Source of the DNA: Mytilus californianus
Lineage: Eukaryota
DNA: 64,000 bases
NCBI RefSeq assembly: GCF_021869535.1
Contig: NW_026262690.1
Location: 76,074,001-76,138,000 of the forward strand
Reading direction: 5' to 3'
Positions 1 through 64,000 of the stretch are shown one piece after another; position 1 is the stretch's first letter; each line of letters begins with the position of its first letter. The translations under genes and the position numbers were made by a program. The notes beneath the pieces were generated by a model, which saw only the letters and a list, made by a program, of their open reading frames with translations, ran no database searches and was not told where the DNA came from.

Positions 1-562
1 GAAAAGAATAGATAAAGCCGGTCAAGGAATCAGTCGGAGAGCTTTGCATAAGGGAGATATATAATTCCTTTAAATGATAGAGAATACTTTCAAAAATTTT
101 GTAACAGCTAATTTTAAAAACAAATCATCCGTATTTCAAGCCAATAGCAAAGTACTGGCTACTGGGCTGGTGAAACTTGAAGATCTAGTAAATACTGAAA
201 ACCAAATTCAATACCAAGGAGTATGATGGTAAACTGTGTGTCCTCGTGGATACGATACCATTATTCAATGTTTAAGTCTTCACATGATAAACATCCACCA
301 CAAAATGTACATTGTTTGTAAATAAACTCATCACATATACAGGGATTGAAAGGACAAGGTTCACTTTAGGCCAACAATGGCCTTGAATTTCAACTTTATC
401 ATAAAATGTCAAAATGGCCAGAATTTGGTTCTTATTTGTTAAAATGAATCTTTTCATAAGAGCACATACTTGGCTTCAAAATCACCACATTTTAAATATA
501 TTTACAAAATGCGATGATTTTGTGCATTTTTCGGACCTAAAAGCTTGAGGAAACCTTTGGCC

Positions 563-750
563 TACGAAAGCCCAGAAGGATCATGCGAGATCCGATATTC
601 GAAATTCGAGATTCAATATCCGAAGTTCGAAATTCGGAATTCGAGATTCGAGGTTCAATATCTTTATTTCGAGATTCGAGATTCGCAATTTTATATCCAG
701 CGTTACCAATCAGAAGAGAGTTTCTAAGATTTAAAATCTTTTAGACCAAT
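563..750 (+). repeat. Left TIR with 7-bp TTCGA(G/A)A repeat array and two CCAAT boxes
   Basis: First ~80 nt are nearly identical to the reverse complement of the right end at 21752. Shared block TATATCCAGCGTYACCAATCAGAAGA; CCAAT at 706-710 and 746-750. Confidence 0.9.
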
Positions 751-860
751 ATAATGAAACATCTTATCACAGGAAAAGATAAGAAAATGCAGCGACTGAA
801 TAGATATCTCGCGTGCTAGTATATCAAAACTTATCACACGAGACGGAAGCAACAAATGAA

Positions 861-963
861 ATGGCGGCGTTCACTGTTACGGATAAGTACAAAATAACAG
901 TTCGTGGTAAGCATGGAAAATATTCCTTCATCATTGAGAAAGATTTCACTTACGACGAACTAG
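861..963 (+). CDS. Predicted exon 1 of the kinase gene (MAAFTVTDKYKITVRGKHGKYSFIIEKDFTYDEL)
   Basis: AAATGGCGG start 111 bp after the inner CCAAT of the left TIR; GTAAGA donor; phase-compatible with 9415. Confidence 0.6.
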
Positions 964-1859
964 GTAAGATGTTTTTTTTTTTCATATACTTGGAATTGGG
1001 GGGAGGGTGCAAACTTTATATTGTGTTTACTCGTATTTTACTGTAACTGTATATGAACGAAGCCTAAAAATTGATAAAAATTGTTTATGTTTATTTGTAT
1101 TATACTTATTATTTACTATTGTTTGTTGAAATTCGTGTAATTTGTTTATGAAGCAAGCGATAGTTTTGAATATTAAGCAAACTTGGGCTAAAAAATGATT
1201 AACAGCGAGGCGGAGAGCTTTTATCTTATTTTATTTTCATTTTCATTCAAAATATTTTAGGGCAAGCAAGTCCGAAGATCATTACTTTAATCTAGCGTAA
1301 CTTTACAACTTTGAAAAATTTAAGATAATTTAGGTTGATATAGGGGTAAACCAGCATTTTTAGTTAACAATTTTTAAATGATTTGGTTTTGTTTATCTAT
1401 AAAATATACAAATATTTTATTTTCGAAGAAATTGTACTTTTTTTTCCATTTCCTAAAGAATAAATTTCACTCCGTTATATGAAATATCTTAAAAAAATAG
1501 TTTTATCCAAAATTCTACAGAAAAGCTTTAAAGGTAGGGAGATTATTACATAAGATAATTTTGTATACTTTGAAACTTGATTTTTTGTAAAATATTTTAA
1601 AACCATAATAGAAGAGTGACCTGGAATCCTGATAAAATATTTTCGATTTTGCAAGCTTTTATTCAAAAAGATTCGAACCGGAAATCCGCTTACGGTATTG
1701 AGAATAAGATTGTCCAAAAATTTTTGTGACCCTTAAATCGACTTTCGTCGATCTTCGATAATGAAGCAGCATTTCGTGGATCTCAGATGGTTCCGTATGA
1801 TTCCGTCCACAGATACTTGTTGACTGGATCGGATCATCACCCCTTTTTAAAGAATTATG

Positions 1860-2757
1860 ATCTTCAGTTGACGAATTATTATATCCCCGTTTTCTCAGGT
1901 GCGTTTTTATTTCTTCTCTTCTTATTTTGTAATGTTCTTCTGTTGAGCAAATTCGTTTAACACGAATACCGAGTCCATAAGGTATAGCATTTTTGACAGA
2001 ATTTGGATGGCTTGACGAAACATGTAGGTACTGGTGTCTATCTGTTGATTTTGTATAAAGATCTGTTTTTAGTTCTCCGTTTTCTATGTTTACAAATACA
2101 TCAAGAAATTATTTTTTTTCAGTTGAATAGCGCATTTCAGTTTGAATTCGCGGATGTAAATTATTGGACAATTCGTGAAATTTGTTTAATTAGTCTAAAC
2201 CGTGTTCCCATATTCCCCAGATGTCATCAACATATCTCCAATATGAATACGGCTGTAAATTACTATTTTGAAATAAATTTTCTTCCCATTGTCCGAGGTA
2301 TAGTACAGGCATAATTCATGCCTAGATGTGAACCAATAGCTGTTCCTTCGGTTTGTAGAAAGTGCTTTCCGTTAAAGCTAAAATTATTATTTTCAATGAT
2401 TAAGTCCATCATTTTAAGAACATCTTCAGTTGGGATTGATATATCAGATCGATTTTCTAATGCTGTTTTACATACTTATCGTGTTTCTTTTCGTGGTACA
2501 CTTGGATACAATTTAGTTACATCTAAACAAAACATTATTGCGTTCTCTGGTAATGGCTGTTGAATTTTATTTAATTTGTTTAAAAAATCTGTTGTGTCTT
2601 TAATATAGGTGGGCAAGTTTCGAACATTTTCCGAAAGCTCGTTTTCCACTATTTCTGCGATCTTTTCTGTCGGATGGTTCCGTCCATTAATAATTGTTCT
2701 TACCGGATGATATTCTTTTGTGCAATTTTAGATTTGCTTGTACTTTTCCAGGACATA
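1860..2757 (-). mobile_element. Penelope-like element reverse transcriptase fragment (degenerate)
   Basis: Minus strand reads HPVRTIING..LPTYIKDTTDFLNKL..LDVTKLYPSV..NNFSFNGKHFLQTEGTAIGSHLG..YWRYVDDIWGIW..NFLDV..LYTKSTDRHQYLH..HP..AIPYG, with stops and frameshifts. Confidence 0.88.
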
Positions 2758-2889
2758 TATCTTTCGGTAGTTGAAAACATATCTACTACCGAATGGAACA
2801 TGTCCTGGAAAAATACAAACAAATCATAAATTGCACAAAAAAAAATTCTTGATCTTTCAATCTTCATCAAATTTATCACAGAGTAAGTT

Positions 2890-3540
2890 TATATGAAAAT
2901 ACAGATACCATAAGAGGAATCGGTGGAAACTTTTTGTCTTCAATATGTACAGAGGGCTCAAAGTGTCAGTTTGATATTCAAAATATATTACAAAAGACTA
3001 CCGGAGGCCGCTTAAATGACAGTGAGACTTTCCTGATATATCAAAGTCAATTAAATGTAAGTTACTGTTAGGCTAGGTATAGATATCAAAACTGTAAAAA
3101 GATCTCTGAAACAATAATCATTTTATCACGGGATAGGGCGGGGTGCATTAGATACACCTTTCTGGTCTTTTAATCCGCAAGAAATTTAGCATAGATAAAT
3201 ATATTCTATTACCAATTAAGCTAGGGCCCACAAGGAGCATATAGAGAATACATAAATAAGGAAAAAGAACATTGATTAGCAAATGTAAATATAGATACAA
3301 ATAAGAGAAATTTGTGAAAACTTCTTGTCTTCATTATGTACGGAGGGCTCAAATGTATATTTGAAGATCTGTTTCTATACCTAGTCTAAGAGACCGCCAA
3401 ATTTTATTGACATTTAAACGGTATTCGGTAGTCTTATACTATATATTTTGAATATCAAAATGTCACTTTGAGCCCTGCGTAAACATCGAAGAAAAAAATT
3501 TCCCTAAACAAATTTTTCTTGACGTAATTTGTAATGTGTC
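2890..3540. mobile_element. MITE-like element with long imperfect inverted ends
   Basis: 2930-3005 (GTCTTCAATATGTACAGAGGGCTCAAAGTG..GACTACCG) is inverted at 3424-3500; an internal direct copy lies at ~3300-3355. Confidence 0.5.
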
Positions 3541-3572
3541 TATATGTTAGCGAACTATATGTATACTGTGTG

Positions 3573-5390
3573 TCAATACTTAATTAGTTTAATGATCTTG
3601 CATCTAGATTAATGTGACAGTTTATACGGTACATTAGTTGCACAGTAGAGTTGTAATAACATTGATAAGTTTATCAAAATATTTTAAGACCATAAAGCAA
3701 TGTTTAGTCTAAATTAAGAACATATGTTATTAGACGATCTTGTGAGAAATTTTATGTTGGTCAGTAGTTTTTTAGATGAGTTTTAAGTAACAAGTTCTAT
3801 GCACGAAAATTAATTGAAAGGATAAATGTTAATTGAGACTATAAAGAGTAAACTTTTTGCAAGGTTTCCGCAACTGTTCTCGACGAAAATCAATAAATTA
3901 CATGGTAATAATTTTTTTTATTGTTAGTTCAGATTGTTTTTTAAATAAGTTTTAGCAAAAGAAAAAGTTTATTTTCTTTAAAGTTCATGTTGCCTCCCCT
4001 AATTATTTTACTTATGTGATAATTTTTGGTGTGATTTTATAATTCGAGAAAAACGAATTTTGTTTAGCGGGGAGTGATACGGCGAGGTAAACTTCGTGTA
4101 CGTCAAGGAGTTGATGGTCAATACTTAATCAGTTTAATGATCTTTCATCTTGATTAATGTGACAGTTTATACGGTACATGAGTTGCACAGTAGATTTGCA
4201 ATAACATTGATAAGTTTATCAAAATATTTTAAGACCAGAAAGCAATGTTTAGTCTAAATTAAGAACAGATGTTAATAGACGATCTTGTGAGAAAATTTAT
4301 ATTGGTCAGTAGTTTTTTTTTTTAGATGAATTTTAAGTAACAAGTTGTTTGCACAAAATTAATTGAAAGGATAATTGTTGATTAAGATTTTAAAAGAATA
4401 AACTTTTTGCAACGATTCACGACGAAAATTAATAAATTACATAGCATATAATATTTTTTTATTTATTATTAGTTTAGATTATTTTTTAAATAAGTTTTAG
4501 GAAAAGAAAAAAGTTTATTTTCTTTAAAGTTCATATTGCCTCCCCTTATTATTTTACTTATGTAGTAATTTTTGGTGTGATTTTTACAGCGGATGACCGT
4601 GAGGGCATTCCGGTGTATTGTTGCCACAGACATTTCTATCCACGTGACTTGCGTTTTTGACTGATAACCGAACGTATCTCATAAAATTACGCGGATATTA
4701 TCGTATGCAAAATAACATTCCTTATTGCTTGTATATTGATTTCATCAATAAATATTCATGAAAATAATTTTTATGAACATAGATAAATGATATGAAAATG
4801 TTTTGTCGTGAGAAATATATATATCAATAACAAATCAAGAATACCGAAAATTTGTGTTAACGCATGCGGAAGAATATCTCAAGAACGTTTTGCGGGAAAA
4901 TATGAATGCCTACTCAAATAATCTATTAGAAAAATCGAATTATTACAGAAGAGTGTCCACCATGCACTTGGACTGCACTATTATTAGAATAGTAAAATAG
5001 AATGATATACAAATGGATGAAAATTATATATACATGTAACTGTTATACACAAATATTAATATAATATATAACAACAAACCAGAGTATGTTGATTTGTATC
5101 ACTACAATATAATAGTTATTACGGTGAGGTTGAATTCCCTGTCATTTATTCATCATCCACGCACGAACTTGTCTCGGAAAAAAATATATCTATGTACCTT
5201 AACCTCACTTTCAGGTATAGAGATGTGATTTTTTTTTCTGGGACAAGTGCTTGTGACCATCCACAAGAACTTGCGGTCATCCGATGTTCAGTACTTCAGT
5301 ACTTTGATAGCATTCGAGAGAAAAAGAATTTTGTTTAGCGGGGAGTGATATGGCGTGGACAACTACATCAAAGAGTTGATGGGCAATACT
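3573..5390. repeat. 545-bp tandem duplication; second unit interrupted by a ~0.72 kb insertion
   Basis: TCAATACTTAAT.. starts at 3573 and 4118. The unit-end motif TTTGTTTAGCGGGGAGTGATA occurs at ~4060 and ~5330; extra sequence fills ~4587-5312. Confidence 0.8.
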
Positions 5391-5789
5391 ATTACACATT
5401 ATAGCGTGTTCCCTATGCTAGCGGGTTAAATATGGATTAATCGATCCCGTATACATAGTTCTAAAAAATGACAAGTAACAAAGTACACAGAATAGAGCCC
5501 TGTTACAATAATATTATGAAGATTGAAAGATCAGGAATGTCGAGCCAACGACCTATGCCCTCTTACATGTACCTGAGTATATTTTTTATTTTGTATATAA
5601 AGTCAATCGAATTTATCGTTTGTTTTTGGCTTTCCATGCGTTTTTCAAATGTTACAATATCATCCTTTGTTTATGTATTATATTGAACTATTATCTTTAG
5701 AAGTACATCTGTGATTGCATTTTATTGATAAATCTATATAAATATATATATATATAAAACTTAAAGATAAAAATGCAATTTACATATTG

Positions 5790-7463
5790 TTTTTAGCTCA
5801 CCTGACCCAAAGGGTCAAGTGAGCTTTTCTCATCCCTTGGCGTCCGTCGTCCGTCGTCGTCGTTCGTCGTCGTCGTTAACTTTTACAAAAATCTTTTCCT
5901 CTGAAACCACTGGGCCAACATAAACCAAACTTGGCCTAAATCATCCTTAGGGTATCTAGTTTAAAAAATGCATTCGATGACCTAGAAATTTTTAGACGAA
6001 TCAGACAACCCGTTGTTGGGTTGCTGGTCCTAAATTTGTAATTTTAAGGAAATTTTGTAGTTTTTGGTTATTATCTTAAATATTATAATAGATAGCGATT
6101 AACTGTAAATAGCAAAAATGTTAAGCAAAATAAGATCTACAAATCAGTCAAATGACCAAAATTGTCAATTGACCCCTTAAGGAGTAATTGCCCTTTAAAG
6201 TCAATTTTTCACAATTTTTTGTAAATTTTTGTAATCTTTTACAAACATCTTCTCCTGAAATTACTGGGCCAAGTTAAACCTGACTTAACCTAAATCATCC
6301 TTAGGGTATCTATTTAAAAAAATATATCCGATGACCGCGCCCACCTACCAAGATGGCGGCCATGGCTAAAAATTGAACATAGAGGTAAAATGCAGTTTTA
6401 TGCTTATATCTCTGAAACTATAGCATTAGAGCAAATCTAACGGGTTTCAGATGTTCATCAGGTCAACATGACCAAAATTGTCAATTGACCCCTTAAGGAG
6501 TTATTGCCCTTTAAAGTCAATTTTTCACTATTTTTCTTGAATTTTTTTAATCTTTTTCACAAATCTTCTCCTTTAAATCTACTTGGCCAAATGGAATTAA
6601 ACTTAACCACAATTATTATAAGAGTATATATATCTTGATTGAAACATGTATCCGATGACCCTGCCCTCAGTACAAACAACATGGTCCCCATTGGAAAAAA
6701 TGGAACATAGGGGTTTAGTATATAGAAGTCTATGGGAAAAATGTAAAAAAACAATTTCAAATGGTCATAACTTGAAAACCAATTTAAATAATGATAAGGG
6801 GTCTTCTGTAACTAATGGGATGACTTGATTTTTTTCCAGTGGGTGCACTTTTTTCAGGGGGGTGCTAATAATTTCTCCTTGATATGATCCATTTCCAGAA
6901 TTATTCAATGTTACTTTTTCTATAAACCATTATTATATCTTTTCTTTCAGCATAATTATATTGGATGAATGCTCCTCAGACCCGGCGGGTTAGTCGGGGC
7001 CAGGGGAACCCCTGCCCAAATATTTTTTGAAGGGTGTTCCATAAAAACATTTAAAGGCATTTTCAGCATTATACAGGCCCTGGGTGATATAAATGTTGGA
7101 GCGGAGGAAAGGAAATTTTTTATTTTTCGTTAATTATCTTGAATATCATTATTGATTGATATATATTGTACACAGCAAAAATATCAAGAAAAGAAAGATC
7201 TACAAATAAGTTAACATGACCAGTTGGCAATTGACATCTTATTGGAGTTATTGTCCCTTAAAGTAATATCTGCAATTTATTGGTAATTTTTGTAACTCTT
7301 TTCAAAAATATTCTGCTTTTAATTTAACTACTGGGCCAAATTAAACCAAACTAGGCCTCAATCATTATTAGGGTATCTATATATTTTTAATCTTATTTTA
7401 CATGATTTCCAAAACCACAGTAGATACAGGTGAGCGACACAAGCTCTTGAGAGCCTCTAGTTT
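5790..7463 (+). mobile_element. Non-autonomous Helentron (HINE/DINE-like)
   Basis: 5' TTTTAGCTCACCTG subTIR plus short palindrome and a (CGT)n/CCGT microsatellite; internal repeats; 3' CAGGTGAGC subTIR, GCTCTTGAGAGC palindrome and TCTAGTTT end. Confidence 0.75.
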
Positions 7464-7464
7464 A

Positions 7465-8310
7465 TCTATATTGTGTCATAGATCAAACTTATTCGTTCAG
7501 TGTATATTTACTTGTTTTTATGAATATGTCTTTTTGATCGAGTTAAGCCATTCCAATTGATATTTTCTTTTATTATACTTCTGGTCAAAATGCCAGATTT
7601 TGATTGGTTAATACGAGGGAGACAATTTACTCTATCCCATGGCAAATACTCTATTACCCTTCACGGAGACGCTTGCTCAAGTGTGCATGCGCTTTAATAA
7701 ATATGGATGATTGTTATGTATAAGACGACATAGTTTATTACTTTGCATTTGAAATTTAAAGACAGAACATTCAGTATAATAAATTAAATAACACTTATCT
7801 GAGAGGGTGATAGAGCAGATTGTTACCCCTCGAAAAGACATTGTCAACCTTGGCTTCGCCTCAGTTGACAATGTTTTCTCGGGATAACAATCTGCTCTAT
7901 CACCCTCTCAGCTATGTGTTATTTATATAGTGTGTCTTTTTATGTTGTAATGTTACACCACTGTTTCAGGTTAGGGTGAAAGTTGGCGCCTGTTTAAACG
8001 TTTAAACCCGCTGCATTTTTATGCACCTGTCCTAAGTCAAGAGCCTGTTGTTCAGTGGTTGTCATGTGTTGATGTGGTTCATAAGTGTTCCTCGTTTCTC
8101 GTTTTTTATATAGATTAGACCGTTGGTTTTCCTGTTAGAATTGTTTTACACTAGTCATTTTTGGCCCTTTATAGCTTGCTGTTCGGTGTGAGCCAAGGCA
8201 CCGTGTTGAAGGCCGTACTTTCACCTATAATTGTTTACTTTTTACACATTATGACTTGGATGGATAGATGTCTCATTGGCACTCATACCACATCTTCTTA
8301 TTTATATATA
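7465..8310 (+). repeat. Interspersed repeat family (second copy on - at 61378-61775), interrupted by a palindromic element
   Basis: Ends CTCATTGGCACTCATACCACATCTTCTTATTTAT; homologous to the reverse complement of 61378-61775; a fragment also lies at ~15290-15405. Confidence 0.7.
7568..7927. mobile_element. Non-autonomous element ending in a ~140-bp hairpin (Crypton-type, inferred)
   Basis: Arms 7786-7848 and 7864-7924 pair around CTTGGCTTCGCCTCA; the element splits the host repeat at GATATTTT|ATAGTG. Confidence 0.6.
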
Positions 8311-9414
8311 CCAACAACATATAATTTTTTAAAGAAAAATCTGTGGATTTGAACTTTGAGATTTGGTGATTTTAAGACAAATTTTAAAACTTTTTTCGCC
8401 GATTTTATGTGCTTTCTATACAAATGTTCAACTATTTTGAAAGAATTCAATCAGTAATATTCCAGAAAATAAAAGAGATAAATGCATTATTTTTTTCGAT
8501 TTTCAGTTTAAGTGCAACGAGAATAAGCTGTATGCAAAATGTGAACACAATCTGTGACATAGTCCATTAACTTAACCATAATTGATTAATATAAACTATG
8601 TATCAAATGTGAGAGTTAAACGTAATTTTTCAATGTGCAAACCACAAGCTCCTTAATTGTATAAGTGATGCTTGATCGATCCATGATGTATATACATGAA
8701 AATTGCGAAGTGCGCGTGTATTTGCTTTCATCGGTATACATGGTAAATTCTTTTATCTTTTAAATGATTATTCTCTCAACGAAAAATTAAGGGTGATTTA
8801 GCCTCTACCAAATTAGATATTTAGAAAATCATTTGCCGAATCGTCGGCATTCTCTTTCCCTGATGACATTAGTAAACCTACGAGATGTTTCGAAAGTGCT
8901 GAAATTTTAGGTATAGCAAAACTTCGGATTCCCTCATAATCATGGTCGTAAAAAGGCACACGAATAACGTGATTGGCCATTGACGACCGACTTTGAGGAC
9001 CAGAGTTGACATTTTCGATTTTTGTCAACTTCATTTTCAAATATAGATTTTGAAGTTTTATATACAAAAATATTATTAAGTGTCACATCTCAATCGGCAA
9101 AGCCAGATCAGAAGAGATATAAACACAAAGCTGATGGAAACCGACTTTTTCTATGTCCACCATCACTTTGCGGCGGGGGACAAAAATAGGGCAGTAGTTG
9201 CAATAAAATATAACATATGTATGTCTAGCCGAAATTGCTTCCTGTTTAATGGTCCCTTTCTGCTGTTACATTTCTTCAACTTTTGTTTAAGGAATCTCAA
9301 ATATAATGTTCACTCCAGGTGGACACTGCGAATTTTCCATTAGCATTTTGTGTTTCAAAACAAACTAGTGAGGTGAGAGATTTTTTCTAGTTAAATATTT
9401 GGAATATCTTTCAG

Positions 9415-9545
9415 GAAACACTGTTGAAAGTGATAAAGAACAGCACATTAAGAACATGATAACGGCCATTAGAGAACAAAAGAAAAATCCTAAGAATGAT
9501 TCCAAAAAAGTAGGGAAAAAACGTTCAGTCGGAGAAGAGAATACG
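9415..9545 (+). CDS. Predicted exon 2 of the kinase gene (Lys-rich, NTVESDKEQHIKNMITAIREQKKNPKNDSKKVGKKRSVGEENT)
   Basis: AG/GT-bounded and stop-free in the frame that joins exon 1 to exon 3. Confidence 0.65.
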
Positions 9546-9597
9546 GTAGGTTGTATTTGGTAGTGAAATTATATTATCCATTCTGTTTGAAAACCTC

Positions 9598-9953
9598 GTG
9601 AGGAGGGGGGACTTCAATACTTTATTAATAGGGGTGCCGCTGGAGTTCTGTTACCCCACCCTTTTCCTATAATTTAGATTATATAAATGTATACCTTTTC
9701 ATATATTGCGTAGGTAAAAATGTAACCTTTTCCCCATATTAGCTGGGTTTCGTGTGGCGTGGTGGAAAAGTGGAATACCAAAGTGTCAAAAGAGCGAAAT
9801 TTGTGGATAAAAACACAGCCGGGATCACCAAGAAAGATGACAAACGAACATTATTGACCTTATCATATATTTCTGATAGTTTTCCCAAGCTAGAAAATGT
9901 GACCTATTCCAGCGGCACGTCTTATCACCTTGTATATAGGAAGTGACCCCCCC
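9598..9953. mobile_element. Possible MITE with G/C-run termini
   Basis: GGGGGACTTC at the left and GAAGTGACCCCCCC at the right are approximately inverted. Confidence 0.35.
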
Positions 9954-10289
9954 TTTTTTTCCTTCCGCTCCGGTTGGATACAAACGCTTTTATTTCTACA
10001 CATCTATGCGAATAAACAATTCGTATGCGGATATCTGTTAAATTAATTCACTCTTCAAAATGTGCAGTCTTACTATTCACATACACGCAATTAAAAAAGT
10101 AGCACATTTCGCTTCATAAAACAATGAACTTGGGTTCCAGAGTACGGACATTGGCTATATTCGTTAATATGAGGTATTAACAGATGTCATGGTGAAAAAC
10201 AACAATTAAAGCTCTGTTTCTTCGAACTAGACTCACTTACTTCTAGTACTAGTATGGTGTGTCAAGCACATCTAGGTACCGCATTTGCT

Positions 10290-11765
10290 TATTTTTAGCA
10301 AGTTATTGCCATTACTTGGCGTCCGTAGTCCTTAGTCATTGTCCGGGGCTAATATTTTTTTTCCGAAATAATATTATCTAGATCTGTAAACAATGCGGTC
10401 AATTGTATCCAATTTTACCTACATGTTCCTTAGGGTATATTGTTTGTAAATTATATTCGGGTTTTTGGTCCATAATAGAAATGGCCGATGGTACTAAACA
10501 GAATAGAATAGCATTATAGTCACTTTTTTTTTATCTATGATTGATGACCCCCAATCGAGGCCAAATATGACCTTCTCTTTTGTAGAAATAAACAAATGAT
10601 TAAAAATTTTAAAAAAAAATTCTCTGTTACCACTTGACAAATTTAAACCAAACTTGCTAGTAATGTTCCTTCGTTGGATGCTCCGCTATCATTTCCTATG
10701 GTCCTGTCGATTTTTGTCCCCCGGACATGAAAATACCGGGCGTCCGTGTGTCCGTCCGTCCGTCCGTCCGGTCTTGTTAGCGTTCTCACGGGTACAATTA
10801 TTGTCAGGTTTTGGTAAAACTTATACTATAGGTTAATATCAGCAATATCCCGGACAAATTCTAAAATGGTGGACGATTGAATTTTTTTAAAAGAGTTATC
10901 ATGTCCCTTGGAAATATTGAATTTATGGAAAAGGCCTCGTTAGCGCTCTCACAGGTACAATTCTTGCCAGAGTTTTATAAAACTTATACGATAGGTTACT
11001 ATCAAAAATATCTCGGACAAGTTCTAAAATGGTGGACGATCGACTTTTTAAATGAGTTATGCCCTTTGGAAATATTAAATTTATGGAAAATTGCCTCATT
11101 AGCGCTCTCACGGGTACAAATCTTGTCTGATTTTTATAAAACTTATACATTAGGTTAATATCAGCAATAGCTCGGACAAGTTCTAAAATGGTGGACGATT
11201 GACTCTTTTTAAATGAGTTATGCCCTTTGTAAATATTAGATAAGTGCAACGCGGGGGACATTGGAACTCTGTTCTTTTACTTTATTATGCCTATGACGAC
11301 CTCTATTTGGTTGACACATTTTCGACTTCTCGTTAGAAACAGCTGGACCAATATGAATCAAACTTGGCAGATATGTTCAATAGAATGTCCTCTATAACAG
11401 TTGAATCCTATGACTCTCCCATACATACAATACGGCTGTCTGGCCTATGATTGGTTCACACATTATCGGCATTTCATCAGAAATGACTGGGCTAATTTGA
11501 ACAAAAGTTGGTATTCATGTTCCTTTGATGGTTTTGATTGGATCAAATGACCCTTTGGATTTTTAGTATGGCCGCTTTGTGCTCTGATTGATTAACACTT
11601 GTATCAATTCTTTTTAGAAACTACAAAGCCAATTTCTACCAAACCATGTAGGTATGTTTCTTGCATAATGTTCTATCAAAATTGTGCCCAATTATCTGTT
11701 TTAATTTTCAAAATGCCTATATATATCAATGCGAACGATTCGGGCATCCGGAAGCCGTCAAGTTT
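10290..11765 (+). mobile_element. Old degenerate HINE containing a younger nested HINE
   Basis: 5' TTTTTAGC..TTGGCGTCCGT and 3' GAACGATTCGGGCATCCGGAAGCCGTCAAGTTT resemble the ends of 5790-7463. Confidence 0.5.
10711..11283 (+). mobile_element. HINE with three ~161-bp tandem units
   Basis: subTIRs TGTCCCCC (10715) and GGGGGACA (11253); (CCGT)n tract; units start near 10777, 10939 and 11098; 3' GAACTCTGTTC hairpin then T-run. Confidence 0.78.
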
Positions 11766-14700
11766 ACCCCTTTTTGTTTACCTAAATAAAGTTTCGTATG
11801 CGATATAAGCACTACAAAATTATATCAGTCAGTCCGCTTGCAGTTTTTCCTGACCATTTTGTTAAGGTTAGGACTTTGAGCCCAAACCATTTTTGTGTTG
11901 TCAGAACCATTCTCTCATGTATATCTATTTTCATTACTTTTTGCAGGATATGAACACACTGAAAAGAAAGCATGATGAACAGTATACTCGCAGTAGGAAT
12001 TCAAAATTACATATTGGTTGGCAACACTACAAGGCCGGACGATACAAGCAGGTTTTTAAAGCCGACGGTGGCAGTGTTCGACAACTACCAATATCAACGC
12101 TTGATTTAGAAATTGATGACGTTATTCTATTGGGAATAGACGTATTTTATCCTGATGGCAAATCTAAATATGGTCATTTGAAGGAAATGGAGATATACCT
12201 GGCTGGTCAGAAACTAACATTTGAAAGAGTGAACGAAACAAAACCAAATTTAGGCAACTATCTAAGATTCAATGGACTGCAGTTGTCAAAATGTACATTT
12301 TATCTGATGACAAAACTGAGAAAGGATCAATCGTTTATTTCAAAAAATGAACAAACAGACATTCCCCTACACGGTCAGTCAAGCAGCTGCGTATCCATTC
12401 AGTTAGACAATTTCATAACCCCGCAGCAGGATCTTGTATCGAATAAAACAGGAAGCCTAGAACAACAGCAAGCAATTTCTAACCAACCTCAAAGGTCTAT
12501 TCTTCTTCCTGTTTATGTATGTGGGACTGTCAAAGAAAGACAAGAAATTGTTATTAGATACTACAGAGAACGTCTGTCCAAGTATTCCGAGGAAACTTCC
12601 ATAATTTCATGCAGTTCCATTCGTCAATGTAAAGATATCACCTCTTTCGATGAACCTGTTGTTGTTGACGAAGTTTACAATCCTTGCGACAATGGACTTT
12701 CTATTTGCAGTATGCAAATTGGAGGGAAAGATTTCATAGATACAAAATTTGAAAGAATAGACGGAGTACTGAAGAAGACGACCCGATATCCCTCAGCCGG
12801 AATCAACATAGATGGTATAATCATTGACGAAGCTCTTGAAATTTGGGGATACGATGAAGACAACCTCTTGATAGGACTAGTAATTGGCACCACAGAGAAT
12901 GTTCTGTATACTTGGTTCAAGGATAACGTCATGATCAGCAGTGGATCCATGAACATAATCGTGGTTACACAACCTGGGATATATTCGTGCGAAGTCAGAT
13001 ATAAAACAATTGTCAAAAGCCGTGCAAATTATTGCTTTATCAGATATCGATGAAACAACCAGTGGCTCTATAACAAAAACAATATCTAATGGTTGCTCCC
13101 ATCAATCGCCTAGTATAACTACTACTTCACCAAACAGTGCTCTACAGTCGACAACTTCAAGTATAGAAAAAGGTTTCACTAAGGAAGATAAAATAGAAAA
13201 GAAGATTGCCACAAATCAACACCCTTTTGCTGTTCCAGAGGTTATTGTAGAAGACCTTAATATAGACTACTCATCCATTGTAGGAAGAGAAGCCTTCGGA
13301 ATCGTTTATAAAGGGAAGTGGACCGGATTGGAAGTAGCAGTCAAGGCCATTCCAATGAAGAAGAGAGCAAAAACTGCAATGCTGCGTACTGTGAAAAAAG
13401 AAATAAACATAAACTCAAAATTACGTCATCCGAACATTATTCAGTTCTTGGCTGTTGCTCGAGCCGACACTACAATTTATCTCGTGAGTTTATCATGGGA
13501 TGCAATATGGAGGATGCTATTTTCAGTGAAGAAACAAAGCTTGATAGGATATCAAAGCTAGGGACAAACCGCATATCATGAAACAAGTGGTCCAGGCTGT
13601 ATCATATATGCACTCTTTGGATCCAGTGGTTCTTCATCACGATATTAAACCGGGAAATATATTAATTAGAAAAGGTTGCTTAACAACAAAGGTTTGTGAC
13701 ATTGGAATAAGCAAATTGAAGTCTGTCGGTGCAGCCACGACAATAGCAGTAGGCAGTACTTGTGGATCCCCGGCTTACATGGCACCAGAATGTTTGCTCC
13801 AACAAGAAAATACATCCCCGTCTACAGACACATGGTCACTAGGTGTAACTTTTATCGAGTTTTTCAACGAAAAAGATGCATGGTCGGTTGATGATGAGTT
13901 AGATCCTGTTGCAGCCATCAAAGATAAGATAAAACAAGAAGTGTCACCAGTAGCTCAAGGTTCAGATATACCAGAAAATGTCATGGTTGTATTGAAAAAG
14001 TGTGTTCATTTTGACACTGCACTACGATCAACTGCCAATAAAATACTGCATGATTTGTCGTAGACATGGCAGATGGAGGATAAGAAAAAAATTACAATGT
14101 GTACTAAATCTGCTTGATTTTGATTTGATTTTTCGTTAATGACCAACTAGTGTCTGACCTAACAACAATTCGCATCTTAGTATTTGGCATACATATTGAC
14201 CGTTTCTTTAAGTGCAATAATAACCGTAGCTACCTTGGACAGACTTAAAAAAAATATTTGAATTTATTATAGTAAGAAAATATGTGCATGTCTTGTATGC
14301 CATGTGTAAAACATATTACTCGTGTCTTGTATGCCATGTGTAAAACATATTACTATAAGTAAAGATATATGTAGTCTTGAGTATTTTGTCTTGCGTGAAC
14401 CCACATTAACTAGAGTGTCAATGGGCCATTCCGAATTCTTTTATGGATTTCGGATGTCCTCATAGTTGTGTTTTGTTGTTGTTAATATACCATTTGGAAT
14501 GAAACTAGGAAAGCATAATTTTTTATTAATTACATAAAAATACAGTGTAACCCCGCATACTTAACGCGCATCAGGTTATGCAGGGATTGGCATTAATTGT
14601 CGAAAATAGTATATTAGCTCAGACGATTCTGTTTCATACTCGGTTTTAAGTACTTACAAGTGATATTATTACTTAAAAATTAGATTATTTAAAATGAAGC

Positions 14701-14996
14701 GTAATTTAAGCTCCGTATCTTTTGTAAATCTGTTTTATACTTCCTTGAAATTACGTGTTGCCTGAGGCAGCACACATTACATTTTTACCATCGTTGGTCT
14801 ATTCACAATGGAGAGTTATACCATCTTCTGTTGCCAGTCATTTGTGTTTTGTTAACAATTTGCAACAAAATTCTTTCTTAAAACACCAGTCCAATAAAGC
14901 TGATTTGTACATGTAGAAAAATCCCTTTGTACAAAATGTTCAAATTAGACAAATATAGCTTGCAACCACTCAGCCTATGTCGTCTATAATTGTAGT

Positions 14997-15245
14997 ACCG
15001 CCTATGTGGCGTAATTGGTAGCGTGCTCGCATGAATTGGGGTTCGATCTCTGGTCGGTTCAAACCAAAGACTTTATTTAAATTGGTACTTGCTGCTAACA
15101 CACAGACTAATGGAAAAATACCAAGGACTGGTAAGCTCTGAGTCAGAATAATTTATCCGGGTGGAATGACATGTCTAACTGCGGACAGTTACTCAAGTGA
15201 GCTAGCACTATAAAAATTCAGCTCAGCGTGTTTGTCTAGTATAAA
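14997..15245 (+). mobile_element. Degenerate tRNA-derived CORE-type SINE
   Basis: A-box-like GTGGCGTAATTGGTAGC and B-box-like GGGTTCGATCTC; CORE-like CAAAGACT..AAATTGGTACTTGCTGCT; tail GTGAGCTAGCACTATAAAAAT. Confidence 0.6.
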
Positions 15246-16910
15246 TATGGCTGTTATTGTCTCGTTTGAACTAATTTATAGTTGTCTTTTCTGGGTTTTT
15301 TAAAACTTGCATTGTGGCATGGGTTTTGCTCATCGTTGTAGGCCGGACGGTAACCTATAGTTGATAACTTCGAACGTCATTTGGTCTCGGGTCGAGGGTT
15401 GGCAATATAGTCCTACTACATGTATTCAGTTAATGTGGAATACCCGAAGCACAAACAAATTAACATAGCATCTGGACAGTGATATTTAGTTCAACGTCAG
15501 GACACGGTGACAGCTGTTTGACTGTCATGTACTCATCATAACCAACCTATAGAACAAATATTGTTATCTTGCCATTCAAAGAAATCGAGGAACATATCTT
15601 ATCACAAAACATTGACGTATTCAAGGATAGATAACATCTGTCGGACCGATATGTACTCCATATAACCAAATAATTTCTTAATCTTCAAGTTGCTGAAATA
15701 AAACCTGATACAATTAAAAAAAAAATAACATACACTACAATTGAGGTTTAAGGTCCAAGTGTCACCTGTCAGACTGACATCTACTTTCAAAATCTAACCA
15801 TTATTCTTAATATTGTTGTGCTACTATTCATAGTTACTAAAAACACAACATCTAAAACATCACTAGTTTGTGTAATTAGGTTTAGGTCTGTTATCAATTG
15901 TTTTACAAAAAAAAACCTACGCATTAAATAACGCAAAGCTGATTAAATTGCAAAACCTTAATGTGGTCACTGGACCGCAAAAATGAGGTCAAGGTCAGGT
16001 CAGGTGACATATGACTGACTGATAAGTACAAGTCATACGCTACCAGTGTACCAAAAGTGGTTTACCAAGGTCTTTAACTAACTAAGATATAAAAGCAAAA
16101 TGTAAATGCTAACCCGGTAACCGAAAACCCATGCCTGAATCTCGACTCCTGTGAGCTTGGTCTGTCGTTCGTTTTTGAATTTTTCATACTGATTAAAAAT
16201 AAAATTATTCCTACAGCTACTGTACCCATTCTCTTTTGATGTTACAGTGAAATTCACTAGCTCTTCCTTTGCGTGTATTAAAAAAATAATAATTATAGAG
16301 TAAAAGATATTAACTTCTATTTATGGTTCCTATATTAACTGTTCTAAGTGCTGGTCATCTAACATTGATCATCTACATGTTACATAAAAATGTTCTATGC
16401 AAATATTTACCAGCTGAGATCATTCAAATGCTTTAGTATCAGAACTATACATCAACTTGACCGTCCAAACATGCAGCGTTCTATGGTTCATGTCTTGCAT
16501 TTCTATTTTTAAAATAAATATCTTATATTACCTTCACCTAGATGTTTCGCAAGAATGGCTCTTCTTTAAGTTTTACTTCAGAATCAAAATTTAAGGACCA
16601 TGGATTAACATGTAATGATATAGATATGAAGGGTTATGCGATATATCTTGTTTCTAATTACTTTATATTACTTTATATAACTTATATGAGCAAATAATAT
16701 ATCTATGAACATATAATGTGCCTCCCTTCCGTTTGAGAAATCTTCATCCGCCACTTCGATTGTTAATCAAAAGACTACCTTTCATAACATTATTTAAGAT
16801 TTCGGTGCCGATCGAAATTCAACATGGCTGTCATCGCAGATCATTTTACATTGAATCTCATGGAGCATGTTATCATTAATAGTTCAACCACTTGTCATGA
16901 TATTTGTACA

Positions 16911-17910
16911 ATTAAAGAACCTTTGTGAGTACGCTCCCATACCCCACGCCCCCACATTGTCACTGGGCAAACAAAATCTCACTAGATTTCCAAGTTAAAA
17001 GACTCAACATTCCTACTAAAGTTAAATGATAAAAATTTCTTGTGAATATGCACATCTACATATTATGTTCCCATTATCTACAAAGTTTATAAAAAACTGT
17101 TAATTAGTTTCAGAGGAGTTGCAATGACAAACTGTTGCAGTAGAATAATAAGGCCAAAATTCTAAGTTCAAATTGGCTTAACTCCTAGAAAAAAATGAAT
17201 CATAATTTCCTGTCGATATGCACGTCTACATAATATGTCCTTACTGTCTACATAGTTTCGTGAAATTCTGTTTTGTAGTTTTAGAGGAGTTTCGATGACA
17301 AGAACAAGATTTACGGACTGTAGTATATTGAGGCCAATAAGTTCAAAGGGGCATAACTCATAGAAAAAATAAATAATCATAATTTCCTGTCGATATTCAT
17401 ATCTACATAGTATGTCTTTATTATCTACAAAGTTTCACGAAATTCTGTTGTGTATTTTCAGAGGAGTTTCGATGACAAACTGTTGAAGTAGTATATTGAG
17501 GCCAATAAGTGCAAAGGGGCATAACTCCTAGAAAAAAATTGAATCATAATTTCCTGTCGATGTGAACGTCTATACATAGTATATCCTTATTATCTACAAA
17601 GTTTCATGAAATTCTGTTGTGTGGTTTCAGAGGAGTTGCGATGATAAGAACAGGACTGACGGACTGTAGTATATTGAGGCCAATAAGTTCAAAGGGGCAT
17701 AACTCCTAGAAAAAAATTGAATCATAATTTCCTTTCGATATGCACATCTACGTAGTATGTCCTTATTATCTACAAAGTTTCATGAAACTATGTTGTCTAG
17801 TTTCAGAGAAGTTTCGATGACAAGATCAGGACAGGAACAGGACGGACGGACAGACAGACGGACGGGTCAAAATCATAAAACCCGACGCAAAAAATGCGTG
17901 GGGGTATAAT
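16911..17910 (-). mobile_element. HINE with ~167-178-bp satellite-like tandem array
   Basis: subTIRs ATACCCCACG (16939) and CGTGGGGGTAT (17897); (GACG/GACA)n tract at ~17840; repeat units at ~17180, 17356, 17523 and 17701. Confidence 0.75.
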
Positions 17911-18770
17911 TGATCATAGATACTATTGTGTATAAATTTTGTGATCAGAATGATCAGAATTTCAATATTGTATCACATAACACTGATGTTGGTATGTATT
18001 AGATACACATTGACGGCGTTAGCACGAATGGGTGTATCTAATTTACACCAAGATATTACTGTCAATGCAGAATGATAGTTTTCAATAATTTATATGGGGT
18101 CTTTCAGTGATTTGACCATACGTTATTGAAAAGCATGATGAATGCAGGGTATCCAATTTCGTTTAACAACATCTTGTTGTTAATCATATAATTATCATAA
18201 GGTGAACAACTCGGGCATATGCGAGGCTAAAGTTTGATATTCATAAGGTTTGCGCATTGAACTGTTTCTTCGTTTTCTATTTGATTAACTTTATATGTAA
18301 ATTGGTTGTTGCCAAACTGACGTTTATCCAGCATATAATAATTTTCTGATTAATAATAATTTTTTTGTGAATAGATACAGTTAATTTAATGGATGTCAAT
18401 GTAATTTGTCTTAAGGTACTTTAAATGATTAAGTATGAATTAAAGGATATGTGTGATATACGCCAATGAGATAACAACCCAGCGACACAAATAATCATAA
18501 TTTAGAGATCTGATAAGTGTTCATTTGCACGAGGAAATTTTTTAATTGGATAGGGAAGGAGTTTTAATTACAAATGTAACCTATCAGAATGAACGGATAA
18601 GGGTCACGATATGTGCAGTGCAAAATCGAAACAATTGCCATGCAATAGCTAATCATGGTTTGAATACAAATTTTGATGAAAAACATGTTCCGAGTATAGC
18701 GGAAAAGCATAACATGTAATTGGTTAACTATGAAAAATAACAAAATAACAAAATATCACAAGCAACTACG

Positions 18771-19874
18771 CTACATGTTAAGAACGATGTATTCATTGTA
18801 AAGGCTTAACCGAAATATCAATTGACCATAAAGATCTGAAGCTTCGTTGGCATCTGAAGGTCTGTCGTGTTTCGGCAAGATAAGGTTTACAAGTGAAATT
18901 TTTCTTCTGAGCAACCATGGATAGGTCGACTTTCTCCGTATGCCTGTTGACAATATAAAATATCATTTTGGTCGCAATTCACAATGTAATCGCGGGTACC
19001 ACATGAATCGGGTACAAAAAACAAAATGTCCGGCTTTCCTCCTGGACTCTCGTTATTCTTTTTCACTTGCATTGTATATTTGATTCCATTGAATTACTAC
19101 TTGATTAAGTTCTTTTTGAAGAACGTCCATAAAACAGTACCTTATACATTCGACATGCAATGGATCTGCATCATTGAATAAGTTGCTTTGGCGTAAATCT
19201 TTAAAAAAATTGATCCACCAATCGGCATTTTGTCGACGTAATATACTCCACCAGGCTTAGATTCTTTGGTTAGAAGTACTTTTCCCGTACAAGAAGCCAT
19301 ATCTTACAATCTCATTTTTACTCAGAGCATGAAAAAGAACTTGTATTCCTCTATCACTGTGTTTTCTGTACCTAAATCGCACCTGCACCTCCGGGGACAG
19401 CCTCCTAATTGTTCAACAGTATCCAAAAAATACCGCGCAATTATTTGTGGATTGTTATTACTTGGACCGACCTCAAGCCACATAATTCGTCTTGAGAACC
19501 CATAAATTGCACCATGTATTGGAAACCCAAAAGGCTTGAGTTTGTCGTAACCGTCAATATGTCACACAAAGTTAGGTTCAGGTGTCGTATATCGACGTCT
19601 TATCAACCAATTGTCCACTGTTTTCTATTATCTTGTAGATCGCACCAATAATGCCAGGGAGTGGAAGATTTACTTTGCGGCGTTTTTATTCAAGACTTCT
19701 CAAAATACGTTTGATTTGCGAAATACTTATAGATATTTTATGTACTGCCATCAGCACTTGAGAAATTTCCTTGTTTGTGTATCCTTGGGCAAAATATCTA
19801 CTTATCAATTCATTTCTTGGCATGTTATTGTTCCGGAGAAGGGCTGGTGTGTAAACTGGCAAAACCATTGTCAT
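18771..19874 (-). pseudogene. IS3/integrase-core-type DDE transposase, decayed (IS3EU-like)
   Basis: N-terminal HTH-like ELISRYFAQGYTNKEISQVLMAVHKISISISQIKRILR. Core: RRRY..PNFV*HIDGYDKLKPFGFPIHGAIYGFSRRIMWL..SNNNP..GGCP..RCDLGTEN..GKSTSNQRI*AWW..WWINFFKDL..ELNQ..WN, then PGGKPDILFFVP. Several stops, frameshifts and an apparent internal deletion near 19606. Confidence 0.87.
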
Positions 19875-21585
19875 GAAAAGGGAAAAAATAACTTTGAAGA
19901 AAATAAAGATCGATTAAGGTCGGTTATTATCAGATTTTGCATGAAAGTGGGACAAACAATTAAACATATAATGACTAACAAAATTTGCATATTACAGGAC
20001 AATTTGCATGATTGTACTTTTTTAGTCATAAAAAGAGTTCATTAATCTCACTTTAGAACGAGTTATCATTGAATCCTTCGATTTAAACAAATTTATTACA
20101 GTTATTATCCAGACAAGGGACTATTCTCAGTGGAAAATAACCCAATGATTATATTGCATGTTTCGAACCACTTACAGATACAGCGTCGGTTTCTTCTTGG
20201 TCATAGGATTTATAAATCAAAAGAATGCACGAAAAATTACCAAAAGGGGAGTTAACTCCAAAAAATAAAATTTTTATAATTTTCAGGACACATTTCCTTC
20301 AAAAAGATGACCAACACATGATGTCGTTCTTGTTATTTCGATCTGTAAGCAGTAAGGGATTTCAAATACCTTATTAAACTCATAGGTTTTAATATCACGA
20401 ATCACTATTATAATGAGAACTACCGGATTTTTATAAACATCAGTACTTCAATAATCCAGGCAAGACCGAGTGGGCAGTAGTACAGTACGTAGGTACTTTG
20501 AATACTTAAGATAGTAAAAACCGACTGCCTCAAAAGAATACAATGTTATTATAATTATTCTATGGTCATTCAGTATAATCATAAACCCACTAGTAATATT
20601 AAATAATATTTATATGAATTTTTGGGTTGTTTTCTGCTCTGTAGTCGGATTGTTGCCTCTTTGATACATTCCCGTTTCCATTCTCTAGTCTACATGAAAT
20701 AGAAATTAGATTAAAACGCATTTCTCGCATTCTTTCGATAAGACATGACATACTGGTGTATTATATGTAAATTGGTGAAATATGTTAGATAATGGTTTAT
20801 TAAAAATACCTGTAAAAAGGTACGTATACCCTAGACTTGCTACAATTCCCTTTCTTTTATTTCTTTCTTACAAATTTATTTAGTATATGTCTACTGAAAA
20901 CTGCCAGTATACTGATTGCCCTTGGAGAAAGGTTCCTATGCAGGTGTTAAATGCAATATACTGTAAATCTCTTTATTATCGCAATAAAATTGTTAAAGGG
21001 GTAAAATTGAAGAAGAAGAAAAAGAAAATTACGATGGGACATGTAGCAAGTCTACCTATACCCTATAAATACCTGAGACAAAAGCTAAATGCGTACCGAT
21101 TTTCGAAAACGTGATTTCCCAAAAATGTTTCAAGGCGCGCCTTTGGGATTCTATGGCTTCCGAAAGGGGCACTGGTCAAAATAAATTTGTATGGTATGAC
21201 ACCATTTACACAATCACCCTTCCAATCCACCTGTGAAGCCGCCCCTTCAACTGAAACTATATGTACTGCATGTTCCACACCTACTGCTTGCTATGTTTAC
21301 AACATGATCAGCATACAAGTGTCAATCGTTTGAACGACCCCTATCTCTTTTGTGTGTAGCCATGTACATGCATGTAAGGCTTCAATCGTGAAGTGGGGCA
21401 AATACACCTTAATTAGATTCGTGCAGTTGAACTAAACTTCAAACAAACAGTGCAATATACAAATAAAAACATACCTTCTTATTTATTTCCTGCACGACAA
21501 CCAATTTACTACACTATGCAGTTAAAAGCACACGTGTATTTATAAACCCGCTAATTTCAATATCATTTATGTAAAAACATAGTTC

Positions 21586-21752
21586 ATTGGTCTAAAATAA
21601 TTCACAAGTTAGAAGCATTCTTCTGATTGGTGACGCTGGATATAGAATATCGAATATCGAATCTCGAATTTCGAATTTCGAATTTCGAACTTCAGATATT
21701 GAATCTCGACTTTCGAATATCGGATCTCGCATGATCCTTCTGGGCTATCGTA
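21586..21752 (-). repeat. Right TIR with 7-bp repeat array and two CCAAT boxes
   Basis: Reverse complement of 563-750 with fewer 7-bp units; ATTGG at 21586-21590 and 21626-21630. Confidence 0.9.
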
Positions 21753-21878
21753 ATTCCTGGAGTAGAAAATCCTAAGTATTTCTAAAAATTCAAAGTTTTG
21801 TAAACAGTTAATTTATAATTATGACCATTTCAATGATAATTCAAATTAACACAGAAGTGGCGACTACTGGGCTGGTGA
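21753..21878 (-). repeat. Fragment of the retrozyme family seen at 44633-45072, truncated exactly at the TIR
   Basis: Reverse complement reads TATCACCAGCCCAGTAGTC..AAATACTTAGGATTTTCTACTCCAGGAAT, homologous to ~44770-44900. Confidence 0.65.
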
Positions 21879-22698
21879 TAAGTTACCGTCCTATGTTCGA
21901 AAATAAATGAAAACAACACTTTATAGATTCCATGCGTCCGAAGCGCTGATTTTCTAAGATACACAACTTCTTTAAATATCAATTGATCAGACTCGGGATT
22001 TTGTTTTGGGGAAGGGGCTCGTGTATGTTTGATAGCGAAAAACTTATGCAGCTTTCAACATGCCACATTCTGACCTCGCAAAGCATTGCTGCAATTGGTT
22101 TTGTCCGACTTGACGTCGTTGCGTATTGATACATTCCACTGAAAAAAAGAACATGGATTTTTTTTCTGCTGGACGGAACAAGCCCAGGTTACCTTACTTC
22201 CTTATATCTATCTCTGTCAATCCTTGGAGTCCGTCAATATTGTAGCACACGAGCCCAAAAAACTCCTCGTTTGATGGTCTCTCTGGGAATGAAAAAAGTA
22301 CCTTATGTTGTAATATGAACTCCGATATTATGCAAATCTGTTTTTTAATCTATATTTATATCAAAATTTATGATATTTTTAATAATTATAAATTCCTTAA
22401 TCTTTTTCTTTTTTACTTTCATGGTATTAAATAAATTTGGGAGATTTTGATGTGCTATTCATTGTCTTTTCTTTCCTTTTTGTTTCAAATTGCCCTAAGT
22501 TACAATCAAGTTATCCATTTAAAGTCGCCTCGTTTGGATTTGGTAAGCTAAAAGGCATCTGGCCTGCTTAAAATGGGATTTTGTATCAAACACACTCCAT
22601 AAGAATTATCATTTATTGTCTAGAGAAAAACAATTTAAGTCACAACACAAATTCTTCAAAAATGCATCTTTTTCATATGTTTCTGCTTTCTCCCATTT

Positions 22699-23123
22699 TT
22701 ATTTCTCATTGTGGACAAGCATTCCAAGAAATGACGAACGAGGGTAGCTAGAGTAACTAAAAATCACATTGTCGGTCCCGTAACTTGTTCTAATAAATGC
22801 ATGTTCATCTTTCTGCATTCTACACAACGCCGTCATGGAAGCTGAGTGGTGAAAACCTTCTGTATCAGTCTCACCTGCATTTGATATAGCTCGATTCTGA
22901 ACCACAAGCTCAGTGAGTATGTATTTACCAGTATTACTTGTTACTGTCCAGGAGAATAGATACACCCCTTTCCTTGGTGCAACAAACACTCCATCGTTGA
23001 GATTGTAGTGACCTCCAGTGTTTAAAATAACCGAATTAAAGACTACAGTTGACTTTGTGTTTAAATTTATAGTACTTCCGGAATTTATCAGGGGATAGAA
23101 CATGACCGGTTCAAGATCGGTTC
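22699..23123 (-). CDS. C1q globular-domain exon of a C1q-domain-containing (C1qDC) protein, intact
   Basis: VVFNSVILNTGGHYNLNDGVFVAPRKGVYLFSWT...SASMTALCRM..SSFLGMLV; acceptor TTTTCCAG|GA (phase 1); stop at 22699. Confidence 0.9.
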
Positions 23124-23719
23124 CTGGAAAAAAAAAGCAAATAGATTAATGTGTATTATGATACCTGATTACAATAAAATAAAAGCATTGACATGTAAAT
23201 AACAATATGATACCGCCAGTCAGTGATCGTTTATATTAATATTTACTACTTTTATAGACTTGAGGCGGTACAGTGCTGGACTTATATTGTAGACACATTT
23301 GTCTATTCTGGAAGAGAATATATGGTCTCGAACATGCCTTTTTTTTTTCGTTTGTGTTTGTCATTCGGTTTTTGTTTAACTGACGTTCGACAGAATCTCT
23401 TTTATTTTTAATGAATGTATAATATGCATTACCAAATAAAAAAATATATGCTTTCTTCCAATTCCCGGGTTACTTTTATCTTTATGACATTCATACTTCT
23501 ATTAATGTTAGCTATCACAGATTTAACCATCTTAGTTCATGCTTTATAGTACGATTTTGTATATATGTTTGAGATCTTCTTCACTTATTATGACAAATTC
23601 CATTTACGGTGTTATTCAGCATAACTGGCGCCTGGGGACTCCCGTTTTGTCTTCTTTTGTTTGTGTGTTAGAGATTTTTCAGCATATTTTTTTATATGCC
23701 TACTGATTATTTCCTTATT

Positions 23720-24035
23720 TAGGGAGCTACCATTTGATTTTTATGGGAGAGGGGGGCTAGGATGTTTGAAAAAAAAGGCAGGACAGGAGTTTTGAGTAAA
23801 AAAAAAGGCAGGATGAGCAACTTGGCATAAAGAAAAGGCCGGATGACAATTTATGTAAAAAGACTAAGGATAAACTAATAAAAAAAAGGCAGGACCGAAA
23901 AGAGTGAAAAATAAAAAGGCAGGATAAACTAATAAAAAAAAAGGCAGGACCGAAAAGAGTGAAAAATAAAAAGGCAGGACAAAGATTACAACTAAAAAGA
24001 AATGCAGGTAAAAAATACTTCATCCTAGCCCCCCT
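23720..24035. mobile_element. MITE with internal AAAAGGCAGGA repeats
   Basis: Inverted GGGGGCTAGGATG / CATCCTAGCCCCC; about nine AAAAGGCAGGA-like units. Confidence 0.55.
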
Positions 24036-24935
24036 TGATTTGACCTTTTTTTACCCCTGTGTTCTTTTTGTTTGACGGACGGCAATTATGTTTTGACAGC
24101 GGGGACATCCAACATGATTTTAAAAGCTAAACACGAAGAAGGATAATTGTAATTCAGGTGAATTTAAAAATCATGTGGTAAAGGAAATTTTAATTTCTTT
24201 AAAACGCATTATCAGCAATAGCACGGTTAAATCATTGAATAATGATATGTTTACCATTGACTATGCGATAGTAGTAGACAAGGTTGAAGATTGACTACAT
24301 AATTCATAAAAAAATGCAAATCATAAAAAAGTTTTTTTTTATTTGTTTGAGAGTTTTTGTTAGTGTATTTTTTTATTTTTTTTTTGAGGGAGCAGTTTCT
24401 TCGCAGTTTCTTCACGAAATATAAAGGGGGTCATATTGGGGAGAAGATCTGATCCCAAAAGCATTGATCGTCCAAAAAAGGGGGTTTTCCAACCCCCGGA
24501 ATCCACCATACCCCCTCCCCCTCTGGATCCGCCACTGCATACTATCTATATGTTTCAAATTTATTATAGCTTAAGTTTTACTGTGAAATTGAAAAATGTT
24601 TTCAAGACATATAAAGCTTCCACTGCAATTTAATTATAGCCTGCTTTAGGTCAATTTATTTTGTCATCTTACCATGTAAAGAATTACATGTATAGTAAAC
24701 CACCGCTTTATATCAATAAACATATTACTTAGACCAGCAGCTACCATCATTTCATTCTGGAATCAAGGGCCTTTTGATATCAAATATTTCACATTGATAC
24801 TAGTGAGTAGATTAACAAAACTTCGTTAATGGGCTCCGTTTTACAAACACCTGTGAATCAAGTAATCAGCCAAAATAAACTATCAATAGACCAATTAAAA
24901 GATTACTCGAGTTGTAAATATGTGCTAAATTGGTA

Positions 24936-25020
24936 GTCTATGAAAAGATATATACTATGAAATTAAGAGCTCGGGGCAAGCCCCTCCTCTAAATTTCATA
25001 GTATATACCTTTTCATAGAC
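24936..25020. repeat. 85-bp hairpin with GGGGCAAGCCCC centre
   Basis: GTCTATGAAAAGATATATACTATGAAATT pairs with AATTTCATAGTATATACCTTTTCATAGAC. Confidence 0.8.
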
Positions 25021-26130
25021 TTATTTATTGTATCTCTAACTTAAACTATTGTTCTGATTTCTTTTCAAAATTAAAGCTTTTTCTTATATTAGAAGGTATT
25101 GTAAGTTAGAATATAGCAAAGTGCTCTCGACCAATGAAATTGTAGGATTTGATGCCTCTTAATTGAGAAGAATGAATGTAAATCATGTTCTTAGTAAAGT
25201 ATTATCCTATTATTTGGGTCTATTTACAGTTCAAAACAAAGAGTTCTATAAATGAGATACAACTGCCCCGAAGCACATTTATTAGATTGAACGTATTTAT
25301 CACACAGTGATTGAAACTGACTAAAAATTGAATTGTGAAACAAACAAAAAACTCAAAATAAGTTGAAGTTTACTGGTGCAGTAAAATTGGTACCGTGAAT
25401 GCTATTATGAAAATATTAATAACTTTAAATTACTAAAAAATTAAACAATATCAATGCAATGCAAAAAAAGAAAAAAAAACTTTAAAATAAAAAATAACCT
25501 AAATCTTCAGATTCCCAAAACTTTGATTACAAGATCAGCGGTTGGAAAGAATAGTTATTTCCAATATTCCAATAAAATAAAAAAAAAAAACCAGGAATTT
25601 AATTTAAGTTTTGAACATATTAAAAACTTTTAAAGGCATTTTATTTGAACATTTCCCTGACGCTAACGCTCGCACTTAATCATGAAGAAAGGGATTATCA
25701 TTCTCTTACATATACTGAGTTTAAATAACCATGGTGTCATGTTCAACGATGCATAAAAAAATCAAAGTATAAAATTAATCAGTTAGATAATACAATATAC
25801 AATACAATACAATATGCTTTATTTAAAAACACTCCGTCACATTGACATGTGAAACAAGAGGTAAATATATACAAAATATTATATAAATAGAGAAATACAA
25901 CATAAAACGTCTGTCTTTAAATGAACGCACGAATGTTCACTACTAAACTACTGTATTATTTGCATTAGTAAGTTTTTTTTGAAAGAAATGATATGCTAAC
26001 CTCTCATCTGTAGAATATAGAATTTACCTAAATTTTACGTCGAAAAAGTGTTCATTAAATTCCGTTGCTGGTGGTTGAAATAAAATAACAAAATTTATTA
26101 AATCCAAATAAAATGGATGACGTTACAATT

Positions 26131-26485
26131 AAGAATTGAATTCTTCTTTTTGTAAAATTGGGTTATAAAAGCGTTGACCGAAGTACATTTTGCATGAAGC
26201 GCTTCATTCTAAAAATGTGCGCACGGTCAACACTTTTACAACCCTATAAAATTACTAAAAGAAGCATTCAATACTTATAATTACATTATTTTGCTAGGAT
26301 CATGAAAACACGATTTCTATTTAGTTTTTCTTTTATTTACCTGTGCACTTTATTGTGGAAGCTCGTGTAATAATGAATGTTACATTTCATTTTGAAATGA
26401 AGGTTAATTTCAGAATGACGCGAGATTGCTGTTAGCTAATCAAATTAACGTATTATAATGAAACATACATGTAACGTAATTATTC
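26131..26485. mobile_element. Non-autonomous element with a ~140-bp terminal hairpin, present only in arm A
   Basis: 26135-26272 folds around GAAGCGCTTC; absent at the homologous arm B site (GATGACGTTACAATCATTTG). Confidence 0.6.
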
Positions 26486-27427
26486 ATTTGTAAATACTAA
26501 GACATGTCTTCTCTATAGAAATCACGTACAGGGTCGTGATCAGAAAGTTTTTAAACCCTAGAGAATATATATATCAAAGAGAATAATACATAATGATGTG
26601 TTACAATTTAACGTATATCGTAAAAAAACACTTTTTTCTTTTAAGGTAGGAAAGGGGGGTAGGGGATGGGGGTACTCAAATGTTTACATGACCTTTCAAA
26701 ATCGAAGTTTACAATCATCTTTTGGGTCAGTTCAAAAAGAACCTAAAGTTGCACAATTGAAGCTGTGATAATGCTAATTTAAGTATTGAAAGTCTTCTTA
26801 AATGGTCTATATATATTTCGTGTCCAGTAAGTACAGCGGCAATTGTATCTGCCTATTAAATACTATTTTAAAGCAGTTGTCATAAAATTATTTTAATACA
26901 TAGTTCAAACCAACTATACACGTTTGCATATCCTAAATATTAACAAAAGAAAAAATATAAGTTGTGTTTTAACAATATATTACTTTCCAAGATTTATTGT
27001 CGATTCATACAATTAATTTCAGTTTTTCGTTTATTCACGACTGATTGAATATAAAAATATACTTTTGAACTGCGAGCTTAAGTTAAGACAGTCTTCAGAG
27101 ATGATGTCCGGTAAAGGGGATTTTTTTTTAAACAAAACTTTTATATTTTTCATTTTTTTTTTAATTTTAATTGAATAAATAGTGTATGAAAATGGGTTAG
27201 ATTTCTTAACTTTTTTAATGATAGGTTTATAATTCGACAAATTTATTCATCCCATTATACCTTTCCTTCACTGAGCCTTCATTTGACAAAATGTGTTGTC
27301 TTTATGATTTTAACTCACCATGATCTCTTTTCTAAAATCTATTCGGAGTAAAAAATACAGAAATTTTCCGAATGTGTATTAGAGTGTAATTAAGCAAAGC
27401 ATAATCAAATTAAATTTACTGCACGAA

Positions 27428-28990
27428 ATGTTTCAAGACGGAGACGACATATTCTTTACGCAGAATCGTTTTTTCACAAGAACCTGATAAACCAGCTGAA
27501 GACATATCTTCCCTATTTGGATTGCCAGTTCCAGATGAATTAGAAGATACACAATCTACAAACTTTCAATTGCTTGACAAAGATGATGTTTTTAGCCTCA
27601 TTGGAAACGGTAACTCAGACCTAGACCTAGAATCGGCTGAAATCGACGATGACCTAGCTGCATGGGCTGAACAAACTGAGACCCAACATCAATCCGTCGC
27701 CATTGTTGCAGCTGTAACTGGTCCAGAAAACAGCAACAAAAGAATACAAAGAATCGTGTCTAACGACGAGATTAAAAGAATTGCTGTTAAAAGGTAAAAA
27801 CAAATGTTTTCTTAATTATATAAAATAAGTATAACGGTGGAAATGGGTGATACAAATATAATATGTAATTTGTTGATATAACACCGAATCTGTGATCGAC
27901 ATCTTGCAAATAATTCCTCTAAGTTCGGGTTAGGTTCCATCTTCAACTTACAGTAAGGTGAGAGTTTTTACTCCATATCGAAATCCTCTCTATTACTTTG
28001 AATGTATTGTTTGACAAATTTCTAGTATTTGGTAAAATAAAAATCATTCTAATAATATATGAAACCTTCCTTAACCAACATAAACCCAAATGACAATTTA
28101 TGTTGTGTCTATATAGTTATTCATAAAAAAAAACGAAATTCTATAATTTAAGGTTTGATAACTAATAAAATTTATTTCTGGTAACCTTTTTAATGCATGC
28201 AACATGCAGTAATTCATATTTTCATTATTGTTGACCTTATTTCCTCTTCCACGTATATTATATCTTATCATTTAGGCAACATAAGAAACCCAACATAATA
28301 TTAACATAGTTCAAAGTATCATAGAAATATCCTAATTATTCAATATTCATTGCCGTTTTGCAATTATCCCAAAACAAGTAGCTAATTGACAAAGATTTTA
28401 CATGTGTAAAATACATTTTGGACACAAAGTTTGAAAACACTACACCCTCGTTCGTATTTAGTGTCACAGGATAGAAGTTGGCAGAGTATTTTATAGATGA
28501 TAGAGATTCGTTTATGAGACTACAACCCAATATTAAAATCAAGCAATTAGATATTGTTCTGAATCATGTTAACTGAAAGATTGATTGTTGCTTGATTAAC
28601 GTCCAGTGGCAAATATTTCTTGTATATTAATGAATTGCATAGAAATAAGGTATATTTTCACTTGAAGTTAAAATTTCCGTCAGCTTACAATGAAAATAAA
28701 TATAGAATCACAGAAATCACTTATGTTGCTACAGCGATGAGAAAAGGGGACTCTATGATCGTAAATTTAAATTAGGGGTATGCACTTTAATTTTTCGCTT
28801 TAAATAACGGTCTCTGGTATAATAGTTAAATGTTAAAAATCTGACAAATTGTCTTCAAGATCAGGTTGCATGCAACTAATATTCTCGTCTCGTTTCGCCA
28901 ACTCGTTTCTTTCCAACTGCCACTTTCTAAAAACGTTAAAAGCCCATCTCATCTTTTTTCTTTGTATTACTGAAAATAGAAGACAAAATT
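27428..28990 (+). pseudogene. Truncated duplicate of the Crypton gene (exon 1, intron 1, scrambled start of exon 2)
   Basis: MFQDGDDIFFTQNRFSQE..PVPDELED..KRIAVKR|GTAAAA matches 39628-39264; it breaks at 28856. Confidence 0.82.
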
Positions 28991-29013
28991 TTGGGTGCGC
29001 CCAGCTTAAGTGA

Positions 29014-32000
29014 TATGCACTCGTCAGGCAACACTTCTTGATAATGATCTATTGTTGCGTTGATGAGTTTTGTCAAAGGCTCTTTCATTGTTCAAACATC
29101 GTGGGTTCTAAAAAAGAATCCACGCTTATTGAATAAGAAAATGTTACAACAATGGTTTAAGACTCATATAGACACCAGCTATCACTTGTTGACTGGGATG
29201 CTTTATTTATTTCAAACGACGTTGATACTGTAGCACGTGCTATAACAGACGAACTTATTGACAAGGCAGATAAATATAATTACAGTCAGACAAGATAAAC
29301 CACCATGGCTTATCGCTGATATCAAAAAGATGATTCGTAAAAAAAATCGTATCCATAGAAGAGCCAAAAGAACTAATTCCGCTCCGGACAAATGATACAA
29401 ATGGACAAAATTTCTTTTAATTAGGAGTCATTGTAATAAACTAGTTTTAAACTCAAAAACTGATTATTTTTCAAAATTGTCAACCAAAATTTTATCTGAA
29501 AATCATGGTAGTAAACATTATTGGAGTCTTATTAAATCTTTGATGAAATGTGACTCCAGTGACAGTCGCAACATTCCCCCTTTACAGATAGGCGATGATC
29601 TGATCTGTGAAAACACAAAAAAGGCAAAACTATTTAATGATTATTTTTGTAGTCAATCAAATCTTGATGATTCTAACATACAAATGCCAGACATACCGGA
29701 CAGACGAACAGAGGGACTTAGTTATATGGTCATATCGTAGAACGAGGTAGTAGACATTTTGAAGATTTTGTACGTATCAAAAGCATCAGGACCAGATCGT
29801 GTAAGACCAAGACTTCTCAAGGAAGCATCGGGAAATTTTGAAATATCCACTGTGCAATTTATTTAACCTGTCTTTATCACTTATTAGCAAATTCCCTTCA
29901 GACTGGAAATGTGCTAATGTTACCCCTGTATTTAAGAAAGTCTCTCCGAGTGACTATAAAAACTACAGACCTATTTTTCATTGCTAAGCGTTATTGGGAA
30001 AGTCATGGAAAGATGTGTTTTTAAGCATATTCATAATTTCTTACTTGCTAACCAGATTATTACTCCAAACCAATCAGGTTTCACACAAAGGGACACAACC
30101 ATTAATCAATTGTTTAATATTACAAATGAGTTTGGGAAGGCATAGGTGACGGGAAAGAGATTAAGAGTCTAATATTTTGCGACATAAGTAAGGCGTTTGA
30201 CAGAGTTTGGCATAAGGGGTTGTTGAGAAAATTGGAAGCTATTTGCATAAAGGGTTCTATTTTGGCATGGGTAAAAAATTATCTTTCCGACAGAAAGCAA
30301 AGGGTCGTTATTAATAATGTATCCTCTGAGTGGGGCAATATAAAGACTGGAGTACCCCAAGGGTCGATCCTGGGACCTCTGTTATTTTTTTTATATTTAT
30401 TAATGATATCATATCTGATATACACAGTGGGAAATCTAGTGAACGAAAACAAAAGATAATTCACTCTTCTTATGATAGAGTTGAGAAAGTCAATAATACA
30501 ACAATGACGGTGACGATACTAAACAAATGTTATTTCTAATAGAGGTATTTCCGTAACAATGTGGACAACCGCAGTACTTTTGTTGTTAATAATACTGCAT
30601 CATTTAACTTTAACTTGTTTGTCATCGGCTATCGATAACAATGATTTTACGCTCACTCAATCTGTCAGAGGCCCTCCAGTGGGGATTTAAATAAACACTT
30701 GTTACACATTTCGATACATAAAATGATACTCTTTTCACAAAACTTTAAAGGAATTTGTTTGAAATATTCTTTATATCAGCACACACAACAGTTTCATTTT
30801 AAGAGAATAATAAATGTTCAGAGCTAATATCATTAAATAATTGAAAAATACATTTACACATTTGGATTTTTATTGTAAACACTTAAATTGATGGGGTTAA
30901 TTCACAAAATATCTTAATAAGAGAAAAAAAATAATCCCACGTTTTGATCATTTAAGAGTAACGTACCATCTATTCAATGCATAGGATTTGTTTATAAAAA
31001 GAGATCCGGACGATGAAAAAAAAATCATTTTTTTAACTGGATATTTTTTACCTTGATCATCGTTTGAATCATTCAGTCGTACAGAGAACTCATATGATTA
31101 GTTTGCCTTGGATATTCCAGTATTACACAACTCAATTGCCTCTATTTATGTATATATCTATATGTATATCTAATTGATTACAAGACTTTTCTGTTTGTAT
31201 AATGCTTTTATGTAAATGGGAAACTGTTACGCGTGTGTGTGATTCTTTTTGTCTCTTTGGCCAAAGATAGTTAGTTATAAACTAAATTGCAGTACTCGTC
31301 GATATATCATTCTTGTATCTCACGAATTTGGGTCTTTTACTTACAAAACTTATTTTCTTGTAACGTATTTAATTGTTGAAGAATAAATGTTGCCCGTTTT
31401 TTAATTTTGTTGTCGTTTGTTTGTGTCTCATTGACATACAACCGGATCCCCTTTTCTTCATATCTAAAAACATACGAGATGACATCAATACCAATTCATG
31501 ACACAAAATAACTGAGTTAAACTAACAGCAGAAGAAAGAAAAGGAGAAAAGCGCTTTCATGGTTGTACTCAATCTCGAAGTTACAATGTGGTCTTTGAAA
31601 AAAATGTTGTAAATCAAAAAAAAAAAAAATAATAATAATTTTTGAATGTTTATATTGGAAAAAGTAACGTTGTGTAAATCATAACAATTATTTCAATTTC
31701 AATCCATATTAAGCTGTTGCTTTTTTCCGCTTCGAGCAAATTTTTACCACATTTTAAATATTAATTCCCTGCATGATACATATATTATATGCACATTTTC
31801 ATTGCGATCTTAAAAAGGACGAAGTTGATATATAAACTGCCGTTAATTATTGTGTGTGTGTGTTAGTTGTGCCGTTTAAAAAAAAATGAATTGATCTAAA
31901 AAAAAAAAAAAATTGGAAAGGATAAAAAATTCTTGGTTTCAGAAAAAAGAGTGAAAAAAAAACTAATTGATTTACATTCAAAGTTAGATACGAAAAAAAG

Positions 32001-33607
32001 ATACGACACTAAGATTGAAAAAGTAATGTTCATGTATGTGCATCCCAAATTTTATAAGGCTTGGTCCAAATACCTTTTTACTGTCCAATATCTTGCAAGT
32101 ACGAAAAAGACCGTACGAAAGTATATTTTGTCTGTGTTTTGTAATTGCACAACTATTGAAAATTGATCATGCATTCGTTCTAAAATAAGATTTTACACAA
32201 GATAAAAGTCAAAAGATACTAAGTGAAAAAATTAGACAACCGCAATGTGTTAATCGCTTTGACGTCCGAAAAAGATAATAGCCAACACATACATTGTCAC
32301 TTTTAAAGCTAGTTAAATTAATTTTTATGTAAAAATTGTATATCAAAAGATAACAAAAACGCAAGTAAAGAACGTTTAAGTATTCAATATTAATCAAAAC
32401 ACAGAGGTTATTCCTGTACTCGTTTTTCGAATTATTTTATGTAGGCCTTGAGAACCTTTGGTGACCCCACAGTTTAAATGTCTATAATAAATACGACGTG
32501 ATAAGCGGTCGATACAGACGAACGTTCACCTAATTTAACCCAGTCAATTGGAGACTTGAGCGCGCCAAAAATGGTCTCGTCCACACTGTTATGAAAACGA
32601 TACTAGTTGTACATTTTAAAGACATTATTTGTTAAACTGTGTTATTAGAAATATATATGCAAATACACGATGTTTTATGTTCGGTATTTATCAAGCTTGT
32701 TAAATTAATTTTTAAGACGTACAAAATCTAACGATCTTTCGGGTCACCAATTTTCGAAGTGTTCCACAAAGTTCTTAGCATGTTACAATTCCCCAAAATA
32801 TACTAATTTTTCACATTTTGTTTTCGAGTAGACCGAGTACTCTTGTCACATGTACATTCATATTGTCTTTTCGTGAATATAACAATTTGAAATTCTGTCT
32901 ATGCCGGTTAAAAAATTAAAGATAACTATTATATAGTAGGTATCTTTCTACTATTTTTTATACAATTTTAAGGAAAGGTCGTCTCGATTTTTTACATGTA
33001 TTTGCGGTCTTTTCGATCTATTTACATTCAATGTTTACATCGGGATAAGGTCCGTTTGAATTTGCCTAATTACTTAATTTCGAAAGTGCTAATCTTTACT
33101 GCATATCTATCGATTCCTTTGGAATTTTTTCCCTGACTTTGTATGATCTAGCTGCATATATTATTATATATATATATATATATATACGGATAATTAGCAT
33201 GTTTCAGAGAGGTATACAGCCAGTTGAAAAATAAATTGAAGTTGGTACTCCAGGAATTTTTATTCGCATAGCAACATTTTAAACCAATTTTACATCAAGC
33301 TTCTATAGCCTGCTGTTCTGTCGTTTGCTATTTATGGAGGAAAATGATAACATTAATTGGAAGTTTTGTTTTTATTTCAACTTATTTCTATTTTTACTAT
33401 TTACCAGAACGTTAACCCGTGAATTCATAATTGATAGTGTCCTTGCTAAAGCGGGACAAACATTGAGAAGATCTAGTTTTCAGTGTTTACCGGGGAGGTA
33501 ATATTTTGTCACTAGATTTCCCACTGTACAGTCCACTATTAAGTTATTTGCTGATGATACTAGTTTATATTTGATAAGCAACTTGAATAGTGATCTAGCA
33601 AAGATTT
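29014..33607 (+). mobile_element. CR1/L2-group LINE ORF2 fragment (RT), split by a 3.1-kb TIR element
   Basis: KPPW..YWSLIK..KAKLFNDYFCSQ..KASGPD..WKCANVTPVFKK..NYRPI..DISKAFDRVWHKGLL..GVPQGSILGPLLF..DI|QSTIKLFADDTSLY, resuming at 33529. Confidence 0.88.
30425..33526. mobile_element. Non-autonomous TIR DNA element
   Basis: Perfect 17-bp TIR CAGTGGGAAATCTAGTG, flanked by TACA on both sides; removing it restores the LINE reading DIQSTIKLFADD. Confidence 0.82.
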
Positions 33608-33757
33608 TTGTCCATAAGTTCGTCTGTTATAGCACGTGCTATAGCTTCAACGTCGTTTGAAACAAATAAAGCATCCCAGTCAAGAAGTGATAGCTGGTGT
33701 CTATGTGAATCTTAAACCATTGTTGTGACATTTTCTTATTCAATAAGCGTGGATTCT

Positions 33758-34303
33758 GTAATAGTTATCCCATGAGAACGCGGTGTGTCAGTGTAAGATC
33801 ATCCCGATGGCCGGAGGCCAGAGGGTGATCTAACACTGACACACCAAGCCCGAATGGGATAACTATTTTACATCCCAGCTGTTCTAGATTAGATAAAAAA
33901 GCACTTACGCTTCATAAAATCTAGGTTAGAACAACACATAATCATTATTATTACTTTATATATTACTATATGGTATATACTCTTTATGAGCCCCGGACAC
34001 AATGTTTAAATATGTTAAATTAACATTGATTTGTATCCAGTCGTGCTGGTGTAGGGGTATGACTCGGGGGTCTATATGCTAAAGGTCTTGAGTTCGATTC
34101 CCAGCATTAGACACTGAATTTTCAACATAAATTTTGATAGTTAGTCTTTTCCGTATAAATAATTCTAAGCTTTAGTATAAATTTGACATTCCCGCCAAAA
34201 TGTTACAGAACAAAGGAAAGCATGCAGAACAAAGAAACTCAAGCTAGGGTGATCTGGTAGGGGTGATCCGGCTCAGATCACCCCTGGTAGAGCTGGGATG
34301 TAA
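33758..34303. mobile_element. Non-autonomous palindromic element, present only in arm B
   Basis: Hairpin 33760-33867 centred on GGCCGGAGGCC; inverted TTACATCCCAGCT / AGCTGGGATGTAA; absent at arm A ~29110. Confidence 0.65.
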
Positions 34304-35057
34304 TTTTCATGAACCCGCGATGTTTGAACAATGAAAGAGCCTTTGGCAAAACTCATTAATGCAACAATAGGTCATTATCGATTATTGTTGCCTGACGAGT
34401 GCATATCACTGAACCTTCAGGCCAATAACTCTGAAATATGTTAACTTACAAAAATGAAAAGACATTATCTTTAACTTTTATTCACGTTAAAATTTAACAT
34501 TTATATTAATGTCAAATTCCTGGTTTCTAAAACGGATTTTTTTTTTACACTGATTTTTCGGCACATCACCGCGAATAATATCACATGCGTCTCGTCGCAT
34601 TGTCTCGCTAGTTCTTTTCCCTTACAGCATCACTCCGGTGTCCAGTTACTTCTGATATGATTTGTTCATCAACACCACATTCATACAAACGGGTTGCAGC
34701 TGTTGCACGTAAGGAATGGTTTGACCTTAATCCACTTCTGTGCACATTTTTCCGATGGTTGCAGCTAGGGTGTTAATACCAATTGGTTGTGCTGTGTACC
34801 AAATGTTTGCTTTTGGTTTAAACAAAGGCCTCAGATAAAAAAAAATTGTTTTTGTGTGTTCTGTGCTGAAATAAAAAGATGAATCTTTAATACAATGCTT
34901 TGATGCTCATTAGTCATTTATTACAATATTTATTCGTAACGTTAATTCTATAATATGTAATGTAATATGTAATATGTATTATTTATTATCGACCACTTGT
35001 AAATAAAGCCAATTAAACCTTTCCAGCCTTTCCAATCGCCCCCTACATATGAATGAT

Positions 35058-35242
35058 AGATTGATTGATTGATTGGTTTTTAATTTTAGCACTATTGGCT
35101 ACGTCGTGGCGGTCAGATTTTAGTGGCAGAGGAAGCCGGAGTGCCTGTAGAGAACCACCGACCTTCGGTAGGGAAACTGACAATCCTACTCAATTAAGAT
35201 TAAGAGTCGAACACACATGCCACGTGCGGGATTTGAACGCCC
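35058..35242 (-). mobile_element. 5'-truncated tRNA-derived SINE (same family as 44272-44532)
   Basis: Reverse complement contains GTTCAAATCCCGCACG, GGTGGTTCTCTACAGGCACTCCGGCTTCC and an (AATC)n tail. Confidence 0.75.
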
Positions 35243-35535
35243 CTTAAATATGAAAATAAAGTGTCTGCATCAAATCGATACAGAATTACTGTATTTAATG
35301 CTAGCAATGAATTCCAGTTTAGTAACATATATATTAACTTAAACAAAATTAAATTAAAAATGTCCAAAGAACGCAGAAATAATTTGTTAACTTTGAACAT
35401 GTTAATGTAAAAAAAAAATACAACTGATCGTACATTATCTTTGTAACGATTATGTATTTATGGCTATGTTTAAAAGTGTAGTTTATTTTTGAAATATAAA
35501 ATTCTATATATTTGTTGCTTACCTTTTTTACTGGG

Positions 35536-36108
35536 TATATATATATATAATTCGTCTAAAAAACAGCCCAACAATGTTAGATTTGTAAATTTTCGGAAGC
35601 AAATTTTTTGTTCTTCCCTTGCCGGGATTCGAACTCATGCTACTGAGATAACGTGGCACCAAATCGCTTTGCACTATGCCCGACGCGCTAGACCACTGGA
35701 CCACCTAGGCTCCACAAAAATCAAGCTCTCAGTAGCCGGGTGTTACATTTCCTCGTCAGTTTTTATCTAGCGTCGTAACACCGTACATGAGGCATGAAGA
35801 TGGAATATTACAGATCAGCTGAATTATCTATCGCAGAGGATCTTACAAATTAATGTAGGATGCAGTCACAGAAATAATTATATTATAAGTACGTCTGAAC
35901 CAGTGGCAACTCTACGACAGATTTTATCCATCGGATCACCAGTGATGGTGATACAAGGCCGAAAACACATTCTGTATACATAATTCGTCTAAATAACAGC
36001 CCAACAATGTTAGATCTGTAAATTTGCGGAAGCCTTGTATCACCATTACTGGTGATCCGATGGATAAAATCTGTCGTAGAGTTGTCACTGGTTCAGACGT
36101 ACATATAT
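35536..36108 (-). repeat. tRNA-head-containing repeat, ~1.1 tandem units plus an inverted segment
   Basis: Minus-strand A box TGGTCCAGTGGTCTAG and B box GAGTTCGAATCCC; the unit restarts at ~35980; 36034-36100 inverts 35888-35957. Confidence 0.55.
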
Positions 36109-39100
36109 ATATACAAGTCTAAATTGAAAACAACGTTCAAACCTATGATTGCGTTGGATAAAAACCTCAATTTTTATACGTGTGCATGCAGAACAAATTT
36201 CTTGGTAAAGGGGTCTAAATACAGCACAAACAACATTTTCCAAAAGATCAAAAAAGTGACAAAGTATATTTTAACAAAACGCATTTGACTAGCAGGTCGA
36301 ACAACGGATGTTCTTAAACCCTGCTGACTGCCATTGGCGATTGCCAAATAAAATGATCACCAGATGTAACAAAATGGATCTTACATATTAATTTAATATC
36401 AAACAGAAAACAATAAACTTGCGGAAAAGATGGTATAACGCAAACAAAAGGTGCAAAAATTAGTACACCATATCCGGATTTCGAAAATTAATGTCTTTTC
36501 ATTGATGTTAGGAATCGAAACGATATTTGGAAGGCCATATAATTTACCTCAATTTAGGATAAACTCTTGAATTTTGAAATGTCGAAATAGGATGAACGGA
36601 TCATATAAACCCGAAGGCAATTTTGAAATATATTATATATATAAGTTAATACAAATGTGGATCTATTCAAGTACACCTTTAGGGTGCGCCCAGCTTAAGT
36701 GACTCAGCATGCAGTTATGTGGATTATAAACAATAATATGGTAACATAACATGGACAAACATGTGAGTAGTTTTATTTCTTAAAATGTTATTAAGAGAAA
36801 CCCTAAAATACAGTCTGGAGTTTTTGGAAAAAATATTAAGTTCCTACAAATTCACATTTTCAATTTAGACACTGACCATTCATCTTTTTCGGGGGTACGA
36901 GTTTTTATAAATATGAATTATTTGATTTTAAATTTTAAGTAAAAAAATATTTGTTTTGGATGGGAATGATAATAATCGTTTGTTTCCATTGAGATTGGTG
37001 AATAAATAAATACATTTGAGATTCAAAAGAAATTTTTTTTCCTATATGTGATTGAAAAAAATAGAAAATTTTTGGTCATTGTCGAAGAAAATTGTTTGTC
37101 CCTATTAACAAAAATACATGGAAGTAGTTAACCCGAATAATTCAGTCGTCATTTCCGCTGCTCTTCGATAGCTACATTACTCGCAATTGGGAGAGTCAAT
37201 CACAGAGAGGGACTGGATTATTCGGGTTAGGACGTAGTTTGATAAATGTAAATTTTCTTGAAATGTTATAGTAACTTTTTGCATAATTTAGACATGACAT
37301 TAGTTGTTAAATATGCTACAAATAAAGTTTATCTATATACTTACCAATGATCAATGTATTTCTTGTAAAGTCGAACTATACATCTTTCTGGGTTTTCTTT
37401 TATCCTCGTATGCATACACTTGTTTCTGCTTGATCCTTCGTGTTCTTAATCCTCCTTGGTTACTCTTTGAAATATCCTCTGAATATCTCAGGCAAGTCTC
37501 TCCATTTCTTTCCAGTAAGTTAATGTGGGAATTCTTCATCCTCAAATTTCGATGTTCTTTTCCAACCCGAAGAGCGAAGTGTAAACCAATAAGATACACC
37601 ATTGTGTCTACTAGCCTTGCTGCACTACTGTCGCCTAAAATTCCTCTCTGCCACAAAAGTTCTTCTTCTTCAACTATAATAGTTTCTGCTTTTTTCTTGT
37701 GTATCCCTAATCCAGTAGAGGCCCTCTGTTTCATAGTATAATCCAAGGTGTTTTTGACTTGTAAAAAACTCTCAACTTTTAGAAATTTGAAGCATTTCCC
37801 TTGTTGTTCAAAGTGCATTTGAATGTTAATTATAATTTCATATAATGTCTGACCCGGATAATCTTCACCATTTTCTGTAATAAGTTCGCATATAAATCTG
37901 GATAAAGAATAACAAAGTTCATCTGTTGTCCTTTCTTCAAGATCAGGTTTGATGCAATTATTATTCTCGTCTTGTTTAACAAACTCGTTTCTTTCCAACT
38001 GCCACTTTCTAAAAACGTTAAAAGCCCACCTCATCTTTTTCTTTGTATTATCAGCAGTACTGAAAATAGAAGACAATTTGTCAGATTTTTAACATTTAAC
38101 TATTATACCAGAGACCGTTATTTAAAGCGAAAAATTAAAGTGCATACCCCTAATTTAAATTTACGATCATAGAGTCCCCTTTTCTCATCGCTGTAGCAAC
38201 ATAAGTGATTTCGGTGATTCTATATTTATTTTCATTGTAAGCTGACGGAAATTTTAACTTCAAGTGAAAATATACCTTATTTCTATGCAATTCATTAATA
38301 TACAAGAAATATTTGCCACTGGACGTTAATCAAGCAACAATCAATCTTTCAGTTAACATGATTCAGAACAATATCTAATTGCTTGATTTTAATATTGGGT
38401 TGTAGTCTCATAAACGAATCTCTATCATCTATAAAATTCTCTGCCAACTTCTTTCCTGTGACACTAAATACGAACGAGGGTGTATTGTTTTCAAACTTTG
38501 TGTCCAAAATGTATTTTACACATGTAAAATCTTTTATTAATAAACTACTTGTTTTGAGATAATTACTAAACGGCAATGAATATTGAATAATTTGGATATT
38601 TCTATGATACTTTGAACTATGTTAATATTTTGTTGAGTTTCTTCTGTTGCCTAAATGATAAGATATAATATACGTGGAAGAGGAAATAATGTCAACAATA
38701 ATGAATATATGAATTACTGCATGTTGCATGCATTAAAAAGGTTACCAGAAATAAATTTTATTAGTTATCAAACCTTAAATTATAGAATTTCGTTTTTTTT
38801 ATGAATAACTATATAGACACAACATAAATTGTCATTTGTGTTTATGTTGGTTAAGCATGTTAAGGAAGGTTTCATATATTATTAGAATGATTTATATTTT
38901 ACCAAATACTAGAAATTTGTCAAAAATTTATACTTTTATAGAATTTGAAAAAGAGAGGGTATCATGGTGTATCGATTACTATGGTACTGACACTTAATTA
39001 CTATAAGTACATGGCATAAAACTAAGAAACAGCGCTTTTATTGCCGTTTTTCATCTCAAAGTAATAAAGAGGATTTCGATATGGAGTAAAAGCTCTCACC

Positions 39101-40745
39101 TTACAGTAAGTTGAAGATGGAACCTAACCCGAACTAAGAGGAATTATTTGCAAGATGTCGATCACAGCTTCGGTGTTATATCAACAAATTACATATTAAA
39201 TTTGTATCACCCACTTCCATCGTTATACTTATTTTATATTATTAAGAAAACATTTGTTTTTACCTTTTAACAGCAATTCTTTTAATCTCGTCGTTAGACA
39301 CGATTCTTTGTATTCTTTTTTTGCTGTTTTCTGGACCAGTTACAGTTGCAGCAATGGCCGCGGATGGATGTTGGGTCTCGACTTGTTCAGCCTATGCAGC
39401 TAGGTCATCGTCGATTTTAGCCAATTCTAGGTCTAGGTCTGAATTACCGTTTCTAATGAGGCTAAAAACATCATCTTTGTCAAGCAATTGAAAGTTTGTA
39501 GGTTGTGTATCTTCTAATTCATCTGGAACTGGCAATCCAAATAGGCAAGATATGTCTTCATCTGGATCATCAGGTTCTTGTGAAAAACAATTCTGCGTCA
39601 AGAATATGTCGTCTCCGTCTTGAAACATTTCGTGCAGTAAATTTAATTTGATTATGCTTTGCTTAAATACACTCTAATACACATTCAGATAATTTCTGCA
39701 TTTTTTACTCCGAATAGATTTTAGAAAAGAGATCATGGTGAGTTAAAATCATAAAGACAACACATTTTGTCAAATGAAGGCTCAGTGAAGGAAAGGTATA
39801 ATGGGATGAATAAATTTGTCGAATTACAAACTTATCATTAAAAAAAGTTAAGAAATCTAACCCATTTTTCATACACTCTATTTATTCAATTAAAATTTTA
39901 AAAAATAATGAAAAATATAAATGTTTTGTTTAAAAAAGTTTCTTCTTTACCGGACATCATCTCTGAAGACTGTCTAAATTAAGCTTGCAGTTCAAAAGTA
40001 TATTTTTATATTCAATCAGTCGTGAATATACGAAAAATTGAAATTAATTGTATGAATCGACAATAAATCTTGGAATGTAATATATTGTTAAAACACAATT
40101 TATATTTTTTTTCTTTTGTTAATATTTAGGATATGCAAACGTGTATGGTTGGTTTGAGCTATGTATTAAAATAATTTTATGACAACTGCTTTAAAATAGC
40201 ATAATAATAGGCCGCTATACTTACTAGGCACTAAATATATATAGACCATTTAAGAAGACTTTCAATATACTTAAATTAACATTATCACAGCTTCAATTGT
40301 GCAACTCTAGGTTGAACTGACTCAAAGAGGGTTGTAAACTTCGATTTTGAAAGGTCATGTAAACGTTTGAGTAACCCCATCCCCCACCCCCCTTAAAAGA
40401 AAAAAGTGGGTTTTTTACGATATAGGTTAAATTGTAACATATCATTATGTATTATTCTCTTTGATATATATATTCTCTAGGGTTTAAAAAACTTTCTGAT
40501 CACGACCCTGTACGTGATTTCTATAGAGAAGACATGTCTTAGTTTTTTCAAATGATTGTAACGTCATCCATTTTATTTGGATTTAATAAATTTTGTTATT
40601 TTAATTCAACCACCAGCAACGGAATTTAGTGAACACTTTTTCGAAGTAAAATTTAGGTAAATTTTATATTCTACAGATGAGAGGTTAGCATACCATTTCT
40701 TTCAAAAATAACTTACTAATGCAAATAATACAGCAGTTAAGTAGT

Positions 40746-43700
40746 AGACGAGTAAGACGATGGATTCCGAAAAGTAGATTTAATGTGAAACATGAAAATG
40801 TCAAAGTTGATCCATACGGAACCGCTGAATGAGCAACTCACGAAAATCTAAAGATATGACAGAAAAAATAAACATAATGTGTTGGAACTGTAAATGTGTC
40901 ATGTCGGCTGTTCCTTATCTAACTAATTATTTGGAAAATAACGATATTAACATTTGCGCATTATCTGAACACTGGCTTCGAAAATGTAACATACACTTCT
41001 TCAACAGATTGATAGCAAATACAAAATTTATGCTTAAAGCGTTGACGAACTTTTACCAACGACACAGAAATGTTCTAATTATGTGTTGCATTGTTAGTCT
41101 CGTTGAATATCGATCGTTATGTTGTGCACGAAATTGATGTCGATTCGGATAGGATTATTGGTATTAAAATGCATCTGCCCAATGATGTGACTATTTTTTT
41201 CTTCTGTGTATACTTACCCGCTGCTTCTCTCTCCATTGAATTATTAAAGAATATGTAGATTTACTGCACGAACTTTATTCCGTATATAGTCAAAATGGCA
41301 TAGTAATTTTTGCTGGTGATTTTAATGCGAAAGTTCAAGGACCACGTGTCAGCGGTGTTCAAGACGATCGAAGCAAACTATTGCGAAGAGTTTTAGATGA
41401 ACTTACCTTAATTTCATTAAACACACAGACTTTTTGTAAAGGGCCTATACACACTTTTCAGGGCTACGAAAATGGTCCTTCCTCAACAATAGATCATATA
41501 ATTGTTCCAGATAACCTGCCATTCAAACCGGAAAATGTAAACATTCTTGATGATCATGGACTGAACTTATCCGATCATTTTCCTATTATATGCACCTTTA
41601 ATCTAGGCGACTCACTTACTCGTCTAAATCTGTCTAATTCTTCAACAAACATAGCCTGGAACAAAGCTCTATCAAATGGTAATTTAACCGATTATGCGTT
41701 TGCTGTTTCACAAAACCTTTGGACAGTAGATACGAATCAAACTGATATATAAAAATATTATTCTGAAATAGTCAACGGTCTTGTTCTTGCTGCAAGAGAT
41801 ATCCTTCCTATCGTTAAGCATAGGAGACATTTGAAACCATATTGGAATGATCATCAAACGGAGTTGCATGATGTCATGATTCAACGTCGCAATATATAGA
41901 TCAGTGACCATAGACCGCGTGGCAAAGAGTATGAGTCGTATATGTCATATAAAAATTCAAAGAACCGTTTTAGGAATGAACTTCGTCGAGTCTATGACGA
42001 GTATGTAGCCGATATGTCTATTGATATTGAAAAATCTATTGACGTAGATCAGCGCTTAGCATGGTGTATTATAAATAGTCGTCGATCAAGGAATACATCT
42101 GATATACTACTCATATTGCACAATAAACTTGTAAATAATCCCGAAAGCGTTTGTGCTGAATTTGCAAATGTTTTTGAAGCAATCGCAAAAACTTTATATC
42201 ATACTGAAGATAAAGTCAACATTAAACTTTTGAATCTTATTCGCAATCGATGTGATAATGACCCGATTAGATCAGTGTATTTTGAAGAACTATGGAAACT
42301 TTGTGATTAACTTGCCAAATGGGTAAGCGTGTGGGCTTGGTGGAATATCCTATGAGCATCTTAAATACGGCGGAAAATTATATTGAAACATTTGTGCAAC
42401 CTTTTTAATTTGATCTTTGATCAACGTATAACACCTGTTGATTGGAAAACAAGTGTAGTAATTCCGTTGTTTAAAGGTAGAAAAAAGTTGAAGTCTGAAA
42501 TCGAATCCTACCGTGATATATCCCTTATACCTTGCATATCAAAAGTGTTTGAAAAATTGCTGGATAATAGACTAAATGAACAACTCATAAATTTTCCGAA
42601 TACTCAACAAATGGCATATCAAAAGTACCTAAGCAGTAACTACGCCTCGTTTAATTTACAAGAAACCGTACATCACTACAAGGAGAGAGATAGTTCTATA
42701 CAAGTGACATTTCTTGACAGCAAGAGGGCCTTTGATACGGTTGACCATATTGGACTAAAAATTAAGATCGGTGACCTTGGAATTCATGGCAATTTGTGGA
42801 AATTGCTAGATCATATGTAAAGAGATCTTAAAAGTTGTGTGCGATGTAATAACGTTGTCTCTAGATTTTTCAGCCTTGAGAGGGGCGTTCGACAAGGCAA
42901 TGCTTTATCAGCGAAACTTGATCTGATTTATATAAACGATCTTATTGATATACTTTCTACGTCAGGGAAAGGAGCTGTAATGCTAGATTTAATGTTGGGT
43001 GCCCTGAACAAGCCGATGATATCGCTCTTATATCGCCAACATTTTCCGGAATGCAATGCTTGATTGACATTTGTTACAATTACAGTGTTAAATGGAAGTT
43101 TGAGTTTTCATCCAGTAAAAGTCAAGTCCTTATATTTTCTAAAAGAAATGAAACGTATGGAAATGTAAAACTAAATACAGATATAATCCCAGTGTGAAAC
43201 AGGTTGGTATTCTACTTGATGCTAGATTTAATTCAACCGAGAGAACTTTAGCAGCCTGTCGTACAATACGTTCTGTTTGTATGTCTATTATCAGATCGGG
43301 TGTCCATCCGTCTCTACTTAATCCAATCACATGTAGTAAAATTATTGTCCAGCTATTATCGACGAGCTACTTTCCTGTGCAGAACCAATGGAAATCGATA
43401 GTTAAAAACGTGTATACGAGTATGAAGAGAACGTTCTCAAACAACGCCTAAATAGTGATCGTGACTTTGAATATTTCAAACTTATTCATAACTCTATTGA
43501 ACCACATCGTGCTTGGACTATCTTACGCCAGTACTCATCTTTGAAGTTTAAAGCTAAATTTGTCATGTCTCTGTGTGCTCTGGTTATACCAAGCGAACCT
43601 GATGCAGAATTACTGTTATGCCATAAATGTAGTCTTTTTTTCTATGACAATGCAATTGTACACATTTTAATACAATGTTGTAGCGTATCGTCAACAAGAG

Positions 43701-44185
43701 ACTTATTTTGGATAGATCTGATTAATATTAAACCCATTGAGTTTAGCGCAACGCTCCATGCTCTGGAAGACACATATTTGACACTAACTCTGCTATCATG
43801 TAACAGTGACAAATTTTTCCTTCTTGAAAAGTCAGATGCAGACAGTTTCACGTACTCTTGTGTAAAGTTTATCTATAGGTTACTTAGTATGTAAGGAATA
43901 TGACAGTTAATTTGATATTTATTACAACTGAAATATCTAAATAGACATTATTTGAATTATCTGAACATTTATTTATTTATTTTATTTATTCAATTATCTA
44001 TTTAATTATTTATTAAGTTAATTATATATATTTATTCATTTATTCATTCATTTATATTTTATTCAATTATTTATTTATATTCCCATTAAAAACACGGTAG
44101 CTTTGTATTATACCATATGTTGTACATATATTCATGTGTATTCATACTCTCCCGAAAGAGGATACTAAACATATATATATATATA
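40746..44185 (+). mobile_element. Degenerate APE-RT LINE (CR1/L2 supergroup, tentative) with (AT)n tail and 29-bp TSD
   Basis: EN motifs NIMCWNC, ALSEHWL, AGDFNAK, STIDHI, LSDHFPI; RT motifs WKTSVVIPLFKG, SKVFEKLL, DSKRAFDTV, GVRQG, YINDL. TSD at 40717-40745 and 44186-44214. Confidence 0.9.
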
Positions 44186-44271
44186 ATGCAAATAATACAG
44201 AAGTTTAGTAGTGAACATACGTGCGTTCATTTAAAGACAGACGTGTTATGTTGCATTTCTCTAACTGATTA

Positions 44272-44532
44272 GGGGATTCGGTGGCCGAGTGGTCTAAGTA
44301 GTTACTACTGTAATCACTAGCCAGTCAACACTGAGGTTGTGAGTTCGAACCCCGCTCGTGCGGGTGCACTCGACTCCAATCTTAATTGACTAGGATTGTC
44401 AGTTTTCCTATCGTAGGTCGGTGGTTTTCTCCGGGCACTCCGGCTTCCTCCACCAATAAAAACTGGCCGCCACGAAATAGCCCAAAAGCGGTTCTTAAAA
44501 GTGGCGTTAAAACACAAAAAATCAAAATCAAA
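44272..44532 (+). mobile_element. Full-length tRNA-derived SINE with V/Meta-type central domain
   Basis: A box TGGCCGAGTGGTCTAAG, B box GAGTTCGAACCC, GGTGGTTTTCTCCGGGCACTCCGGCTTCCTCCACC; 12-bp TSD TCTAACTGATTA. Confidence 0.9.
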
Positions 44533-44640
44533 TCTAACTGATTAATTGTGAACTTTGATTTATTAATGCATTGTTGAACATGACACTATGGTTACTTAAA
44601 CTCACTTACAATACCTTCAAATTTAGAAAAGACTTTGATT

Positions 44641-44693
44641 TTGAGCGTCACTGATGAGTCTTATGTAGACGAAACGCGTGTCTGACGTATCAA
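44641..44693 (+). ncRNA. Type I hammerhead ribozyme (copy 1)
   Basis: CGTCA-CTGATGA-GTCT(TATGT)AGAC-GAAA-C(GCGT)G-TC/TGACG; predicted cleavage after C44682. Confidence 0.88.
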
Positions 44694-44987
44694 ATTATAA
44701 GCCTGGTACATTTGATAACTATTTACACCACTGGGTCGATGCCACTGCTGGTGGACGTTTCGTCCCCGAGGGTATCACCAGCCCAGTAGTCAGCACTTCG
44801 GTGTTGACATGAATTATCAATTATATGGTCATTTTTATAAATTTACAGTTTGCAAAAGTATAAATTATTCGAAATACTAAGGATTTTCTTATCCCAGGCA
44901 TAGATTACCTTTGCTGTATTTGGCACAACTTTTGGGTCCTCAATGCTCTTCAACTTTATACTTGTTTGGCTTTCTAACTTTTTTGAT

Positions 44988-45040
44988 CTGAGCGTCACTG
45001 ATGAGTCTTATGTAGACGAAACGCGTGTCTGGCGTATCAA
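44988..45040 (+). ncRNA. Type I hammerhead ribozyme (copy 2)
   Basis: Identical core; stem I CGTCA/TGGCG; predicted cleavage after C45029. Confidence 0.88.
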
Positions 45041-45439
45041 ATTATAAGCCTGGTACCTTTGATAACTATTTAATTTTGAAAAGAAATCAGAACAATAGTT
45101 TAAGTTAGAGATACAATAAATAAGCGTTGATTCATGAAAAACAAACCATTCGCCCTCCGGGGTCATCTATATTACATAGTCACCCCTATCATACATAGAT
45201 ACTTTACGCTTAAAAACTTGATTTTATTTGCAGGGTTGAATAAGGATACATATTACAGGTAAATTATATCGTATTTGATCATGTAACGGGGCCCTAACAT
45301 TAAAAAATAGGAGGTTTCCTGGGTTATTAACTAGAATAAGGTCAAATAATGAAGAACTGTGTTCTGTGATATAAGTTGGGTCGGAAACAAATTGGTGTAT
45401 ACTGAATTGTAATTGTTAACTATGGAGGCTTTGATCTGC

Positions 45440-45598
45440 CGTCGTGAAGTCGAGTTGCCAAGATAATTAAGTCGACTTGTCGAGGTAATTATCTCAACAA
45501 GTCGACTTGATTACATCTTATGTCAACTTGCCGAGATATTTATCACGACAAGTCGACATAATTATCTCAACAAGTCGACTTAGAATATCTCGGCAATA
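45440..45598. repeat. Array of palindromic AAGTCGACTT units
   Basis: Units at 45447, 45469, 45499, 45519, 45550 and 45572 (three degenerate). Confidence 0.8.
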
Positions 45599-46026
45599 CT
45601 TAAATCGGAACCTTTCTCTTATTATCGTTTAATATATGTCAGCTCAACGCCTGTACTCATCCGTGCAAAAGATTGTTTCGATTATTTACATCATTGATTG
45701 AACAATTATACATACTTTCATTAAGAACTGATTCAATTGCTTTTGGTGTGTAAACAATTTAAAAATATACATATTGTTACGATTTAGTAATCGTATGATT
45801 GAATTAATGGATCTCGTGTTTAGAACCACAGTTGTCCGTAATTTATTATAGTAATTTCATGAATCAGCTGTTTTATTTACGCTTTAACATCGCTGTTTAT
45901 ACGATGGAATTTCACCTCGTACAGAATATTTACGGTTGGTTGGCAGGTATGTGTATGCTAAATGATGTGGGAATGTGTTTACCTTTTTAACTTACTTATT
46001 TGTTTAATGTAATAACTTGTGTTTTA

Positions 46027-46658
46027 GCCGTAATCATCTAAACCCCAACAGTGCCATAGTCTATTTACTCGAGCAGCCATATTAGTTGTGTATTGGCGGT
46101 TTATTACACGAGATTGCTTGTTTACATAACAAACGTTTTGATTGGTTGATCTACTGACCCAAAAATTATCAATAGAAGGTTGACAAAACGAACTTCAGAT
46201 CTAATCTCATCGTCTGCAAGAGCAGTCAAAAATAAGCTAGTCATTATATTTAGTCAACCTTCTAAAAATGTCTTAGCCACAGTAAACCTTAAGTCTGGTA
46301 CGCAGGTTTTAAATGTTTTAAGAAAAACTAAATCTTCTAACGTTAGAATTACACATGGCTATTGTTTGTTTTGCATAAGTCAACCTTCAACCTCCGGGAA
46401 ATTCCCCGTCAACCTTCGTTCCACTTAGTCAAACTTCTATCGTTATAATAATATGAGAGAGGTTTTCTGGAAATCTACTTTCATTTTAACCGAGAGAAAT
46501 AAGATAAATGAATATTTTATTAAATCAATCCTTATAAGTTTTTTATAATATCGGTAACGGAAGGTTGAAAATCTTCTACCGAATCAACCATCGGAAACAA
46601 TCAACCTTCTTGTAATTTTAGTCAACCTTCCTGACCTATAAATTGGATGATTACGGCA
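46027..46658. mobile_element. Possible MITE with dispersed CAACCTTC motifs
   Basis: Inverted GCCGTAATCATC / GATGATTACGGC. Confidence 0.45.
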
Positions 46659-46671
46659 TATTGTATATATA

Positions 46672-48296
46672 CAGTCCGCCAAAAGTTAAGCACCACCTAT
46701 TTTTATTGCATCGGAATTTTTTTATTTGAAAAAATCAGTTAATCCTCGAAAAGGAGAAAATATTCATGTAGCAATTTTGCTAACATATACCATAAACAAA
46801 CCATAAACCTAAGTTTGGTCACTTGTGCAGGTTCTATGCATTTGAATTTCGCGTTCATAGAAATAGTGAAATTACACAAATCAGAAACGGAATTTAATTT
46901 GACTGTGTTTTTATTTTTTTACAACAATTAATCACCCAATATCATTAAAAGTCTCTACAAATAATCTTTGGTATGTTCGGCAAATTTAATGTCAATATTT
47001 AAGTAAATAGCATGTGTAACCACCTCTCTTCCGGTACAGTTCCACAACACGGCGTCTCGTACTCTGTACAAACCTTATGAACTTTAGTTAAGCAAATTTA
47101 TTCCATTCATCAACAATTGCCCACTTAAATCGCCAAAATTTTGCAAAGGTGGATCTCTGCGATTGAGATTTCTGCCAAAAACATCCCATACATGTTCGAT
47201 AGGGTTCATGTCTGGAGACATGAAAGGCCAAAAGATAGTGTCAATGGCTTCTTGCTCTTTGTACTCGGTAATAATCCTTACCCTGTGTGGTCTAGCGATG
47301 TCGTTCATGTACAAGGGTCTTGAAGAAAGTGGGGGATTATGAAAATGAGGGACTACAATGATTCTAAGCACCAAATCCCTGTATGTCTGTCTGTTCATGT
47401 TACTCTGCAAAATATGCATACCCAGCTTACAACAGTATGAGAAGCAACCCCATACCGTAACACCAACAGCATCGAATGCAGTCGTTGGGCAAATGTTATT
47501 TTGGTCATGACTGTTTTATTTCCCCGCCAAACTCGTATTCTGTCGTCTATTGGTCGTTACAGAAACCGAATCTCATCTGACCAATGAACATTTTGCCAAC
47601 TTCTCCTGTTCCAGCGTCGATGGTCATTAGCCTTTTGAAACCTGATTATATGGTGCCTGGCTGTTAGGGAAGGTCTCTTGACAACACGACGTACCCTCTA
47701 TGAAGTAGACGGACCAATGTTCGAACACTAGCACGACCATCTAGAGCTAGGCTGGTGGTGTCTAAGCTGTGGGGCAGGAGTAAAAGGATTGGCTTTAGCA
47801 CGACCAATAAGCAGTCTGTCATCACAATAGGTAGTTAAACGGGTTCATCCGGACCTTGGTCTATCATTTACAGTTCCTGTGTTAACATAACGTTGTAAAA
47901 ATCTGACAATGACTGTATGATTAACATTGAAATGGTCACCTATGCTCCTAATGCTCCTAACGCCATTTGACATATCAATTGCTTGTCAACGTTCAGTCAC
48001 CGATAACTTACGCCTTGCCATATTTCACATTGACTTGGTAAAGGTCAAATTTCACCTGTACGCATGAAAGTAGGAATATGATTTAAAGGCATCGAAACAG
48101 TGTATTTGTAAAAGTACAGATGACCTTTAATAAAAGTTGCTTGACGGATTTATTGGAATTTTATTTTTTATTTCGCAATGAATTTTCTTAGTGTATATTA
48201 TGGGCAATTCATACTATCAAACATAAATATTTTTTTCGCAATATTTAAAAAATATTGCCAGTTATATTTAGGTGGTGCTTAACTTTTGGCGGACTG
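46672..48296 (-). mobile_element. Tc1-family transposon, full length, degenerate transposase
   Basis: TIR CAGTCCGCCAAAAGTTAAGCACCACCTA with TA TSD; minus strand reads RPRSG, WSDE, NDIARPH and WPFMSPDMNPIEHVWD. Confidence 0.95.
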
Positions 48297-48315
48297 TATA
48301 GTAAATATTTGATTT

Positions 48316-48771
48316 TATAGGTTGCACTTTGTAAATACAGCTGTTTCTCAAACCACGCCTCTTTTGGGGAGATATATAATATTCATAGATATGTTAATTT
48401 GTTACTGTACTGGTTCCCATTTATGATCTCTGTGTTTCATCTCATAGAGACATCACTTGGGCTTGTAACCAGTATAGAAAGACATGGTAGCGCCTAAATT
48501 TTAATTCTTAGGAGGTCCAAATATGAAGGTAAGGGTAGTATAGAATTTTAGTATAAGTTTAAACTCTTAGAAGTTCAGGGCATATAAATGTTGAAAATAT
48601 GCCGCACAGCCCTATATTTTGACCTTTGAATAAAATAGTAGTGCATATAAACTTTCCGTTCTGGGATATTATTTTTCACGAAACTTCATAGTAAAAGTGT
48701 CACAGTTTTAGCCGCAAAGGGAGTTCCTATGGGAAATTGCATTGTCTATATTTACAGAATTGCAACCTATA
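48316..48771. mobile_element. 456-bp MITE, copy 1
   Basis: Termini TATAGGTTGCA / TGCAACCTATA. Confidence 0.8.
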
Positions 48772-50003
48772 TAGGGTTAAAAAATAGAACATACAGAATT
48801 TCACAAAATCTGGTTTATCTCAGAGATTTTAAAGAATTTAACTCAAATATGAAGTTTTATAAATATTTCATGAAGATTGAGAAAATCCTGAGCCTTAACT
48901 ATGATGACTCAGCATAAATTCACAGTTTACAGTATGCATGGTTTACTTAAAGCCCTGAATTCAAAATAAATTCATAATATATGCCTATTTGTGATTTAAA
49001 TTGTTTAGAAGTGCTTATATTTACTCTTCGCAGTCATTGCAACTCATTGATCCTTCCTAAATAATTTTGTTGGGTTATTTTTGTCCTGTCGATAACCCAA
49101 AAGTAAGCCGTAACACCTAAATGTGTTTTTTAGTGACCGCGGCATTAAAAAGTACAAGCTAGAATTACAAAAAGACCTCAATAAAACTTACAATAGTGTG
49201 TTCTATCCTAAATATATACTAAATACTCCACATTGCTAGAAACAGGGAAAATATTTAGGAAATATGAGGCCCCAGGGGGCAAAAAACAGAAAAAAAAATG
49301 CCTACTCTGGGTCATAAAACAGATAATTTACCTTGTAAATGCTATGATTTTATTATTTTCAAGGTCTTTTGTAAACAAAACAATAACTGTGCTGGAAAGT
49401 TATGCAAAAAAAAAAGATGTAAGCAGTCATTTCTATCAAACTTTTAGTGAATTTATGCACCAGACTGATATCTTCTTAAATACAATTTTGCAAATATGGC
49501 TTTGTTTAGACACTTCTAGTTCATACATTAACTAACTTATGTAAGTTATATGGTTATAGATGATACTTTTGTGACAAGAATTCTTAACTGACCATTTGAG
49601 ACAGAAATTGTGAACTTTCATTGACAAATAGGCATACAGTAAGATGTGGACTGGAGACACAGGCAGGATTAGATACTTTGTGTAATCTTGACTTTTGGAA
49701 TGATTAACTACTAAACAATACATTTATAGTATTCTAAAATGCTTTCAATTTGTTATCAGAATAGTTTCAAACAGGTTTTACACATTTCATGTCAGAAAAC
49801 ATGCACATAGGGTAGGCTGGCAATGATTAAAGTCTTGTTTTCAAATTCTTTAAAAAACTGAAATAGGGGTAGGGGTATAAAATGTACTGTAAAAGGAAAC
49901 TTAGAGTATATGCAGTGATTTCCTTAAGGCTATAATTCTAATAGATAAGTATTGTTGTGAGAAAAAGTGTTTTTAGAAGGTTTTCTATTTGAATAAATGT
50001 TTG

Positions 50004-50459
50004 TATAGGTTGCACTTTGTAAATACAGCTGTTTCTCAAACCACGCCTCTTTTGGGGAGATATATAATATTCATAGATATGTTAATTTGTTACTGTACTG
50101 GTTCCCATTTATGATCTCTGTGTTTCATCTCATAGAGGCATCACTTGGGAATGTAACCAGTATAGAAAGACATGGTAGCGCCTAAATTTTAATTCTTAGG
50201 AGGTCCAAATATGAAGGTAAGGGTAGTATAGAATTTTAGTATAAGTTTAAACTCTTAGAAGTTCAGGGCATATAAATGTTGAAAATATGCCGCACAGCCC
50301 TATATTTTGACCTTTGAATAAAATAGTAGTGCATATAAACTTTCCGTTCTGGGATATTATTTTTCACGAAACTTCATTGTAAAAGTGTCACAGTTTTAGC
50401 CGCAAAGGGAGTTCCTATGGGAAATTGCATTGTCTATATTTACAGAATTGCAACCTATA
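50004..50459. mobile_element. 456-bp MITE, copy 2 (near-identical, same orientation)
   Basis: Only a handful of differences from 48316-48771. Confidence 0.8.
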
Positions 50460-50739
50460 GATGCTACATAAAGTACATCTGAAAGTTATACCTGACTTAG
50501 TTATTATTTCAACCTTATACCAACTCAAAGGATCCATGCAAATTATGTTCGATCAAGCCTCTTATTCTAATTAATCTTAAGGGGCGAAATCGTTACAATA
50601 TACAACTAAAATGTCCAAACAAATGCAAAATTGGCACATAAGAAAAATAGTTGTTCTAATGAAACAGCATGGGAAGAAAAACATATTTGTAACGCAAAAT
50701 TTCCCCCTACAGGAGAGATGAAAAGGGCATGGAAAGAAA

Positions 50740-51120
50740 TTGATTGATTGGCAAATATTTCATGCTTGTTCGGGACGAGAACTTTTAAATAAATTCAATA
50801 GGCAGCTATTGTAATAGAGGCTGTCCTGGATGGAGGTCGTGGAAATTTGAACTGCCACTCGCAAATGAAGATATATTGGATATTGCAACAGACCACCCAC
50901 GGACCCCTAAACAGTTTTTAAATGGTTCTTACCGTACATAGAGCGTGACACTCTCTCTCTCTCGCTACACGAAGCATCGGGTTTAACGTCTTCATTGTAT
51001 ATTTAATATATATCCCACTTAGCTAAACAGACGCCACACTTTGGCAAGGGTTTTACTTTCCATCAAAACTTGACAAAAATGACTGTATTTCTATTCCCCA
51101 GTCACCCTTGGAGATGGAAG
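50740..51120 (-). mobile_element. Possible degenerate SINE (Deu/Nin-like domain)
   Basis: Minus-strand GTTAAACCCGATG..CGTGT..GTACGGTAAGAACC loosely resembles the Deu/Nin central domain; (AATC)n-like end. Confidence 0.33.
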
Positions 51121-51940
51121 GAAATAACAGATATATAACAATATAATAAGTACAGAAATACCATTAGGAGAGATTCGTAAGAGATCAGAAATGATCGGGA
51201 CAACTTATGCAAGGAGTGATAATGTAAAATATCAAAATATTTCGAAATCATACACTAACATTTTTTTATAACAAACAAGACTTCAGTCACACGAACAGTC
51301 GCTAAATGGATACCCAACACTATCTTGCAGCATTCCTTTCGCTTGATAATGGTACATGTTAGAATAATCTTAATCTTAAAAAGTTCCAAATCATCGGATT
51401 TATCAAACAGATTTGTCCCATCTATAAGGCATCGACCATTCATCTTTCATGGTGTTGTTGGATGGAGGGGCATGATTATTTTTTTTAGAGACAACTAATA
51501 ATTTTTAACTCTAACAATACATGATCAAGATTTAAAAAAAAACTATTTCGATTCAAAATAAACTTTTTTGATACTTCCCTTTTAAAACATAAAAAGGGGG
51601 TAGGGTTAATTTTCTATGAATTCATGTAAATTTGAAATTTGCAATATATTCGTTAACAGCAATATATCCCTGAATTAAGGAAATATGAAAAATAATTGAA
51701 TACGGTTCAGGTATCAAGAGTATGTTATATAGACTTCGAATTCCCGAATGGAGAAGGTCTTAAAAATTTTCTGATTTTGTCCCAGTTAGTAGAATAAATA
51801 CATGGGAAATTTGCTCTATATATTTAGAATAAAAATATATAATTGAAAATTAAACCGATGTCCCCTTTCCCTATAAAACAGGATTTTGCATGCCCATGTT
51901 TTGTACTAAAAATCGATACGCAGGCGGTGCGTTTTGTATT

Positions 51941-52133
51941 AGATACAATACAAAGGTAACAAAGAAACAGGCCGGTAACAACCGTTGCCGGGTAGTTTTT
52001 TTGCACGAGTAGTCAGGTGGAAGTCCGAGGCGATAGCCGAAGACCTTGACCTGTCTACAAGTGCAGAAAAACTATACGGCAGTTTTTTCCGGCCTGTTTT
52101 TTTTTTTTTTTTTGTTACCTTTGTCTTGTATCT
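51941..52133. repeat. ~190-bp hairpin centred on CCGAGGCGATAGCCGAAG
   Basis: AGATACAATACAAAGGTAACAAA..CAGGCCGG pairs with CCGGCCTG..TTTGTTACCTTTGTCTTGTATCT. Confidence 0.75.
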
Positions 52134-53054
52134 GACTTGTACGACGTTTCAAGAAAGAAGTAGTACATTTTGCATTTAGAAGAGGTAGCAAACTTAAACA
52201 GATTAAAAATTTTAATGGCCATATACCAGTTAATGTAAGTTACATTTTAAACAAACTTTTTTTCACTTCCCTTCAGCCGAGATTTTTTTTCTCAAGAAAT
52301 TCTAGAATTTAAAAATTTTATAAAAAAAACCCGTGTCAAGTAAAAGATGAATGTCGTACACATTTGAGACTTTTTAAAATGCAACATCGCAAGTAAGTAA
52401 TGTATGAAAAAGATTTCAGAGGTAAGCCAGCTAACATTTGATTTTTATTTGGGGAAAAACGGAAAGGGGGGAATAAATTTAAAATAAACAGGCTTAATTC
52501 TTTTTTGTTGAAAAAATACAGGATGTGCCATTCCATTCCCCAATTCACCCTTAAAAAATAATAAAAATCGTACGTTTTCTCCCAAATATATGAAATTCAA
52601 TATATATTAATTCAATAACAATATAAATGTGTAAAAAGAATGAATTTCTTATTTCAAAAAATGGATTTTGTCTTGTAATTAGATATATATAGGCATATAT
52701 TTTGGATTTTAAAAAAAAATCATGCTTATAGGTTTTTATATGTCTCTAATAGTGTTGATCAGAATTAAACACGTCTCACAATATGATCCAATCGCAGCTT
52801 ACCGTCCAAAATTGGTGACACAAGTTGAATGATTTTCTTCAAGATTTGCTGCCTATTTGAACATGTATTTATTTAGACGGACACTTTTTGTCTATAGGAT
52901 CAATCGTGCATTGGTGAGTTGATAGGGATTTTATCTTGATTAGATTTGATTTTATTTTTATATATTTCCTGTCTTTTTTATTGAAATATAAACGTCGGTA
53001 CCAGCATTTCTTTACTTTCAGCATTGTCCAGAATACTATGCATGTCCATATATT

Positions 53055-53308
53055 GACCATTCAGCTTCAAAAGGGGGTATGTTTTTTTCTGAGTAAGAAA
53101 ATTATTTAGTTATTCAACACTATCACCCAAATATTTTTTTTTTTCAAAATTGGCACTATTATATACGGTATTCGGAAAAACAGGAATCAGAACATTATTT
53201 TGTAATCTGCTTGACCACAATATATTTTTCACATAAAATTGGGGAACAGAATATTTTTGAAAGAAAAAACCATAACCCCCCTTTTGAAGTTAAATGGTCA
53301 ATCCCTTA
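53055..53308. mobile_element. MITE
   Basis: Inverted GACCATTCAGCTTCAAAAGGGGG / CCCCCTTTTGAAGTTAAATGGTC. Confidence 0.55.
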
Positions 53309-54349
53309 GTGTACTGATATGAATAGTAATATACTTGAATTGTTTGAAAACAAATAGTTATTGATGCCAACGTAAATATTTTAATACAAAAAGACAGGAA
53401 ACATGTCGGTGAAACAAAAAGTTCAAATTGTAATTTAAAGTGCCCATGAACTCACTGATCATGCACGAGTGATTCTATTCATAAAAAGTGTCTGTGTTAC
53501 AACTTAAAAGTGTCCGTGTATCATCTTAAAAGTGTCCGTGTTCCACCCGTTAATGTACTGTTTTTCTATAGCTCTGCTGGGGGCAAAGTCGTACAAAACA
53601 ATATAACGTTCAATGTTATTTGTGTAAGCATGCACGAACAGAGGAATCAAAAGAAGAATAAAAGCATGAATTCCATGCGTGTAAAAGTTGTAAGTAGTTT
53701 TCGAAATGCAAAATAGCGAGATTGAGTCATAAGGATAGAAAGAAATTATATAACTACCCTCGGATATCTCTTGAATTTGTTGATTATACGTAATATTAAG
53801 AAAATGAAAATGGTCTTTAATTTCTAACAATAAACAAACGAAATATTACAGATATAATTATTAATAGATGAATGGTAGCTACTCTATCTATTTTCTGCAA
53901 AACCGCATACTTTAAACTGATTTTTTTTTCTATTTTTTGAAAATTTAAGGTAGCTCTATAGGTACCTTACACTTAAGTATAATCTTAGGCGTTTTCTCAG
54001 TTTAAGATGTTTTATGTATACCACTTAGGTAAAAAGGGCGGAGTTTCCTTAACTTAATCGTTTACTAAGGAAAATCTTAACTTGAGTAGCTTTATTCATA
54101 CGGGCCCTGATTTACAACTTGTTAAATAATGTATGTTGGAGTCTTAACATTCTACATATAACATAATTTTTATATGTTAAATTAGATGCTTTCATCGAGA
54201 TCCAAATGCATACAAAATTACACAAAAATCAAAAATCAAAAATTCAAGTCGAAAACGTTTACTGTATTGTGACATCAAATGAATTGACCCTGCCTTGCGC
54301 CCACTCGCGATCAATTGTGACTCGCAACTAATAATTAACAGTACGAATA

Positions 54350-54565
54350 TGATGCGACTGTCATACAAGTGAGAGGTTTAGCTAGCTATAAAACCAGGTT
54401 CAATCCACCATTTTCTACATAAGAAAATGCCTGTACCAAGTCAGGAATATGACAGTTGTTATCCATTCGTTTGATGTGTTTGTTTTTTTGATTTTGCCAT
54501 TTGATTGGGGACTTTCCTTTTTGAATTTTCCTCGGAGTTCAGTATTTTTGTGATTTTACTTTTTA
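54350..54565 (+). repeat. Short copy of the 3' region of the Penelope-like element at 57322-58478
   Basis: ATGCGACTGTCATACAAGTGAGAGG..CCTGTACCAAGTCAGGAATATGACAG matches 58265-58478; further copies on - at ~56010-56095 and ~62530-62810. Confidence 0.8.
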
Positions 54566-54989
54566 TGAATAAAACCCGATAATTGATACCGTTTGAATTA
54601 TCGCTTTGGCTGCACTTCACTTGAGAAGAGAACCATCTAGCTGTACACTATGAATACTATAGTATGCAGTTTAGGAATGTTGATATAATGCATATACTTC
54701 TCGATTTATTTTTTTTATTATTTAGATTTTTTTTGTTTTTTTGTTATGCTTATTTAAAAGCTTTTCTTGGCTCACGATTTCTTATATTACCTTAGCGCTT
54801 AGCACATTTATTGTTCTCCTATTCTTCAACCTTGTCCAACTTAAGGGTCAAATAATAAAATGTGCAATGCACTAAGTAAAAATTTTATGATAATATCTGT
54901 AGTTAAGAAATTTTTCTGTTAGATTTTTATTTCAAATAGCTTACTTTTTAGTTGTATATACCATAGCTTTAAAAAAAAAATCTACATAC

Positions 54990-55179
54990 CTTTAAACTTT
55001 GTGTTATTTAAGATTTCAATTTTATTTTCCAAAGTTTTGATCATATTTTCCATGGTTTCTATGCGATCATTCTGTGTTTCATCTACTGTTGAGTTCTGGT
55101 TTTGAATCGACGTCGAAGAGCACATCACTGCAATGAAGACTAGAAAACACAATACTAACATACATGTTCTTAGAGCCAT
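54990..55179 (-). CDS. Signal-peptide plus short coiled-coil exon, probable first coding exon of a C1qDC gene
   Basis: MALRTCMLVLCFLVFIAVMCSS (hydrophobic) ..IETMENMIKTLENKIEILN; donor AAAG|GTATGT, phase 1. Confidence 0.65.
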
Positions 55180-55656
55180 AGTTACAGGATAAACAGATTT
55201 TATATTTTGAAGACAGATTTCAATGACAGCTTTTAAAATATGGTGTCAGTAGATAATTTTGGGGAATCTAAATATCTCATATCAGATACCATCACGGTTC
55301 AGCTACAAAATAAAAGATAGAACGGATAAAAATTGTGTTTGTTTGTCAATAGGTGTAGGGTTATCAATAATTTCCGGTCTTCTTTTTTGTAGTCTTTCAA
55401 ATCGTTTCTATCATATTAACCAATTAAGTTTGTTTTTTTAAATAGATTTGTAAGGATCATCTATTTTTGCATGGCTTTAGACTTTCCTTGTGATGAAATC
55501 AGTTTTGGTATGCTGTAAACAGGTTTCCCACGACTCGTTTATTACAACTACTTCAAAGAGCACTTTAGTAGTTTACACTTTTTGATTAAACAGCATGGTC
55601 CCAGATGGATTTGAAATAAACAGGAAGAAAACACATTACCACGGGATGAAGTTCTT

Positions 55657-55780
55657 GACTTTGGAAGACACAACTACTTTGATGGCATTAAACACTATCC
55701 ATATTGGCTCAATAGAAATTCTCGACTTTGGAAGACACAACTACTTTGATGGCATTAAACACTATCCATATTGGCTCAAT
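55657..55780. repeat. 57-bp direct repeat with 67-bp period
   Basis: GACTTTGGAAGACAC..TATTGGCTCAAT at 55657 and 55724. Confidence 0.9.
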
Positions 55781-57321
55781 CGGTGGAATAACGAAAGTTA
55801 CAATAATGATTTAAAAAAAACGACTTAACACAATACATTGCTATTGGAGACGATATCGACAAAGCTACATGAAAAACATCGTTACCGTTGATTTCATAAA
55901 AATGATTGGACAATGTATATATTTTAAGACAGGCAAATCGAAAGACAATATTTAAATTATAAACGTACATAATTTTAAGTTGGCCAACTTTGAATTATTC
56001 CTCTTTGCATAAATATTTTAGATACTCTAATAAAAAGTAAAATAAAAAAAATACCGAACTCCAAGGAAAATTCAAAACGTAAAGTCCATTATCAAAATGC
56101 AAAATTAAAAGCAAAATGATAATACATCTTTAAATCTTAGTATTCTACTGTTCATATTGTCACGACTCAGGGATTTTATTATCATTAAAAATACCAGAAA
56201 CGAAAGATTGCAAAACATAATTCATCAAAGTAAAAGGATCATCATTTGTTTTCCTCAATATATACCTACATAAACATGGTCCATATTTTTGTGAATATTC
56301 ATCACAAAGATGGACTTTTGGGGATTTGGATTATTTAATAACATTATAACAATGTTTGTTTTACCTCGTATTCAAGGTTATAACGTCTTTTTCATCCTTT
56401 TTTAACTTTATATTTCTATCGAGCTGCAAAATCCCAGCTCACAACGTCATATACGTCTAAACAAGTGGCAACTTTACGACAGACAGTCTCCATCGGAGAC
56501 CCCATGGTTATGTAATATAGATAAACTGTTAATTGAGGGTAAAAAAAGTATAAACTAGTATATATAGGAATTAATGTAATGCAATATACACAAATTATTT
56601 TCTATCGTGCTACAAATTTCCAGATCACAACTGCAAAAAAAAAATCATGAGAAGTAGGAATTATTGGAATTCTCAATGCTTGAAAAGTGTACGTATGTCG
56701 TTCCATAAGTGTTTATTGATGTGTTTGGTTTTATTTACGTCTTTTTATGAAGAAGTGCTTCGTATGTATTGCTTAAAACAAATTAAGTCAAAATAAAAAA
56801 TGAAATACACAGTGATTTCCGTGTACCTCCGCTGTATAAAAGATACGTTTTATGTTGATTTGAGTCATCAGATTCAATATTATATTATATTATAATATAT
56901 TTTAAAGATACAATGCCATGCCAATGACACGTGAATAGATCTCGAAGACAACAAGGCTGCAACTTAACAATCTGAGACCCAGAGAAAAAGAAAAGGAGGA
57001 AATAAGCAACAGAAGGTATTATCAAAACAAAGACAAAATTACAAAACGGAGAACAGTAAAAATGAGTCTTCCTATGATATAATATTATTTCATGGTCTTT
57101 CGTGTACTGACATTGTTGTCTCAATTACATCCATCCAATATTAATATTATTGTCCAACATGCTCAATATAAAACATAGAAATCGTACGAAAATTGGACAA
57201 TACGAATCGTGTATATTCTCGCGTGCCCAGCAGGACTTAAGCGTTTTTACAACTAGTACCGCCCATTTCATATAGTTTTTCTGACAGAAAAATTTGTACA
57301 AGTGATCAGTATGCAAGAGTT

Positions 57322-58478
57322 TCTTATTGACAACATATTTGTTGAATTTGGAAGAAAAGTTTTTTTTAACAAATTGTCGGTATTCCTATAGGAACGAACT
57401 GTGCGCCTCTCATTGACGACCTCTTCTTATTTTTATATGAGTCTGAGTTCCTTCAGACACTTGTCTAAAACAAGAAGTTCAATTTCACGTTCAGATATAT
57501 TGATGATGTTCTTTCCATTAACAATCCAAACTTTTCTGATTGGGTTCCATTAATATATCCTCCAGAACTAGAAATTAAAGAAACCACAGACACGGCTACA
57601 TTTGCCGCATTTTTAAACTTATACCACAAATTTGACATAAGCAGTCAACTTCACCTGCATATGGGATATAAATTTCCCAACTCATTCGGTATTCAAGAGC
57701 TTGCAGCTGCTACTGAGACTTTATAAAACGTCACCAGTCTTTGGGCAGAAAGTTTATAAACCAGGGTTATGTCAAAGAACGCCTCGTCCTTTTTCTAAAA
57801 ACGTTCATCGGAAGATACCAAGACCTTGTTGATTAATATTCCGTATCAACTTCACAAATAATTCATGATGGTCTTGAAGTATAGGTTCTAGGTACTGACG
57901 TTGTTCATCATCTTAATTACGTGTTTTAGTGTTCTTTGTATGTGTCTTTGTATATTGTTAACCTTTACTGTTTAGTCCATGTTTGGTAATATCCTTTTGG
58001 CGTGGCTCGGTATTTATACAGCCATTGTGTTATTGTGCTATGGTCAATTTTTGTACTCTTGTCTTCAATTTTGCTTATGTGCTTTGCCTATAGTGTGTCT
58101 ATATGCCATTTTGTTTTTCTTTGTTGAAATAGTTATTTGTTTTATAGTGATTAATATTATAACACAAAATTGAATGTTGACTGCCGTACCCTAATTTTTG
58201 TCATTTTACCTAATATTATGTCTCTTTGTTTTGCTCACACATTGTTGTCAATATAATGGAGTTTTATGCGACTGTCATACAAGTGAGAGGTTTAACTAGA
58301 TATAACACCAGGTTCAATCCACCATTTTCTACATAAGGAAATGCCTGTACCAAGTCAGGAATATGACAGTTGTTTTCCATTCGTTTGGTGTGTTTGAGCT
58401 TTTGATTTTGCCATTTGATAAAGGACTTTCCGTATTGAATTTTCCTTAGAGTTCGGTATTTTTGATATTTTACTTTTT
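57322..58478 (+). mobile_element. Penelope-like element (second lineage), RT C-terminal fragment and 3' region
   Basis: FLIDNIFVEFG..GIPIGTNCAPLI.DLFL..YESEF..FRYIDDVLSINNP..IYPPELEIKETT. Confidence 0.87.
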
Positions 58479-58895
58479 TTTTAAACAGTTTTTAAGGCGA
58501 AATAGAGGGGAATCTGATTATGACCAACCATTTCATGATGAATAATAGAAATTATTATACCTCAGTATGTTTTTTCTATATAAAACAGAATAAAATATCT
58601 TTGCTATTTCATTCCACAGACTATTTGCCAGTCAATAGTTTCAAAGACTATTATCCCGTGAAATCCTTAGTATCTCTTTTTCAGAAAAAATGATAAAGGT
58701 TTTTGACTTGTCAAATCAATAATCAGTAATTTAAAAGCTGATTAATTCTATTATTTTCAAGTCTATAAGGTTCGCCTTAAATCAATAGAGTACTTGAAAC
58801 TTAAAAAAAAAAGAGAATTGGAAAAGGAAAAAACTTTATTTAAGTTTAGACTTCAGATGTATTTCAACGTACTCCGCTGAATTTCTGTTAGATGA

Positions 58896-59282
58896 TTAGT
58901 TAGTGATGAGATAGTCAGCAAAATGAGCAGAAGCTTTCCCTGTATATTGTTTGATCACCTTGTCTTGCATCGTGGACCATTTCAACAACATCTCCTTTTC
59001 CAAATTCAATGACAGCGTTCACTGAACCCATTTCAGCTCCTCCTCGTGCATCATGACCAAACCCAATTACATTCTTATTTTTCATCATGAAACTATGCAA
59101 GTCCTTGGTGTGCAATGACATCAAAGTTGCAGTGAAATAATAAAGTCATTTTACTGGAGCTGTAAATGTACCATCAATGTTGTTATAACCATAGCCTAGA
59201 GTGGTGTACATTTTATCATTTACCACTGTTTTTACACCATTTAGTAGTTGATTTTTTGTTAAAGTTTCATAGAAAGCCACAT
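58896..59282 (-). pseudogene. C1q globular-domain pseudoexon
   Basis: VAFY..GYGYNNIDGTFTAPVK*LYYFTAT..GSVNAVIEFGKGDVV; TGA at the conserved Gly (59146-59148) and a 1-bp frameshift before FADYLI; acceptor TTACAG|AT. Confidence 0.88.
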
Positions 59283-61377
59283 CTGTAAATTAATTATAAT
59301 GAGATCAAAATTTGTGTAGACATAGGAAGTTAAAGTAATGTTTAAAACGGACTATAAATGGTTTTCAAGGGTTACTATCAACATCAAAACGGTCTGTTTG
59401 ATATAAATTTTTCACAAATATCCTATACTGTTATTTTTTCATACTATAGAATTACATCGTTATAAATGGGTAAGCGCCATATTGCATATTGTGATTATGG
59501 CAAATAAATATTTTCAATAATTTGCAACAATAGCAATTTCGTTGTAAACAAAAAAGCAGGAAATTCAGTACATTTGTCAAGTTGTGCGAAGTGTTTATTT
59601 CATCGGAAACCCGACGTATTTCGAATGTATGTAACCATTTTTTTTTTTTGCAAAACAGTGACAAATTGTGTATCAAGCTCTGGAACATCAGAACTATTCA
59701 ATGCAGAATAGTGAAATGAAATATGAGAAATGCTGCATGTTTAACGGCAATAAAATTGTTTCAATAAAGATACATGTATTTCCTTACTAAAATGATAATT
59801 TTTGATATGTTGTTTTTCTATATTTGTATTATATTTTTACTTGGTATTGTTTTGCCTCTTGTAAGTTTTTTTCAATACACTAATACTTTTCATCCTTAGG
59901 TTAGAAAGACAGATTAAATAACTATAGTATAATATAATTTTGACCCCAAAGTTTTTTTTACATCGGAGGTCATTATCTATCAGCGAAACAAAAAAAACGT
60001 CCCGTGACAGCCTCTTTCAAATTAAATTTTGGTAAACAAATACGGACTAGAGTGTTCGCATTATTTTTTTTTTTTTTTTCATTTCGTGCAAACTAAACTG
60101 AATTGGCTTCAAAATGTAAAATAACTGTACCTATATTATTTTCGGACGAAAAATTCAACATGATGCCATAACTTATGTAAGGTGGCATATGAATATGGTG
60201 TACTGCAGTCATCTTACAATGTGGCGGACTAAGAGCTACTTATTTATAAAAAGGTCAGTAAAAGAAGACATATACTGCATGTCTAACGACTACGGCGTCA
60301 CCGCAGCTGATATGAACTCTTATTTTTTCACTTGCAAGCAAAAGGTGTAACTACAAAGGACCATGCACAACATGCACAAAAGCAATGGTACCTTATGGAA
60401 ATAAATAAAAGTTTAAGAATATAAATAGTGATTATAAATGACTTTGTCATCAATATTTATCATATTTTTTTACTTTTACATTATAATAAATAAATGTTCG
60501 TGTTAGCATTTGTGGTATGTAGGTATTTTGGTTAGTAAAGTTTGGTTAAAGTAGTGTGCCATGACGAGAAACGCCTCCCCGTGGTTGGCCTTGACGTCAC
60601 GGAATGTTTCGTATGCGTTTTCGAAAAATTACTTATATGGTCTATATACTCATATGATCCGACCATACGCGTATGGTCGAACCATGTGAATATACGGATA
60701 CTGTCATGGTCATACGCGCACGGTTCAAATACTCATATATATATATATATTACTGGTAGACATATTTTTACATTCGGAAAGCAAAGATGCTAGATGACTA
60801 TTATACGTAATGTAGATATGTGATTTACTTACATGTACTTTTGGCTAGGATCATAGCAGTCAAACCAAAACATACCATAACAAATCGACAACTCTGGAAT
60901 ATGTTCATATTGAAAGTACAGAGAAGTGAAAGACTAAATCGAAATACTTAACGGATAAATATCATGTATATAATATTGATGTGTTGAACATGTGTTAGGT
61001 CATATTACATTTTAATGACTTGCACATGTTTGGAGGACTTTGTTACCGTAGTAGGATAGAAATGGTTTCAACTCATATACTTTGATTTTGCATAGTAATG
61101 GAAAAATGTATAACCAAAGCCAAAAGAATAATTAAAGTAATAAGGAACGACCAACAAAACTAGTAACGGTAGTTACCCTAAAACAGGCCATGGTAAACTA
61201 TATTAATTGAAAATCCACGAATCTTTATTGGACAAAACAATAAAAAAAAGTACTATTGGTTTATAGTAAGCTATTGTTTATCCAAAGTTGTTTTACGAAT
61301 ATATAAATCAATTGAAAGAGAAGTCAAGAGATCTGAAGGGAAATAAAAACTATGTAAATGGACAAAAATCATTGGTT

Positions 61378-61775
61378 AATATAAAAATAAGAAGATGTGG
61401 TATAATTGCAAACGAGACAACTCTCCACAAGAGACCAAATGACACAGAAATTAACAACTATAGGTCACCGTTCGGCCTTCAACAATGAGCAAAACCCATA
61501 CCGCATAGTCCGCTATAAAAGGCCCCGAAATGACAAATGTAAAACAGTTCAAACGAAAAAACTAACGGCCTAATTTATGTACAAAATAATGAACGAAAAA
61601 ACAAATATGATACACAGAAACAAACAACAACCACTGCATTACAGGCTCCTGACTTGGGACAGGCACATACCGACTCGGTGGCGGGGTTAAACATGTTAGC
61701 GGGCACCGAACCCTCTCCCTAACCTGAGACAGTGGTGTAACAGTACAACATAAGAACAAACTTTAAAAATCAGTT
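61378..61775 (-). repeat. Interspersed repeat, homologous to 7465-8310
   Basis: AATAAGAAGATGTGGTATAATTGC..ACAGGCTCCTGACTTGGGACAGG. Confidence 0.72.
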
Positions 61776-62286
61776 AAAAAGGGTCAACTCATCAGATGGA
61801 TACAAACAGAAATACATGTAACAAAAAAAAGAGTGGACGTGGCAGGGTACTTATACATCCCCACAACAAAAAGACACTAATTACAGATCTGAGAGTACTC
61901 GCAGTTACTGACAACTAAAAGCCTATAACAATTAATAAAATATTCATGCATCTAAGACTAAAATATCAATCAGTACACATCCAACATCCAATGAATTTAG
62001 TGTAAAGACGTCATTAACAGTCTTGTGCAATGCCAAGATACAGGTATCGACAGATTGTAGAGCCATGAATGTGCATATGTATATAAAATAATATTCAGTT
62101 TGATTTTAAGTACATATGAATATGTGAAGACAAAACTAGTTTTGTGAGTATTAACCACTCTCCGGCAGTAATCAGTCCAAAAGAAGTAAATACAATGATA
62201 CACACCATAATTATACTTTAACAGAGGCAAACAAAATATAGCATATGCCAAAACACATAATTAACAGCGCCTGCTGATGATTCGTA

Positions 62287-62327
62287 GCCTGACCGGTTTC
62301 GGTCCTTTACGAACCTTCTTCAGAGGC
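62287..62327 (-). ncRNA. Minimal type I hammerhead ribozyme, second family
   Basis: GCCT-CTGAAGA-A-GGTTC(GTAAA)GGACC-GAAA-C(CG)G-TC/AGGC. Confidence 0.65.
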
Positions 62328-63702
62328 AGAATGATAGATTGATAGATGCAACCGATTTAAATAGATTCGGTATCCAGCGGAAGAAAGACTAGTAAAGTTT
62401 TGGCTTATGATTTGCCGAAATATCAAGTCTAAGGCCACACCAATTTGATTCCTATTTCTTTGGATTTTCCCGCTCCTGTTTTGGAGAAATTGACCTTTCA
62501 ATAAAAAAAATAATTACCGCTTCCGCAAATTTCCGGAAAGTCCCTTAACAATTGGCAAAATCAAAAGGTCAAACACATCAAACGAATGGAAAATAACTGT
62601 CACATTCCTGGCTTGGTACAGGCATTTTCTTTTGTAGAAAATGGTGGATTAAACCTGGTTTTAAAACTAGCTAAACCTCTCACTTGTATGACAGTCGCAT
62701 AAAATTCCATTATATTGACAACAATGTGTGAACAAAACAAACAGACATAATAGGTAAAAATGTCAAAAATAGGGGTACAGCAGTCAACATTGTGTTATAA
62801 TCTCAATCACTATAAAAACAAACAAACGCACGTGTGATAAATCGATTTATAAATAAAAGGTCAAAAATCGGGATGCCAACATGCAGTTGTGTCAGCTCAT
62901 TGCCGTGGAGAAGTAGTTATTGAACACACAGTTATCCGAAATGCATCTCGTTTTACATTTGAAGACCTAGCCTGTTCTAGGAGGCAAAAATTCAAAATCT
63001 TTCTTTAGATGACACAATCACATCAATATTTGTTAGAACCATCGTCATCCCCGATCCTTGTTTCAACAGGCAAAGACCTCTCTATCTTGGATGAAATTAA
63101 TTACAAATTCCCATGAACTTTTTTAAAAATCACAGAATTATTTTATATTGATGAAACCCCATATCCCCTTGTATTTCTATTGGCATGCAAGCACAACTCT
63201 TTTATAAGTAGAAATTTAAGAGTTCCAACGTACGAGATCAAGGTGGTGGTATTGTGATTGGCATGCTCATAATTGTAACTGGTTCAACCACTTCTAGTTA
63301 AGCTAAATAGTTTTAAATGCATCGCAGCTTTTAGGAGCAAAAGGAAAGAATATTTTGCTCAGTCAGAATAATGCCTGTGAATGTGGTTACTTGTATTTTA
63401 AGGGAATAGTTTAATACATTGAGATCTACATGCATAGCAATATAACTATCTTACTTAGGATGCTGTTTAAGTACAAAGCAAAAAATATTCACCTCACTCA
63501 TTATGTTGATCCTACATATGGATAAATAGTTCCAACGGGATGTCAAGCGGCCAATAAACAATTATCATTACCATATAATGAAAACAAGTATATCAAAAAA
63601 TATTTAATATCTTTCAGGGGCATTTTTTTGGGATACATACACATATTTTAATTTTATTCTATGGAACGCCACAGCTGTCTTATGTGGAACTCTGATATTA
63701 CT

Positions 63703-64000
63703 TTATGTTGTTTTATTATTACTTGATGATATTTTGTCTTTACTTAATATGGTTTTGACATTACGTAATGATGTTTTGATATAACTCAATATGGAATAGT
63801 CATTACTTAATGATATTTCGATATTACATGATATGGTTTCGTATTGACTTGATATAGTTTTGTCATTACTCAATATGGTTTTGTCATTACTCGATGTGGT
63901 TTCACCATTATTTAATGTGGTTGTGTCATTAGTCAATGTGGTTTTAACATTACTTGATGTGAATGTGCCTTAACGTTATGTAGTTGTTTCATTACATGAT
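63703..64000. repeat. Degenerate 21-bp minisatellite (consensus about CATTACTTGATATGGTTTTGT), running off the window end
   Basis: About 14 units with a 21-bp period. Confidence 0.85.

What the first reader, a model, noticed from the sequence alone, without database searches (positions are those of the whole stretch)
563..21752. Giant IS3EU-like DNA transposon whose second gene is a spliced multidomain protein kinase
Seen: ~165-190 bp TIRs 21 kb apart enclose exactly two genes, each transcribed inward from one TIR. One is a three-exon kinase gene (861-14063, +) and the other an IS3/integrase-core DDE transposase (18771-19874, -). Most of the remaining span is nested repeats or unassigned non-coding DNA. 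Established (recalled): IS3EU elements have TAY..RTA termini, an IS3-like transposase and a second gene. Inference: this is a kinase-carrying IS3EU lineage, i.e. a cut-and-paste element moving a signalling enzyme. I am not aware of a described case. This copy is dead.
Basis: partly seen in the sequence, partly recalled or inferred. Interest (0 to 1): 0.85.

Follow-up and report, generated by a model that had tools for sequence, protein, structure and literature searches.

The report
Kinase-carrying IS3EU transposon, dead copy
This is a decayed 21-kb mussel cut-and-paste transposon of the IS3EU type whose second gene is a multidomain protein kinase. The same kinase-transposase pairing recurs in distant relatives, so the kinase is a long-standing part of the element, not trapped host DNA.

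Summary
Window 563-21752 is bounded by ~190-bp terminal inverted repeats (TACGA...TCGTA tips, 7-bp subrepeat arrays). It holds two convergent genes: a spliced protein-kinase gene (+) and an intronless rva_4/IS3-like DDE transposase (-).

Five Mytilus coruscus or M. californianus loci carry copies that are collinear at about 90-95% identity over the parts they retain. Only L002 is complete. Homology stops exactly at the repeat tips. L002 has a perfect 6-bp target duplication.

Three much more distant elements have the same tips and gene pair: L008, L013 (6.7 kb, both genes intact, 6-bp TSD) and partly L035. Their transposases are 45-56% identical to the Mytilus one.

In a transposase tree, kinase-linked transposases form one supported group, apart from relatives whose second gene is a HECT ligase. 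Both second-gene types share a ubiquitin-like N-terminal domain.

The transposase core closely matches Repbase IS3EU-4_CGi_2p. Fungal IS3EU elements are already reported to carry an alpha-kinase, so this is a new variant, not a new kind.

The window copy is dead. It has lost an exon and has three kinase frameshifts, a 127-bp transposase deletion and stop codons. It has no TSD.

The kinase's role is inferred only.

The parts
563..752 (+). Left terminal inverted repeat. The tip is TACGAAAGCCCAGAAGG, followed by an array of 7-bp CGAGATT/CGAAATT subrepeats (586-690), then two CCAAT motifs at the inner edge.
   Evidence: Homology with L002 and L010 begins exactly at 563.
861..963 (+). Kinase gene exon 1 (ATG at 861, GT donor at 964). 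It encodes the start of a small N-terminal domain.
   Evidence: Weak Pfam TDP-43_N match in the intact relative P0133:1-135 (below the cut-off).
1700..1712 (.). Site of a ~1.2-kb deletion that removed exon 2. That exon is present in L002 at about 11847-12015 and in L011 at 11977-12123.
9415..9545 (+). Kinase gene internal exon (exon 3 of 4 in intact relatives). It is a lysine-rich linker, possibly a nuclear localisation signal.
   Evidence: AG acceptor at 9413-9414, GT donor at 9546.
11947..14063 (+). Kinase gene last exon. It encodes ubiquitin-like domain A (~11977-12345), a tandem Ig-like domain B (~12499-13071) and a Ser/Thr kinase domain (~13271-14052). It is broken by frameshifts near 13000, 13480 and 13546.
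10777..11238 (.). 159-bp tandem array inside the second intron. It also occurs in other Mytilus copies.
17023..17825 (.). 177/346-bp tandem array between the two genes. It also occurs in other Mytilus copies.
18789..19868 (-). Intronless IS3EU DDE transposase pseudogene (weak HTH_21 match plus rva_4). It has at least 7 stops, frameshifts, and a 127-bp deletion at 19609.
21563..21752 (-). Right terminal inverted repeat, with the same tip (TACGATAGCCCAGAAGG) and a subrepeat array at 21640-21729.
   Evidence: Homology with L001, L002, L006 and L011 ends at 21752.

Best explanation
Window 563-21752 is one decayed copy of a two-gene IS3EU-superfamily cut-and-paste DNA transposon of Mytilus.

Shown:
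- About 190-bp TIRs with a conserved TACGAAAGCC tip and arrays of 7-bp subrepeats enclose two convergent genes, each reading inward from one end.
- One gene is an intronless IS3-like DDE transposase of about 400 aa. D147, D206 and E246 are invariant across relatives.
- The other is a four-exon gene for a protein of about 790 aa. Its order is: small N-terminal domain, basic linker, ubiquitin-like domain A, two Ig-like domains, then a TKL-like Ser/Thr kinase.
- The whole ~20-kb unit, long introns and internal satellite arrays included, moved as a unit. Copies at different loci are collinear, end at the TIR tips, and one has a 6-bp TSD.
- The kinase is an ancestral component of a transposase clade, not a recent capture. 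It recurs with the same tips and orientation in elements whose transposases are only 45-56% identical, including a compact 6.7-kb element with both genes intact.
- Sister IS3EU lineages carry the same domain A at the 5' end of a convergent second gene, with a HECT ubiquitin-ligase ORF between it and the transposase gene on the same strand, instead of the Ig-kinase part.

Inferred:
- The transposase binds the subrepeat arrays and cuts at the TA tips.
- The second protein is an accessory factor. Its ubiquitin-like and Ig-like domains would dock it to a partner (the transposase or a host protein), and its kinase would modify that partner to permit or regulate transposition or to blunt host control. 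The HECT ligase in sister lineages and the alpha-kinase in fungal IS3EU would play the analogous role.

The window copy has lost both functions.
For: - TIRs and their uniqueness.
- Gene content.
- Collinear copies at 86-96% identity, ending at the tips, in M. coruscus (L001, L002, L009, L010, L011) and M. californianus (L006).
- 6-bp TSDs: L002 GATATG and L013 CTTTAC.
- Distant elements with the same architecture and tip: L008 and L013. L035 has a convergent kinase.
- Catalytic motifs (G-loop, VAIK Lys, alphaC Glu, HxDxKPxN, D[LM]G, APE) are kept in 23 of 24 family members at 28-55% identity. Intact ORFs: P0009, P0134, P0144.
- Transposase tree: the four kinase-linked rows sit on one side of a branch with SH-aLRT 98, all 13 HECT-linked rows sit on the other, and one change of label suffices.
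- The kinase similarity quartet agrees with the transposase tree.
- Domain A occurs in both the kinase-type and the HECT-type second genes. Its AF2 model has pLDDT 91 and a beta-grasp fold.
- The transposase core matches Repbase IS3EU-4_CGi_2p.
- Published IS3EU features are TA..TA termini, 6-bp TSD and two proteins. Fungal IS3EU carry an alpha-kinase opposite the transposase.
Against: - The window copy and L008 have no TSD. Only 2 of 4 complete copies show one.
- No copy with both genes intact was found in a named Mytilus assembly. The intact Mytilus-type transposase P0013 and the intact related kinase P0134 (52-58% identical to the window's gene) come from unlabelled Logan assemblies.
- The host organisms of L008, L013 and L035 are unknown (metagenome or ENA contigs).
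- Nothing here shows that the kinase is needed for transposition, what it phosphorylates, or that it is expressed.
- The fold matches of domains A and B are weak (Foldseek E > 1e-3).
- One family member, P0173 in L012, has degenerate catalytic motifs and no transposase within the 10 kb of downstream flank fetched. Kinase homologues can therefore exist apart from the element.
- The tree labels cover only 17 of 52 rows, and the tree has no outgroup root.
Confidence: 0.87

Rival explanations
1. A host kinase gene happens to lie between two independent TIR-bearing fragments or MITEs. The pairing with a transposase pseudogene is coincidence.
For: The window copy has no TSD. Most of the span is non-coding repeat-rich DNA.
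Against: The whole interior is collinear with copies at other loci, and homology stops at the TIR tips. L002 and L013 have TSDs. The same gene pair and tip occur in distant families.
Confidence: 0.02
2. The copies arose by segmental duplication of a chromosomal region and not by transposition.
For: L011 shows a partial copy abutting another copy. Two of four complete copies lack TSDs.
Against: All flanks differ, and the breakpoints coincide to the base with the TIR tips at 563 and 21752 in six loci. There are perfect 6-bp TSDs of different sequence at L002 and L013. The tip sequence is conserved across families whose transposases are 45-56% identical.
Confidence: 0.03
3. The kinase is a recent transduplicated host gene carried only by one Mytilus family. 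It would be cargo in the Pack-MULE style, with no function for the element.
For: DNA transposons do capture host genes. The kinase domain resembles ordinary TKL kinases such as CTR1, TAK1 and B-Raf.
Against: The same multidomain protein (domain A, Ig-like domains, kinase) is paired with the transposase in L008, L013 and L035 at 27-50% protein identity. Catalytic motifs and ORFs are intact there. Kinase-linked transposases form one clade.
Confidence: 0.04
4. Same structure, different role for the kinase. It is not a transposition cofactor. It might manipulate the host (for example by interfering with silencing, DNA-damage or innate-immune signalling), or act as a neutral or selfish passenger kept only by linkage.
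For: The nearest solved kinases are signalling kinases (TAK1, IRAK4, Raf). Fungal transposons carry TET/JBP enzymes thought to counter silencing. The catalytic module was swapped between kinase and HECT on one adaptor domain, which fits a host-directed effector.
Against: No data here discriminate this from a cofactor role. Strict co-inheritance with the transposase over deep divergence argues against a neutral passenger.
Confidence: 0.35

Closest known systems
Repbase IS3EU-4_CGi (Crassostrea gigas), known here only from the transposase core printed in the supplement of PMC10045372
   Same: The catalytic core is nearly the same as that of the Mytilus-type transposase P0013: VWHIDGYDKLKP, HGAIDGFSRRI.WLEVGPSNNNP, CRCDLGTEN, STSNQRIEAWWSILRRQ. 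Both come from bivalves. The Repbase transposase is labelled '2p', so the entry has another protein.
   Different: The other protein, the TIRs and the length of the Repbase entry could not be seen here. Whether its 1p is the kinase is unknown.
Fungal TET+ IS3EU families (Pucciniales, Tuber), which carry a transposase and an alpha-kinase gene in opposite orientation (PMC12730594)
   Same: IS3EU superfamily, 6-bp TSD, TAY...RTA termini, long TIRs, and a kinase-type second gene opposite the transposase.
   Different: The kinase here is a canonical eukaryotic protein kinase (Pfam Pkinase, TKL-like), not an alpha-kinase. It carries ubiquitin-like and Ig-like domains. There is no TET/JBP gene. The host is an animal.
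HECT-type IS3EU relatives found here in metagenome contigs (L060, L064, L019, L022 and others)
   Same: A related transposase (37-51% identical) and a convergent second gene that starts with the same ubiquitin-like domain A.
   Different: They have a HECT ubiquitin-ligase domain ORF in place of the Ig-like and kinase part. Their transposases fall outside the kinase-linked clade. No HECT match was found in the window, L002, L008 or L013.
GingerRoot (Selaginella and animals; PMC6839031), merged with IS3EU as IS3EU/GingerRoot
   Same: Same transposase lineage, 6-bp TSD, TA..TA termini.
   Different: The GingerRoot paper mentions no kinase or second gene. That element was described from a plant.
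Styx/REP9 of Zymoseptoria (an IS3EU-derived element with four genes; PMC8232023, PMC10853768)
   Same: IS3EU-type transposase, TIRs, 6-bp TSD, and extra conserved genes beyond the transposase.
   Different: Different accessory genes (DUF3716 and others), a fungal host, and no kinase reported inside the element.

Membership tests
[quoted passage not shown] | DDD/E transposase of the IS3/integrase type, related to Repbase IS3EU transposases | tested here: met
   Pfam rva_4 (PF24764) matches the window pieces (E 9.5e-12) and the intact relative P0013 (E 7.5e-34), with a weak HTH_21 match. D147, D206 and E246 are invariant. The core motifs match IS3EU-4_CGi_2p and other IS3EU entries in the supplement of PMC10045372. 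That comparison was by eye on printed motifs, not by a computed alignment.
[quoted passage not shown] | Termini TA...TA (TAY..RTA) with TIRs | tested here: met
   TACGA...TCGTA in the window and in L001, L002, L006, L008, L010, L011 and L013.
[quoted passage not shown] | 6-bp target-site duplication | tested here: inconclusive
   Met for the family: L002 GATATG/GATATG and L013 CTTTAC/CTTTAC. Not met for the window copy (TTGGCC vs ATTCCT) or for L008 (GTTCTA vs GAATGG).
[quoted passage not shown] | Two protein-coding genes inside the TIRs | tested here: met
   Kinase gene and transposase gene, convergent, in the window, L002, L008, L011 and L013. The compact L013 element (6.7 kb) has room for nothing else.
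[quoted passage not shown] | Placement within the IS3EU clade in a phylogeny that includes Repbase IS3EU, Ginger1/2, IS3 and IS481 | not testable with these tools
Only printed core motifs could be compared.
Eukaryotic protein kinase superfamily (active Ser/Thr kinase, TKL-like) | Complete catalytic motif set: GxGxxG, VAIK Lys, alphaC Glu, HRD-type Asp/Asn, DFG-type Asp, APE | tested here: met
   Met in 23 of 24 family members. Pfam Pkinase E 1.5e-51 for P0009. The nearest solved structures are CTR1, TAK1, B-Raf and IRAK4. In the window the motifs remain, but the frame is broken three times. Enzymatic activity was not tested.
Alpha-kinase (the kinase reported in fungal IS3EU) | Alpha-kinase catalytic domain | tested here: not met
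   Pfam reports Pkinase/PK_Tyr_Ser-Thr only and no Alpha_kinase match. The resemblance to the fungal case lies in role and position, not in homology.
HECT-type IS3EU second gene | HECT domain downstream of domain A | tested here: not met
   tblastn with the HECT ORFs of L060 and L064 finds nothing in the window, L002, L008 or L013. Domain A itself is shared.

The most novel reading that the evidence does not exclude
The IS3EU second gene may be a modular 'adaptor plus protein-modifying enzyme'. A conserved ubiquitin-like domain A would dock to the transposase or to a host factor. The catalytic module would then have been exchanged during evolution: a canonical Ser/Thr kinase with Ig-like domains in the bivalve-type clade, a HECT ubiquitin ligase in cnidarian-type relatives, and an alpha-kinase in fungi. 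On this reading, post-translational modification of a common target is an obligatory step of IS3EU transposition or of escape from host control. That would be a transposon-encoded signalling enzyme, not passive cargo.
Probability: 0.3. Interest if true: 0.8.

Novelty: new variant of a known kind. Interest (0 to 1): 0.62.

Why it matters
Cut-and-paste transposons are usually thought to need only a transposase. IS3EU is a poorly described superfamily, documented mostly through Repbase entries.

This work shows that a whole IS3EU clade has kept a catalytically intact multidomain protein kinase alongside its transposase over deep divergence. Sister clades keep a HECT ligase on the same ubiquitin-like adaptor domain. 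Together these point to a transposon-encoded protein-modification step, which can be tested directly with compact intact elements such as L013.

It also matters for annotation. Mytilus gene sets list these copies as 'protein kinase domain-containing protein' and 'integrase core domain-containing protein' host genes. Multi-copy kinase (and possibly HECT/G2E3-like) families in marine invertebrate genomes may be inflated by IS3EU cargo.

Finally, a ~20-kb version with 8-kb introns and internal satellites has evidently transposed. That is large for a cut-and-paste element.

Tried and rejected
- TSD at the window copy: none, and no shifted tip position gave one. The same holds for L008, where a 13-nt inverted motif outside the tips did not give a TSD either.
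- L003/L004/L005 (intact kinase P0009): the contig ends 3.3 kb after the kinase, with no transposase. Uninformative.
- L007 (Saccostrea transposase, 69% identical): the contig ends 1.3 kb after the gene and no TACGAAAG tip was found. Uninformative.
- L012: a kinase homologue with degenerate motifs and no transposase within the 10 kb of downstream flank fetched. The inverted repeats around it belong to a common MITE.
- P0086 (Acropora) was not on record.
- Foldseek on the 523-aa N-terminal model returned only generic two-Ig-domain receptors. Domain A alone gave only weak UBL, RA, PB1 and SATB1-ULD matches, so the conclusion is a fold class, not homology.
- Sequence search of PDB found nothing for the N-terminal domains.
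- Literature searches found no paper linking IS3EU with a canonical protein kinase or with HECT/G2E3. The GingerRoot and bivalve-TE papers do not mention IS3EU second genes. The Kojima 2019 review is not held.
- CCAAT boxes as a general TIR promoter feature: present in the Mytilus and L008 arms but absent in L013, so this is not claimed.
- The window's exons were not joined into a spliced protein. Searches used single exons or stop-free pieces by reference, plus database proteins.
No stretch of N occurs in the window. No contig looked human.


Full report
**Observation**

The window has no N runs. Arms 563-661 and 21654-21752 are 93% complementary, and weaker pairing extends to about 190 nt. 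The 39-nt tip TACGA(A/T)AGCCCAGAAGGATCATGCGAGATCCGATATTCG occurs exactly twice in 64 kb, once on each strand, against 0 expected. Behind the tip, each arm carries an array of 7/21-bp subrepeats of the CGAGATT/CGAAATT type.

Between the arms there are two genes.

- Kinase gene, + strand. The long last exon holds a 386-aa ORF and two Pkinase-matching ORFs in three different frames.
- Transposase, - strand. Stop-free pieces between 18774 and 19913 match Pfam PF24764 rva_4, 'integrase core domain'.

**Gene models**

Mapping database proteins back onto the window gives exon 1 at 861-963, an internal exon at 9415-9545 and the last exon at 11947-14063, all with canonical splice sites. Frameshifts lie near 13000, 13480 and 13546.

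The fuller M. coruscus model P0133 (792 aa) has one more exon between these. That exon lies in a ~1.2-kb stretch that L002 and L011 have and the window lacks at about position 1706. The intact gene therefore has four exons, and the window lost the second.

The transposase is intronless. The intact relative P0013 (401 aa, 92% identical to the L001 transposase ORF used as query) maps to 19868-18792. It crosses at least 7 stops and frameshifts. It also crosses a 127-bp deletion at 19609 that is absent from the four full or right-hand copies examined, L001, L002, L006 and L011. This copy is dead.

Exons and stop-free pieces were searched by reference.

**Is it a mobile unit?**

Homologues of the 386-aa ORF are multi-copy in M. 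coruscus, M. californianus, M. galloprovincialis and M. edulis. Six Mytilus loci were fetched.

| Locus | Species | What it shows |
|---|---|---|
| L002 | M. coruscus | Collinear with window 563-21752 over its whole length at 86-95% identity per block. Homology ends at both TIR tips. Flanked by a perfect 6-bp duplication, GATATG. |
| L001 | M. coruscus | Ends exactly at the right tip. |
| L006 | M. californianus | Ends exactly at the right tip. |
| L011 | M. coruscus | Ends exactly at the right tip. |
| L010 | M. coruscus | Begins exactly at the left tip. |
| L009 | M. coruscus | A degraded copy. |

All flanks differ. The long introns and the two tandem arrays recur in the copies that cover them. 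The ~20-kb form itself was therefore the unit that moved.

The window copy has no TSD (TTGGCC vs ATTCCT). I cannot explain this with the data at hand.

**Is the kinase a lineage property?**

Transposase homologues number more than 1000. Full length is about 400-420 aa.

- **L008** (ENA contig). Its transposase is 56% identical to the Mytilus one. The element is 9.8 kb, bounded by TIRs with the same tip (TACGAAAGCCCAGAAGGCTCAT) and 14-bp subrepeats. It holds the transposase and a convergent gene whose N-terminal 524-aa ORF is homologous to the Mytilus protein in two blocks (42% and 33% identity), followed by a Pkinase ORF.
- **L013** (another ENA contig). It carries a 6.7-kb element with TACGAAAGCCGAGG tips, 7-bp subrepeats, an intact 705-aa kinase gene, an intact 391-aa transposase (45.6% identical) and a perfect 6-bp TSD, CTTTAC.
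- **Scan of JGI metagenome contigs** with a transposase alignment. This gave 80 loci. One of them, L035, has the Ig-kinase gene convergent just downstream.

Across 24 family members at 28-55% identity, all kinase catalytic motifs are kept in 23. This argues for selection on catalysis.

**A second type of partner gene**

In eight other metagenome loci with enough downstream sequence, the convergent gene begins with the same N-terminal 'domain A' (hmmsearch E 1e-12 to 1e-22) but lacks the Ig-kinase part. In L060 and L064 the ORFs between domain A and the transposase are HECT domains (Pfam E 1e-10 and 3e-7). HECT homologues lie downstream of the transposase in 21 of the 80 loci and in none of the kinase-type elements.

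In a maximum-likelihood transposase tree (52 rows, quick search, midpoint root for drawing only), the four kinase-linked rows lie on one side of a branch with SH-aLRT 98 and all 13 HECT-linked rows lie on the other. One change of label suffices. Thirty-five rows carry no label because their contigs are too short.

Within the kinase group, the tree gives ((Mytilus, Saccostrea L007, L008),(L013, L035)). Pairwise similarity of the kinase and N-terminal parts gives the same quartet.

**Protein anatomy**

An AlphaFold2 model of P0133:1-523 built on a 23-sequence alignment has two confident regions: domain A (residues ~140-255) and domain B (~310-500). Domain B looks like two Ig-like sandwiches, but the Foldseek hits are only weak and generic.

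Domain A modelled alone, on 26 sequences that include the HECT-type ones, has pLDDT 91. It has a beta-grasp topology. The best Foldseek matches are ubiquitin-like, RA, PB1 and SATB1-ULD domains, all with E > 1e-3, so this assigns a fold class only.

The first two exons encode a small domain with a sub-threshold TDP-43_N match. The next exon is lysine-rich. The kinase domain is closest to TKL kinases (CTR1, TAK1, B-Raf, IRAK4).

**Classification**

The published IS3EU features are TA..TA termini, usually a 6-bp TSD, a DDD/E transposase without an HHCC motif, and two proteins (PMC10045372 and PMC8232023).

The supplement of PMC10045372 prints the catalytic cores of Repbase IS3EU entries. IS3EU-4_CGi_2p from the Pacific oyster is nearly identical in its motifs to the Mytilus-type transposase. 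Membership is therefore well supported. A computed phylogeny against Repbase was not possible.

**Prior knowledge and novelty**

[quoted passage not shown] A 2012 meeting report notes DNA transposons that harbour conserved proteins acquired from hosts. So a kinase in an IS3EU element is not unprecedented, and the oyster relative is already in Repbase with a second protein that I could not see.

The following were not found in the searchable literature:
- a canonical eukaryotic protein kinase with ubiquitin-like and Ig-like domains as the IS3EU partner gene in animals;
- its co-divergence with the transposase;
- the shared domain A with HECT-type partners.

I rate this a new variant of a known kind.

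**Mechanism**

Shown: the architecture, the mobility of the unit, the deep co-inheritance, and the conserved catalytic motifs.

Inferred:
- The transposase recognises the subrepeat arrays and cleaves at the TA tips, producing 6-bp TSDs.
- The partner protein uses domain A and the Ig-like domains to dock to the transposase or to a host factor, and phosphorylates it to license or regulate transposition or to counter host control. HECT ligase and alpha-kinase would be functional counterparts in other IS3EU lineages.

I put about 0.4 on a direct transposition-cofactor role and about 0.35 on a host-directed role. Nothing here separates the two.

**Caveats**

- TSDs are seen in only two of four complete copies.
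- The hosts of L008, L013 and L035 are unknown.
- Only four kinase-linked transposases carry a label in the tree.
- No expression or activity data were examined.
- L012 shows that a family member can sit without a transposase nearby and with degenerate motifs.

Noticed in passing
window 22699-23103 (-): A C1q-domain ORF (Pfam C1q, E 3.6e-18) lies about 950 bp outside the right end of the element. It looks like an exon of a C1q-domain gene, a family I recall (not checked here) as expanded in mussels.
   Followed up: partly
window 37351-38076 (-): A 241-aa ORF with QRICH1 and DUF3504 domains (E 7e-12 and 2e-13). From memory, not checked here, this combination is typical of Crypton-derived or TE-associated genes.
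   Followed up: partly
window 41381-43894 (+) and 47084-47419 (-): Fragments of a non-LTR retrotransposon (RVT_1, E 1e-8) and of a Tc1/mariner-type DDE_3 transposase (E 6e-8).
   Followed up: partly
window 48304-48603 / 49992-50291 and 54345-54564 / 58259-58478: Two pairs of direct repeats (98% and 90% identical), 1.7 and 3.9 kb apart. Possibly LTRs or duplicated elements.
   Followed up: no
window 700-752 and 21563-21640; L008 9527-9560 and 19070-19100: CCAAT motifs (ACCAATCAGAAG, GACCAATGAA) sit at the inner edge of both TIR arms. They are conserved in all Mytilus copies, and similar motifs occur in L008 but not in L013. They may be TIR-embedded promoters for the two inward-reading genes.
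   Followed up: partly
L060 6952-11059 (-), L064 5097-10370 (-), and about 20 other metagenome loci: IS3EU-like transposases whose convergent partner gene has domain A followed by a HECT ubiquitin-ligase domain. This may explain some multi-copy HECT or 'G2E3-like' annotations in marine invertebrates.
   Followed up: partly
L012 10001-16242 (+) (GCA_003918875.1, QXJH01000159.1): A spliced family member (P0173) with degenerate catalytic motifs (HRSIHPGS, no DxG) and no transposase within the 10 kb of downstream flank fetched. It is either a decayed copy or a domesticated pseudokinase.
   Followed up: partly
L012 24754-25017: A 264-bp foldback with TACGGAAGC...GCTTCCGTA ends, which looks like an IS3EU-style MITE.
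   Followed up: no
L008 9400-9428 and 19200-19245: A 13-nt motif, GACATTCAGAGTT, lies in inverted orientation 10 and 28 nt outside the two TIR tips. The element may have inserted into a palindromic target or another inverted repeat. There is no TSD at this copy.
   Followed up: no
L011 1-9849 vs 9844-33939: A partial copy (window-equivalent 1355-8884) directly abuts a second copy that lacks the outer 140 nt of its left TIR. This is a local rearrangement or nested duplication of the element.
   Followed up: no
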